Shown here one piece after another: positions 1 through 64,000 of a stretch of DNA of 64,000 bases. Source of the DNA: Chiloscyllium plagiosum. Its lineage: Eukaryota. The stretch spans positions 68,313,872 to 68,377,871 of the forward strand of contig NC_057712.1 in the NCBI RefSeq assembly GCF_004010195.1, written 5' to 3'. The notes under the pieces are model-generated. The model saw only the letters and a list, made by a program, of their open reading frames with translations, was not told where the DNA came from and ran no database searches. Each line of letters starts with the position of its first letter. Within the stretch, counting starts at the first letter, position 1. Both the position numbers and the translations under genes were made by a program.

Positions 1-233
1 CACTTCCTGCTTTTATTAGAATTTATGTTGGGAATCGGGTTCCATTAGAAGGTGGGTGACCTACATTTTGAATTACAAAGGAAATAAAGTACATAAAAAG
101 TGCATGAAACCAAAAATGGTCCATAAACGTTGAAAGTAAGTTTTCATAATCGATTAACAAAAGGACTTTCAATGTTTTGAACTTTTTGTTTTAATCAATA
201 AGTGTTTTCTTAAACATTGACATTATCAATAGA

Positions 234-567
234 CTAGATTAGATTAGATTAGATTAGTTTAGATTCCCTACAGTGTGGAAACAGGCCCTTCGGCCCAACA
301 AGTCCACACCGACCCTCCGAAGAGCAACCCACCCAGACCCATTCCCCCTGACTAATGCACTTAACAATACGGGCAATTTAGCATGGCCAATTTCCCTAAC
401 CTGCACATCTTTGGAATGTGGGAGGAAACCAGAGCACCCGGAGGAAACCCACGCAGACATGGGGAGAATGTGCAAACTCCACACAAACCGTTGCCTGAGG
501 CGGGAATTGAACCTGGGTCCCTGGCGCTGTGAGGCAGCAGTACTAACTGCTTAGCCACCGTGCTGCC
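234..567 (-). mobile_element. tRNA-derived SINE (HE1-like elasmobranch SINE), near full length
   Basis: Minus strand begins GGCAGCACGGTGGCTAAGCAGTTAGTAC...GGTTCAATTCC (A/B-box tRNA-like head), has the conserved body seen in other copies here, and ends in a (TCTAA)n tail at about 234-262. Confidence 0.85.
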
Positions 568-2132
568 CTCCTGTAACATTATTTTATTTCTTCATTTTAT
601 GGGAGGTATTTAATAAACTGATGTTAACTTTGTTTCTCATTCTACAAATGCTGCCAGAACTGCTGAGAATCTTCATCATGTTTAGTTTTTATTTCTAATT
701 TTCAGCATCCATAGCATTTTTTCTTTTATGAAGATGAAAGATATCTAGAGTCGTGCATTTGTTTTGGCCAGCTTACCTGAAGGTGTCAATAACTGCACTG
801 AAACAGCTGAGAAAAGATTCTCTGGATTGCTTCCTTGAATAAAAGGGGCAGTGTTGAACCGATTGTACCTGTACTCATTGCAGCTTAGAATAAGAGATGA
901 TCATATTGAAGCATGTAAAATTCAGAGGGAGCGTGACTAGATAGATACTGAAAGAATTCTTCTCCTCACAGAAATATCTAAAACAAGGCGGAAGGATACA
1001 ATTTCAAATTAAGCAGCCTCCCATTTATTTTGAAGGTGAGGAGGAATTTCTTCTCTCAGAAGATTGCTAATCTTTGGAATTTTCAAACCAAATCAATAGT
1101 TACTAAATACATTCAAGGCTGAGTTAGACAAATTTTTGATCTACAAGGAGTTAAGAGCAGCAATCTGGAAATTAATTTAAAACCATAACCATGTCAGAAT
1201 ATGATTAATATTAAATGGCAGAGTAGATTCAGGGCAGTAAATGGACTACAACTACTCCCATTTCTTATAGGCTTATATTGTGTCCTTACGGGTGGTCATG
1301 CCATTACAGTAAGTCAGTCAGCAACTTGCAATGTGCACACATGTACAGTTAAAAATAAATTGGGAAACCTGCTATGAATTGTCCCTGCTCCTCCACATGC
1401 TTTGCCATACCAATGCCTCATAAAGACCAGGCATTAAAACACAGGGGTTTACATTTGCAACACTAGTTACCCAGCAAACAAGCCAAATATAGACTGGTCT
1501 TGTCCCTTTCAGCATCAACTTAATTTTAAATATCACAATATGTTTTAATTATTGTCAAACAATCTTTTTGCTCTGAAAAGCAAATTTGTCTAAGTGTGGA
1601 TTCACATTCCTTCAGATTATAAAGATTGTTTGCGTCTGCAAAATTAAAATGTTACTTTTTCTATCGCTGTTCACTGTAAATTTTATTTTTCTTTGATTCT
1701 CTGTACATAATTTGATACTGAATTAAAGTTCTCAATTTAGACTCTGTGTGCCTCAATGAGGATTGTTCAGCCCTGATTGGTTGAGCAGACACATTCTGTT
1801 TGTCCTTTTTAAACAGACTGAACATCCCCAAAGGAGGGTTTTGTGTTTTTTTAAACCATCTGATAAATTGTTATGATTATTTGAAATTTGGCATTCTTGC
1901 ATTTGTCCTGATGAGAAAGACAGAATAAAACTTCAGCAACACATCCCTCTGTTCAGCAATATTTAGGTCTATACAATCAAGCACCTATTTAAATTGCATC
2001 TATGCATTGTCTGCATTACATGCCTTTAGAACGTTTTAAACAATGATGGGAAAATAAATAAAATACTTAGCAGATAAAAGAGTTGAATAAAGCTTGCACT
2101 GTTAAAGGTTTCTGTTAAATCCTTCTATTTAC

Positions 2133-2289
2133 CTGTTCCCACAAATGGATCAAATACCAAGTCATTAGCTCTTGCTTTTGCGTGATTTGCCATTAGAAAT
2201 GCAAGACCTGCATCCATACTGGTATTCCCAATGAAATGACGCTTCTTCACACTGTATAAGTTGATTAACTCCCTTCGACCATCAGCAAG
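2133..2289 (-). CDS. TRMT11: tRNA (guanine-10-N2)-methyltransferase TRMT11, coding exon 7
   Basis: ttttag|LADGRRELINLYSVKKRHFIGNTSMDAGLAFLMANHAKARANDLVFDPFVGT G|gtaaat; 157 nt; contains the SAM-binding motif I DPFVGTG; gene continues beyond position 1. Confidence 0.97.
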
Positions 2290-2559
2290 CTAAAACAGAA
2301 TGGATCGTAGCAGCAAATTAAGTATTCACTTATTTTAATTCTCCAAACTTTTTCTTTAAGTATTCACTATTACCAGTCTTTTTGATGAAAATTATTTAAT
2401 GCTGCAATATATTTTACATTTTGATTAATGAGATATATACAAAACTTTCAATCAAGATTTCTAGCTTCTACTAATCAATAAATTTACCAATTCTCTGGAA
2501 TCCTTCATTGTATATCATTTAAACTCCTCAATCTACCAGGACTGAATGCCAAGACAAAG

Positions 2560-3356
2560 GATAGCATGTCCTGAACAGAGAATGTTGTCTACGGGTGATG
2601 TTGCATCAGTTGCCCAAATAGAATCAGCCCTGTTCCTGTGTCTTTTTGCCCCTCACCCTGAGCACCAAGGGAACTAGTATTGAACATGATGTTGTCTCTC
2701 CAAGTGTGATCGGACTGAACAACTCATCACTGAGAGTAGTCAGTGACATTCTGCTGCCTTGGATTTACGGTGACAAACACCCTGTCTATTAATGAAGAGC
2801 CCAGCATTTACAATGGAAAATCAGCCACTAACTATTGCCAACTCAAAAAACAGTCAGTCATTCAACAACCCTGACCCACAGGACTAAGATGCTCATCTAC
2901 AAGGCCCACATTTTCAGCATTCTGCTGCATCACTAAGTCCACAAATGAAGTAATCCTTTTCAGAGCAACTAATACTAAGCATGCTAATGAAGCACAGAAG
3001 GTTTGGCTGGCTTGGGCACATGTACAGGATGGATGATGGATGCATTCCCAAAGATATCTAAAGATATGTAGGTTAGGTGACTGGCCATGCTAAACTGCCC
3101 ACTGTGTTCAGGGATGTGTAAGTTAAGTGCATTAGTCTGGGGTAAATGTAGAGTAATAGGGTAGGGGAATGGGTTTGGGTGGGACACTCTTCAGAGAGTC
3201 AGTGTGGTCTTGTTGGGCAGAAGAGCCTGTTTCTACACTGTCGGGATTCTATGATTCTATGAAATACTGCTTGTGCAGATAACCCATGCCAAGAGATGGG
3301 CAAGATGTCTGAAGCTCTGATTCAAGGATGCTATCAAGAGACATGAAAGTCCTTAA
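2560..3356 (+). mobile_element. Old degenerate LINE remnant (RTE-like) with a nested partial SINE at about 3065-3260
   Basis: Decayed RT C-terminal-like sequence (rLrWLGHV..RMDDG.IPK at about 3000-3055); the SINE body and GATTCTAT tail interrupt it; the host continues after 4249. Confidence 0.5.
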
Positions 3357-3371
3357 CATCAATCATGACAA

Positions 3372-4234
3372 CACAGATGGCCTCCTTCTTCAAGGACCGC
3401 AATTTCCCCCCCGACGTGGTTTACGGTGCCCTCCACCGCATCTCCTCCATTTCCCGCTCCTCCGCCCTTGAGCCCCACCCCTCCAACCGCCACCAGGACA
3501 GAACCCCACTGGTCCTCACCTACCACCCCACCAATCTCCATGTACAGCGCATCATCCGCCGTCACTTCCGCCACCTCCAAACAGACCCAGCACCAAGGAT
3601 ATATTTCCCTCCCCCCCCCTAGCAGCTTTCTGTGGAGACCACTCCCTCCGCGACTCCCTTGTCAGATCCACACCCCCCACCGACCCAACCACCACTCCCG
3701 GCACCTTCCCTTGCAACCGCAGGAGGTGCAACACTTGCGCCCACACCTCCCCCCTCACTTCTCTCCAAGGCCCCAAGGGAAACTTCCATATCCGCCACAG
3801 ATTCACCTGCACCTCCACCCACATCATCTACTGCATCCGCTGCAGCCGGTGTGGCCTCCTCTATATTGGGGAAACAGGCCGCCTACTTGCGGAGCGATTC
3901 AGGGAGCACCTCTGGACCACCCGGACGAACCAACCCAATCACCCTGTAGCTCCTGACCTGCAGTCTTCTTCTTGACCTCTCCGCCTCCATCCTACTCCGA
4001 CCTATCACCCTCACCTTGACCTCTTTCCACCTATCACATTTCCAACGCCCCTCCTCCAAGTCCCTCCTCCCTACCTTTTATCTTCTCCTGCTGAACACTC
4101 TCTGCTCATTCCTGAAGAAGGGCCTGTGCCCGAAACGTCGAATCTCCTGTTCCCTGGATGCTGCCTGACCTGCTGTGCTGTTCCAGCAATAAAGTTTCAA
4201 CTTTGATCTCCAGCATCTGCAGACCTCACTTTCT
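3372..4234 (+). mobile_element. 5'-truncated Penelope-like element (Neptune-type): GIY-YIG endonuclease remnant plus 3' pseudo-LTR
   Basis: Frame +1 reads PGTFPCNRRRCNTC...IIYCIRCSRCGLLYIGETGRLLAERFREH (Cys-rich linker plus GIY-YIG); flanked by a perfect 15-bp direct repeat CATCAATCATGACAA (3357-3371, 4235-4249). Confidence 0.9.
4108..4143 (+). ncRNA. Minimal type I hammerhead ribozyme motif in the PLE pseudo-LTR
   Basis: ATTC-CTGAAGA-A-GGGC-CTGT-GCCC-GAAA-C-GTC-GAAT: stem I ATTC/GAAT, core CUGANGA, stem II GGGC/GCCC, GAAA, palindromic ACGT in place of stem III, GUC cleavage triplet. Confidence 0.8.
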
Positions 4235-5561
4235 CATCAATCATGACAAGTCAGAAACAGATGTCTAATGCAAACGGGATACCCACAGTGAGTGGAAATT
4301 CACCACTACCACAGAACGCGATTTCAGAAGCTCCAAAGCTAGGGCCACAACAAGGCATAAGCAGAGATTATCCTGTAAGATCAGGAAGGGATAACTTCAC
4401 ATGGGGACTCGTAGCAGAGTTTACCCTTCCAAAATTAGTTTATTCAGCAAGTGCAACACATGATCTCACCTAACCATGTAAAATTTCTGAGAATGCACTC
4501 CCATCATCCCTCATAGATGTAATTCTGCCAACCACTTACAATTACTTAAATTATTCAACAGAGGAAATTTTTGTTTTTTTAAACCTTCTAACTGGCCTCC
4601 CTTGAACACACTGATTCTTTGGGTACTGTAGATAAATATCCCCTGCTCCCTCCTGATCAATTGTCCATTCTTCAGGAATGTATCTATACAGTGTGGGAAA
4701 AAAAGGCTCATGCTCTTGCTCTGCTGACATAATGGAATGGAGCAAGATCACCACAGAGTTATAACCCTGCCTCCACTACAATTCCCAGGATCAGGTATTT
4801 ATATGAAGTAGGCAACTACCTACCATGCAGAGACACAGCTGATAGAGGAGGAGGAAGCTGAACTTCTGATGTTGAACAGTCACTGAAGCAAATAGAAGAG
4901 AGTAGCACAATGGGGCCCTTTTGGTGGAATGCCAGTTTTATCATTCACTGCAGTAATAGCATCAAGAGCATTACTGTCTTAAAGTACTGCACATCTGCTT
5001 CATTCAAATGTACAGTGTATTGGGGAACCAGATGCAGGATGGGAAGGAATTCCATTGGCCATATCATCTCAGCAGTACCACAAAGATAAAATAGATAAAG
5101 TACCCAACTCCTTTAGCTAAGGAAAACTTTAGCTCAGGACTCAGAATGGAGACCAGCATAACAAAACCCTGTGCTAGTTTTCACTCACTCCAATAACCAA
5201 AACCCTCGTAAACCAAATGTAAAACAGGGTTTAGAGCCCTCAAGTGTTTACAAGCTACTTAACTATGCAAGTCATCACATAAAAATACTAAACATCTATA
5301 TTCATTTTTATTTAAACCATGTTACAGTAGGTATCCTGGCTGGGTAGGTCCCCCCACAGGTTAAGCATGGAGGTCAATTGAGCCATTCCACTACCAGTCA
5401 TGTTCAGACTAACTAAACCAGTACTGATGAGGGGTTAAAACTTCAGACATTTTCTTGTTTGCACTTCAAACAGGATATTCATCCAGTGAGGGAGGAATAC
5501 AAAAATGTTAATATCAATGAATAATAAATTTCCATAGAAGAAATGATTCTACAAATCTCAC

Positions 5562-5696
5562 CCATCTTCCAAAGTAAATAGAAAAGGGTTGCTCTGGAGC
5601 GTTATTCGGATCTGTGCCATAGTCTTCAAGTAACCAAAACACATGCTCTGGATTCTTTAGATTCACTGTTCCTTGAAAGGGAAGAAAGTCTAAACT
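5562..5696 (-). CDS. TRMT11: TRMT11 coding exon 6
   Basis: acag|SLDFLPFQGTVNLKNPEHVFWLLEDYGTDPNNAPEQPFSIYFGRW|gtgaga; 135 nt, phase consistent with neighbouring exons. Confidence 0.97.
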
Positions 5697-5984
5697 CTGT
5701 AAAGAACATGAAATAACATTTGAGACAAAATTACATGTTCATCAGAACATTTTTTTTTTACATTTGGACAACTTAGATTATTAGACCAATGCATTGGTTG
5801 GCATGTTAGTCTTGTGATAAAGACAGTATCCAGTACTTTGTATAATCGTCTTATGGAATGGCCCAGGCTTCACTCTTACTTTCTAATATTTATAAAGCAT
5901 TGAAGGCCACCTTTTTAGTTATAAGACATAGGTGATTTATAACCACAGTTTCAGTAGGAAAATTCAGGCTTGGTGAGATTTTTG

Positions 5985-6660
5985 TATTTACTTGTGGATA
6001 TTGTTGGCAGGGCCAGCATTTCTTGCCCTTCCCTAGGTGCTTTTGAGAAGGTGGTGGGTGAGCTGCTTTCTTAAACTGCTGCAGTCCATGTGCTGTAGGT
6101 ACACCCACAATGACATTAGAGAGGGAACTCCAGGATTTTGACTCAGCAACAGTGAAGGAATAGCAATACATTCCCAAGTCAGGATGGTGAGTGGGTTGGA
6201 GGGGGACATGCTGGTGGTGATATTCCCATGTATCTGATACCCTTGTTCTTCCAGATAGAAGTGGTCGTGGGTTTGGAAGGAGCTGTCTAAGGATTTTTGA
6301 TGAACTTCTGCAGTATGTCTTGTAGACAGTACACACTGTTGCTACTGTCTGTCAATGGTGGAATGATTGAATGTTTGTGAATGTAACGCGAATCAAGACA
6401 ACTGTCTTGTCCCTGGTGGCCTTAAGCTAGAGTGTTGTTGGAGCTGAACTCATTCAGGCAAGTGAGGTATATTCCATCCATTGCTGATTTATGCCTTGTT
6501 GATAATGAACAGGTTTTGAGGTGACAGGAGGCCAGTTTGTCCCTGCAAAATTCCTAGCTTCTGACTTGCTGTTGCAGTCATTGTATTTATAAGGCTAGTC
6601 CAGTTCAGTTTCTGGTCAATGGCAATTCTCAGGATGTTGACAGTGGGGGTGTCAGTGATA
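5985..6660 (-). mobile_element. Old LINE 3' fragment (CR1/L2-like)
   Basis: Decayed RT C-terminus (LGVTIDQKLNW-like) and a 3' UTR shared with the copies at about 42700-42950, 20915-21145 and 59870-60010. Confidence 0.6.
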
Positions 6661-7338
6661 GTATTTATCCTTATGCTAATGTGCAGCAACTTAACATACA
6701 CACAACAAATTCTCTCTGACTTCTGTGGACACCCTTTTATTCTGTCCTTGGAATGAGATGTGAATGATACTGAAATTACACATCCCTCAATGCACCAAGA
6801 GGCTGAAGAGTCACCTGTGTAGTGAGGGGCTGAAGACATAAATAAGCCAGGCTAGGCAAAGGCAGTAGGTCCTTTTCATCAACCACTGGTGTCTCAGTTT
6901 AGTGTCTCACACTAACTGGCAGTTGCGTAGTTACTTTCCCGATGAAGAGTCATCATGTATTTCACAAATGAATTGAACTCTGAACCTCGGACTGACTAGC
7001 AAGTCCTATAAACAATAGATTACCCTCACCTTACCCTTAGATCAAAGGATCTTTTGTTATTTTCTTCAGCAAATGCAATTCTTCAAACCAGCAGTCACCC
7101 TTTCCCAATGATTCACTCTGACCTGACAGCAAGTTCTAATCAGTCCTTTCCTAACACACGTGCATCTTACACATTCCCACTCTATCTCCTGGTGTTTCTA
7201 CCTGATGTTCTCTCACAATCTGAGTGACACTGGAAAGCATGGAATGGTACCCACTGCTAGTTGCCCCAAGATGATAATACTGGGTCTTCTCCTTGAAGCA
7301 CTTTAGTCCTTGTAGTGAGGAGTATCTCCCAGATCTAG

Positions 7339-10300
7339 ACAATTGGTGGATCTGAACAAAGAATTAGGATTAGTAGATGTATGGAGATGTCTTCATCCAC
7401 AGGGCAGAGATTTTTCTTTCTACTCCAATCCACATAAATGTCATACCAGAATTGATATGTTTTTTGCCCCCTCGATTTTTTTAAATTCCGTATCATCCTG
7501 TAAAATAGGTAGTATAGCAATTTCCGACCACGCTGCTGTATATATGGAAACTAAGGCGAGGAACAATGGGACATCCCCTCGGCATTGGCGTATGGACCCC
7601 TTCCTAATGAAAGATAGTAAATTTGTAAAGTACTTTGCTCAAGAATTTAAAACTTTTTTAGAAATTAATTCAGGTACGGCTAGCAACCCATCAATGATGT
7701 GGGAGACCATCAAAGCTTACATGCGAGGTTTGATCATGTCCTACTCAGCGACCCAGAAAAAATTGAAGGGAGAACAACAGCGTCTGCTTGAAGCCCGCTT
7801 AAAAGCAGCTGAAACAGCATACACTGACAGACCTTCTATTATTAAATTGCAAAGGATTACGGCTCTTAGGACAGCTCTAAACACTACGCTTACTCAAACG
7901 GCTAAGAGGGAAATATTATTTGCAAAACAAAGGTTATATGAATATGGTGGCAAACCGGGTAGATACTTAGCATTTCTTGCAAAGAAAAGAAAGGCCCCTC
8001 AGACTATTACATCTATCAAGGAAAGTATGGGTATTTTGACTCATGATCATAAAAAGATTAAGGCGATCTTTAGAGAATTTTATTCTGAGTTATATAAATC
8101 GCAGGATTGTGAAGACAGGACTAGGAGGATGCAGTCATTTTTAAAAAAATTGACCTTTCCGGGCCTAACTCCGGAACAGGTATTGGTCCTAAATGCTACT
8201 CTAACAGTCCAAGAAATACTTGATGCAATTAGGCAACTTCAGAGCGGTAAGGCACCGGGCCCAGATGATAAAGAATTCACAGAAATATTGGCTGGTCCAC
8301 TCATGGACATGTATAACTATGCATATAGTCAGGGCTGTCTCCCGCCTTCGCTGAAGGAGGCAAATATCTCTCTTATCCTTAAAAAAGGAAAGTTATCCAG
8401 AAGATTGTGCGTCATAGACCAATATCCTTGCTAAATGTAGATTTTAAAATCCCCTCTAAAACGTTAGCACTGAGATTAGAAAGGATACTGCCACATATTA
8501 TAAAGGAGGATCAGACGGGGTTTAATAAGGGCCGTAGATCATCCAATAATATTAGAAGGGTTTTGAATATGATTCAAGCCTGTCATCAGGGAAAGATACC
8601 ACCAAGAAATAGTTGATGCAATTAGGCACCTTCAAAATGGTAAGGCGCCGGGCCCAGATGGTTTTCAAGCTGAATTCTATAAAGAGTTTACAGAATTACT
8701 GGCTGGTCCACTTATGGACATGTATAACTATGCATATAGTCAGGGCTGTCTCCCGCCTTCGCTGAAAGAGGCAAATATCTCTCTTATCCTTATAAAAGGA
8801 AAGGACCCAGAAGATTGTCCATCATACAGACCAATATCCTTGCTAAATGTAGATTTTAAAATCCTCTTTAAAACGTTAGCACTGAGACTAGAAAGGATAC
8901 TGCCACATATTATAAAGGAGGATCAGACGGGGTTTATTCAGGGCCGTAGATCATCCAATAATGTTAGAAGGGCTCTGAATATGATTCAAGCTTGTCATCA
9001 GGGAAAGATACCAGGAGTAGTGGTTTCATTCGACGCGGAAAAGGCATTTGATAGGGTCGGATGGTCATATTTGTTTTACATATTGGTGAGGTTTGGCGTT
9101 GGACAGGTGTTTACCAAATGGGTCTCAACATTGTATAGTGATCCTAAAGCAGTTGTGGTTACCAATGGATTAGGCTCGGATAGCTTCAGTGTGGGTCGGG
9201 GCTGCCGTCAGGGATGTCCCCTCTCGCCATTGTTATTCACGCTAATAATTGAACCACTAGCAGAAGCTATACGAGCTGATCCTAATATAACGGCCCCGAG
9301 GATTGGTACAGGTAAACATAAAATTACCCTTTATGCAGATGATGTTCTTCTATTCCTCAGTAACCCTTTGATGTCCATACCTCGCTTAATCCAAGTTATT
9401 AATACATTTAGTGCATTCTCAGGCTATAAAATTAATTTTTCAAAATCGGAGGCTATGCCAATGGGTGGTCTTGCTGTGATACCCCGCTTAGCGGACGGTT
9501 CCCTTTTTCCCTTTCGCTGGTCCCTGGGGGGTTTCTTATATTTAGGCATTTTTATTACTCCAGTATTTGGTCAGTTGTATAAGGCTAATTTTGTGTATTT
9601 ATTGGAAAGGATAAGGCAGGACCTCCAGCGATGGGGAGTCCTTCCAATTTCCTGGTTGGGTAGAATAGCACTAATTAAAATGAATGTCCTGCCCCGTCTC
9701 CTTTATCCTATGAGAATGCTTCCGGTGATGCTGTAGAGGACGGTTCTATGTAAATTATATGGCTGGCTGGATTCATAGACGGCCCTTCATTAAGCTGAAG
9801 AAGCTACAGCTTCCACAGGCAAGGGGAGGATTGGACTTCCCAGACTTAAGGAAATATCAGTTAAGTTCCCTATTAAGTTACATAGCTGATTGGGTCTTGC
9901 CTGATCCACAATCAATCTGGTTGGACATCGAGGCCTCTCAAGTAAAATACCCACTTATTAACCTTTTATTTTCAGACAAGAGGAAAATCATTACAGATCA
10001 CTGCAAAAACCCTATAATACTAAACACAATTAAGACTTGGAATATAATGCAGCAAAATGAGAGTAATTCACATAAAACATCCCCCTATGCACCAATAGTG
10101 GGAGCATGGGGATTCCAACCGGGGTTTACAGATGCCACTTTTAAACTCTGGAGATCCAGGGGTATCTCATGTCTCGGGGACCTATTTAAAGATGGGGTCC
10201 TGATGTCTTTTGAACAGCTGCATAAGAAATTCGGATTACCTAATGGAGACCTCTTTCGATACTTCCAAATTCGAGACTACATACAGAGGAAGACTACGTT

Positions 10301-11331
10301 ATTAGATAGTCTTTATAAATCCGATAGAGAATGTAGTGTCCTACGACCAGTGGGGGTATCTTCCGTCAGTACTATTTATCATTTACTACAAGATGAAGTA
10401 TCGGGAGAGATGGATAATCTGCTTAAAACATGGGATCAGGATTTGGGACTAGAAATCTCTATAGAAACATGGAATGATATTTGGGAAAACACTAGAAGAA
10501 TTACTATCTGTAACAGAACCCAGGCTATCCAGCTGAAGATACTTCATAGGGCCCATATAGCACCGGTTCGATTGGCAAAATTTAAGGCAGGAGCATCTCC
10601 GTTTCCCAAATGTAAAATAGAGGTGGGCACTCTTGTACATTATCTACGGAGCTTATGACAGGTCCATAGGCATTGGATTAAAGTAGCAAGTACCCTGACA
10701 GAAATTTTAGGAACGAAAATTAAAGTGGACTCTGTATCTCTCCTTTTGGGCTTTTCAAACTTTCCCTCCCTGGACATGTACGGGAAGAGACTATTCTCTC
10801 TTTCTGTGCAAGGAAAAATATTTTGGTGAACTGGGTGGCTGAGGGCCCCCCTGGAATTTCAAATTGGCACAGATTAATTATGGAATGTATTCCCCTTGAC
10901 TTCCTTACAAATATGGTGCACCGAAAGACCGAATTATTTTATAAAATATGGCAGCCCTTCTTGAATTACATAAATACAGATATTTCGGCTATCCTAACAA
11001 GGGCTTTTATTTAATTGAGATTACAAACCTGGTTGATCCGGGGCCCCTTAGGAGAGGAATCCCACACAAATACGGGTTTTATTACATTTGATGTTAACAC
11101 ATTCCGAGCATGTAAGAGACTTAAATATACACTCTGGTTAGTTGTAGGTTAGATTAGTAGATAGTTGAGTTTTGTTTTTTTTTTCCTTTTTCGGTATTTT
11201 TTCTTTTGTTAAATTTTGGCTATTGTATATTTGATTTAATTGTATATCAATGTTTGTATTTGAGAGTTTTGTTTATTTTTGTAAACTTGTAAAAATGTTA
11301 AATCGCTAATAAAAATATCTATTAAAAAAAA
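7339..11331 (+). mobile_element. 5'-truncated L1-clade LINE: ORF2 (endonuclease end, RT, C-terminal domain), 3' UTR and poly(A)
   Basis: ORF track 7343-8434, 8714-9736, 9759-10658 and 10823-11014 give TRIDMFF, SDH, KAPGPD, YRPISLLN, DAEKAFD, RQGCPLSPLLF, YADD, YLGI; AATAAA at about 11308 and an A-tract at about 11323-11331; disrupted by stops and frameshifts. Confidence 0.95.
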
Positions 11332-11526
11332 GATTGAGAGGTAATCGCATTTAAACATATAGGATCCTTAAGAACAATGAGACAGGAAATGATGAGAGGA
11401 CATTTGTCCTCATTGGAGAGTCTCGGATAAGAAGGCACAGCTTAGAGTTAATGGGTGATAATTTAAGATAGAGTAATTTCTTTTCTCAGAGAGTTGAAGG
11501 TCTTTAAAACTCCTTGCCAAAGACAG

Positions 11527-11612
11527 CTGAAGAAGGGTTACACCCAAAATGTTGATTTCTCCACCTCCTGATGCTGCCTGGCTTGTTGTGTTCTTCCAGC
11601 CTCCTGCTTGAA
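11527..11612 (+). mobile_element. Short PLE pseudo-LTR insertion with a degenerate hammerhead, nested in a CR1 3' fragment
   Basis: CTGAAGAAGGGTTACACCCAAAATGTTG followed by the ...GATGCTGCCTGGCTTG... tail also seen at 51418-51500. Confidence 0.6.
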
Positions 11613-11899
11613 TACAGAGAGCTGTGAGAGCAGAATCTTTGTGTATATTTAAGGCTCAGATAGATAGACTCTTGATCAGTAGGGGAAATCAAGAGTTACA
11701 GGGAAAACGCAGAGAAATGGGTATGAGAATGTCGGATGAACCATGATCCAGTTGAAGGATGGAGCAGACTCGAGGGACCAAACGGCTCACTCATGATCCT
11801 ATTTCGTATGGTCTTCAAACTTAATTAAAATGCTTGCTGCTTTCAGCATTCTTGACAAGAAATTAGACTGTGAGATTAGTTAAATAGTTATATAGTATA

Positions 11900-12252
11900 G
11901 GCAGCACAGTGGCTCAGTGGTTAGCACTGTTGCCTCACACCCCTAGGGATCCAGATTCAGTTCCAACCTCAGGTGACTGTGGAGTTTACACATTCGCCGT
12001 GTCAGTGTAGGTTTCCTCCAGGTGTTCCGGTTTTCCCCCTCAGTCCAAAGATGTGCAGGCTAGGTGGACTGGACATGCAAAATTGCCCATAATGTCTAGG
12101 GATGTACAGGCTAGGTGGATTAGCCATGGGAAATGCAGGATTACAGGGATAGGGTAGGGGAGTGGATCTTGGTGGGATGCTGTTGGAGGGTTGGTGTGAA
12201 CTCAACAGGCCAAGAGGTCTGCTTCCACACTGGAGGGATTCTGCAATTCTAT
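11900..12252 (+). mobile_element. HE1-like SINE
   Basis: GGCAGCACAGTGGCTCAGTGGTTAGCAC head, same body as the copies at 234-567 and 47833-48135. Confidence 0.8.
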
Positions 12253-12878
12253 TGGCTGAAGAAAAAGACATTTCCCTAAATTATTGATGAAAATGTATAA
12301 TAAGAATAGCAAGTCAAAACATTGAGAAGATTAAAGATTTTCCCAGAGCAAATTATTATATAAAATCTTCCATTATTTTCACAAGTGTATCAAATTTGAG
12401 CAAAAGTGGCTACCATAAATAAAGCAAGTCTTAGGTAAATCACCTTGTCTCTCATCTGTCCCAAAGATTGGGAATCATGTTCTAAAACCACAATTGGCAT
12501 CTGAAACTTTATTCAAGTTCTCATTTTTCTATTTGCGTGGTAAGATGGTGCCAACAGTTAGCTATTATAAACACCATCAGTACAGTCTGACCTCATCCCC
12601 AATATTTTGCAGGAATCACTTCTCCCACTTTAACCTAGGTGTGTTTAAAACAATTTTTGTGCCACCTTCTGACCATTGAATCTAGTGAGGAACAAGGATG
12701 AAAAACCTTGATAGCGTGTGCCATTAGTTACACACTTAGCAATTAGTTACCAACTGAGGCACTGAGGAAGCTATTTTCTCCATCTTAATATTCTCAAACT
12801 TCTAGATTAATCAATATTGGTGAGAAAAGAAACATAAGCTAAACCATAGACAGTAGATTGAAGAAATATCATACATAC

Positions 12879-12971
12879 ATCTATCTTTTGAATCCTTTCT
12901 TTTTGTGTCAGTGTTTTATTGAACGCATAAACCGTTATCTGATAGGTTGAACCACATTGAAGGAATGGGAT
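12879..12971 (-). CDS. TRMT11: TRMT11 coding exon 5
   Basis: ttcag|IPFLQCGSTYQITVYAFNKTLTQKERIQKID|gtatgt; 93 nt. Confidence 0.96.
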
Positions 12972-13066
12972 CTGAAGTAGAAAAAATAAATATGGTTAAT
13001 TTAATTCAGACCTATAGTTTTAGCAATATACACAAGACAATGTAGATGATTCCTGTGCATACACAC

Positions 13067-13148
13067 CATTCTGTCTGCAGGATAATTTTTCAGTGAGTTA
13101 TAAAGTTCTTCGTGTGTTCTTCCTTGACCCCACAACTCAAATATTGAT
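13067..13148 (-). CDS. TRMT11: TRMT11 coding exon 4
   Basis: ttgcag|A SIFELWGQGRTHEELYNSLKNYPADRM|gtgtgt; 82 nt, completes the split Lys codon from exon 3. Confidence 0.96.
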
Positions 13149-13789
13149 CTGCAAAGTAAAGCATGGTTGTTGTGTCCAAAACAACTTCTTCAAACACAGA
13201 TTCTGTTACCATACAGTGATCTAGCGGAAACACCAGTAGCAATACTCTAATTGTAATTCTATTAGTAGTTCTCGCTAACCATCATATAGTAAGAGTTTTC
13301 CTTAAAAGATAAAAGGACCAAATTTCCCAATGCTTTCACTAAGGCAACACCCACATCAAGGCACAAAGGTCAGAGAAAGGGTGCAGCAAACAACCTACCT
13401 GGAACAATGCCCCTTCACGTTATCTGAAAATCCTCAGTGCTTCCACAAGGTGATGATGTTGGGGAAAAGAACTTGTATATAACCAATGGAAAATGGGCCA
13501 TTGGTTATATACAAAATGAGGCAATGAGGAACAGTTCTAGCTTCACACTTTAATTTTGTTTACATAGTTCGGTTGGGAATGCAAAGACATTAGGAACTGG
13601 GAGTGATGCCAAGAGCTGCACTCTGTGATGGGTTTACTATAGCTCAGATCAAAGAAAAGCCTCTGATTGCAGTTCGCAAGAAATCCATGCCTCCCCCCAC
13701 CATCAGGACAGTAATCAAGCCTCTAGATGTCCAACAGTAGCCAGTAGGGCCCAGGTCAATGGGACATGGCAGAGCTCCAATCGATAACT

Positions 13790-14860
13790 GAAAAAAGTAT
13801 TGGAGTAATCCTTTGCGACACACTACTGCCCCTTTGGTCCTTTTCACCTGCTTCACTGTTCAATATGATCACAGCTGATGATGTTCCCACTTTATTCCCA
13901 TATTCTTTGATCCCTGTAGCCCTAAGAACCATTTTTAATTCCTTCTTGAAAACATTCAATGTTTTGACCTTGACTTCTTTTTGTCACAGAGAATTGCACA
14001 GGTTCACCACACTCAGGGTAAAAAAAAATTCTCATCTCAGTCTGAAATGGTCTACCCAGTATCCTTAGGCTGAGACTCTCCAGTCACTTCAAACATCTGC
14101 CTCTCATTTACCCTGTCGAGTTCTGTTAGAATTTTGTAGGTTTAAGTCATACAGTCATAGAGATGTACAGCACGGAAACAAACCTTTCGGTCCAACTCGT
14201 CCATTCTGACCAAATATCGTAACCTAATCTAGTCCCATTTTACCATCTCTTGGTACATATCCCTCTAAACCCTTCCAATTCATACACCCATCTAGATGCC
14301 ATTTAAATGCTGCAAATTGTACCAGCCTAATTCCCCCTCATTCTTCTAAACCACAGTGAATATAGTTCTAACCAATCCATGCTCTCTTCAAACATCTCAG
14401 GAATTAATCTGGTAAACCTTCATTGCACTCCCTTCAAAGCCAGAAGATCCTTCCTCAGGCAATGAGACCAAAACTGCACACAATGGTCCAGGTGTGGTCT
14501 CACTGAGGGCTTGTACAAATGCAGCAAGACACCCCTACTCCTGTACTTGAATCCTCTCACTATAAAGGCCAATATTACATTGGTCTTCTTCACTTTCCCT
14601 GCATGCATACATTCAGCGACTAGTGTACCTCAAGACATGTTGCAACTCTCCCTTTCCCAATCGATTGCCACTCAGATCATCTGCTTTCCTGTTTGCATCT
14701 CTGTATACTCTTCACAGTTCACCATCCCACCCAGCTTTATGTCATCTGCAAACTTGGGACATTAAATTTAGTTCCCTTATGTAAATCATATATAGTGAAT
14801 AGCTGGGCTCCAAGCACTGATCCCTGTGGTACCTCAATAGTCATTGGCTGCCACATGGAA
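13790..14860 (-). mobile_element. CR1 LINE RT/3' fragment with a nested younger CR1 3' end (about 14145-14328)
   Basis: VPQGSVLG, LYKPSVRPHLDHCVQFW in minus ORFs; the nested piece begins AGTCATAGAGATGTACAGCACGG (reverse of the GACTCTAT tail). Confidence 0.75.
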
Positions 14861-15364
14861 AATTGAAGGAAAAATGAGGCTGTAGCCAATGCGAGAGAAG
14901 AGTTCACATTCTTGGCACATCGCAATGAATCCTAGAACAAGGGAAGATGACAGACTTGAATTGAATTGAAATGCTTTGACTAATCAAACATAAACATTTA
15001 TTTGCTCAGAGGGCAAACAGTGCAATGAGGGATGTTTTAAACTAATTCAGTGTCTGGAAAGTGCAAATAAAATTCATGTTTGAAGCTAGGAAGGAACAGT
15101 CAGGCAAATAAAACAATTAGAACTGAAATTGAAGGTGTGCCTGAAATGACCAGTATAAAAATATTATCAGAGAAGAGGAGAAACAAAGTATGTGGCAGCA
15201 GTACATCAGAAAGGGAAAGGGACATCAAACAATGAAATGAAAAACCCACAAAGAAAATTAAGAGGCAATGTTCCAAACTTTACAATCATGTAAAACAGGA
15301 ATGTACAGAACATTTAAACAGTCTTGTAAAAGAAACGTAACAAGCGCTTTGGTATTTTAGGGGT

Positions 15365-17480
15365 AATGAATGGTGCTGAACATTGCACAATCATCCACGA
15401 ACATCCCCACTTTTGACTTTATGATGGAGGGAAGATCATTGATGAAGCAGCTAAAGATAGTTGGGTCTAGGACACTACCCTGAGGAACTCCAGCAGAGAT
15501 GTCCTATAGCTGAGGTGATTGACCTCCAACAACCACAACCATTTTCCGATCATAGGATCATTGAATCCCTACAGTGTGAAAACAGGCTATTTGGCCCAAC
15601 AAGTCCACACCAACCCTCCAAAGAATAGCCCACCCCAGACCCATTCCCCCACCTTGTTACTCTACATGTTTCCTGACTAATACACCTAACCTACACAAAC
15701 CTGAACATGATGGGCAATTCAGCATGGCTGATTCACCTAACCTGCATAATCTTTGCACTGTGAGAGGAAACTGGAGCACCTGGAGGAAACCCATGTAAAC
15801 ACAGGGAGAATGTGCCAACTCCACACAGACAAATGCCCAAGGCTGGAACTGAACCCAGGTCCCTGCCACTGTGAAGCAACAGTACTAACCACTGAGCCAT
15901 CGTGGCACCCAATGTGTCAGGCATGACGCAAAACAGTGGAAAGTTTTACCTGATAACCTTTGATTCCAGTTTTGCTAAGGTTCTTTGATGCTGCACATGG
16001 TCAAATGCAGCCTTGATGTCAAGGGCTGTCACTCTCACCTTACTGCTGGAATTCAGTTCTTTTGTTCATGTTTGAACGAAGGCTAGAATGTGGTCTGGAG
16101 CCGAGTGACCTTGGTGACCCAAACCGAGTGTCTCTGATCAGTTTATTGCTGAGCAATTGCTACTTGATAGCACTGTTGGTGACACCTCCCATTACTTTAC
16201 TGATGATTGAGATTAGACTGATGGGCAATAATTTGCTGGGTTGGATTAGTCCTGCTTTTTGTATCCAGGACATACCTGAGTAATTTTCCACATTGTCAGG
16301 TAGATGCCAGTGGAACAGCTTGGCTAGGGGAGCAGCAAGTTCTGGAGCACAAATCTTCAGTACTATTGGCAGAATGTTGTCAGGGCCCATAAGTTTTCTG
16401 TCTCTAGTACCCCCAAACGTTTCTTGATATCTCGTGCAGTGACTCGAATTGGCTGAAATCTGGTACCTGTGATGCTGGGATCAATGAAGGAGGCCCACGT
16501 GGATCATCCAAATGGCACGTCTGGCTGAAGATTGCTTAGAATGTACAGCTTTATCTTTTTCACTGATGTATTGGGCTCTTCCGCCATTTACAATTGGGAT
16601 ATATATGTAGTTTTCGCTTCCACTGAGTTGTTTAATTGTCCACCACAATCCACGACTGGATGTGGCAGGACTGCAGAGCTTAGGTCTGATCCATTAGATG
16701 GGTCGGGGAGTCCAGAACAAGAAGGCATAGGTTTAGGGTGAGAGGGGAAAGATATAAAAGAGACCAAAGGAGCAACTTTTTCATGCAGAGGGTGGTACGT
16801 GTATGAAATGAGCTGCCAGAGGATGTGGTGGAGGCTGGTACAATTGCAACATTTAAGAGGTATATAATTAGGAATGGTTTGGAGGGATATGGGCCGGGCG
16901 CTGGCAGGTGGGACTAGATTGGGTTGGGATATCTGGTCAGCATGGACAGGTTGGACCGAAGGGTCTGTTTCCATGCTGTACATCTCTATGACTCTATGTG
17001 GGATCACATCACTCTGTCTATCACTTGCTGCTTATGCTACTTGGCACACAAGTAGTCCTATTTGGTAGCTTCAACGGGTTCACACCTCATTTTTAGCTTT
17101 GTATGGTGCTGCTCTTGGCATGCCTTCCTGCACTGTTCATTGAACCACGATTGATCTCTGGCTTGATAGTAATGGTTGTTCAGAGGATATGCCAAGCCAT
17201 GAGGTTACAGTTTGTGTTGGAGTACAATTCTGCTATTGATGGCCCACAGTGCCTCCTGGATAAAGTGAGGACTGCAGATGCTGGAGATCAGAGCTGAAAA
17301 ATGTGTTGCTGGAAAAGTGCAGCAGGTCAGGCAGCATCCAAGGAGCCCTTCTTATGCCTGAAACGTCGAGTGCCTCCTGGATGCCAGTCTTGAGTTGCTA
17401 GACCTGTTTGAAGTCTGTCGCATTTAGCACAGTGATAGCACTATTCAACACAATAGAGGGCATTCCTAATGTGAAGGTGG
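15365..17480 (-). mobile_element. Old CR1/L2-like LINE ORF2 remnant hosting nested insertions (SINE 15555-15908 minus; CR1 3' end 16700-16997 plus; PLE fragment 17262-17368)
   Basis: MGPDNILPIVLKICAPELAAPLAKLF...PISLISIISKVM in ORF 16160-16390; the PLE fragment is flanked by a 14-bp direct repeat AGTGCCTCCTGGAT (17248-17261, 17369-17382). Confidence 0.75.
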
Positions 17481-17744
17481 GATGTAATGGGATGAATTAT
17501 GCTCACCTGAGTGGACACACAGACCCTCAGTTTAATGAGCCATTCAAAAAACAAGCACCTCTTGACAGTGCAGTAACCCACTCAGTAACGAAGTGAAATA
17601 TCAGGCTTGATTTTTGTGCTCAAATGCCAGAGTTACATGCGCACCCACATCCTCCTTCCTTAGACGTAGTGCTACCAACTGGACCAAGGGGATATATTTG
17701 TGGTTACGGTTAGACAAGGATATAAAGGTTATATGGTAGTTTAA

Positions 17745-17957
17745 GGAGAAAGTGAGGTCTGCAGATGCTGGAGATCAAAGTTGAAACTTTATTGCTGGAA
17801 CAGCACAGCAGGTCAGGCAGCATCCAGGGAACAGGAGATTCGACGTTTCGGGCACAGGCCCTTCTTCAGGAAGAAGGGCCTGTGCCCGAAACGTCGAATC
17901 TCCTGTTCCCTGGATGCTGCCTGACCTGCTGTGCTGTTCCAGCAATAAAGTTTCAAC
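17745..17957 (-). mobile_element. Fold-back PLE pseudo-LTR mini-element (perfect 89-bp inverted repeat) with a hammerhead motif
   Basis: Arms 17779-17867 and 17870-17958 with a 2-nt spacer; matches the PLE end at 4110-4234; 15-bp TSD TATATGGTAGTTTAA (17730-17744, 17958-17972); intact hammerhead on the minus strand at 17839-17872. Confidence 0.92.
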
Positions 17958-19016
17958 TATATGGTAGTTTAACAGAATAATTCTATTACATTGCCAGAGT
18001 ATCTTCAAGTGCATTGGATTGACTATTTCTACCCAGAAAGAGTGTTAAGAGAAAGAAGGGAACCTGGACAAATTACCTGTCTCAAATAACTTTCTGAACA
18101 TTCTGCAGATATGGGGAACATCATAATATTTGGCTATTTTAACAATCCCAATATCATAGTTAAAACACAAACAATCTACATTTCTCACCCATCAAGGAAA
18201 GGACCATTACTTTCAAAAACTAAATTTAATAAATCTGGTAAATAACTAATATAGTTCAGTAAGATACAAAAGCATCTGACAAAAATCAAATGGAAACAAA
18301 GTTTAGAAAACAAGTTAGCAGATTAGTGGTAAGTCTTCCAGAAAGAGATTTACAAAGTACAAAACAAATATATTGTTTTGCATCACCGGTGTAACATTGG
18401 TAATGGTGTAACAAAGCAAAAACAAGGACAAATCACGTAACTATATGCCAGTAACCTCTAACCCAATGTCAGTTCGAGAAAATACTTAGAATTCAAGTTT
18501 TATAAAAGTGCAGCTGTGCTTGAACATTTGAGCTTTGGATAACCTGACTGACTGAATAAATAAAGGGAAAACAGGAAATTGAATTTTTGGAACTGAAAAT
18601 GCTAAAACGAATGGAAGAGAGCAGGAAGACAAGCAAAAATAATTTTTCAATGGTTACTCGAGAAAAAAAATTAAAGCTGTCAGTTGGATTTGCCACGATG
18701 CACTAAAACATAATTGCTTGAAATACATATTTATATTAATGCACTGAACTGAATGCCAATGCCATATTCTGGGCAATAACAGATGCTTTGATTTTCCAAC
18801 AACACCCAAACTACTGACTCTGAATCCTTACCCACAAGTATCATGCACTGTGTTACACAACCCATTTTTAACAATGTTTCACAGCAACCAACCAGAGACC
18901 CAATGTCAGGAACTAGCATTACTAGCATAGGTCATTTTGCAATATATAAACAACTAGAGAGGAAAACATTGCTCTCCAACTTCTGATCATCAATAAGAAT
19001 TACATGAATTACCTAC

Positions 19017-19090
19017 TTGGCACACACTGTCCGTTTCATGATTCTTTTTGCCATGTCCTCAGAGGGAATGTGTAGAATCCAGAAAGGGGA
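19017..19090 (-). CDS. TRMT11: TRMT11 coding exon 3
   Basis: tttcag|SPFWILHIPSEDMAKRIMKRTVCA AA|gtaggt; 74 nt. Confidence 0.97.
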
Positions 19091-19874
19091 CTGAAAAATA
19101 AACTTATACATTAAGATACTTGGAATGTCAGGAATGTTAGTGAAGCTTTTAAAAGAACTTTAGTGAACATGAATTAAATTAAAATATGTTGGCATTAAAC
19201 TGAACCTCACATCTGGCAAATTTTGTTGAATGTTACAGGAATTCAAACATCTACATTCATCAGCCTGCAACAAAATGTGCTTTGAAACTGCAAACATTTC
19301 CTAAATTACAACTTTTCACTCTTACTTAGAAGAAAGTGAAAACTATATCACAAACTAGAACTAGAAATAAAACTTCAAATGCAAGAGGTAGAGAAGCCTT
19401 ATTAATCAGACAGACAATCCGATATATTACATAGATGATTTTAAGTGGTATTATCACTGAATTATTTATCCAGAGATCCAGGTGATGTTCCAGTGATCTG
19501 GGTTTGAATCCCACATAGGCAGACGGTGAATCAGAATTTAACAGAAATGTGGAATTAAAAGTCTAATGATTATAAAAGCATTGTCACTTGTTGGAAAACT
19601 CCATCTAGCTTACTAATGGGGTTTCCTTTCGGGAAGGAAACTGCTATCCTTACATGGCCTGGCCAACATGTGACTCCAAACCCAAGGAAACATGGTTGAC
19701 TCTTAACTACCCTCTGGGCAATTAGGAATGGGTAATAAATGCTGGCCTAGCCAGCAAAACACATCCCATAAATGAATAAAAAATAAATTTGTAACAGTTC
19801 TAATATCAAATCCCACAGAAACTCAAGGTGCTCCATGAATCATGAACCAAGGCTAAATTGAATAACAACATAGC

Positions 19875-20411
19875 TGTAATTCTGATCGCCTTCCTATCAG
19901 AAAGATGTTGTGAAACTTGAAAAGGTTCAGAAAAGATTTACAAAGATGTTGCCAGGGTTGGAGGATTTGAGCTATAGGAAGAGGCTGAATAGGCTGGGGC
20001 TGTTTTCCCTGGAATGTCAGAGGCTGAGGGTTGACCTTTACAAGGTTTATAAAATCATGAGGGGACTTGGATAGGGTAAATAGACAAATTATTTTCCCTG
20101 GGGTGGGGGAGTTCAGAACTAGAGGGCATAGGTTTAGGGTGAGAGGGGAAAGATATGAGAAAGATGTAAGGGGCAACTTTTTCACGCAGAGGGTGGCACG
20201 TGTATGGAATGAGCTGCCAGAGGAAGTGGTGGAGGCTGGTACAACTGCAACATTTAAAAGGCATCTGGATGAGCGTATAAATAGGAATAGTTTGGAGGGA
20301 TATGGGTCGAGTGTTGGCAGGTGGGACTAGATTGGGTTGGGATATCTGGTTGGCATGGACAAGTTGGACCAAAGGGTCTGTTTCCGTGCTGTACATCTCC
20401 ATGACTCTATG
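19875..20411 (+). mobile_element. CR1 (HER1-like) LINE 3' fragment
   Basis: TRGHRFRVRGERYEKDVRGNFFTQRVARVWNELP and a 3' UTR ending ATGACTCTAT. Confidence 0.9.
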
Positions 20412-21228
20412 AACTGCACATCCATTTGGATACTTGTGATACCAAATCCTGTTCATTTCTAGATGCACTATAGCTGAAGATGCAAGGGTTTGTGACTTCT
20501 GTATTTTTTCCATTATTTGTCTTATCACATAATATTTGATATCAGTGGCATTACAGCCCCTTGAAGTACAAATACAAGATTCATATAGTATCGGTTAATA
20601 AGAAAAATGCCCCATGGCATCTCACTGAAGCAAATGGAAAATATACATCAAACCACAGGAAACATTATTACAATAACTGAAAGCTTGGTTGAAAACGTGT
20701 TTTAAGGGCAGCCTTAAAATCAGAAGGGTGGTGACAGAGCTGACGATTTAGAGTAGAAGTTGCAGAGCATAGTGGCAGTGATGCTGTAAGCCCTTAACAA
20801 TGAGGCAGAGCTGAATCAATCAAGGCTAAGGGAATGTACTGTCTCACAGCACCTATAATCCATCCACCCCACTCCCATCACCAGTAAATCAGTTTTTCTC
20901 TTTTTTCTTTTTTCATGGGATGTGGGCATTGCTGGCTGGCTAGCGTTTATTGCCAATCCCTAGTTACCCTTGAGAAGGTGGTGGTGAGCTCCTTTTTGAA
21001 CAGCTACAGTCCATGTGCTGTAGATTGCCCAACAATGCCATTAGGGAGGGATTCCAGGATTTTGACTCAGCAACAGTAAAGAATGGCTATATATTTCAAG
21101 ACACGATGGTGAGTGGCTTAGAGGGGAACTTGCAGGTGGTGTTGTTCGTGGATGCGAATGAGTCACAGGAGAAAGAGGGAGCAGAAGAGAAAACAGTCGC
21201 TTTAGCTCTGTCCCCTGGAGCAACTGCT

Positions 21229-21323
21229 GGCAGGTGGGACTAGATTGGGTTCGGATATCTGGTCAGCATGGACAGGTTGGACCGAAGAGTCTGTTTCCAT
21301 GCTGTACATCTCTATGACTCTAT
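21229..21323 (+). mobile_element. Very short CR1 3'-end insertion
   Basis: TGGCAGGTGGGACTAG...CTATGACTCTAT flanked by the direct repeat AACTGC (about 21223-21228, 21324-21329). Confidence 0.75.
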
Positions 21324-21375
21324 AACTGCCCTTCCCCATCTCTGCCTCACTGAAGGGGACTATTGAAGTAAAACT

Positions 21376-21763
21376 ACGTCTGGAATGGAGTCGACCTGAG
21401 CAAGAAAAAGATGCCTAGGGAAAGCATCATCCATTTGGCTTTGTTGCAGTAGAATCCAGATGGTATTTTAAACATAATGAACTGGGAATGTGTTATTCCA
21501 AATGAAAGGCAATGCTGTGCGAAGGTGGGAAGTATAAGGTTTGAATGTTCTTTGAAGATAACTACCCCACATCGCCACCAAAGTGTGAACTTGAGCCTCC
21601 AATATTCCACCAAACGTGTATCTCTCTAGTACTGTGTCTATTCATTCCAGAGAAAAATAAGGATTGGAGACTTGCTATTATTATTAAGCAGATATTACTT
21701 AGAATTCAAGAACTTCTAAACAAACCACCAGTCAAGACCCAGTGCAAGCGACGCATACACAAC
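21376..21763 (+). pseudogene. UBE2I: Processed pseudogene of SUMO-conjugating enzyme UBC9
   Basis: Intronless, frameshifted match to UBC9: (ACG)SG..., [69 protein letters not shown]; contains stops and indels. Confidence 0.9.
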
Positions 21764-22339
21764 GTTTCATAAGACTTCAAATTTTAACATCTATACTTCC
21801 TTCAGAACAGGTTATCTAGCTTGCACTGCCATTCTTCGCTGCTTTTATTTCAAGCATTGAATGTCTGAAATATATCACCTTTTGGCCTTAATTAATTTAC
21901 AGGTACTAAACAGGATGGAATCCATTATATCGGTAAGGTGGAAGAGGAGGTGGAAATTGACCCAGGAGAACATGGCTAAGGTTTCATGTATTGAAAAATT
22001 AGGCGAGCAATCATGCCTGGAATGCACAGGGAGCAGTATATGTATGAGTGTGGAAAATGATAGTCAGCAACAGCCATTGAACATTGCTTACATTTTTCTA
22101 TCAAGAAACTTTAACATGCCTTTGTAATTTTTGTGATACAAACAGATTATTGCACAATCACTAATATAAAAAGACAACCTCACATACTAATTAGTATATA
22201 TGTTCCAGAACATGACAACATACCAAGCAAACAAAGACTGTAATATAACTTGAGATTTCTCAGAATAAATATAAGCAAAATAAGTAGTGTGATGTGATTA
22301 TCTGTGCATTTAGTGGTAAAAGTTAAGGATGTACCATAC

Positions 22340-22405
22340 CTTTTCATCAAAGCTTTCTTCACATTTTAATTGTCCAGCACAAAGAGAAAACAGGGATTTT
22401 AGTTC
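22340..22405 (-). CDS. TRMT11: TRMT11 coding exon 2
   Basis: ttacag|ELKSLFSLCAGQLKCEESFDEK|gtatgg; 66 nt. Confidence 0.93.
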
Positions 22406-24819
22406 CTGTAACAAAAAGATAGGTGGTTGGCAATGGCGCATATAAAAACCCTGAAAAGCTGCCGAATCAAAACCCTTCTGAATTAAAAGAATACTCACTT
22501 AACAAGTACTTCCTTGATTATCAAATAAGACTTTCTGATTGGAGTTTCAATATCCCTCTAACATCTTTTTGTTTGGGACAGTTTAGGTGTGTTTAATGAT
22601 AGCTACATTATTGCATTAAAGGATAAATATTATTAAAATTTATATGATTCTTCCTACCTTTGTAGGTGGTCTTGACAATCACTCTATCCAAGAGTCTGAA
22701 TCTAATGGCTTAGCAACCAACAATAAGGTGACGTTAAAATTACTTCAGATGTTCATATCATCAACATTGAATAACAAAAGCATAGACAGTGAAGATGGTT
22801 CCTGTTTGGAATAATGAATGAATGGCACACAAGGTGAATAGGCAAGGTTGCTTAAATATTTCATCAGTGTGGACCTTCAATATGAGAACTATCCACTTTC
22901 CATTCTTGGACCAGGTTGCACCAGCAGTTACTAACCATTTTGCATCATAAGGACAGATCTTGTGCTAGATAATACATATATGCACACTGATCAAAATCAT
23001 GCTGACCATAGGAAATAGTAAGCCTTTTGGCCTCGCGAGCCTGCTTTGCCATTCAATAGGATAACGGCTGATCCAACATTCTTCGCATGCACTTTCCTGC
23101 CCTTTCCCCGGAACCTTGATCAAACGAGGAATCAAGGATTTTATCTACCTCAGAGTTAAACATTCACAAGGTCTCTCTGTCCTCACAGCTCACTGTGACA
23201 AAGAGTTTTAAAGAGTTTCAACCCTCAGACGAAATTCCTCCTTATCTCAATTTTAAATTGGCATCCCTTTATTCTGAGACTGTCCCCTCTGGTCCAAGAT
23301 TCTCTCATCAACGGCACCACCATCTTAGAGTGAACCCTATCAAGTCCCTTAAGAAATCCTATATCTTTCAATGAGATCACCTCTCATTCCTCTAAATGAA
23401 CAGCTCAAATTATGATCATGTAAAAATTTTCATACACATTAGAGAGATCATTCATCTGTAGAGCTGAAGTATCAGAGGAGAAATAACAGTACTCGAAGCA
23501 AACAAAATATCTGTTCACGCAATATGTGTGAATGCACCATCTACAAAGTTTACAACAGTATAAGAATTACTTATTAGTTTAGATAAAAGGTTTTTTTTTA
23601 TTGTTATGATACTGTTAGAGTATTCATCAAACCATCATGAATACAACTTAACTAACAAGGAGAAGTGGTTAAACTAAGTTGCTGCTCCTTTCTATAGGGT
23701 CAAGACCATTTCGCAGCCCTGAGTCTTACATCACTTTTTTTGTAGGGCCCACTAGCAAAAGGTATAGGATTAAGTCTTGATAGCCAGGAAAGCAGGAAAT
23801 CCTCACAGAGGGAAGCCAGCTCTGCATTACAGGGTGTGGGTGAAATTTACACTTCTTGGGAAAGCACCAGAGCTGTAGCAGAGACATGATCAGCCACCCG
23901 ACTATCGTTGTGTGAAGCGATTGTTATTAGAGCTCACACTTCATGTGAATTTGAATGAGATGCAGAGAGACTGCAAGCACCTGGGGCATGAACTATATTC
24001 AGCAAATGATCTATGGAAATAGAAGGTGATTATGGTGACCTTTGCCCTTATTAGTGGAGGCACTGAAGACAAGAGCAAAGAGCTTATGATACAGCTCTAC
24101 AGAACACCAGTTAGGCCACAGATGGAATATTGTGAGCAGTTCTGGTTGTTACACAATATGAAGGGTGTGACTGCATTCAAGAGGATGCAGAGAAGATTCC
24201 CCAGGCTGTTATCTAGGCAGGGAATTATTCAGTTATAAAGAAAAACTACAAAGAGTTGAGGTGTTTTTCCTTGGAGGGGGGTTGGAATCTTTTTGTAGAG
24301 TACAAAATTGAGGGACATAGACAAGGTACACAGTGAGAAATCTTTCCCCTCAGTTCAGAGGTCAATATCCAAGGGCCAAATTTTTATGCTAAGCAGCTGG
24401 TTTAGAGGGGATTTGAGGGTTTTTTTTCACCCAAATGAGTTGTGGGGATCTAGAACACTGAAAGAATAGAAAAAGCAGGGGCCCTACAGACATTTAGAAA
24501 ATACTGAGATGACCACATGAAATGCCATAATATACAATCCATAGGTCAAGTGTTGGAAAATGGGTTTTGAATCAAAAACAGAAATTGCTGGAAAAAGTTA
24601 ACTTTTTTTTCCATATGTTGTTTGTCCAGCACTTTTGTTTTTCAGATTTCCAGCATCAGCAGTTAATCAATTCTTTGAATTGTTTTGGAACAAGTGGATG
24701 TTTTATGCCAGGAGCAGACACGATGGACCGAGTGGCCTCCTTCCTTGCTGTAAAAACTGACTCCTGCAGCTGCTGGGAATTTGAAACACAAAAAGCTGCA
24801 AATTCTCCTCTTGTTCTGG

Positions 24820-25085
24820 AAGTGAATCCGCGGTGCCAGGTCTGACCGAGAGTTCAATCCCATCTCCGGTTTTCACCGGGCGGCCAGAACCCAGGCCCAA
24901 CTCGGACTCACCGGGAGCCGGAATTCCAGGTTTTCTTGAGCCAAAAGCAGCAAAAACCTCCTACACACGTTCCCACTGGAAAGCGCCATGTTCCCGTCCG
25001 TCAACAAAACCATCCCGTGCTCCGCCAGAGCCGCGACTCTTGGTTCCGGGACTGACTCGCCCTCTACCTCGACGATCACCTTCTC
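24820..25085 (-). promoter_or_regulatory. Small CpG-rich promoter/first-exon region of TRMT11
   Basis: Local rise in GC and CpG around exon 1 within a CpG-depleted background. Confidence 0.6.
24912..24989 (-). CDS. TRMT11: TRMT11 coding exon 1
   Basis: aacATGG Kozak context; MALSSGNVCRRFLLLLAQENLEFRLP|gtgagt; QExLEFRLP is the Trm11 N-terminal signature. Confidence 0.96.
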
Positions 25086-25975
25086 ACCATTGACTTCCTT
25101 TTACATCAATCAATACTTGCTTTTTCTTTAAAAGAACTCTTCCAAATTGTATTCTTCTGTTATATTTGTTGTGTTATTCTTAGATTCGAACCTGTTCTTT
25201 TCATCGTGTTCACAGAATCGTTAAGATGCAGAATGAGGCCATTCGGCCTATCTTGTATATTCTAGACAAAAAACACTAATCTGAGAACCGTTGATACGAT
25301 TTTAAATGAAACTTTCCACACTACACTACTTATAGTATAGAAATACAGAAACTGAAAGCTACATCTCTTTGAAGTGTGTAGTTTGCTAAACAGGACCTCA
25401 GGTTTCTGAAGAAAAACAGGAGTAGAAAATTGAGACGTAGAAAATAGCAGCGGGTATAAATTAGTATGCCCTTTCAGCCTGTTCCACCGCTCAATATGTT
25501 CAGGGCTGATCATTAAACATAGTATCCTGTTTCTGCTTTCACCCCTTATCCTTTGACCCCTTTAGCCCAAAGAACTATGTCTAACTCCTGCTGGAAACAT
25601 TCAATGTTTTGGCCTCAATTACTTTCTATGCAAGAGAATTCCACAAGCTCACCACTCCCTAGGTGAAGAAATTTCCTCTCATCTCAGTCCTAAATAGCTC
25701 ACATTGTGTCTTTAGACTGTGACCTCTGGTTCTGGACTCCCTGGTCATCAAGAATGTCTTTCCTGCATTTATCTTGTCTAGTCCTTTTAGGATTGTATAG
25801 GTTCCTCTGAGATTCTCTTTTCTTACTTCTAAATTCCAGTGATATTAACTAGCTGAAAGTAACCCCAACAAAGGGGAAAATTCTGGTCATCTTCCAATCC
25901 TCTCCACAGCACATTGTCCTAATAAAATATATAATTGTACTACTCATTGCCATTTCTCCACATTAAGCTCTTCTG

Positions 25976-26417
25976 GCAGGTCTGAAGACCTCCTCGTGGG
26001 TCTGCTCCTGGGCCTGGCCAAACTGGCCATCAACAGGTCCAGGCAGCGGGCTGTGGAGGGGGTCGTTAGGGCCGACTGCCTGCCCCTCTTCCGCGGTTAT
26101 GTTAGAGCCCGGGTGTCCTTGGAGAAGGAGCACGCGGTGTCGACCAACACCCTGGAGTTGTTCAGGGAGAGGTGGGCGCCGCAGGGAGTGGAGTGCATCA
26201 TTTCTCCCTCCAACTCTATTTTAATTTAGTCCCTACCCTCCCCTTCACTGTTTTGATCACACAGCACTGCCCTCTGATGTGAAGGGCAGTGTTTGTCACT
26301 GGCCACCCGGGTGTTTTCCTATCTTCTTGGTGGTGGAAATTGAATAAAGATTCGTGCACTTTGTGTCTTTCACTGTGTCTCACACGTATACACACACACA
26401 CCATGGAGAAAAAAAAA
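25976..26417 (+). mobile_element. Tx1-like (L1 clade) LINE 3' end with poly(A)
   Basis: LLLGLAKLAINRSR...FRERW C-terminus, AATAAA at 26343, A tail, 14-bp TSD ATTAAGCTCTTCTG (25962-25975, 26418-26431). Confidence 0.85.
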
Positions 26418-26614
26418 ATTAAGCTCTTCTGTTTGCAACATTTCTTGCAATTCTCCTAGCATGTATATACTACAAAGTGGCTTTTTCTTAGACAAATTAT
26501 CTATCCAGGTAATCACAATAATTTCATACCAAATGTGTCTGCTTTCTAAATTCATTCAGGAGAATGTGGGCTCAGCTGGCTGGGCCAGCAATTAACGTCC
26601 ATCACAGAGGTGGA

Positions 26615-26792
26615 ATGAGTGGAGATTGTCAAGCTCCTGGGAGTGGTCATCCACAACAAGCTTTCTTGGACTCTTCATGTGGATGCACTGGTTACAAAGG
26701 CCCAGCAAAATCTCTTCTTCTTCAGGCAGCTGAGGAAATTTGGCATGACGGCGAATACCATTGCCAACTTTTACAGGCGTGCCATTGAGTCA
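26615..26792 (+). mobile_element. LINE RT C-terminal remnant (Rex1/Babar-like)
   Basis: VKLLGVVIHNKLSWTLHVDALVTKAQQNLFFFRQLRKFG...NFYRRAIES. Confidence 0.6.
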
Positions 26793-26809
26793 TCATTCAG
26801 TTCATTAAG

Positions 26810-28340
26810 AGATAAGAAATAGGAGTGGAAGTAAGTCCATTCGGCCTATCGAACCACTCCACCATTCAGTCATGGCTGATGGGCATTTCAATGCCACTTA
26901 CCTGCACTCTCCCCATATTCCTGAAGAAATATCTCTTCATTTCCGTTCTAAGTTTACCCCCTCTAATTCTAAGGCTGTGCCCATGGGTCCTAGTATTTCC
27001 GCCTAATGGAAACAAATTCTCAGGGGCCACCCTTTCTAAGCCATGCATTATCTTGTAAGTTTCTATTAGATCTCCCCTCAACCTTCTGAACTCTAATGAA
27101 TACAATCCCAGGATCCTCAATCGTTCATTGTGTGTTAGGCCTACCATTCCAGGGATCATCCATGTGAATCTCCACTCGACATGCTCCAGTGCCAGTAAGT
27201 CCTTCCTGAGGTGTGGGGCCCAAAACTGGACACAGTATTCTAAATGGGGCCTAACCAGAGCTTTATAAAGTCTCAGTAGCATATCGTTGCTTTTACATTC
27301 CAACCGTCTTGAGATAAATGACAACATTACATTTGCTTTCTTAACCACAGACTCAATCTGCAAGTCAACATTTAAAGAGTCCTGGACGAGCATTCCCAGA
27401 TCCCTTTGTATTTTGGCTTTATGAATTTTCTCACCATTTAGAAAATAGTCCAAGACTGTATTCTTTTTCCACACTGCAAGACCTCGCATTTGCTCACATT
27501 GAATTTCATCAGCCATTTCCTGCACCACTCTCCTAAACTGTCTAAATCTTTCTGCAGCCTCCCCACCTCCTCAGTACTACCTGCCTGTCCGCCTAACTTC
27601 GTATCATTGGTGAACTTTGCCAGAATGACCCCAGTTCCTTCATCCAGATCATTAATATATAAAGTGAACAGCTGTGGCCCCAACACTGAACCCTGCGGGA
27701 CACCACTTGTCACTAGCTGCCATTCCGAAAAAGAACCTTTCCTCCCAACTCTCTGCCTTCTGTTAGACAGCCAATCCTCAATCCGTGCCAGTAACTCACC
27801 TTGAACACCATGGGTCCTCACCTTACTCAGCAGCCTCCCATGAGGCACCTTATCAAAAGCCTTTAGGAAGTCTAGGTAGATAACATCCACAGGGCTTTCC
27901 TGGTCTAACCTACTTGTTACCTCTTCAAAGAATTCTAACAGGCATGACCTCCCCTTACTAAATCCATGCTGATTTGTTGTAATCCGACCCTCCACTTCCA
28001 AGAATTTAGAAATCTCATCCTTAACGATGGATCTAGAATTTTACCTACAACCAAGGTTAGGCTAATCAGCCTATAATTTTCCATCTTTTGTCTTGATCCT
28101 TTCTTGAACAAGGGGGTTACAACAGCGATTTTCCAATCATCTGGGACTTTCCCTGACTCCTGTGATTTTTGAAAGATTACAACCAACGCCTCCACTATTT
28201 CTTCAGCCACCTCCCTTAGAACTCTGGGATGTAGCCCATCCAGGCCAGGAGATTTATCAATTTTAGACCTTTTAGCTTATCTTTCTAGCATTTTTTCTTT
28301 TGTAATGGTTACCATACTCAACTCTGCCCCTTGACTCTCC
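26810..28340 (-). mobile_element. CR1 LINE ORF2 RT region plus 3' end, truncated
   Basis: ORFs 27935-28210, 27438-28001 and 26866-27528: NYRLISLT, YLDFLKAFDKV, GVPQGSVLGP, LYKALVRPHLEYCVQFW. Confidence 0.92.
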
Positions 28341-28726
28341 TCTCCTGATAAGGTGATGGTGAGCCATCTTCCTAAACTGCTGGAATCAGATGGGTAAGTA
28401 CACCAACAGTGATATTAGGAAAGGAGTAAATGTTTCTTTACTGAATGTCTTTTCAAAGTCTGTAAATAAAGTTCAACATTCTTAACCATCTGTCTCTTCA
28501 AATAACTCACTAAGGTTTGTCAAGCTGTTTGATCCTTATTTTGATTTCATCTTTGACAATAATCCCTGGAAGTTTTCTAATTTGTCTGCAGCCCTACAAG
28601 ATAATAATAATTGCATTTAAAAGTTTTGGGAGGTCCTTCAAGTCATGGCAGGCACTATATAAATGTAAATACTCTAACTAGTTATAAACTTATCTGAATC
28701 TTACTTACCTTTGAGCATAGTTGTGT

Positions 28727-28880
28727 TAGAGTCATAGAGTCACAGACACGTACAGCATGGAAACAGACCCTTCAGTCCAACTTGTCCATGCTGACCAGAT
28801 ATCCCAATTCAATCTACTCCCATCTGCCAGCACCTGGCCCATATCCCTCCAAACTCTTCCTATTCATATACCCTTCCAGA
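28727..28880 (-). mobile_element. CR1 3'-end fragment
   Basis: AGAGTCATAGAGTCACAG tail plus the 3' UTR shared with other copies. Confidence 0.8.
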
Positions 28881-28954
28881 TGCATTTTAATTGTTGCAAG
28901 TTAACTCAAAAGTGAATAGAGCAAAGAGTTTTAGAGTGTTTTACTGAACAAGAT

Positions 28955-29562
28955 TTGGAGATGCCGGTGTTGGACTGGGGTGTATAAAGTTAAAAAATCA
29001 CACAACACCAGGTTATAGTCCAACAGGTTTAATTGGAAGCACACTAGCCTTCAGAGTGACGCTCCTTTATCAGGTGATAGTGGAGGGCTCAATCCTAACA
29101 CAGAATTTATAGCAAAAATTTACAGTGTGATGTAACTGAAATTATACATTGAAAAATTAATTGTCTGTTAAGCCTTTCATCTTTTAGAATACAGTGATAG
29201 TTTCACTTCTTTCATGTGTAAATCACAAAACCTTTTTTTAAAAAAGTTGCATTCTCGGGTTAGCTGTTAACAATGGTGATAGCTAGACAATATGTTGAAG
29301 TGTTGGCCCCCTGTGTTCTCTGTCTATGACCTGATGTTTAGATTGATTCTAATCTAAAAAGTGAGATCACTGTATTTTAACAGATGAAAGGCTTAACAAT
29401 CAAATTTTCAATGTATAATTTCAGTTACATCACACTAAATTTTTGCTATAAATTCTGTTAGGATCGAGCCCTCCACTATCACGTGATGAAGGAGCGTCGC
29501 TCCGAAAGCTAGTGTGCTTCCAATTAAACCTGTTGGACTATAACCTGGTGTTGTGTGATTTT
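28955..29562. mobile_element. Second PLE-type family: inverted pseudo-LTR pair with hammerhead-like cores
   Basis: About 28995-29182 is the reverse complement of about 29383-29562; the right arm has CAC-GTGATGA-A-GGAGC-GTC-GCTCC-GAAA-GCTA-GTG (29480-29514); same family at 47330-47822. Confidence 0.75.
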
Positions 29563-30142
29563 TAGCATTTTTTTTGGTTTCAGTACAGATTCCAGCATCT
29601 GCAGTAATTTGCTCTTGCATTGTTTTTACTGGTGGTGGTTATTGGTTTCTTTTTTTAAAAAAACAGGAACGTCACGATGATTCTGGTGGTGAGAAGGTCA
29701 CTCAATTGTGCGTAATAGCACTTCGGAGTACACAAAAAAAAACGAAACAGTGAATATCTCACCCACAAGTTGGGGGTGACACAGTATCATTTAGTATTAG
29801 TGACATTGATAGATTGCAACAAGTTGCATTATCCGATGGACAGGCGGCGCTCCCACCCTCGGCTCAGCCCTATTGGTGTCCAGATGAAATGTTTCTCCTG
29901 TCGGTTTATGAAACCGTCAATCCTAATGATCCCGGCCGAGTGTGACATGCAGCAGGACGTCCAATAGGGTGTCCAAGTCTGCAGTTTGGTGTGGGCTTTT
30001 AACGAGAAAAACATCCAGAAAAATCTTCATTGCAAGTGAACAGTGTCATGAAAAGCGAATCGACCGCTGTTTGTTATAGGGTCAGAAATGGCTGCGATGA
30101 CCTCCCAGGATTAGGGGATCCTGCTAATGTGCGGGAATAAAA

Positions 30143-30598
30143 ATGGCAGCGAGTGGAGGCAATCGCCAAATGCCAGGACAGGACGGAAATGCAAGCCTGA
30201 GGAAGAAGTGGCAGGAATGGGCCGACGACCACAGACAGTACCAAAGGTCCAATCCTTTCAGCGGCTCCCACGCGGTCACTCTGCGGTTGCAGAGAGGGGA
30301 TGAAGAATACGGGCGTCCCAAAAAGGGATCCAAAACAGACCAGAGAGGTAAAGATGCACATACCCACATCGGGAAAGAAGTCGAAGAGTTGCTTTATGTT
30401 ATTAGAAGGTACGGAGAAGCCGGGCCAGGCGGGAACATCTGCATAACTTTCGGGAGATTGTTTGATGCTTACGTGACAATTTCCAATAAAGTGGTGGGAA
30501 TCCTGCTACGAGCGAGAAAACACGGTCTGGTTCATTTTGAAGGGGAAATGCTTTGGCAAGGAAGAGATGATCGCGCTCTCATCACGCTGCTTGAGTGA
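30143..30598 (+). CDS. ABRA/STARS-like actin-binding Rho-activating protein (C-terminal Costars-domain region only), 151 aa, single ORF
   Basis: KWQEWADDH..Q..NPFS, GDEEYGRPKKGSKT, ITFGRLFDAYVTISNKVVGILLRARKHGLVHFEGEMLWQGRDD match the ABRA C-terminus; aaaATGG Kozak, in-frame upstream TAA at 30125, CpG-rich, AATAAA at 30806-30811. Confidence 0.9.
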   Translation: MAASGGNRQMPGQDGNASLRKKWQEWADDHRQYQRSNPFSGSHAVTLRLQRGDEEYGRPKKGSKTDQRGKDAHTHIGKEVEELLYVIRRYGEAGPGGNICITFGRLFDAYVTISNKVVGILLRARKHGLVHFEGEMLWQGRDDRALITLLE

Positions 30599-31064
30599 AG
30601 ATAGATTTGTGGGAAATTAGACTTTGTGAAGTTGCACTTTTTGATTGTGGTTGCACTGCAGTGAAGCTACACATATTTTAAGCCTTATTTTGAAAAAAAA
30701 ACCTCGACACATCAAAATCTGATTGTATTTAATGACCTGAAATGTGGATTTGTAGCAAAAGAAACAAATATTTTCAACTATGTACAGAATATATGTTCCA
30801 ATGCAAATAAACTAACGCGGATGCTGCTAAGATAGAAATGGAAAATGCTGGAAACACCCAGTGGGTTTGGTAATATCTATGAAAAAGAAACAGTAAATGT
30901 CTCGGGTCAATGACCTTGAAAGTATTGTAAGATTTGCCAAAACCTGCCGGCAGTAATGTATAGAATCAATAAAGGTTTACTGTACCAATAGAGGTCCACT
31001 ATTTTTACAACCAAACAAAGCCATCCTGACTACGTGACAATTTCCAATAAAGTGTGGGAATCCT

Positions 31065-31385
31065 ACTCCTGCATTGGCCTTCCTCTACCAACAAATCAAA
31101 GCCACCCGCCACCTGGAAGAAGAACCTAGGGATCTGAGAATCACATGGCCTCAACATGGACTTCACCAATTCCCCTATCTTCCCAGCCCCCACCTTGTCC
31201 CAACTGGATACTATCCCCTTGACCCATCTGATCTGTCCATCTTCCTTCCCACCTATGTGCTCCACCCTTCCCACCAACCTATCACAATCACCTCCCACCT
31301 ATAGCCATCCTACTCAACTTCACCCCAGCCCCACCCCACCCCCCCTTTATCTCCCCGCCCCCCCCCCCCTCCCCACCCCAAATTC
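31065..31385 (+). mobile_element. Degenerate Neptune-type PLE 3' fragment
   Basis: C-rich 3' region resembling 3950-4100 and 51100-51410. Confidence 0.5.
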
Positions 31386-31387
31386 AA

Positions 31388-31730
31388 CTAGTCCCACTTG
31401 CCTGCATATAGCCTATATCCATCCAAACCTTTCCTATTCATGTTCTTATCCAAATGTCTTTTAAATGTTTTAACTGTTGCATTCACCACTTCCTCTGGCA
31501 GTTCATTCCACACATGGTCCACTCTCTATGTAAAAGAAGGTGCCTCTCATGTCGTTTGTAAAAATTGCTTAATTCACCTTAAAAATATGCCCCTTTGTTT
31601 TGAACTCCCCTACCCAAGGGAAAGTACCCTTGCTAGTCACCTTATCTATGCCCCTCATGATTTTATAAACCTCTGTAAAGTTACAGCTCAACCTCCTACA
31701 CTCCAGTGAAAAAAAAAGTCCCAGCCTATT
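31388..31730 (-). mobile_element. CR1 3' fragment
   Basis: RLGLFFSLECRRL...EVYKIMRGIDKV...KTKGH in the minus ORF. Confidence 0.8.
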
Positions 31731-31757
31731 TGAATCATGTTTACTTATTGAGAGCAA

Positions 31758-32384
31758 ATTGGTCAGAGTGTTGAGTATAGGAGTTGGGAGGTCATGTTGC
31801 AACTGTACAGGACATTGGTTAGGTCAGTGTTGGAATATTGCATGCAATTCTGGTCTCCTACCTATCGGTAAGATATTGTGAAACTTGAAAGGGTTCAGAA
31901 AAGATTTTACAAGGATGTTGCCAGGGTTGGGGGATTTGAGCTATAGGGAGAGGTTGAATAGTCTAGGGCTGTTTTCCTTGGAGCGTCGGAGGCTGAGGGG
32001 TGACCTTATAGAGGTTTATAAAATCATGAGGGGCATGGATAGGATAAAGAGGCAAAGTCTTTTCCCTGGGATGGGGAGTCCAGAACTAGAGGGTATAGGT
32101 ATAGGTTTAGGGTGAGAGGGGAAAGATATATAAAAATCTAAGGGGCAACTTTTTCACTAGAGGGTAGTACATGTATGGAATGAGCTGCCAGAGGATGTGG
32201 TGGAGGCTGGTACAATTGCAACATTTAAAAAGCATCTGGATGGGTATGGGAATAGGAAGGGTTTGGAGTGATGTGGGCCAGGTGCTGGCAGGTGGGACTA
32301 GATTGGTTTGGGAAATCTGGTCGGCAGGACAAGTTGGACCAAAGGGTCTGTTTCCATGCTGTACATCTCTATAACTCTATGACT
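31758..32384 (+). mobile_element. CR1 3' fragment
   Basis: FTRMLPGL...LERRRLRGDLIEVYKIMRG; tail CTCTATAACTCTATGACT. Confidence 0.9.
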
Positions 32385-34029
32385 AAGTAGTTATGAAGGG
32401 ATACTAATGGCCCAGGTTCAAATCGATAACTTTCTGACTTTTGCATTTATATTTTTCCAAAATTTGCAGTCATTTTCACAATATAATGGTAACGACACGA
32501 ACCTTTTCTTACAGAAGGATACAATGTGTGAAGTCCATGAAGGGCTGATTGGACTATTCCTTAAATTTCCATTATTTTAGTTGAGATAGAAATTATTGCA
32601 AAGCTAGAATTATATAATTCCTACAGTGTGGAAGCAGGCCATTCATCCCATCAAGTCCACACTGACCTGAAGAGCAGACCATGCAGACCCACCTGTCCAC
32701 CCCACCCTTTTCCCAGTAACCTTGCATTTTCTGTAGCTGACCCACATAGCCTGCACATCCCTGGACACTTTGGGCAATTTAGCATTGCCAGTCCACCAAA
32801 TCTGCATATCTTTGCACTGCAGAAGGAAATTGGAATGGTAACTGTATGAGGTCTGCTTCAACTGATACCAACACCAAAAGCTGAAAATGTTGAAAACACT
32901 CAATAGGTTGTGCAGCATCTGTGGTGTAAGGGATTCCATTCCTTTCTTCACTAAAATCATTCTTGGACCCCAGAAGTAAAATAAAAAATTACTTGCAACG
33001 TTTTAGGTTAACCTTAAATTTTTCAGTTGATTAAACCAACAAAACCATGATTCAAACCTCTATATGATTTGAATGAACTTAAAATCATTCATATACAGCC
33101 TGATTGTTAATCCCCGAGTCTGAAGATAAGTCCTGATGCTTCAACAGTGTCCTTTCTTGTCAGGTTCCAGTCACACTGTCACACACCCAGGCCTCAGAAC
33201 TATATTCAGTTAACAGCCTGCAGGATCACCTAATCTTCATAACTTTTTATCTTGGAATTTAAATCTTCTGAACTATCGAACTGCAATGTAAGAGACAATT
33301 CCTGCTGTTTATACAGCAGAAAGATGATGTGGCTTCCCTCATGGTGATGGGTGTTTAGCTCACAGCATTGATCATGTATCTTCCATTCTTTCCGGGAATT
33401 GATTGGGATTCATTATTGCAGTTAGTTTATGGAATTGTCCAATTGTTAATGTTGTCCAAACTGATTATGAGTCTCAGTTTCAGTTTACTCATTCCATCTG
33501 TGCATCAAGAGTAACAGCTTCAGTGGAAAGAACAAACAATTTGACATGTCGCATTTGATTCTTTTTGTTTTAATGACCCTGTATCAGAAACAGTTTTTCC
33601 ATGGTAAAAATGCAGGGCTCAGCTGTCCTTTTCACTCAACACATCTTGCATCTAGCAGGAGTAATAGGTCATCATGTCATTTGACAGGTGCATCTTTTCT
33701 GTAATAAATCTCACTCATTAACAATTTATCCTGCATTTGTTGCTCACCTTTGTCATATAGATCACCTTAGAACTGTTTTTTCTTCTATCTCAGATAGATA
33801 AAGCAGTGTTATTCAGTAATAAAAAGTAGTCCTCCAAGTCTAATAAACAGACTGTAGTGGAAACCATACCAAGTTTTAATTCTTCTAACTGACTGCATAG
33901 ACAGACTATATCTAAGCTGAATCAGATACCTGCTTTCTAAAGTGGAAAAGATGAGAAACAAGCAAGGACTCCCTTCTTATACATATCATGTAAAACTGAT
34001 AAAAAAAGAAAAAATATATTTTGCATTAG

Positions 34030-34765
34030 CTTATGTGTACAGGTGTGAGACACAGTGAAAGACAATAGGTGTATAAATCTTTGTTCATTTTCCATCACCA
34101 GGAAGAAAGGAAACAACCGAGTGGCCAGTGACAAGCAGTGCCCTTCTCATCAAAACAAACGTGATGGGGAGGACAGAGATTAAATCAAAATAGAGTTGGA
34201 GAGGGAAATAAAACACTCCAATTCCCTGCAGTGCCCACCTCTCCCCAAAAACCTCTAGGGTATTGGTAGACACCACGTGCTCCTTCTTCAGTGACACCTG
34301 GGCATGTACGTAACCACGGAAGAGGACCAGGCAATCGTCCCCAATGACCCCCTCCACGGCCCACAGCCTGGACCTGTTTATGGCCAGTTTGGCCAGGCCC
34401 AGGAGCAGACCCATGAGCAGGTCCTCTGACCTACCCACCCCTCTCCGCACTGGGTGTCCAAAGATCAGGAGCGTAGGATTCAAGGTGCAACGAAAAACAG
34501 AGAAGGTTTTTAAGAAATTCAAAAAGAGAGCACAAACACCCACACCCCATATATACATGGTGCATGGACTCCATAGCACCACAGGACAAGCAGTTGAGTT
34601 GGGAGTCCGTGAACCACCAAAATCTGTGGTTGCAGGGGACTGCCACGTGTAGCACCCTCCACCCCAGATCCCCAAGAGAGAGGACTCCCATGTAGAGAGC
34701 CCTCCACTGGGGATCCTCACTGCCCAGTGGCAAATGGGCACACCAGGGCATGTCCAGGCGGTGGA
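34030..34765 (-). mobile_element. Tx1-like LINE 3' fragment
   Basis: Same family as 25976-26417; includes the C-terminal zinc-binding motif CLSCGAMESMHHVYMGC. Confidence 0.85.
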
Positions 34766-34899
34766 CCGATGCAAAATATATTGGGGTGTGAAGCCATGGG
34801 AAACTTAAGTGGACAATGAGAATTACGAATAAAGTTTCATTTACCTATTGGAGGTCTTTGTGGAAATATGATATCTGACATAAACTCACATGATAAGTA

Positions 34900-35652
34900 C
34901 ATAGAGTCATAGAGATGTACAGCACGGAAACAGACCCTTCCGTCCAACTCGTCCATGCTGACAAGATATCCCAACCCAATCTAGTCCCACCTACCAGCAC
35001 CCGGCCCATAACCTTCTGAACCCTTCCTATTCATATATCTATCCAGATGCCTTTTAAATGTTGCAATTGTACCAGCCTCCACCACTTCCTCTGGCAGCTC
35101 ATTCCAGACACATACCACCCTCTGCGTGAAAAGGTTTCCCCTTAGGTCTCCTTTAAATCTTTCCCCTCTCCCCCTAAACCTATGCCTTCAATGCTCCAGG
35201 GAAAACCCCAGCCTATTCAAACTCTCCCTACAGCTCAAATCCTCCAACCCTGGCAACATCCTTGTAAATCTTTTCTGAATCCTTTCAAGTTTCACAACAT
35301 CTTTTCGATAGGAAGAAGACCAGAATTGCACGCAATATTCCAACAGTGGCCTAACCAATGTCCTGTACAGCCACAACACGTCCCAACTCCTGTACTCAAT
35401 ACTCTGACCAATAAAGGAAAGCATACCAAACACCTTCTTCACTATCCTATCTATCTGCGACGCCACTTTCAAGGAGCTATGAATCTGCACTCCAAGGTCT
35501 CTTTGTTCAGCAGGACCTTACCATGAAATATATAAGTCCTGTTAAGATTTGCTTTCCCAAAATGCAACACCTCACATTTATCTAAATTAAACTCCATCTG
35601 CCACTTCTCAGCTCATTGGCCCATCTGATCAAGATCTCGTTGTAATCTGAGC
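34900..35652 (-). mobile_element. CR1 3' fragment
   Basis: LYRTLVRPLLEYCVQFW; ATAGAGTCATAGAG tail at the left end. Confidence 0.9.
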
Positions 35653-35959
35653 TTTACGATAAGTGGGCAATGATAAAATTAGAAATGTTACTCTTTGTAG
35701 TTCAAAACAACAATATTTACTTCCATAATGTACATAATTTGAAGTTAATGATAAAACTGGAAGTCAGTTGAAATAATAGGGCTGTGAAGTCCTGTGGGTT
35801 CTGTAGTCTCAGCATAGTTTATGGGGGAATTAGTAGATATAGCACAATTTTTAAAAATCATTTGCAGTATTGGACTTTTTTTATGGTGGTTCCTGGGACC
35901 TCCTTAATCCCTGCTTTCTGTAAAAATTCTATTCCCCCAGTTTCTACATCTCTGTTATG

Positions 35960-37080
35960 TGTATTCTGATGATGCCACTTCCCACAGAGATGTTTTTTGA
36001 CATCCTCTGCCACTGAGGATCTCCCCCACTCTAGTGGACAGGGTCATCAACCTCATCCAATCCCTTTTCTGGCACACCTAATTTCACACCACCTCCCTCC
36101 AAGAACTACAATAGGGTTTCTCTTGCAGTAAGTTTTGCCCCACCAGCATATTCAAAGAATCATTCTCCCCCATTTCCATCACCTTTAGCATGTGCCACCA
36201 TCAAACACATCTTCCCCTCCCTCCCAGAGTTCTGAAGGTATTGTTCTCTGCCATACACTGGTTCATTATTCCATCACTCTTAACATTTCAAGCCCTTCCA
36301 TGGCACCTTCCCATGCAGTTGCAGGAGGTGCAAAGTTGCCTTTTTAACCTCATCACTGTCCAAGATCCCAACGATAACTTTCAGGTGAGATTGTGATTTA
36401 CTTGTGCTTCTTTCTAATGGTCTCCTGCATTCACAGCTCACAATGTGTCTCCTCTATAACACCATAAGACATAGGAGCAGAAATTAGGCCAATCAGCCTA
36501 TAGAGTCTGCTCTGCCATTCAAACATGGCTGATAGTGGAAGTTGAGAAACCTATCTCCCTGTAATCCTTGATAATCAAGAACCTATCTGCCTCAGTCTTA
36601 AATATACTCAATGACCTGGCCTTCACAACCTTGTGTGGCAATGAATTCCAAAGATTCACCACTGTTTGGCTGAATAAGTTTCTCCTTATCTCCATTCTAA
36701 AAGGTGTTCCCTTTACTCTCAAGGCTGTGCCCTCCATCCTAATCTCTCCTACCAATGGAAACATCTTCCCAACATCCACCGTGTCCAGACCATTCAATAT
36801 TCTGTAACAGAATACATTAACAGACCAAACACAGTCTGGGTGACGGTTTGTGGAACATTTCCAGGCAATGCCTAATCGCTCTTTTTCTTCCACTTGCCCC
36901 TCCTCACCTTTACCAACACCACAATACCTATACTATTTCTACCCATTCTCAGTTTCAAAGAAGTTATATTGTGCTTGAAAGGATAACTCTGTTTCTCACT
37001 CCAGATCTTTGATATCTGTTGAGTTTCTCCAGCACTCTTTTTCTTTCCAATCTCTGCCATCTGCAGTATTTTACTTGTTT
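35960..37080 (+). mobile_element. Old Neptune-type PLE remnant interrupted by a CR1 3' fragment (about 36462-36806, minus)
   Basis: GGCACCTTCCCATGC..GCAGGAGGTGCAA at about 36302-36332 parallels 3700-3731; pseudo-LTR-like end near 36960-37075. Confidence 0.55.
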
Positions 37081-37949
37081 TTAAGAGTGTGCTTTCAATG
37101 GAAAAAATACATGCAAAAGCTCAAGTATTTTATCAAACTATGAATTAATCATTTCCTGAGGATTAATCCTTTAATAACATATCATATTCACAGAAAGACT
37201 TTAGTATTACATTTTGCTCAATTTTTTTGTCTTGTGCTCATCAGAACATTTCATAAGAATACCAATTCAAGGGGAAAACCAAAATGTAAACTGCAAAATT
37301 AAAGAAGCACAATCAAAAACTGACAATGTTACAAAACAGTATTTGACATTATTTTTAATTAGCACCTTTTAGCAAAGTTATAGAGATGAACATGTTGTTA
37401 GTGTGGTGGCAGGCCATGAAGAAATTTGAAAGTAGAATGAACATTTTAAAATTTACACAATGTAGGTCCAAGGATTGATTTATAGGTTAATGATCATAAG
37501 AACAATGATGAACAAAATTGATCATTTGTTTTGAGCAGATTATGTATCACGTTAATAAGTAGAATAAAGAATTCAATTTTATACCTCAAATTAAACAAGA
37601 TCTGTAAAAGACACAAAACACAGAAGTAGGAGATGCTGTTCATTATCGTACACTTTTGAATATTGAATGATATAATAAGTGATCATCCAGATATAATGTA
37701 ATGAGGAGTAATGTCTGACAAGCCTGACTTTCCCAGTAGCAGAGAAAATACAAGTTTTGCTTTGGTACCATGCTTTCGTGAGTCTCAACGCATGATCCAG
37801 TAATTCTAGGTCAGGAAAATGGAAAATATGTTTGAACCACACCCAATTCACACCAGCCGAAGGTACTCATACCAGTTTCTGATCTAGCAGATCACTGAGC
37901 ACAGTGGTGCTGTCACATCCCCATGTAGTCTGAGCATCTGACTTTTTCT

Positions 37950-38283
37950 TACAATGTGGAAGAAGGCCATTCGGTTCATCGAGCCCACACTGACTCTGGA
38001 GAGTATCCCACCTAGAATCACCCCTTACTGTATCCCTCTAACTTTGCATTTCCCATGGCTAATCCATCTAACCTACACATACCTGGACACGGAGTAATTT
38101 AGCTCAGCCAATCCATTTAACCTCCACATCTTTGGACTGTGGGAAGAAACAGAAGCACCCAAAGGAAATCCACACAGACACAGGGAGAATGTGTGCAGTT
38201 TGCACAGTCGCCCGCGGCTGGAATCAAACCCAGGTCCCTGTTGTTGTAAGGCCACCATGCTAACCGTTGAGGCACCGTGCCGC
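37950..38283 (-). mobile_element. HE1-like SINE
   Basis: Same head and body as other SINE copies. Confidence 0.75.
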
Positions 38284-39062
38284 TCTAAGTGTGCTTATAC
38301 CAAAATCTAATATTTTGAAATAGAAACCAACTGGGCACAACTGAACACCCTTGTGACCTTAAAGGACAACTTATAAACTGCAAAACTGTACCTCATGAAA
38401 ACATACTTCAGTTTCCAGGTTACACCTCAATGTTGTATTTGCACACTGCTTTTTCACGATACTGTCTAAACATACCAATTCTGCCCAGACTGGTGTCCCA
38501 ACTTTCACTATCCATAAACCTCCACTGCCAACACACTAACTCTCTAAGAGATGTAGGTTGCCAGTGTTTGAGACATTAGGGTAAAATCCAGCATTTCAGA
38601 GGTGCCAAAATCTTATAGTTGTGAGCTGAAAATTAGATTTCAGTGTTAACACATTTAAGAAAATGCAGTACTGTGGATCAGAGAATACTGCATTATAAAA
38701 GCATCAAGTAGCTATGGCACAGAGAACACCAGCAATTCAACTTGTAATGCACTTACAAGCAATGGCTTGGATATTCTGCAGTGAATGTACATTATAATTG
38801 TATAATTATTCTATTTTTATATTCAAATTAATGGACTCTATAACTGTTGTTATGTTAGCACAAACAATTCAACACAAGATGGTGGCACAGTAGCGACTCA
38901 TTTTTACGTTCTATCTGTAAGAACACATTATACATTTTCTGAATGAATTAGTGTGCTCTCATATTCAGTTCCATAAACTGAGAACAAAAATTTGTTACAA
39001 TATCTGAAAACCTAATCCATACCAATGTAGTCATGTACTAATAACTTGCCACATACAAGATA

Positions 39063-39068
39063 TTTATT
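39063..39068 (-). terminator. Candidate polyadenylation signal of HINT3
   Basis: AATAAA on the minus strand about 440 nt after the stop codon in an AT-rich, repeat-free stretch. Confidence 0.4.
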
Positions 39069-39508
39069 GCACATGGAACATTTTCACATACTTAAGGTTT
39101 ACTGTAATGTTGATACAATTAAATATTTAAAATGGTATTTAAGACAAAACTTACATAACAACATTACATAAGTAAAGTTCTTCAGTATTTCCAATTTTAC
39201 ATCTAGCTAAATTTTCTGATTGCGTGCATGCTGACAAGTTTAACAAGTCGTTATTTTTCACTTACACAAGTAAATTTTGCAGTTTTTGTTAAACTGTCCA
39301 GAAAACTGCTACAGATCTTCACTTCCTAAATGAAAAGTTATGAATTTGAAAAAACAGAAACCGAGTAAATGGATTTTTTTTTCAATTCTAATGGGCATAA
39401 ATTAATTCTTGTTCATTAAATCCAGATCAAAGAGCAGCTGCAGTCTTGAAGTCTTCTAGAAGTATCTGCAGTGGAACTCAACTGCATGGATATAGTATCT
39501 TCTATCAT

Positions 39509-39553
39509 TCACTCATCCGGAAGAGACTTTAGATTTTCAATCAATTTGTCAAC
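39509..39553 (-). CDS. HINT3: HINT3 coding exon 5 (terminal)
   Basis: ccctaag|VDKLIENLKSLPDE-TGA; phase 0, fits exon 4. Confidence 0.85.
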   Translation of the reverse strand, partial: VDKLIENLKSLPDE

Positions 39554-40248
39554 CTTAGGGTGGGGGAAAATGTCTACAATGTAATAAGTGAGATAAACGT
39601 ACGCAAAATATAATCTATAATTGATACTGAGTGAAGCAGTGTGATCTTTGTTGAATCTTTCAGAGAATTATTTTAAAACATAGCTGGCACTGTTGACATT
39701 ATAGTTTCCTCTCTGTATTGCCTATGCAAGATGAATCTGGGCAGTTTCAATCCAGTTTCCAGTAAGCATAAAACAACCCATTATAATGTTTTATTTGGCA
39801 ATTGCCTAGAAAATACTTTCACGGAAGTATAGAGCCATTTAACTTCAAAGTATGGAAATCAAGTACAATAAATTTTGACTAAAAGCCTTTTTCAGTGTCT
39901 ACAGAATATATCATGAAATAGTAATTGAGGTCAGGAATCTATCTGCAACATAGAAGGAGGCCAATCAGCTTTGGTAGCCTGTTCCACCATTCAAAAGATC
40001 ATGGCTAGTCTGATTGTGGTCTCAATTCCTCTTTATGCGCCCTCCAAAACCTTGCTTTCTTATCTCATACTTGGGTTTCTGAAAACAAGAACTGTTCCTC
40101 CAGTGTCATTAAGGACAGACCAAAGACTGAAACTGAGTGTTCACTAACATTAAGAAGTGCATATCTCAATAAAGTCATAGAGGGCCCAGTGCAAATTGGC
40201 TTACATTTTCACCTATCATATAATGAACAACAGGGACAATATACTTAC

Positions 40249-40375
40249 TGTAACGAACCAGTAGGAATTAACTCGGTAAACCAGTCTCGATATAAATCCC
40301 ATCTGACTGGCTGGAGCCAATACATGCAAGTGCAAGTGAGTTATTGTACAGAATGGGGGCAGGTGAAAGCCCAGC
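40249..40375 (-). CDS. HINT3: HINT3 coding exon 4 (histidine triad)
   Basis: tacag|[43 protein letters not shown]|gtaagt; 127 nt; HLHLH HIT motif. Confidence 0.97.
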
Positions 40376-41052
40376 CTGTAAACCAATCCAATACTTTTGT
40401 AACAATTCTGATGATAATCTGGGATAGCACAAAAATCACAGCATAAAGCTTCAAAGAGAAAGCTGAACTAAGGCAATTAAATTCATCCAGAAAATATTAC
40501 ATTTATTCATGTTAAAATTTATAGCTTCAGTGTAATTTAAATAATAAACTTGTGAAAATAATGCAACCAAAGTTATAGGTAACTTCAATGTTTATTGTAA
40601 AATTAAAAACGAAGAGATGTTAATGTGCTGGGTGTTATTTTAATACTATTTTGTTATTGCCATTTGCAGTTCTTTACAGAATGTTTAGTTAGACAGAGGG
40701 GATAATTATTCAGTAGATTACATCACAGCACATGCCTGCGAGTAGCATGTAAATAGGCAATATTTCTCACAGTAACTGTGTGCTAGCTTCCGTAAGCAAT
40801 GTAATTTATTCAGCTACAAAGTGAATACCAACACATTTCAATGAATGTTGCTTCACACAATTCAACTTAAATATTCACTAAATCATAGTTTATTATTTTT
40901 AAATGGTCGGAGCTTTGTGCATGCCTTTTTGGAAGATTACATAAAAAAAACCATAGGTAGCTATCAAACAAACAAATGTCATAACCATAACTTTTTCAGA
41001 ATCATATTTGGTTATCAAGCACCCCTTTTATATTCTGGAGTACTGTACATAC

Positions 41053-41122
41053 CTTATATCTGCCAGGTCATTCATGCCATTTTGTTGCAGTACACTTTTT
41101 CCAATGTTCACCATCTTTTGAA
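41053..41122 (-). CDS. HINT3: HINT3 coding exon 3
   Basis: aatag|(V)QKMVNIGKSVLQQNGMNDLADI AG|gtatgt; 70 nt, phases match both neighbours. Confidence 0.94.
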
Positions 41123-41574
41123 CTATTCATTAAAACAATTTTGTAATTAGTTATAGCATAACATAACCAAAAAGCATGTACACTAAAAGCAACATGTAAA
41201 ATAAAAACAAATAATGTAAAACTACAATTTACTTTTCATAATTTAGAACATAGTCCTCTCCCATTTTATCAGCCAGTTGTTCAATCACTTTCCAGGCACA
41301 CGCAGGCAATGGGTCAATAAGGTACCTTACTACATCTCATTCCTACTACTGGGACACTGGTAAAATTAAGTAGCCCACAAATAAAGGCAGTACCTAGTAC
41401 TGGCAACATTAGGACATGAGTTAAACTGAAAGATCACTAATCATCTTGTCCCTCTGAAATGCTAACACAGAGCAGACAGCAGTCACAACAACAAAACACG
41501 GCAAAACATTACAAAACAAACAGGAGAAAATTAATATTGCATCCAAAGGCTTACACAAGTCTGCTTTGTATTTT

Positions 41575-42950
41575 AAATAAGAATGTAGAAAATTGCCCAA
41601 GTATGCCCCGTACACAAATAACAGAACAAATCCAAACCAGCCAATTGCCACCCTATCAATTTATTCACAATCATCAGTAAAGAGATGGTCGGTGACATCA
41701 ACAATGCAATCAAGCAGCACTTACTCAGCAATAACCTGTTCAGTGACGCCCAGTTTGGGATCCACCAGGGCCACTCAGTTCCTGACCTCATTACAGCATT
41801 GGTTCAAACACGAACAAGAGAGCTGAACTCCATTGGTGAGGTGACAGTTATAGTCCACATTCAGTTGAGTGTGGCAAAACACCCAAGCAAAACTGGAATC
41901 GATGGGTATTGGTGGCAAACTCTCCACTGGATGATCTCAAAACTGACACATAGGAAAATGGTCATGGTTGTTGGAAATCAATTATTTCAGCTCCAGAACA
42001 TCTCTGCAAGAGTTCCCCAGTGTGGTATCCTCAGCCAAACCAACTTCAGCTGTTTTATCCGTTCCCTCCATCGTAAGGTCAGAAGTGGAAATGTTTGCCA
42101 ATGAGTGCCCAATATTTAGCACCATTTGTAACTCCTCAAATACTGAAGCAGTCCATGCTGAAATACCACAAGATCTGGACAATATCCAGACTGGGCTGGC
42201 AAATAGTAAGTAACATTCACTCCACACAAATGTCAGGCAATGATCATCTCCAATGAGAGATAATGTAATCATCACCCCTTGACATTCATTAGTGTCACCA
42301 TCACTACTACATCATCATTCCCCACTCTCAACATCCTTCGGGTTACCAGTGACCAGAAAGTCAACTGGACTCATCACATAAACACAAACAGCAGATCAGA
42401 GGCTAGGAATTCTGTAACAAGTAATTCACCTCCTGACTCCCCAAAGCCTGTCCACCATCGACAACATGCAAGTCAGGGGTTTAATAGAATACTCCCCACT
42501 TGCCTGGATAGGTGCTACTCCAACAATAATTAAGAAGCTTGATAGCATCCAGGACAAAGCAGCACTCTATCTACAAGCAACCACTCCCTCCATGGGCAAT
42601 GCTCAGCAGCTATGTGTACTATCTACAAGATACATTGCAGAAGTTCACGAAAGATCCTTCCAAACCCCTGACCACTTCTGTCGAGAAGGACAAGGGCAGC
42701 AAATAACACAGGAACACCACATCTGCAATTTGCCCTCCAAGCCACTCAGCATCTGACGGAAATATATTGCGGTTCTTTGACTGTCACTCGGTCAAAATTC
42801 TGAATTCCCTCCCCAAGGGCATTTTGGGTCAAACTACAGCATATGGATTGCAGTGGTTCAAGAAGGTAGCTCACCAGCTCCTTCTCAAAAGTAACTAGGG
42901 GACAGCCAATAAATGCCGGCCCAACAATGATGCCCATGCCCACGAGTGAA
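41575..42950 (+). mobile_element. Old CR1/L2-like LINE RT and 3' UTR remnant
   Basis: AIKQHLLSNNLFSDAQFG, VPQCGILS, DQKVNWT, LIEYSPLAW. Confidence 0.8.
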
Positions 42951-43566
42951 AAAGATCAATTTAATATCCCTGCCCTTTGTTATTAGTCCATCCAAGATAG
43001 TGCAATATTATGCACAGATAATTGGGTATGCTAAATGTGATTCAAATTACTGAAAGTGATCACTGAAGACAAGTACTGTAGCACACTGACGACAAATACT
43101 GTAGCTTGTGCACCATTCCAACCAGAATACATCCGTCATTCTGTGTAAACAAAAGTTTATACTACTGCTGATACTACAAAGCATCAAATATTACACAAGG
43201 AAAAATAAATCAATATTGCCACATATGCAATCCACATACTGGGGTACTCAGGTAAGCTATAATTCAACAGAAGCCGTTTACGAGACAAGGGTGCTAGTAG
43301 AAGCTTGTGCTGGAAACGGAAATTAAATAGAATTTTCAGATGTGACCATTACGCAATCATATCACCAAACTAATCATTTATATTTAGGACTTAATGCATC
43401 TATTGCATTTAAACTCGCTCTTTGGCCTATCAGAGTTCATCCAAAGAGCTGTATTTTTGAAGTACGTTCACAAAATGTATTTATAAAGCCTCTACAAGCA
43501 CAGTTCAAATGAAAGATAATGAAGTGTTGTTATATGATCTGAACAACAAAGTGAATGCAATCTCAC

Positions 43567-43684
43567 CCACTGATATATGCTCCTTCTTCAGAGATTTGCA
43601 ATTTGCAATGTGTTTTCTTGGTACAACAAGATAATGATGGGGCGCACCAGGGCGAATGTCCCTAAAGCAAGCAAACTGGTCATC
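43567..43684 (-). CDS. HINT3: HINT3 coding exon 2
   Basis: gtgcag|DDQFACFRDIRPGAPHHYLVVPRKHIANCKSLKKEHISV G|gtgaga; 118 nt. Confidence 0.97.
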
Positions 43685-44899
43685 CTGCACAAAAACAAAT
43701 TAGCATTTTAATATCTCTGATGACTTACTTAATAAAGATCGTGTCACTTAAGAAATAAATGTGGTCTTTTGGTCATAATTATTTTAAATTTCTCAGCTAC
43801 ATATCCATTTGATACAGCTGGTTAAAATATAAAAGCAAAATTCTCCATTCGTTCAAGATCTGAATTGCTGGAAGTGGTTAGGTCTACCATCATAGCATAT
43901 ACTTTCTTTTATTCATTTATAGGATTTCACTAGCAAGGCCAGCATTTAATGTCCATCTCTAACTGTTCTCAAAATGGCAGAGAGATGTCTTTTTGAACTG
44001 TTGAAACCACATGACGGAGGGAGGGGATTCTTCGAGTTTCACGTCAAAATCATTCTGACTTGGAAGATAAAATGTTGTTTGTAGTATACTATGCTCTTGT
44101 TCCTGTAAGTGATAGAGGTTGCAGGTCAGGAAGGTGGTTTCGAAGGTGTCTTGCAGGCTGCTATTGTGCAGCTGTCATCAGGCACTGGCATTATAAGGAG
44201 TGAATATTTAAAGTTGCAGGTAGGGTGCCAATCATGTTCTGACCTGGATGATGTTGGGCTTCCTGAGTATTGTTGGAGCTGAACTAATTTAGTTAAGTGG
44301 GAAGTATTAAATCACACTTCTGTCTATTTTGTAGATCCCTCTTCAATTTCAAAATGCTCTATATAATCTAGCTGTTTGACTGGGCTTTTTTTCCCTCCTT
44401 GGCTTCCCCTTCAAATTGGGCAACTACCCTATAAAGAGTTGTAAAGGATTCTTTTGAAAGTGTAGCTTCTACACAATGCAAAATGGAATATGATCATGCA
44501 TTATGATTTGTAGATATTCTAAATGTAAATTTAATTGTAAATTATTTTTAGTTGAAGGTTTATCAGATTAGTTGCACAAATGTTGGAGAAACTATTCCCA
44601 TTCATAATATAATCAAGACCCACAGGGCACAGATTTAGTGTCTTTGTAAAAGAAGTAAATGCAAGATGAGAGAGAACTTTTTTCCCACAATGAGATATTA
44701 GGGTCTGGAACGCACTGCCTAGATGTGGGGCAGATTGAATTGTGGCACTCTGGAGTGCTTTAGATGATTATTTGAAAGAAACCAATGTGAAGGATTATGT
44801 AGCAAAGGAAGATTGTGACTGCACCATTTTAGCTTAGTGCCAATGAAGTGAATGGTCTCCTTTAGTGCCATAACAAAACTGCAATTCTAATACCAATCA

Positions 44900-46130
44900 T
44901 GTGAAGCAGTTGTCCACACAAAGCAGGAAAAATCAACCAGCCAATTATCACCCCATCAGTCAACTCTCAATCATCAGCAAAATGATGGAAAGGGTCATCC
45001 ACCGTGCTATCAAGCAGCACTAAGCAGTAATCTGCTGGTTCTTAATTTGGCTTTCAGCACCACTCAGCTCCTGACTTCATTACAGCATTGGTACAAACAT
45101 GTGCAAAAGATTTGAACTCCAGAGGTGAGTTAGAAGTTGAGGTGAGGTTGTCCTTGATACCAAGGTTGTATTTGACCAACTGGGGCATCAAGGAGCCCTA
45201 GCCAAACTGGAGTCATGGGATTCAGGACAACTTTCCACTGATTGGAGATAAAGGAAAATCATTGTGGTTATTCAAGGTAAATAACCTCAGTCTTGAAACA
45301 TCCCTGCAAGCGTTCCTCAGGGTTGTCTCCTGGTCCATCTTTATCTAATTCAATGACCTTTCTTCCATCACAAAGTTAGAAGTGGGAAGGATCGTTAATG
45401 ATTGCAAATATAGCATTCAGCATCATTTGTGACTCCTCAGATAGTGAAGCAGGGCACACAAGTGCCAGCCATGGATTACCTCCAACAAGGGAGAATCTAA
45501 ACCATCATCATTTGATATTCAGTTTGTATTACCATCGCTGAATCCTTGATTATTAACATTTTGTGGTTTGCCGTTGATCAGAAACTGAAGTTGTCCTGCT
45601 ATATAACTATTGTGGCTACAAGAGCAAATCAGAAACTCAGGAAATAAAAACCAAAAGTACTGCGGATGCTGTAAACCAGAAACAAAAACAGAAGTTGCTG
45701 GAAGAGCTCAGCTGGTCTGGCAGCATCTATGAAATCAGAGTTAATGAGTTCAGAGGAAGGGTCACTGGACGTGAAAAATGAACTCTGATTTCACAGATGC
45801 TGCCAGACCTGCTGAGATTTTCCTGGAATATCTGTTTTTGTTTCAGAGATTAGGGATCCTGCATTGGGAAACTTGCTTGCTAACTCCCTAAACTTCACCA
45901 CCATATTCAAGGTACACACTGGCATTACTGAATGCTCCCGACTACGTGGATGGCTGCAGCTTCAACACTCAAAAAAGCTTCATAGCCTTAGGTCAAAGCA
46001 GTCTATGTGACTGTCCCCATATGGAATACTTTCAATATTCAATCCTTTTACTGAGGCACAGTAGCAGCAGTGTATACCATATACAAGATGTACCAAATAC
46101 ATAGGAACATCACTACCTACAAGTTTACTT
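44900..46130 (+). mobile_element. Old CR1/L2-like LINE remnant with a nested fold-back PLE mini-element (about 45642-45843)
   Basis: Same family as 41575-42950; the nested inverted arms about 45680-45742 and 45781-45843 surround a decayed hammerhead CAGAGGAAGGGTCACTGGACGTGAAA. Confidence 0.65.
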
Positions 46131-46689
46131 CACTTCTAAGCCATTAGCCTCACTCTGAATTTTCTTTTCAGTCAGTCATGGGATGTGGGCATCTCTGGCT
46201 AGGCCAGCATTTATTGCCAACCTCTAATTGCCTGCAGGGCAGTTAAGCGTCAACCATATTGCTATAGGTCTGAAGTCACACATTGGCCAGACCAGCTGAG
46301 AATAACAGAGCTCCTTCCCTAAAGGACATTAGTGAACCAGATAGGTCTTTCCCCGACAAGTGGTAATGATTTCATGGGTGTTACTAAACCCTTAATACCA
46401 AAATACTTATTGAATTGAGATTCCACCATCTGCCATGGCAGGATTTGGACTAGAGTCCCTGGAACAGTAGCTCAGTTTCTAGATTTACAGTCTAGCAAAC
46501 ATCACTGGGCCATTGCTTCTCCCAGGCAAATATATCACTGTTCCTTCAATGTTGCTTGGACAAGATCCTAGAATGATTTTCCTAACAGAATTGTGGATCT
46601 GCCTGCACCAAATGGACTGCAGTGGTTCAAGAAGGCAGCCTGAAGGCAACATGTCACAAATATTACTTGCCACTTGTCAGTGCAAACCT

Positions 46690-47325
46690 GGCATTATCCA
46701 GGTGCATTTGAACTTGGACTGATGCAGAATCTGATGAATCTCAAATGGCGCTAAATATTGTGCAATCACCCTAAGGAACTCCTGCTGTGATGTTCTAGAG
46801 CTGAGATGACTGATCACCAACAATTATAACCAACTTCCTATATGTCAGGTACAAGTCCAAACAGCTGAGAGTTTGCACCCTGCTTCCCATTGCTTCCAGT
46901 TTTGCTTGGGCTCCTCGATGCAACACCCTGGTTGAATGCAGTCTGGATGTCAAGGAATGTCATTCTCACCTCGCCTCTGGAATTCAGCTCTTTTGTCCAC
47001 GCTTGAACCAACGGTTTAATGAGGTCAAGAGCTGAGTGGCCCTGGTGGAACCCAAACTGGGCATCGCCGAGCAGATTATTGCTGAGCAGCTGCTGTTGAT
47101 GGCACCTTCTATCACTTTACTGATGATTGAGAGTAGACTGATGGGCTGGTCATTAGCTGGGTTGGATTTGTCCTTTTTTTGTGTGTACAGGACAATATGT
47201 GTACCTGGGCAATTTTCCACATTGTTGGGTAGATGTTGTAATTGTACTGAGCCAGTTTGGCTCAGGAACTGGCAAGTTCATTGGGCTTAAGTCTTCAGTA
47301 CTAATGTCCGTGAATGTCAGGGCCA
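46690..47325 (-). mobile_element. Old CR1/L2-like LINE remnant
   Basis: KKDKSNPANDQPISLLSIISKVIEG in ORF 46984-47220. Confidence 0.7.
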
Positions 47326-47329
47326 TACC

Positions 47330-47822
47330 ACCATCTTACCCACAAATACATTGTTTTCACACACACACACACGTTTGTGGGTGAATTTGTACTTGCAGAC
47401 TTACATGTTATTTTGCTCAAAAATTGTATGAATCCATATAAGAATATGTAAATCCAATTTTTAGATTAGAATCAGTCTGAACATTGGGGCACAGACAGTC
47501 TCACACCTTCAGTGCATTATCTGGGCTAACATGGTTAAAGTTCACATGAAAATGTAACATTAAGAAAGTTTTGCATGCCCATTCTAAAAGATGAGCGACT
47601 TAACAAACAATCCTGGTATTTTTCAATATATAATTTCAGTTACATCACACTGTAAACTTTTGCTATAAATTCTGTGACCTACGATCTTATACTCCACAAC
47701 CACCTGATGAAGGAGCAGCACTCTGAACTAGTGCTTCCAAATAAACCTGTTGGACAATAACCTGGTGTTGTGTGATTTGTAACTTTGTCCTCCCCAGTCC
47801 AACACCTGCGCCTCCACATGCT
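47330..47822 (+). mobile_element. PLE-type pseudo-LTR region (family of 28955-29562)
   Basis: TATAATTTCAGTTACATCACAC...CACCTGATGAAGGAGCAGCACTCTGAACTAGTG...CCTGGTGTTGTGTGATT shared with 29410-29560. Confidence 0.65.
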
Positions 47823-47832
47823 TTTCTTTAAA

Positions 47833-48135
47833 CAGCACAGTGGTTAACACTGCTGCCTCACAGCGCCAGAGACCCGGGTTCAATTCCCGCCTCAGGTGAC
47901 TGACTGTGTGGAGTTTGCACGTTCTCCCCGTGTCTGCGTGGGTTTCCTCCGGGTGCTCCGGTTTCCTCCCACAGTCCAAAGATGTGCAGGGTCAGGTGAA
48001 TTGGCCATGCTAAATTGCCCGTAGTGTTAGGTAAGGGGTAAATGTAGGGATATGGGTGGGTTACGCTTCGGCGGGTCGGTGTGGACTTGTTGGGCCGAAG
48101 GGCATGTTTCCACACTGTAAGTAATCTAATCTAAA
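47833..48135 (+). mobile_element. Young HE1-like SINE in HINT3 intron 1
   Basis: CpG-retaining head CAGCACAGTGGTTAACACTGCTGCCTCACAGCGCCAGAGACCCGGGTTCAATTCC and an AATCTAATCT tail ending about 30 bp from the splice donor. Confidence 0.9.
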
Positions 48136-48165
48136 TAAATGTTTCAAACACTTCCGCCGCCTCAC

Positions 48166-48330
48166 CCAATGCAGCAAATCCACCGACTCCTCTCTATTCC
48201 CGATTCTACAAAAGATGCATTTTTTATCAAATTCCGGATAGGCCGCTCCCGAGGCCCCGGCCTCAGACTTTTCTGCGGCCGCAACCGGGCCCGCAGTGTC
48301 CCCATCATCCCCGACACCAACCGCCGCCAT
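48166..48330 (-). CDS. HINT3: Histidine triad nucleotide-binding protein 3, coding exon 1
   Basis: gccATGG Kozak; MAAVGVGDDG...FDKKCIFCRIGNREESVDLLHW|gtgagg; CxFC motif; the five exons total 525 nt (174 aa plus stop). Confidence 0.95.
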
Positions 48331-48337
48331 GGCAACA

Positions 48338-48520
48338 GCGCCGATCAATGGAGCCCGGAGAACACCGATCCGCACCGACCAATGGAGCCCAGAGGCCGCC
48401 CATCCGCACCGACCAATCGAGCCCAGAGGGCACCGATCAATGGAGCCCAGAGGCCGCCCATCCGCACCGACCAATCGAACCCAGAGGACACCGATCCGCA
48501 CCGACCAATCGAGCCCAGCG
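48338..48520. repeat. 34-bp GC-rich minisatellite with CCAAT boxes immediately upstream of the HINT3 ATG
   Basis: Unit approximately CCGACCAAT(C/G)GAGCCCAGAGG(ACACCG/CCGCCC)ATCCGCA; (C/T)CAAT at 48345, 48379, 48413, 48437, 48471, 48505 (spacing 34, 34, 24, 34, 34). Confidence 0.92.
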
Positions 48521-49874
48521 AATATTGATGCCTAGCCACCTCTCGTGAGACTGCTGCTTCCGGGGACAGAGGATCCTGAAAGTATTCAGCAGCGTCTGAG
48601 TGAAGAAGTGTTTCCTTATTTTTTATTTCAATCCCGAATGACTTGGTCATTATTTTAGAATGTATTCCCTAAGTCCAGACTCCCCTGCCATTGGAAATAT
48701 CCCACCTACATTTGCCCTGTCAGAATTAGATCATTTTCTATTCTTCTAAATGCTGGAGGATAAAGGTCCAGTCATGAGGATCATTTACCATGGTCCTAAA
48801 GACAATACTTTATAAAGGGTGAAATGTTAGAAACTGTGGAGGACCAAAGAGACTTGAGGGTCCAGGAATATGGAGCATTCCAATGCTTTGAACCAATACA
48901 GTAAAAATATCAAAAAGGCTCAAAATACTGGCCTTTAATACCCACAGATCCAGAATACAAGTCAGGCATTGGCTGTTCAAATCCATGCTTCAACCTCACC
49001 TGAAGGACTATAAGTGTTAGAAACAATATTATGGTCTCCGAGCAAGTCCAGCATTATTTGCCAGAATACAAATATATGATTTAGGTGCGGAAGGAGGCCC
49101 TAAAGCATGCTGTCCACTCAAGGCTGATCTGTTTATGTTTGGAATTCTACATTCCCATCTCCCATTTTCTGAGGTAATGAGTTTCGAAGACATCCAACCC
49201 TCAGAAGAAAAATAAGTATTCTTCTCCCTGACCTGGAGAAGGGTGATCATTAATTTTAAGTGTCTAATAGGTCTGGACTCACCTTCCCAAGAGCAGTCAG
49301 GATCTTATATACTTAAATCAAAACACCCTTTGCTCTTCTCAACTCCAGTGGAAAGATCTTTCAGGGAGTGAAATTAAGAAGCAAAATTACACTCAAGAGG
49401 TTGGAAGCTGTTTGTTAACTTCTGCCAATGACCATTGATAATGGGTCGACTGATAATTATAAAACAGAGACTCATAAAATTTTGTGAACCAAAGTTATGG
49501 GATGTGGGACACATAACAGATATATGGAGAATGAGCCACAAAATCCTATGGAACAGGCTCAAGGAACTGACCTACCTTTGTCGCTATGACCAGACTTCAT
49601 TTGCTAAAATATGAGAAAAATTACATGAATGCAAATTTCCCTTTTATTTAAACTGCTGTGATGTTCTTCCTATAGCTATCTTTCTGTTCTTGACTTTTGC
49701 CCTAATTTGCTTTATATCTTCTGAACTGTTTTGGTTTTCATACTTAATGGAGCAGAGGGCATGTTGATAAGAGGCTATAGAATCCTGCAGGACACATCAG
49801 GAACTCTGGACTGAATCAGGTGATACTGGGAAGGCAGTCGGGTGGAAAAAGCAAGAGGGCAATTGGCTTGTTAA

Positions 49875-50584
49875 TGTTACGACACAGGGTAAACCCCTCT
49901 GCTAATTTAAACCAGCAACACAGAAATGATTCCCCACGTGCTGTAATCTGTTAAAATTCAAGAGGCAAAGTACTATCCCAAAAATCAGTATTTTAAATAG
50001 AAATTAACAACTTTATTTTTTAAGTCTAACAGAGAACATTAACTAACAACTATTTTACAACTCCTTTCTCTTAAACCTATCTTTTACCTCTTTTCTCAAT
50101 AAAAAATTCCTGATTATGACTTACAGAAAAATAATCATGTTTCAAAACCCATCAGCTTTGCCAAATTTCCTCTGTAGATCTCTCTCCAGGTCAGTTTTGA
50201 TGTTTTTTCTATGAAAGCTCCTTCTCCAGATAGGTACTTCTCAGAGAGCTCTTACTAGCAGCCAACATCTGTTGGTCTTTTGGCAGTTCTCTTTGCCATT
50301 CTGGGTAACTGTTTAAAATGTCTGATATTTATACCCCAAAACATCGAATCATTTCATTGGTTTAGTGTTGTCAAACCATTATTTTTTCAAATTCAATTGG
50401 ATTTTGGTAACTTGGGGCATAAATTAAACTGATTGGCCAAATTCAAATTTGTTTTTGTATCCTGGCAACACAGCTCTTAGCTATTTCGACTAAATGTTAC
50501 ATCGTTACCTTGTTCCAGACTCCTTAAATCCTTGCTAGCTTTTCAACTGCCTTAAAGGTACAGTACCCTTATATTTTCATAACG
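49875..50584 (-). mobile_element. Probable solo LTR (about 710 bp)
   Basis: Termini TGTTACGA...TCATAAC(G) form a short inverted repeat; near-TSD GTTAA/TTTAA; the minus strand shows CCAAT x3 (50436, 50400, 50360), TATAAATA (50333-50326) and AATAAA (50017-50012) in U3-R-U5 order. Confidence 0.6.
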
Positions 50585-50869
50585 TTTAAAAGGTAATTAT
50601 GTTGTATTTGCATGTGTTTAAACGGAATTAAATGTTGTGTTTCAAATTAAATTTCAGTGCATGAGGATTTCACGTTGTCAAACCACTGACAATTCAAAGA
50701 ATGTGCTAGCAAAGCAAAGTCTTGGAACGTGAGAGAACTACTAGCCATTGTGAAACTGCCTTCCACAGGAACAGAAACTTTCACCAGAAGAGAAGGTGGG
50801 GTCAGTGAACTCACAAAGCTGAACGGCACCTCAGAGGGGAAGAGCTGTCAGTGCCAGATACATTGACAA

Positions 50870-51530
50870 GCAGGAGGCTGTAAGAACACAAGCCACACAG
50901 CTGGAGAAGCCAACATTTTGATTGTAACCCTTCTTCAGGACTCGGGGTGTGGGTACGGGGAGCTACAGATAAAAGGTGGGGGTGTGAGGGAAGGTTTTAG
51001 ATGGGGAGAAGGACAGAGTGGTGAGGTCAGGATTGGTGAACACAGGTTGAGGGTACGACCTGGTTGGTCGATTGGAGAAATGAATCCAGTAGGTAGCTAT
51101 CCTCCAAGGAGCAACACCTCATCTTCGGCCTAGATAGCCTACAGCCCGGAGGACTCAACATTCGGGTCTCCAATTTCAAATAGCCTCCCTTCCTATCCCC
51201 CGTCTGCCTTTCCAGCACCTCCTCCTCCCTTCCATTCCTCTGACTGACCCTTCCTTCTAGCTATCAATCGGATTCATTCCTCCCATCGACCAACAAGGTC
51301 ATACCCTCTACCTGTGTGCACCCATCCCTACCTCATCAGTCCACCCCTGTCCCCATCCAAATCTACCTCCCCACCTCCCCACTTTATCTGCAGCTCCTTT
51401 TACATCCCCCACCAGTCCTGAAGAAGGGTTACACCTGAAACATTGACTTCTCCACCTCCTGATGCTGCCTGGCTTGCTGTGTTCTCCCAGCCTCTTGTTT
51501 CTCTATCCTGGATTCCAAGATGTGCAGTTT
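50870..51530. mobile_element. Neptune-type PLE 3' fragment with an inverted pseudo-LTR
   Basis: About 50870-51085 is the reverse complement of about 51270-51500; decayed hammerheads AGTCCTGAAGAAGGGTTACACCTGAAACATTGACT (51414-51449) and at 50911-50942 on the minus strand. Confidence 0.75.
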
Positions 51531-51864
51531 TGTGTCTCGAGATATATTGACAAGGGCTAAAACTTGGGGCAGCTGCTGTCAAGGTGCTGTCGGGAAAGAT
51601 CATTGTTTAAGGTCTTTCTGCCAAAGTTACATGTTGGTCCATTCAGTAGTCAGACCTTCCTGATGCCTCAAATATATGTAAAAATAGTCTTGTAAAAGTA
51701 AGAAATGCCTTGAGTTGTTTGTGGGATTGAGTTAAACTCTTAATGTTTGATTGTTTCTTCATATGCTACTGTACAGAACTGAACTGCTTTTGGGATAAAG
51801 GTTTAAAGATATTTTATGAATAAAGTATATTTTTAAAATTAAAAAAATGTATTGACTAAGCGAG

Positions 51865-52507
51865 GAATTGGTGTTGCAGATGTTTCGTCCCCTGTCTAGG
51901 TGACATCCTCAGTGCTTGGGAGCCTTCTGTGAAGCGCTTCTGTGTTGTTTCCTCCGGCATTTATAGTGGTTTGTCTCTGCCGCTTCTGGTTGTCAGTTCC
52001 AGCTGTCCGCTGTAGTGGCCGGTATATTGGGTCCAGGTCGATGTGTTTGCTGATAGAATCTGATAGATGAGTGCCATGCCTCTAGGAATTCCCTGGCTGT
52101 TCTCTGCTTGGCTTGTCCTATAATACTAGTGTTGTCCCAGTCGAACTCATGTTGCTTGTCATCAGTGTGTGTGGCTACTAAGGATAGCTGGTCGTGTCAT
52201 TTCGTGGCTAGTTGGTGTACATTGATACGGATCGTTAGCTTTGTTTCTGTTTGTCCTATGTAGTGTTTTGTGCAGTCCTTGCATGGGATTTTGTACACTA
52301 CGTTGGTTTTGCTCATGCTGGGTATCGGGTCCTTTGTCCTGGTGAGTTGTTGTCTGAGAGTGGCTGTTAGTTTGTGTGCTGTTATGAGTCCTAGTGGTCG
52401 CAATAGTCTGGCTGTCAGTTAAGAAATGTTCTTGATGTATGGTAACGTGGCTAGTCCTTTGGGTTGTGGCATGTCCTCATTCCGTTGTCTTTCCCTTAGG
52501 CATCTGT
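51865..52507 (-). mobile_element. Penelope/Poseidon-type PLE 3' fragment: GIY-YIG endonuclease plus hammerhead motif
   Basis: TLPYIKN...NVVYKIPCKDCTKHYIGQT...RINVH...HEFDW...REFLEAWH; 3' GCA-CTGAGGA-T-GTCACCT-AGAC-AGGGGAC-GAAA-C-ATC-TGC at 51915-51876. Confidence 0.88.
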
Positions 52508-53054
52508 GCAGATGCTCCCAACCAGTCATACACTGTTGTATTAACAACATCACGACCAAGGTGTTTAAGAAGGCTGGAGACTTTGCGTGCTGTCATGCTG
52601 ATCCTGAAAGCCAGGCATATGTATGGCCTTCAGAGCCATTACTTATTTTCCAAAGTGTTGGGGTGTTATCAAATGCCCCTCAGTGGCCATCAAAGCATCA
52701 GTGAACCTGGAACCTTTGTGAACAGAAAGACTTCCGTTCAATAAAAATCCTGGTAGTCTACATTGACCAAAAGTGAACATGTTTTAATATAATGTGCCAA
52801 TTATTTATGGATATTTCAGGTCTGAGAGTCATGATACAGATTATCGGCTAAATTATTAACATTGTCTTATGATTCCAGCTGATGGTAATACTGGACAAAT
52901 CAAATTCCAGAGTGAAACCTAAACCATAATTTTTTTTTATATTGTGGAGGTTTGTCACTGAGCATATTCATGAGAGGCTGCCAACACACTTTAAACAAAA
53001 GTTTAATACACAAACTATATTGCAATATGCAAATTATTAAATACACAAACTATT

Positions 53055-53590
53055 TCAGATTAGATTTCCTACAGTGTGGAAACAGGCCCTTTGGCCCAAC
53101 AAGTCCACACCGACCCTCTGAAGAGTAACCCACACAGACCCATTCCTCTACACATCCCTGAACACGATGGGCAATTAGTTTGGCCAATTCACCTGACCTG
53201 CACATCTTTGGATTGTGGGAAGAAACCGGAGCAAACCCACACAGACACGGAGAATGTGCAAACTCCACACAGACAGTCACCCGAGGTTGGAATCGAACCT
53301 GGATCCCTGGCGCTGTGAAGCAGCCGTGCTAACCACTGAGCTACCATGTTGCCCATTTTTAACAAGTCCACACCAACCCTCCAATAGTAACCCACCCAGA
53401 CCCATTTCCCTTTGAATGACACACCTAACACTATGGGCAATTTAGCATAGCCGATTCACCTTACCTGCACATCTTTGGACTGTGGGAGGAAACCATGCAC
53501 ACACAGGGAGAACACACAAATTGTCGCCCAAGGCTGGAATCGAACCTAGGTCCCTGCACTTTGAGGTAACAGTGCTAACCACTGAGTCAC
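53055..53590 (-). mobile_element. Two tandem HE1-like SINEs (about 53055-53353 and 53360-53590)
   Basis: Two successive SINE bodies and heads on the minus strand. Confidence 0.85.
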
Positions 53591-53625
53591 TGACTTATTG
53601 TCCCAATTGCCATCGGGAACAAGGC

Positions 53626-53698
53626 TGCTTCTGTCTGGTTTTGAACAGGGGACCATTCGCATGTTAGGCAAGTGTGACAACCACTACACTACAGAGAC
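53626..53698 (-). pseudogene. Decayed tRNA-Val(AAC) copy
   Basis: GTCTCTGTAGTGTAGTGGTTGTCACACTTGCCTAACATGCGAATGGTCCCCTGTTCAAAACCAGACAGAAGCA, 73 nt, colinear with vertebrate tRNA-Val-AAC as I recall it, with about 14 substitutions, many at CpG; B box altered (GTTCAAA); no T-run terminator. Confidence 0.85.
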
Positions 53699-53702
53699 AT
53701 AT

Positions 53703-54128
53703 GGCACGTTGGCTCAGTGGTTAGCACTGCTGCCTCACAGCACCAGGGTCCCAGGTTCGATTCCAGCCTCCGGTGACTGTTTGGCGTTTGCATATTCTCC
53801 CTGTGTCTGTATGGGTTTCCTCCCACAGTCCAAAGATGTGCAGATCAGGTGAATTAGCCATGCTAAATTGCCCATAGTGTTAGCTGCACTAGTGAGAGGG
53901 AAATGGGTCTTGGTGGGTTACTCTTCGGAGGTCGGTGTGGACTTAGAGTCATAGAGATGTACAGCATGGAAACAGACCCTTCGGTCCAACCTGTCCATGC
54001 CGACCAGATATCCCAACCCAATCTAATAGCATCTGCCAGCACCTGGCCCATATGCCTCCAAACCCTTCCTATCCATATGCCTTGTTGGGCCAAAGGACCT
54101 GTTTCCACGCTGCAGAAAATCTATTCTA
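53703..54128 (+). mobile_element. HE1-like SINE interrupted by an antisense CR1 3' end (about 53945-54080)
   Basis: The SINE body breaks at GTGTGGACTT and resumes CTTGTTGGGCC after the AGAGTCATAGAG... insert. Confidence 0.85.
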
Positions 54129-54189
54129 TTAAGGTCATATTACAAACATCAGAAAGATTCATCGCTTTTACCTTAGCAATGACCTTACA

Positions 54190-55335
54190 ACATAGAGTCA
54201 GAGTTTTGACAGTTCAGAAAGAGGTCCTTTGGCCTATTGTATCCACACTTGTCATCAAATATCCAACTGTTCTTATCCCATTTCCCAGCATATGACCCAT
54301 AGCTTTGTCTGCTATGGCATTTCCAATGGTCATCTAAGTAATTCTTAAATATTCTGGGGGTTACTGCTTCTATCATTTTTCCAGACAGTGAGTTCCAGAT
54401 ACCCACAGCCCTCTCTGATTTTTCTTTCCTTCTAATCCCCTTTAAACTTCTTGCTTCTCACTTTAGGACTGTGTCTGTTGGTTAGTGACCCCTCTACTAA
54501 CAGGCAAAGTTCGTCTCTATCTATCCTGTCTATTCCCCATAGAAACTTGTACACTTCAATCAAGCCCTCCCTCAGTTTGCAGAAACAAAAACAGAAGTTG
54601 CTGGAAAAGCTCAGCAGGTCGGGCAGCATATGTGGAGAGTTGACGTTTTGGGTCCAGTGACCCTTCCTCAGAACCTCCCTCAGTTTTGTCTGCTCTAAGC
54701 AAAACAACTCCAGCCTAGTTAGTCTCTTAATAACTGAATCGCTCCAGCCCAGCCAGTATCCTGGTGAATTTCCTCTGCATGCTCTCCAGTGCAATCACAT
54801 CACTCCTACAGTGCAGGTGGATCAGAAGTGCAAAAAGTACTCTCGTTGTGGCCCAGTTAATATTATATACAGCTCCAACATAACCTCCTTGTTCTTGCAT
54901 TCAATGCCTTGACCAATAAAAGCAAGTATCCTGTCTGCCTTCCTGACCACTTCTCTACCTGTCCTGCTGCCTTCAAGGATCTATGGGCATGCACACCAAA
55001 GGTCCCTCCGTACTTCCTAGAGCCCTGTCATTCAATGTGTATTGCCTTGCTTTGTTAGTTCTCCCAAAGTCCATCACTTTACACTTTTTCAGCCCATATG
55101 ACCAGCCCATCTATATCATCCTACTGACTAAGGCTTTACCACACTCCTTGTTTTTCACCATAACATCAATTTTCATGAAATTCTCAATGTTTATAGCTCC
55201 GACAATAATGTCTGGAACATTAAAGTGCGAGCAAGGGACCCAACACCGTGGTACATTACTGGACACAGGATTCCAATCAATCTGCAAAATTGCCCGGGGT
55301 GCCATGGGCTCTTAGTTTCTTAACCAATCTGCTAT
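54190..55335 (-). mobile_element. Old CR1 fragment with a nested 95-bp PLE mini-insertion (54579-54673)
   Basis: CR1 RT C-terminus in ORF 54432-54794; the insert is flanked by a 13-bp TSD CCTCCCTCAGTTT (54566-54578, 54674-54686) and carries GTT-CTGAGGA-A-GGGTC-ACTG-GACCC-AAAA-C-GTC-AAC on the minus strand. Confidence 0.8.
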
Positions 55336-55339
55336 GCAA

Positions 55340-58300
55340 GGACATCGGAGTGCATCTGGGAAAATTAACAAACAGTGAAATTCACAACTAATCTTGGAGG
55401 AACTGTTGGGCGAAGTTCACAGCACAGAATCAGATAAGTTATTTGTTGTTTTAAGTCTGTCCAAGAGAGAGGCTACAGTAGTGAGAATAGTGGATTCTTT
55501 CTTGATTATATGTTTTTGGAGATAAGTCTCTTGATTAAACTTAAAATATAAGCCGTAGCTATTAATTTAACCTGGGGCAGTGTTTGTAGAGGAATAAGAC
55601 GGTGTTATTTTCTGGGTCTGTAGATTGTGAAGGAGCAAAAATGGCCTTTGCAGTGAGATGTACTTCTTGTCAGATGTGGGAGTTTAAAGAGACTTTAAGG
55701 GTTACTGCGGATTATATCTGCCATAAATGCTGTTGGATGCGAATCTTATCAGATCGAGTGGATCGGTTGGACAGACAGATAGAAGCGATGAGGAATTTGC
55801 AACAGCAACAGTATGTGATGGATGGCAGTTAGAGGAAGGGGGGAAGTCTCAGATACAGTCACATAGATGGGTTAACTTCAGGAAGGGTAAGAGAGGTAGG
55901 CACCTAGAGGGCAGGAGTCTTTTGTGGATATACCCATTTCAAACAGGTATGCTGTTTTGGAAAATGTAGGGGGTGATGGATTCTCAAGTGAACATAGCAC
56001 GAAAAGCCAAGTTTCTGGTATTGAGACAGGCTCTAATGCAACGAAGGATATGCCGGCTTCCAAGAGATCAATTGTGTTAGGGGATTCTGTAGTCCGAGGT
56101 ACTGACAGACGTTTCTGTGGCTAGCAGAGAAAAAGCAGAACGGTGTGTTGTTTCCCTGGCGCCAGGATCAAGGATGTCTCAGAGAAGGTGCAGAATGTTC
56201 TCACGGGGGAGAGGGGCCAGCAAGAGGTCATTGTCCACGTTGGAACCAATGACATAGGAAGGGAAAAGGTTGAGATTCTGAAGGGAGATTACAGAGAGTT
56301 AGGCAGAAATTTAGAAAGGAGGTCCTCAAGGGTAGTATTATCAGATTACTCCCAGTGCTACGAGCTAGTGAGGGCAGGAATAGGAGGATAGAGCAGATGA
56401 ATGCATGGCTGAGGAACTGGTGTATGGGAGAAGGATTCACATTTTTGGACCACTGGAATCTCTTTTGGGGTAGAAGTGACCTGTACAAGAAAGAGGGATT
56501 GCACCTAAATTGGAAGGGGACTAATATACTGGCAGGGAAATTTGCTAGAAATGCTTGGGAGGATTTAAACTAGTAAGGTGGGGGAGTGGGACCCAGGGAG
56601 ATAGTGAGGAAAGAGATCGATCTGAGACGGGTACAGCTGAGAACAGAAGTGAGTCAAACAGTCAGGGCAGGCAGGGACAAGGTAGGACTAATAAATTATT
56701 TCAATGCAAGGGGCCTAACAGGTAAGGCAGATGAACTCAGGGCATGGTTAGGAACATGGGACTGGGATATCATAGCAATTACAGAAACATGGCTCAGGGA
56801 TGGGCAGGACTGGAAGCTTAATGTTCCAGGATACAAATGTTACAGGAAGGATAGAAAGGGAGGCAAGAGAGGAGGGGCAGTGGTATTTTTGATAAGGGGT
56901 AGCATTACAGCTGTGCTGAGGGAGGATATTCCTGGAGAAACATCCAGGGAAGTTATTTGGGGGGAGCTGAGGAATAAGAAAGGGATGATCACCTTATTGG
57001 GATTGTATTATAGACCCCCCAATAGTCAGAGGGAAATTGAGAAACAATCTTGTAAGGAGATCTCAGCTATCTGTAAGAATAATAGGGTAGTTATGGTAGG
57101 GGATTTTAACTTTCCAAACATAGACTGGGACTGCCATAGTGTTAAGGGTTTAGATGAAGAGGAATTTCTTAAGTGTGTACAAGACAATTTTCTGATTCAG
57201 TATGTGAATGTACTACTAGAGAAGGTGCAAAACTCTGGGAAATAAGGCTGGGCAGGTGACTGAGGTGTCAGTGGGGAGTACTTTGGGGCCAGCGACCATA
57301 ATTATATTCGTTTTAAAATAGTGATGGAAAAGGATAGACCACATCTAAACGTTGAAGTTCTAAACTGGAGAAACGCCAATTTTGACGGTATTAGGCAAGA
57401 ATTTTCGAAAGCTGATTGGAGGCAGATGTTCACAGGTAAAATAGTGATGGAAAAGGATAGACCACATCTAAACGTTGAAGTTCTGAACTGGAGAAAGGCC
57501 AATTTTGACGGTATTAGGCAAGAATTTTCGAAAGCTGATTGGAGGCAGATGTTCACAGGTAAAGGGACGGCTGGAAAATGGGAACCCTTCAGAAATGAGA
57601 TAACAAGAATCCTGAGAAAATATATTCCTGTCAGGGTGAAAGGGAAGGCTGGTAGGTATAGGGAATGCTGGATGACTAAAGAAATTGAGGGTTTAGTTAA
57701 GAAAAAGAAGGAAGCATATGTCATGTTTAGACAGGATAGATCGAGTGAATCCTTAGAAGAGTATAAAGAAAGAGGAGTATACTTAAGAGGGAAATCAGGA
57801 GGGCAAAATGGGGACATGAGATAGCTTTGGCAAATAGAATTAAGGAGAATCCAAAGGGTTTTTACAAATATGTCAAGGACAAAAGGGTAACTAGGGAGAG
57901 AATAGGGCCCCTCAAAGATCAGCAAGGCGGTCTTTGTGTGGAGCCACAGAAATTGGGGAGATACTAAATGAATATTTTGCATCAGTATTTACTGTGGAAA
58001 AGGATATGGAAGATATAAACTGTAGGGAAATAGATGGTGAAATCTTGCAAAATATCCAGATTACAGAGGAGGAAGTGCTGGATGTCTTGAAACGGTTAAA
58101 AGTGGATAAATCCCCTTCCTGATCAGGTGTCCCCGAGAACTCTGTGGGAAACTAGAGAAGTGATTGCTGGGCCTCTTGCTGAGATATTTGTATCATCGAT
58201 AGTCACGGTTGAGGTGCCGGAAGACTGGAGGTTGGCAAATGTGGTGCCACTGTTTAAGAAGGGTGGTAAAGAGAAGCCAGGGAACTATAGGCCGGTGAGC

Positions 58301-59390
58301 CTGACCTCGGCGGTGGGCAAGTTGTTGGAGGGAATCCTGAGGGACAGGATGTACATGTATTTGGAAAGGCAAGGACTGATTCAGGATAGTCAACATGCCT
58401 TTGTGCATGGGAAATCATGTCTCACAAACTTGATTGAGTTTTNNNNNNNNNNNNNNNNNNNNNNNNNNNNNNNNNNNNNNNNNNNNNNNNNNNNNNNNNN
58501 NNNNNNNNNNNNNNNNNNNNNNNNNNNNNNNNNNNNNNNNNNNNNNNNNNNNNNNNNNNNNNNNNNNNNNNNNNNNNNNNNNNNNNNNNNNNNNNNNNNN
58601 NNNNNNNNNNNNNNNNNNNNNNNNNNNNNNNNNNNNNNNNNNNNNNNNNNNNNNNNNNNNNNNNNNNNNNNNNNNNNNNNNNNNNNNNNNNNNNNNNNNN
58701 NNNNNNNNNNNNNNNNNNNNNNNNNNNNNNNNNNNNNNNNNNNNNNNNNNNNNNNNNNNNNNNNNNNNNNNNNNNNNNNNNNNNNNNNNNNNNNNNNNNN
58801 NNNNNNNNNNNNNNNNNNNNNNNNNNNNNNNNNNNNNNNNNNNNNNNNNNNNNNNNNNNNNNNNNNNNNNNNNNNNNNNNNNNNNNNNNNNNNNNNNNNN
58901 NNNNNNNNNNNNNNNNNNNNNNNNNNNNNNNNNNNNNNNNNNNNNNNNNNNNNNNNNNNNNNNNNNNNNNNNNNNNNNNNTTCCCTGGCGTGTCGGAGGC
59001 TGAGGGGTGACCTTATAGAGGTTTACAAAATTATGAGGGGCATGGATAGGATAAATAGGCAAAGTCTTTTCCCTGGGATCGGGGAGTCCAGAACTAGAGG
59101 GCATAGGTTTAGGGTGAGAGGGGAAAGATATAAAAGAGACCTAAGGGGCAATTTTTTCACGCAGAGGATGGTACGTGTATGGAATGAGCTGCCAGAGAAT
59201 GTGGTGAAGGTTGGTACAATTGTAACATTTAAGAGGCATTTGGATGGGTATATGAATAGGAAGGGTTTGGAGGGATATAGGCCGGGTGCTAGCAGGTGGG
59301 ACTAGATTGGGTTGGGATATCTGGTCGGCATGGACGGGTTGGACCGAAGGGTCTGTATCCGTGCTGTATATCTCTATGAATCTATGACTC
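55340..59390 (+). mobile_element. Near full-length CR1 LINE: ORF1 (Zn finger plus SGNH/GDSL esterase), ORF2 (APE endonuclease plus RT), 3' tail; spans an assembly gap
   Basis: ORF1 from about 55641: CTSCQMW...CHKC, GDSVVRG, VHVGTND, GLHLNWKG; ORF2: YFNARGL, IAITETW, YYRPP, GDFN, NYRPVSLTS; ends TCTATGAATCTATGACTC; multiple stops and frameshifts. Confidence 0.95.
58443..58980. other. Assembly gap (N run)
   Basis: Run of N inside the CR1 RT region. Confidence 0.99.
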
Positions 59391-60519
59391 AATGCCTTAC
59401 TGAAATCTGTATAGACTACATCAACTGCACTATACTCATTTGCATAACGAGTGACCTCCTTGAAAATTCAAACATATTTATTTTACATGATCTCCCCCTT
59501 ATAAAGCCATTCAAACCTCAGTGAAGAATCACTCTTACATCCATAGTGGTGCCTCTTACTTCACTGGCATGGGCTTTGACCATGTTCCTTTTGACAAACT
59601 CCTGCTATCCATTCACTTCTTTTAAATTGATGTCTATCCTCGAGAACCATCCATCAAACTGCTAACACAGCTCACTTGTTGCGTAAAATATGCATTCAAG
59701 CTCATATCTTTGTGTCCTCCTTTCAGACACTTCCACTACTTCTGGAGACTTCCTCTCAGGAACTCAAGGCACCTCCCCAGCCCTGTCTGTTTGACTAGCC
59801 TCTATGGTTACAGATTTCTTCCCTCTGAATGAAACTGCTTTACCCGCTGCCTCTTCCTGGGTTGAAATTTCCTCCCTAATAGCTTTGTGGGTCAACTCAC
59901 AGCAGATAGACTGGAGCAGTTCAAGAAAGCAGCTCACCACCACCTTCTCAAGGGCAACTAGGGATGGGCAATAAATGCTGCCCAGCCAGTGATGCCCACA
60001 TCCCACAAACGAATAGAAAAATCCCTCAAGTCAGCAACAGCTTACCTGGTGTCTTGCTAATCATTTAGCTAAAATCAAATGACTTCCAGAAAATCCTGTT
60101 CTTAATGTACTATTCAAAATGACTTTGTGATCTTTAACCTGAAAAAACAAGCCAGGGACCTTCACAGAACTAAAAGCAGGAATCCATTTTTCCCCAATTT
60201 TAGAACCTAACTGGTCAAATAATAATATATTCAACATAATACTGAATAAGTTAATACTCTGGTATTATAAAGTTCAAAAACACTTAGTAACAACAAAAAC
60301 AACTTATATTTACACAGCACCTTTAATATAAGGAAATGCCCCAAGTCATTTTATATTAGCAATGTAAAAGAAAGAATAGTACTGAGCCACATAAGGAAAT
60401 ATCATGTCAGGTGTCCAAAATATTGGTCAAAGGCATAGGTTTTAAGGCAAAGAGAGGGTAAGCGAGTCAAACTGCAGTGGTACCCTGCTCCTAGTAAAAT
60501 TCTTAGAACACAGCTTTAT

Positions 60520-62260
60520 TATAACCCACATCTAATTCCGTCAAAGACAAACTGGATGGACCACAGCCTAATTGGCTGTGTCAACAACATCAATGTTGCC
60601 TCTAGCAGTGACGTAACATAAATAATGCCACAGGAAAATCAATGTTGAGCTCTTTCAGCCAGTACGTCTCTGCCGACCCAATGTCTCCCCATGACACAAG
60701 TGTCCACAAGGCTGGGTCTGCCCTCAGGACCTCCCTGATCAGCACCTGCCAAGAGATGCTCAGTCATTTGAGCAGGAAGCACTACTTTGATGAGAATGAC
60801 CAGGAGCTGATAACCCACAACCACGAGACATTTCTGAACCTGAAACAGCAAGGCAAATTGAAAACTAGAAATCAGCTCCACAGGCAGCTGAAGGCTGAGG
60901 TCCACTGATAGAACAGATAGTGGGTGGACAAAGCACGGCTGATCTAGCAGTTAGCCGTGATGTACATAATTTCTTTAGCACAGTCAAAATTATTGATGGT
61001 CCACGGACATAAGGCCCTATTCCACTGCTGGCCAAGGTGGGAGATGCTCATCGAGGAGAGAGAGGCAGATGGCACCTGCTGGAAGGAACACTAAAATTCG
61101 TCTGAACAGAGATCCTGTCTTCAACACGAATGTCCTCAACTCCATCCCACAGCTTGCTTCCTGCTGCCAACTTAGTACAACCCTAACACAGCATATGTTG
61201 GAAAAGGCCATTTGACAACTAAAGAAGAACAAAGCATCAAGAGCAGATGGGATCTCACCAAAGCAAAAAAACATAAGGTGGAAAAGCTCTATTAGCTCAA
61301 ATACATGATCTCAGTTCCATTATCTGGAAGAGGAGGAGAGCTTTCCAGATCTCAACGAGGCTGTAATTCTGACCATCTTTAAGAAAGATGACAGGTCCAA
61401 CTGTAGTAATTACAGAGGAATTTCCCTACCATCACCCACAGGGAAAATTTTAGTAAAATTCCTCCACAATCATCTTGCTGGAGCTGAAGAGCATCTACCA
61501 GAGACACAGTCTGGATTCTTCCCTCCAAGGGCATAATCTGCATGGCAGAACGACTACAGGTATAGATCAGCACCAATCCTTGTGCATCACTTTGTCCTTA
61601 CAAAGGCCTTCAACACTATGGAGCATCCTTCTTCACTTCAGCTGACCTGAAAAGTTTGTCATCATCTTCCTCTACAATAACATGTAAGACGTGATCCTAA
61701 GCAATGTAATTCACAGTAGCCAGTCTGTGCCATCACACTAACAATGCTTCTCAATGTAGCTTACTGTAATGATCCACCTCAATCTGAGCAAGCTTCTCAA
61801 CTAGAGTGGACCTAGTGTACAAAACAAATAGGAAGCTGTTCAAACTTTACTATTTAGAGGCCTGTTCGAGGATTGTCTCATCTTTTGTCATTGGGGGACA
61901 GAGTGCAGATGATACTTGAGTCTACAATCACTGGGAGACCAAATCCTGTGTCATTGCCAACCCCTACACTGCACACCAAACATTCGTAAGGCAAAGTCCT
62001 TTAATAACCTGCTTCTGCTATACCGCAGTACACCCTTTCCCCCAACACAGTTATCAAAATCCAAATACTGATAATGAGACCTTGGACAATGTAGATAACT
62101 TGGGTAGACATCAATAAAGTTCACAACTGCCATTAGTTTGTCACTGCAACATTTGGCCAGCTGAAGAAGAGAGTGGTTGAAGACTAGGACTTCAAACCTG
62201 ACACCAAGCTCATGGTCAACAGAGCAGTTAGCTGTGATACCCATCCTCCTAAATGGCTCC
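60520..62260 (+). mobile_element. Ancient RTE-like LINE ORF2 remnant
   Basis: Decayed motifs KNKASRADGI (about 61222-61255) and D-RSNCSNYRGISL (about 61385-61428); heavily mutated. Confidence 0.6.
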
Positions 62261-63536
62261 ATTTCACATGCTACATCCATGCCAGCAAGTACACTCATCC
62301 ACACCCAATCCTGCCATAACCTCCATGCCTATCCCTGCACCTCTCCCTATCCCCAAGGCCCCTCATACCTTCCACATCAATCTATAATACCTTTATACTC
62401 ATCACTTCTTATAACCCCTCAGCTAACTTAGTGTCAACTCAAGCCAACACATCCTCCCCACCCACCATACCTTGGATCGATATCCTCCACACCAATTCAC
62501 CCATTATCCAACAGAGGGTAGACAGATATAGATCTTAGAGCAGATGGGATTAGGTTAGAATGGCATCATGGTCAGTGCAGACATAGTGGCCCGAAGGGCC
62601 TGTTTCTATGCTGTACTATTCTGTGTTCTATGAGCAGAGTTCAGGAACCATGCTGAGATGAAGTTCTAAATACCTTCTACAGACCTTATTGTATGAATAA
62701 GTGACAAAAGCCTCTTCAACATATTGTTATCCCCTCCAGTAACTAATACCTTATAAAAGCAAACATTTGTAGTCATTAACATCAAAGATTACTAATCTCT
62801 CAATTCCTTCTTTGGACCATTAAGTAAACTGTAAATTTTACAGCTGCACCAAAAGCCTGTGATAATGTGATTGTGGAAGCAGTCAGGTAGTAATAATCCT
62901 TTAATAATAATGATTAGGGTTATATCAACAAACAGCTTTCTTTTAATGATTTATTCATAGAATGTCAGCGTTACAGGCAATAAATTGAAGAAACATTGAT
63001 ATAGTTCCAAGTCAGCATGGTGTGTGCGTTGAAAGAGAACTTGCTTGTGGTGCTGTTCTTACTGAAACTGGAAGCATCAATTTCTTTAAACTCAAGGCCC
63101 AGGAACCTATATTTCCAGTCATAAAGATGGGGGATTTAAATAACTTATCAGCTTGACAGTTTCATAGATAACCCGCCTTTTATTTCATCTCTTTAAAAAT
63201 GTAAGTCACATCCTGTGGGAAATGGACATTACTCCAATGAATTTCAGATCTGTTTAAGTCAGTACTGAGTTCAAATGGCTGTGCTGTTCCCCACGTGTCA
63301 TGTACTCCCCTGTTCCCTTCCAGCAAAGTCAGGATCTTTTGGAAATAGAGGAGTGTCTTTCAGATGCAAGGTCCTAACACAGGAACTCCAAACTTGACGA
63401 AAAATCCAAGTATGTACCTATGATTACTTAGTTAAGAATGCAACCAAATGAAAGTAATACCATAGAGTTCCAGCACAAATGGAAGTAGACTTGGAGGTAA
63501 CAACACATTCCATCTCTTTGGAGAGCAAACGGAGAT

Positions 63537-63570
63537 TGGATGAACGGATGGATGGATGGATGGATGGACG
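63537..63570. repeat. (GGAT)n microsatellite, imperfect
   Basis: ggatgaacggatggatggatggatggatggacg. Confidence 0.8.
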
Positions 63571-64000
63571 ATAAAGTAAAAGAGTAAATATTCAGCAATT
63601 AATTCAATATTAAAAATGTTTTATTTCACCTCATTGGCACATTGGAATAACTAATAAGGCTAAAATGATCAAATTGTGCTGTACATTAGCTTTGTGATGG
63701 AAGTCTTCATTTGTATGTATTATGAGGATAATTGGTGATCTTTCAGTTACATTAAAGTTGCCATTTCTTTGAGTGCCAAATATTATGAAGTAGTTTTAAG
63801 AAAAAGTACACGTGTCCTTTGGGAGTGAATTGACTCAAACAAATTTGCCTAATTGTGGTAAAGTGAATTCAAATCAACAATGTTTTTGTCAGGAAGGCAG
63901 ACTGCGGACTAGATTTCCCAGAGTTTCAGTCAAGTTATAGTTTAGAAGGAATATCAAGATTATAAAACCTTGACTAGAAGAGTGATCTTCGGCCTAGGCT

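Follow-up and report, generated by a model that had tools for sequence, protein, structure and literature searches.

The hammerhead-like sequences scattered through a 64-kb window of the Chiloscyllium plagiosum genome (the whole stretch of DNA analysed here) are probably minimal type I hammerheads, carried in the terminal repeats of Penelope-like retrotransposons of three lineages, the scattered copies being, as part of the same reading, inert by-products of retrotransposition. In the Neptune-type lineages, the 5′ ends of copies pile up at the hammerhead's front edge and not at its cut site; those of Poseidon copies do not.

Hammerhead motifs and their elements in the window

A preliminary description of the window listed ten hammerhead-like sites, and such a sequence was present at all ten. 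A structural descriptor found two perfect motifs, and six with at most one core mismatch, against none in any of 12 dinucleotide shuffles; the motifs are therefore real and not a product of chance. When up to two core mismatches were allowed, 11 motifs were found in the window versus 0–3 per shuffle (12 dinucleotide shuffles). An Rfam scan gave five matches at E values up to 10, none of them to the hammerhead model. Only two of the ten listed copies, 4108–4143 (+) and 17839–17872 (−), were intact, combining the CUGANGA and GAAA-NUH core with stems I and II and no stem III hairpin; elsewhere in the genome, the full set of features was also found in families A/N, B and P, in their intact copies. 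All five sites that had been put forward as examples were hammerhead-like, but three carried a core or palindrome defect, namely C3>G at 29480–29514 (+), G12>A at 54639–54674 (−) and a broken palindrome (ACAT) at 51876–51915 (−). Two copies lay beyond the list: a decayed one at 29042–29076 (−) and a truncated arm at 17870–17958 (+).

One copy is a 5′-truncated Neptune-type element of family A (3369–4235, +) with a target-site duplication in its flanks. It holds an ORF remnant (3472–3972, +) encoding a C-x4-C-x2-C linker and a GIY-YIG endonuclease (PF01541, E 1.2e-4), followed by the intact hammerhead at 4108–4143, with a stem I of 4 bp, a stem II of 4 bp and an ACGT palindrome. Its predicted cut falls after C4139, as the preliminary description had placed it. 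The second intact motif, 17839–17872, belongs to the same family (100% identity over 127 bases) and lies in an insertion whose two arms are arranged head to head as a hairpin (17746–17958) and whose target is duplicated; its minus arm has a tail, and its plus arm (17870–17958) lacks both the tail and C3/U4. Nearby, 17259–17370 (−) is a tail fragment, rearranged and without an intact core, from a related family of the Neptune group. Family B is represented by an inverted insertion with an AGCT palindrome (28940–29563), in which the minus-strand hammerhead has two core changes, and by a copy at 47581–47832 (+) whose motif (47701–47736) has a palindrome deletion. Family C comprises a decayed copy starting at core position C3 (11527–11610, +) and two copies head to head (50862–51506) with decayed motifs at 50907–50942 (−) and 51414–51448 (+), and family D an old inverted insertion (45647–45844; decayed motif about 45746–45786, +) and the copy at 54582–54674 (−), which starts at stem I and carries G12>A. 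The Poseidon-type 3′ fragment (51876–52475, −) has a GIY-YIG remnant at about 52053–52475, then the hammerhead at 51876–51915.

The window thus holds three lineages (five families), two of Neptune type and one Poseidon. The groups around 4108, 11527/50911/51414 and 45750/54639 form one lineage with a downstream tail common to all, so that the motifs do not all have unrelated stems as had been claimed, although covariation between families was borne out. The proposed Penelope-like origin held, each of the three lineages being tied to a GIY-YIG gene upstream of the motif. Families A and B appear to belong to the Neptune clade, with a C-terminal GIY-YIG domain preceded by a C-x2-5-C-x2-C linker (the definition given in the available text of PMC8557442): the linker precedes GIY-YIG upstream of 4108, a relative carries an RT domain, and a Neptune-type ORF lies upstream of one family B copy elsewhere in the genome. 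The 51876 family has a Poseidon-type ORF upstream, whose translated GIY-YIG domain (PF01541, E 0.013, below the curated cut-off) lacks the Cys linker, and is assigned on these sequence features to the Penelope/Poseidon clade. Further hallmarks of Penelope-like elements were a tail at one end, an inverted truncated partner and partial tandems. A search of the genome for a full-length (master) element recovered none, the long open frames being runs of N or partial copies.

The minimal type I architecture with a palindrome was supported, including the palindrome at 15.1–16.1, the unpaired base after A9 and the G10.1–C11.1 pair. Among intact sampled motifs, the palindrome was ACGT in 51/52 Neptune-group and 8/8 Poseidon motifs and AGCT in 10/10 of family B, in a scan that itself required a palindrome. 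The stems covaried between families as described earlier: pairs 1–2 of stem I and 1–3 of stem II were paired in all of 10 family representatives, and four of these five positions showed 3–5 pair types, the representatives being related to each other so that shuffle values for covariation are not probabilities. These pairs were counted on core anchors, since a MAFFT alignment did not place the 3′ halves of different families correctly. At stem I pair 4, paired in 5/10 representatives, compensatory change was unsupported, and in the commonest family pair 3 of stem I was mismatched (38/52 intact Neptune-group motifs). Predicted energies do not favour the hammerhead dimer, which comes out at −13.1 kcal/mol, compared with −14.2 for two monomers and −18.3 for the best alternative dimer.

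Genome-wide copies and their ends

The suggestion of a very large genome-wide load was upheld. Pattern matching over the whole genome (3.56 Gb) gave 135,932 core-intact matches, with 10 in the control, a density of ~38 per Mb, and the 32-mer at 4112–4143 alone had 12,076 exact copies. Among 72 copies spanning the motif, the core was intact in 37 and lost in 35. Core CpG positions had decayed fastest (0.76–0.85), and the other fixed core positions (0.92–0.97) were similar to unvarying flank positions. After insertion the copies look to decay like neutral DNA, and most of those in the genome are likely inert leftovers.

The 5′ ends of 88 of 192 Neptune-group copies fell within −10 to +4 of core C3, versus seven in the 30 positions just upstream. 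In the same interval were the ends of 21/30 copies of family A, 14/30 of family B and 2/30 of Poseidon, in 30-locus sets that are not independent as they hold both arms of some insertions (19/30 with an inverted partner). The ends were ragged over about 15 bases, with the first base of stem I as the modal start (19/55 direct junctions), and the 3′ ends lay at two fixed places, 4201–4203 (10/30) or 4235 (15/30). In R2, the ribozyme cut itself makes the 5′ end, whereas the boundary here precedes the predicted cut by about 30 bases. A splice-acceptor origin of the boundary was rejected for family A, as there is no AG directly before 4108. Of 39 non-arm rows, sorted by eye out of 100 listed rows, 24 had a G just before the first base of stem I (expected 26%), as a copied cap would leave, but this signal was weak in a local control (7/19).

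In a bolder reading, which we hold somewhat less likely than not, the Neptune-type hammerhead doubles as a transcript start, capped RNA beginning at the first stem I base and run-off from the upstream repeat on uncleaved RNA yielding >100,000 ribozyme-headed mini-copies. By analogy with the green anole Poseidon element PAc (Frangieh et al. 2024, PMC11167929), the element protein would nick both target strands, and reverse transcription would begin inside the element RNA at two sites, 60–95 bases behind the ribozyme. It is about as likely as not that Neptune-type transcripts start at the hammerhead front edge, in which case priming in the upstream repeat would run off the 5′ end of the uncleaved RNA and leave solo or hairpin copies of 95–130 bases, which would then decay neutrally. 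The fold itself was probably selected in master elements; there, copies in tandem would be cut as a dimer held by the palindrome and assisted by the protein.

The pile-up might instead come from structure, if reverse transcriptase or a 5′ exonuclease were halted by a folded or protein-bound hammerhead as it reached the front edge, or if stem I let the cDNA end snap back. We consider this rather unlikely. The modal start at stem I would suit it, as would the many apparent cut-site starts that join an inverted arm via stem I homology; however, Poseidon copies share the fold without the pile-up, and a polymerase that meets a structure should stall where it enters, on the 3′ side, rather than once it has passed through. 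It is highly improbable that the copies were templated on hammerhead-cleaved RNA, as retrozyme-like circles or unit-length RNA. Although junction breaks coinciding with the cut site (671) outnumbered those three bases upstream of it (148), another 407 lay two bases downstream. All these counts are confounded by microhomology, which on inspection by eye accounted for roughly half of the 100 cut-site rows listed. Of the 192 sampled 5′ ends, only 15 were near the cut.

Fixed ends, target duplications and very high copy numbers (exact downstream probes found 18,614 and 21,872 copies, versus 187 continuing past the tail) might suggest that the short copies form non-autonomous, SINE-like families distinct from the longer ones, each with masters of its own. 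This is improbable, given the ragged 5′ ends, the copies in every young family that reach upstream towards the ORF, and the 98–100% identity of short and long family A copies over their common stretch, the 30 loci leaning against it. The preliminary description had further inferred a large load of latent self-cleaving RNAs, several in introns, weighed here as a pool acting in host transcripts. The intact cores are numerous and direct tandems exist, including one array of five motifs. Moreover, five of ten window motifs are intronic, in TRMT11 (2131–24989, −; seven exon matches in the window) and HINT3 (39512–48330, −; five exon matches), by intron calls made from protein homology only. However, four of the five are antisense to the host gene (4108 and 11527 in TRMT11; those at 45647–45844 and 47581–47832 in HINT3 intron 1), and the fifth (17839–17872, sense in TRMT11) is inside a predicted hairpin (−189.5 kcal/mol). 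The motif at 29480 was not counted as intronic because a search for an upstream exon of the ABRA-like ORF found none. A direct-repeat partner within 3.5 kb accompanied only 8/70 intact motifs and an inverted one 31/70, none of the window's intact motifs was in direct tandem, and single minimal motifs are reported not to have cleaved in vitro (PMC4209133). With the neutral-looking decay, these observations weaken the proposal of a latent load, which we regard as decidedly improbable; the presence of copies in introns stood, but not their relevance there.

Relation to known elements and significance

The arrangement of minimal hammerheads at the ends of Penelope-type elements is already known. 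Cervera and de la Pena 2014 (PMC4209133) describe them in the pseudo-LTRs of metazoan Penelope-like elements, including Neptune and Poseidon elements of fishes, and work by Lunse et al. on the same motifs is cited in PMC6765202. The present motifs share with those in the former source the core boxes, extra base after A9, G10.1–C11.1 pair, short stem I, palindrome in place of stem III, covarying families and mostly solo or opposite-strand copies. They differ in number (135,932 versus about 9,000 in Xenopus and 4,000 in coelacanth, with different descriptors) and in the pile-up of copy starts, which its available text does not describe. As in PAc (PMC11167929), where two internal reverse-transcription starts give the tail, there are two fixed 3′ ends; extension of both strands, uncleaved RNA as main substrate and a ribozyme needing protein are counted as further likenesses. 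Unlike in PAc, a Poseidon element, the front-edge boundary here occurs in Neptune-type families only. Non-LTR retrozymes of animals (PMC7229834; bioRxiv 10.64898/2026.07.22.740005) likewise have high numbers of type I hammerheads, kinship to Penelope repeats and short tandem arrays. However, retrozymes consist of repeats in tandem, and those of axolotl have canonical motifs, whereas the motifs here are mostly minimal and solo or inverted; hammerheads in consecutive tandem units were found in a few arrays elsewhere in the genome. For axolotl the count is 126,247 type I hammerheads, by our division over 28.21 Gb roughly 4.5 per Mb, and the density here exceeds the counts seen in the papers compared. 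As in R2 and L1Tc (PMC6765202), a ribozyme heads the retrotransposed unit, although theirs are HDV-like.

The finding carries little weight for host regulation because the copies look neutral. The role of the hammerhead in Penelope-like elements is still open according to PMC8557442 and PMC11167929. This genome contains a very young family whose motifs are identical, as well as tandem arrays of natural origin and a boundary at the ribozyme that is clade-specific, so that standard cleavage assays and the mapping of RNA ends could now put that role to the test. If the hammerhead does double as a transcript start, the ribozyme would stand foremost in the RNA as a switch for cap removal or processing, and transcription starts could be read off from the ends of genomic copies, with Neptune differing from Poseidon.

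Hammerhead motifs, element families and host genes in the window

The hammerhead motifs of the window are real, belong to an already known kind, are unusually abundant and are probably mostly inert. Hammerhead-like sequence was present at all 10 sites listed in the preliminary description. When a structural descriptor demanding both core boxes, the palindrome, at least four stem II pairs and at least three stem I pairs was applied, two motifs were perfect (4108–4143 on the plus strand and 17839–17872 on the minus strand) and six had at most one core mismatch, with none in 12 of 12 shuffles. The two perfect motifs represent a single family (127 bases identical). They were also the only intact ones among the five examples showcased earlier, the others being damaged by C3>G at 29483 (29480–29514), G12>A (54639–54674, minus) or a broken palindrome (51876–51915, minus). 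Rfam returned no hammerhead model for the window motifs and only five matches, all weak. Matches to tRNA (53626–53698, minus) and U6 (35260–35316, minus) were under the gathering scores; the latter sits within a LINE-like ORF and is probably a chance match.

Ten family representatives anchored on the core were compared for stem covariation. Pairing was complete (ten of ten) at the first two stem I pairs and the first three stem II pairs; stem II pair 4 was paired in nine, stem I pair 3 in eight and stem I pair 4 in just five. Each fully paired position except the fixed G10.1 pair showed three to five pair types. Compensatory change between families was thus observed, to which no probability can be attached because the representatives are kin. 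In the 1.375-Mb genomic sample, stem I pair 3 was a U-U mismatch in the most abundant Neptune-group families and a matched pair in young family A.

Clades were assigned by the linker and GIY-YIG features described in PMC8557442. On these features, family A, to which 4108–4143 belongs, is judged a Neptune-type element: its copy at 3369–4235 has a C-x4-C-x2-C linker, a GIY-YIG domain and a duplicated target, and a relative has the RT domain. Groups 11527/50911/51414 and 45750/54639 have the family A downstream tail in common and appear to be older relatives. In family B (29480, 29042–29076 minus and 47704), the palindrome is AGCT and the 3′ region is long; one copy elsewhere, itself without the motif, reaches a Neptune-type ORF. 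Upstream of the 51876 motif lies a GIY-YIG remnant without the Cys linker, as in the Poseidon type. The association of hammerheads with Penelope-like elements, fish Neptune and Poseidon elements included, is already published (PMC4209133).

Two host genes lie on the minus strand, TRMT11 (24989 to 2131; seven exon matches, best named matches from cartilaginous fishes) and HINT3 (48330 to 39512; five exon matches, sole match from a shark). Between them, an ABRA-like (Costars) ORF of ~150 codons occupies the plus strand (30128–30598); nine full-length homologs used as queries revealed no upstream exon, so it could be a short paralog with one exon. A frameshifted L1-like element with an RT (PF00078) lies in a TRMT11 intron (7319–10658, plus), and a 34-base tandem repeat (48341–48518) immediately precedes the HINT3 start codon.

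Genomic load and decay of the copies

The proposal of a very large genome-wide load was borne out. In the 3.56-Gb genome, the exact 32-base family A motif occurred 12,076 times (control 0), and a generic core-intact pattern, which misses decayed copies as well as stems of the Poseidon type and sets no condition on stem I, matched 135,932 times (control 10). Six regions totalling 1.375 Mb held 56 matches to this pattern, as well as 70 intact motifs that passed a structure check (52 from the Neptune group, 10 from family B and 8 Poseidon). Published counts include, for minimal hammerheads, ~9,000 for Xenopus and ~4,000 for the coelacanth (PMC4209133); a coral has >6,000 motifs and the axolotl 126,247 canonical ones (PMC7229834).

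The dispersed copies are probably not functional. Ends were mapped for 192 Neptune-group copies; 72 of them run across the motif in ungapped register, and 37 of the 72 kept the core. Conservation was 0.76–0.85 at core CpG positions and 0.92–0.97 at other fixed core positions, which decay like unvarying flank positions; the decay pattern is neutral. A core no better conserved than its flanks, which the preliminary description had named as counting against it, was accordingly found in part; this applies to the copies and not to the master elements. Nor was its suggestion of latent self-cleaving RNAs, several of them in introns, supported: besides this neutral decay, four of the five intronic motifs (4108, 11527, 45750 and 47704) run antisense to their host gene, and the fifth (17839–17872), in sense, lies inside a hairpin predicted at −189.5 kcal/mol.

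In vitro, lone minimal motifs showed no cleavage and dimers little (PMC4209133). For the anole ribozyme, the element's protein was required and the ribozyme was dispensable for insertion (PMC11167929). A family A dimer is not favoured by nearest-neighbour energies, and the partners found within 3.5 kb of the 70 intact motifs were direct in 8 and inverted in 31. Natural tandems do occur: the terminal repeat of family A forms direct arrays at loci L315 (1263–2434; G000:C8 near 24.16 Mb; five motifs) and L313 (2445–2650). These arrays, with two to five intact hammerheads spaced ~200 bases, are retrozyme-like, and dimers are possible there in principle.

Copy ends and a proposed template boundary

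A probe downstream of the family A motif found 18,614 copies, of which the first 30 loci were examined; in all end counts, both arms of one insertion count as two. The 3′ ends fell at 4201–4203 in 10 loci, at 4235 in 15 and elsewhere in 5, and these two sites agree with the anole element, which has a tail and two internal start sites (PMC11167929). The 5′ ends were non-random, lying at 4106–4118, the front edge of the hammerhead, in 21 of 30 loci, 22–34 bases ahead of the predicted cut. The corresponding count in family B was 14 of 30. In the genomic sample, 192 of 196 Neptune-group copies gave 5′ ends (four were left out for N or no partners): 88 within −10 to +4 of core position C3 and 7 in the preceding 30 positions, with 34 falling within the motif, 15 close to the cut, 10 beyond it and 38 still farther upstream. 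Many partial tandems (L141–L170) pass from the ORF start directly to the front edge, with the boundary of solo copies. Counted as a check for copies templated on cleaved RNA, junctions numbered 671 at the predicted cut, 148 at the position three bases upstream and 407 at the one two bases downstream, many via microhomology. Many listed hairpin insertions join one arm's end to the 3′ strand of the other arm's stem I, which suggests cDNA snap-back through stem I.

We propose that the element's protein would prime reverse transcription within the terminal repeat, using either a single target strand or both and yielding solo or head-to-head copies, and that in Neptune-type families the template would be uncleaved and end at the front edge. 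Such an end could be a stop imposed by the fold alone; Poseidon copies serve as a control and argue against this, with only 2 of 30 5′ ends at the front edge and 24 of 30 reaching more than 40 bases upstream. For Neptune-type families, a transcript start at the front edge is the simplest reading, to which we give an even chance. Positions 4106–4112 may fit an initiator consensus. The start sites of Penelope and Chlamys-3 fall in the terminal repeat (PMC2377424, PMC8557442). In 24 of the 39 rows unexplained by an inverted arm, the base directly ahead of stem I was a G (the remainder of 100 listed, 61 having been set aside by eye; expected 26%). This would fit a copied cap, a reading that is suggestive at best because the local control across families had the preceding G in only 7 of 19.

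Our literature search, mostly of open-access main texts, found nothing on these motifs in a shark and no description of a ribozyme boundary specific to one clade; one chondrichthyan with retrozymes is covered by a 2026 preprint (10.64898/2026.07.22.740005). Of the leads here, only the ribozyme boundary deserves follow-up.

Follow-up and report, generated by a model that had tools for sequence, protein, structure and literature searches.

An intact, transcribed single-exon ABRA/STARS paralogue of 151 residues, found from sharks to marsupials and predicted to bind F-actin in the cytoplasm

As represented by the available part of PMC4682817, the STARS literature knows an 81-aa Costars protein, a form of about 150 aa that belongs to invertebrates (insects and nematodes), and a vertebrate protein of just under 400 aa. 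The available texts of PMC3520124 and PMC7922284 state that ABRA residues 234-279 and 346-375 are required for actin binding, and that STARS lowers G-actin, by which MRTF-A is released to SRF. ABD1 binds actin more tightly than ABD2, which alone binds weakly (PMC7922284, available text), and residues 270-375 of Ms1 bind DNA (PMC4682817, available text).

Here we describe a short ABRA gene of the shark Chiloscyllium plagiosum, located in a 64-kb stretch of DNA that was analysed as a whole and is called the window below. Its closest described relative is mammalian ABRA/STARS/Ms1 (about 375-381 aa; structure 2KRH), with which it shares a core of 62% identity, the Costars winged-helix fold, the GRP motif and both required actin regions; however, the short form has neither the long N-terminus nor the RRRKC nuclear localization signal (NLS), belongs to a separate clade, is variable where ABRA has the acidic FDY...AM, lies beside NCOA7 instead of OXR1, and had no placental copy among the matches listed. 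Vertebrate long forms of a second clade (B, represented by a shark gene on C20 and, by primer match, by zebrafish zSTARS of PMC3399798) likewise have the core (54% identity in the shark), belong to the R-spondin paralogon and are encoded in a single frame in the shark, but they measure about 340-370 aa, possess an N-terminal repeat and a basic RRR motif, and on C20 lie 3' of R-spondin and angiopoietin genes. The size and core-only layout of the short form are those of invertebrate STARS-like proteins (tunicate, 156 aa; spider, 189 aa; insects and nematodes as above), although it falls inside the vertebrate clade and its W-x-x-W helix is of the vertebrate type. ABRACL/Costars (about 81 aa; 2L2O) shares the Costars domain but lacks the ABD1/AT-hook part of about 60 aa and has its own gene on C9. 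The short ABRA is therefore an addition to a known family in a layout known from invertebrates, and no new kind of system. Overall, we judge it reasonably probable that it is an intact, transcribed paralogue, retained from sharks to marsupials, with a likely origin in the first genome duplication of vertebrates and a predicted role in binding and stabilising F-actin in the cytoplasm.

The short ABRA gene and its transcript

The features of the locus are as follows.

30143..30598, + strand: coding sequence of the short ABRA/STARS paralogue, 151 aa (open reading frame)
29751..31000, strand not applicable: CpG-rich stretch over the gene (o/e 0.74-0.80 in 750-bp windows)
29867..30990, + strand: single-exon polyadenylated transcript of about 1.1 kb (contig 5' ends, poly(A) reads)
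29867..30142, + strand: 5' leader, containing nine upstream ATGs, all out of frame, and two in-frame stops, at 30098 and 30125 (sequence)
30968..30973, + strand: poly(A) signal in use (poly(A) reads)
39050..48330 (ends approximate), - strand: HIT-family gene, presumably HINT3, convergent with short ABRA (exons)
2130..24989, - strand: methyltransferase gene, presumably TRMT11, divergent from short ABRA and exiting the window (exon motif)

The open reading frame contains zero internal stops, begins in a strong context (A at -3, G at +4) and is preceded by two in-frame stops, TAA at 30125-30127 and TGA at 30098-30100; in one contig of run X5 a variant abolishes the first of these, and the second stays. 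An earlier sequence-only reading of the window had reported the uninterrupted frame, the good start context and the upstream stop, and all three were seen. The CpG-rich setting and the AATAAA that it had mentioned were likewise found: the frame (GC 51%) has a CpG o/e of 0.83, compared with 0.29 for the whole window, the local value of 0.78 was matched in just 4 of 248 N-free 750-bp windows of the 64 kb, and AATAAA occurs at 30806-30811 and 30968-30973. A protein identical to the translation is already present in NCBI, UniRef and nr under the automatic name 'ABRA-like', as had been suspected, and its relatives at 98-99% identity are from hemiscylliid sharks. That reading was familiar with no functional description, and the literature covered, which mostly excluded subscription papers, yielded no description of a short vertebrate ABRA paralogue or of three ABRA clades.

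The gene had been placed between HINT3 and TRMT11, opposite in orientation to the former. HIT-family and methyltransferase neighbours are indeed there, with the HIT-family gene on the - strand and short ABRA on the + strand; both gene names are our assumption, taken from motifs and gene order. Exons of the HIT-family gene lie at about 43570-43700 and 40250-40380 (-), and its last exon at about 39553-39509 is followed by an AATAAA near 39068. Since this last exon ends about 8 kb away, the short ABRA gene is intergenic. The other neighbour, starting at 24989 (-), includes a methyltransferase-type DPFVGTG exon near 2150, one of the supporting matches being weak. We know of no human gene between HINT3 and TRMT11. 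Tandem GC-rich repeat units occupy 48330-48670, in a CpG island just upstream of the presumed HINT3 start.

Transcription was seen in two kinds of data. In five of five contig runs, the contigs begin at 29875, 29870, 29867, 29878 and 29881, cross the ORF unspliced, show no joint within the unique part, and leave the non-repeat flanks empty or nearly so; the RNA nature of these runs is a guess, supported by coverage confined to the short ABRA gene. The X1 contig has 22 unaligned letters at its 5' end. In run X19, sampled at about 2%, 95 raw single-cell poly(A) reads fell on 29625-31120, and most read pairs were oriented as expected of + strand RNA. Because 22 of these reads end at 30986-30990 in a poly(A) that the genome does not encode, the AATAAA at 30968 is in use; four further reads end at a genomic A run near 30701. 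Run X20, from the same sample, gave 0 reads on the region and counts as no test. Just 3' of the poly(A) site, a near-exact duplicate of about 37 bp of the coding sequence (30470-30507) lies at 31031-31067, 560 bp downstream, and contains an AATAAA at 31046.

An upstream coding exon is unsupported, since the contigs start at 29867-29881, run unspliced through the ORF and have empty flanks; the joint-free unique region in the five contig runs and one raw-read run speaks against a spliced one. The leader of about 270 nt harbours nine upstream ATGs, all out of frame, a point that the sequence-only reading had missed; they may damp or limit translation, or there may be further start sites downstream. 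The transcript has two CCAAT boxes in opposite orientations (29872-29876 and 29961-29965) within its first 100 nt. In the 840 bp scanned upstream of the start (29300-30142), neither a CArG box nor a MEF2 consensus was present, so muscle expression is unsupported; the tissues of the sequenced runs are given as codes only. Coding differences listed for two related-species contigs comprised 6 synonymous and 4 nonsynonymous ones, and over these 10 listed differences pN/pS was 0.19 (binomial p 0.011). The short ABRA gene is expressed and, among close relatives, under purifying selection. The sequence-only reading had allowed for splicing to a large upstream coding exon and for a silent gene with dN/dS near 1; what we found was an unspliced transcript that crosses the in-frame stops, and the above ratio.

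Protein architecture and predicted function

Three parts of the protein were located on the + strand.

30365..30592, + strand: Costars/ABD2 winged-helix domain, aa 75-150 (Pfam PF14705, E 4e-31; 2KRH best by sequence and fold)
30185..30250, + strand: predicted helix, aa 15-36 (W-x-x-W...H...Q), where an ABD1-like region starts (alignment to rodent ABRA begins at residue 238)
30311..30319, + strand: GRP core, the AT-hook motif of Ms1/ABRA, aa 57-59 (alignment; PMC4682817, available text)

A search of solved structures with the short ABRA protein returned ABRA ABD2 (2KRH) at E 1.9e-28 and ABRACL (2L2O) at E 8.3e-5, in line with the earlier statement that the gene encodes the C-terminal part of ABRA and differs from ABRACL. 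The AlphaFold2 model (mean pLDDT 77, pTM 0.52) consists of the helix 15-36, a low-confidence linker and the winged-helix domain, with 2KRH as the top Foldseek match. The protein aligns with rodent ABRA 238-375 at 62% identity, which by segment amounts to 45% (237-256), 39% (257-274), 68% (275-293), 54% (294-345) and 87% (346-375). Residues 193-237 of ABD1 (defined as 193-296) are missing, leaving this domain partial, and the NLS (RRRKC, rat R153 by the available text of PMC4682817) is missing together with the long N-terminus. Across short forms, the 346-375 end is 82% identical to rodent ABRA, W23, Q34, N37, P38 and F39 are invariant over short and long forms alike, and the GRP AT-hook core is kept in the shark protein, its R being changed in several other short forms. 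The acidic FDY...AM stretch is only 31% identical to rodent ABRA in short forms, compared with 70-78% in long forms.

By alignment, both actin-binding regions required in ABRA are covered by the short form, and its counterpart of the higher-affinity actin site appears weakly conserved (39-45% over 237-274). From the span 238-375, the kept GRP and the missing NLS, we infer that the short ABRA is probably a cytoplasmic F-actin binder that feeds MRTF/SRF, with a changed affinity; the latter is probable because the acidic stretch that is fixed in long forms is variable here. In such a mechanism, the ABD1-like helix region and the winged-helix ABD2 would bind and stabilise F-actin in the cytoplasm, the G-actin pool would fall, and MRTF would be released to SRF, as with the C-terminal part of STARS, without NLS-regulated nuclear import.

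Less probable, though the main alternative, is a changed job in non-muscle cells that involves no MRTF/SRF activation: the protein may act in the manner of Costars/ABRACL, compete with long ABRA for ABLIM/F-actin, or diffuse into nuclei and bind DNA there through its AT-hook and winged helix. The divergence of the FDY...AM stretch beside a conserved 346-375 end would fit such a change, as would the scanned 840 bp with no CArG or MEF2 motif. A protein of about 17 kDa can enter the nucleus without an NLS, which also counts for it, as does the retained GRP core together with DNA binding by Ms1 270-375 (PMC4682817, available text). On the other hand, the protein has each of the two regions on which actin binding depends, the five residues named above are invariant across short and long forms, the R of GRP is altered in several short forms, and the DNA-binding role comes from one paper. 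We thus prefer the actin-binding role.

Three ABRA paralogues and their chromosomal setting

Three Costars matches were obtained in the shark genome: the short ABRA in the window, ABRACL on C9, and on C20 an ABRA of 360 aa that is encoded in a single frame. In a tree of the core (58 hand-picked rows), vertebrate sequences formed a single clade (99/95) with the tunicate outside, and 20 short forms (90/93) stood apart from the long forms plus all four cyclostome rows (89/86). With 27 rows and a simpler model, the long group received 100/100 and the short forms were left as an unresolved set. Full-length trees divided the long forms into A (99/98; mammals, gecko and teleost abrab) and B (97/97; cartilaginous fishes, lungfish, sturgeon and teleosts). 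The chimaera has all three paralogues: one is short, one belongs to B, and the third joins A at 86/86. In the core tree the short ABRA falls outside clade A. The sequence-only reading had proposed a second ABRA ohnologue; an old paralogue in the NCOA7/RSPO3 block it is, but there are three paralogues, not two, and the shark's long ABRA falls in clade B and is not the orthologue of human ABRA, which belongs to clade A. A clade-A ABRA was not found in the shark genome with four queries, and tblastn was negative over 120 kb around the 3' end of the OXR1-like gene (1872 N) and over 200 kb between angiopoietin and RSPO2 (3305 N), an assembly gap being possible.

Approximately unbiased (AU) tests rejected a duplication of short and long forms within cartilaginous fishes (p 0.003), the pairing of the window protein with the shark's own long ABRA (p 2.4e-5), a grouping of elasmobranch B and bony-vertebrate A (p 0.0008), and an origin of teleost A and B as a pair in the teleost duplication (p 2e-5). 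Not rejected were short with A (p 0.086), short with B (p 0.11), and all jawed-vertebrate copies as one clade (p 0.087). The duplication postdates the divergence of tunicates and predates that of sharks and bony fishes, with cartilaginous and bony vertebrates in each paralogue group. The tree suggests that short and long forms likely separated in the first-round duplication, shared with cyclostomes; this timing is not firm, because the three surviving topologies are left standing. No short-type orthologue was seen among the four cyclostome rows. The sea lamprey has a 1130-aa protein ending in an ABRA core, and lampreys have at least three ABRA-like genes.

These tests also bear on the idea that the gene arose recently in sharks, as a retrocopy, pseudogene or partial copy of long ABRA, or is the terminal exon of something longer. 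Its single exon, the nine upstream ATGs and the 37-bp piece duplicated downstream might suggest so; however, the long ABRA of this shark likewise consists of a single open frame, so the lack of introns is no mark of retroposition here. The shark protein shares 54% identity with its own long ABRA, against 88% with the whale shark short form and 58% with that of the Tasmanian devil, and together with the two AU rejections (p 0.003 and 2.4e-5), the unspliced transcript through in-frame stops and the pN/pS of 0.19, these identities refute this origin, to which we assign a negligible probability. Accordingly, of the outcomes that the sequence-only reading had itself foreseen, a copy nested within canonical shark ABRA was not found, nor is this the species' only ABRA, given the long one on C20.

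The short form is also widespread. A search with the short ABRA protein gave 385 relatives of 83-265 aa, and the best 120 of the 385, classed by three profiles, comprised 105 short-type proteins, 14 unnamed clade-A fragments and 1 clade-B protein; 141 Met-starting short-type proteins had a median length of 164 aa. Named ones come from sharks (whale shark XP_020386755.1), rays, chimaera, lungfish, coelacanth, sturgeon, gar and teleosts (zebrafish NP_001373321.1), and, among tetrapods, from caecilian, frogs, lizards, snakes, alligator, birds and Tasmanian devil (UniRef100_A0A7N4NNE5). They bear names such as 'actin-binding Rho-activating protein-like', some are mislabelled as plain ABRA, and many in birds are 'ABRA, partial'. 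The gene was thus retained in nearly all jawed-vertebrate groups, and not just kept in the shark lineage as had been thought. Loss in mammals, also claimed, was too wide a statement: the devil has an intact annotated copy of 153 aa, and the copy of the bilby is broken. In a search from the devil protein (120 of 214 matches listed), devil and bilby were the sole named mammals. No placental or monotreme short copy was present among the matches listed in this word-indexed protein search, which is not a genome check. Both short-type isoforms of the bilby lack the last ~40 conserved residues, and decay may be under way in marsupials.

Synteny was read within the shark's own genome only. R-spondin loci are at C3 67.24 Mb, C4 100.07 Mb, C20 56.62 Mb and C27 35.1 Mb, the four angiopoietin loci occupy the same chromosomes, and TLDc genes lie on C3 (NCOA7), C4 (OXR1-like) and C27, among others. 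The two ABRA paralogues (C3 and C20) are thus located among the four chromosomes (C3, C4, C20, C27) over which the duplicated R-spondin, angiopoietin and TLDc families are spread. The C4 R-spondin is RSPO2 (101 bits); that on C20, the next closest to RSPO2 (73 bits), is RSPO4 by elimination, and we take those on C3 and C27 to be RSPO3 and RSPO1, respectively. The short ABRA lies tail-to-tail with NCOA7 at 72 kb and 1.1 Mb from the C3 R-spondin, so the earlier view that its position fits an ohnologue holds in the shark genome. Long ABRA (C20:56845486-56846568) lies 3' of R-spondin and angiopoietin, on the same strand and within 230 kb. This order equals the human RSPO2-ANGPT1-ABRA order, but on the RSPO4 chromosome; human ABRA and OXR1 are tail-to-tail. 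The R-spondins are related as (RSPO1,3),(RSPO2,4), which the short,(A,B) topology matches.

Some further details of these chromosomes were noted. On C27, an OXR1/NCOA7-like TLDc gene (9749304-9756557) is present, ABRA is missing, and the fourth angiopoietin (34718489-34726774) adjoins the R-spondin (35112501-35162614). On C4, the OXR1-like gene (69769819-69786596) lies 30 Mb from angiopoietin (99474676-99480444) and RSPO2 (100074898-100089123), with angiopoietin preceding RSPO2 on the same strand, unlike the human order; this oddity near the expected clade-A site suggests a rearrangement or a scaffolding issue. ABRACL (C9:9609849-9610022) is off the C3 block that matches human 6q.

The gene might also have come to lie beside NCOA7 by an old small-scale duplication or a transposition in early jawed vertebrates, with no whole-genome duplication involved. 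In favour of this, angiopoietin is separated from short ABRA by 39 Mb on C3 and OXR1 from RSPO2 by 30 Mb on C4, so that the block was rearranged, and the AU tests do not fix the date of the split. We regard it as quite improbable: both shark ABRA copies lie near an R-spondin, on two of the four R-spondin chromosomes, the tail-to-tail layout with NCOA7 mirrors that of human ABRA and OXR1, and the short,(A,B) topology agrees with the R-spondin relationship. Whole-genome duplication remains our preferred origin.

The long N-terminus and its meaning for STARS studies

The question raised by the short form is whether its N-terminus was lost or that of the long forms was gained. The sequence-only reading had described a gene lacking the long N-terminus; only the C-terminal core is indeed present, but loss is less likely than gain in the other branch. 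Among 121 mostly unnamed and apparently non-vertebrate representatives (from 150 listed of 1317), the core match begins at a median residue of 30, and none has the long-form N-terminal motif, bar one teleost-type fragment. Residues 26-46 of long ABRA are a duplicate of its core W-x-x-W helix (223-243), and a weaker third copy follows the NLS. Because the N-terminal motif copies the first helix of the core, long ABRA likely grew by internal duplication. That the short form is ancestral in sequence as well is unsupported: at five diagnostic columns invertebrates have the short state at two and the long state at three.

Alternatively, the short ABRA might be an ancient paralogue that was secondarily shortened, a long ancestor having lost its N-terminus, e.g., by a deletion between the repeated helices. 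Frogs have clade-B proteins of 153-202 aa besides their short-clade gene, a second and independent shortening, so secondary shortening does occur. The first helix of the short form scores about equally against the clade-B N-terminal repeat (50.6) and the core helices (51.3, 49.1), the Met-to-Trp distances are alike (28 against 33), and the AU tests permit short with A or with B. Against this, the relatives in invertebrates and tunicates either lack the repeat or are short, the long forms and cyclostomes make one group with the short form outside it, and 86 of 107 distinct short-type helices are nearer the core helix than the N-terminal repeat. We therefore consider shortening unlikely and favour gain. 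Under the latter, an ancestral short gene, as in invertebrates, would have resided in a block with R-spondin, angiopoietin and TLDc genes; once this had duplicated for the first time, the RSPO1/3 side would have kept the short form, and the RSPO2/4 side would have acquired the long N-terminus, with its duplicated first helix and NLS, before splitting into A and B.

The paralogue assignment extends to zebrafish. Two RACE primers given for zSTARS (PMC3399798, available text) translate to clade-B peptides (8/8 and 9/9 residues), with at most 4 residues matching clade-A proteins; the teleost genes named abrab are clade A. The knocked-down gene is therefore likely a clade-B paralogue of mammalian ABRA, to judge from the primer sequences. 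According to the available text of a 2026 preprint (10.64898/2026.06.06.730616), abrab was lost in Antarctic notothenioids, which fits differential loss among three ABRA genes.

A broader interpretation, on which we are evenly divided, is that jawed vertebrates inherited three STARS ohnologues, of which one is known to the field; that the short copy is a distinct F-actin/MRTF regulator with the invertebrate layout, lost no earlier than late in mammals; that elasmobranch sharks run their muscles without an orthologue of human ABRA; and that the zebrafish knockdown hit B, which is apparently missing from amniotes. If this is true, the heart-essential STARS result in zebrafish and the results in mammals concern different genes, and the reassignment of zSTARS to clade B bears on how far the zebrafish heart phenotype speaks for mammalian ABRA. 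A short vertebrate paralogue conserved since before sharks and bony fishes diverged amounts to a deletion mutant made by nature, which may indicate what the long disordered N-terminus and the NLS add. Studies of ABRA in fish, frog and chicken should reckon with as many as three genes, whose automatic names are nearly identical.
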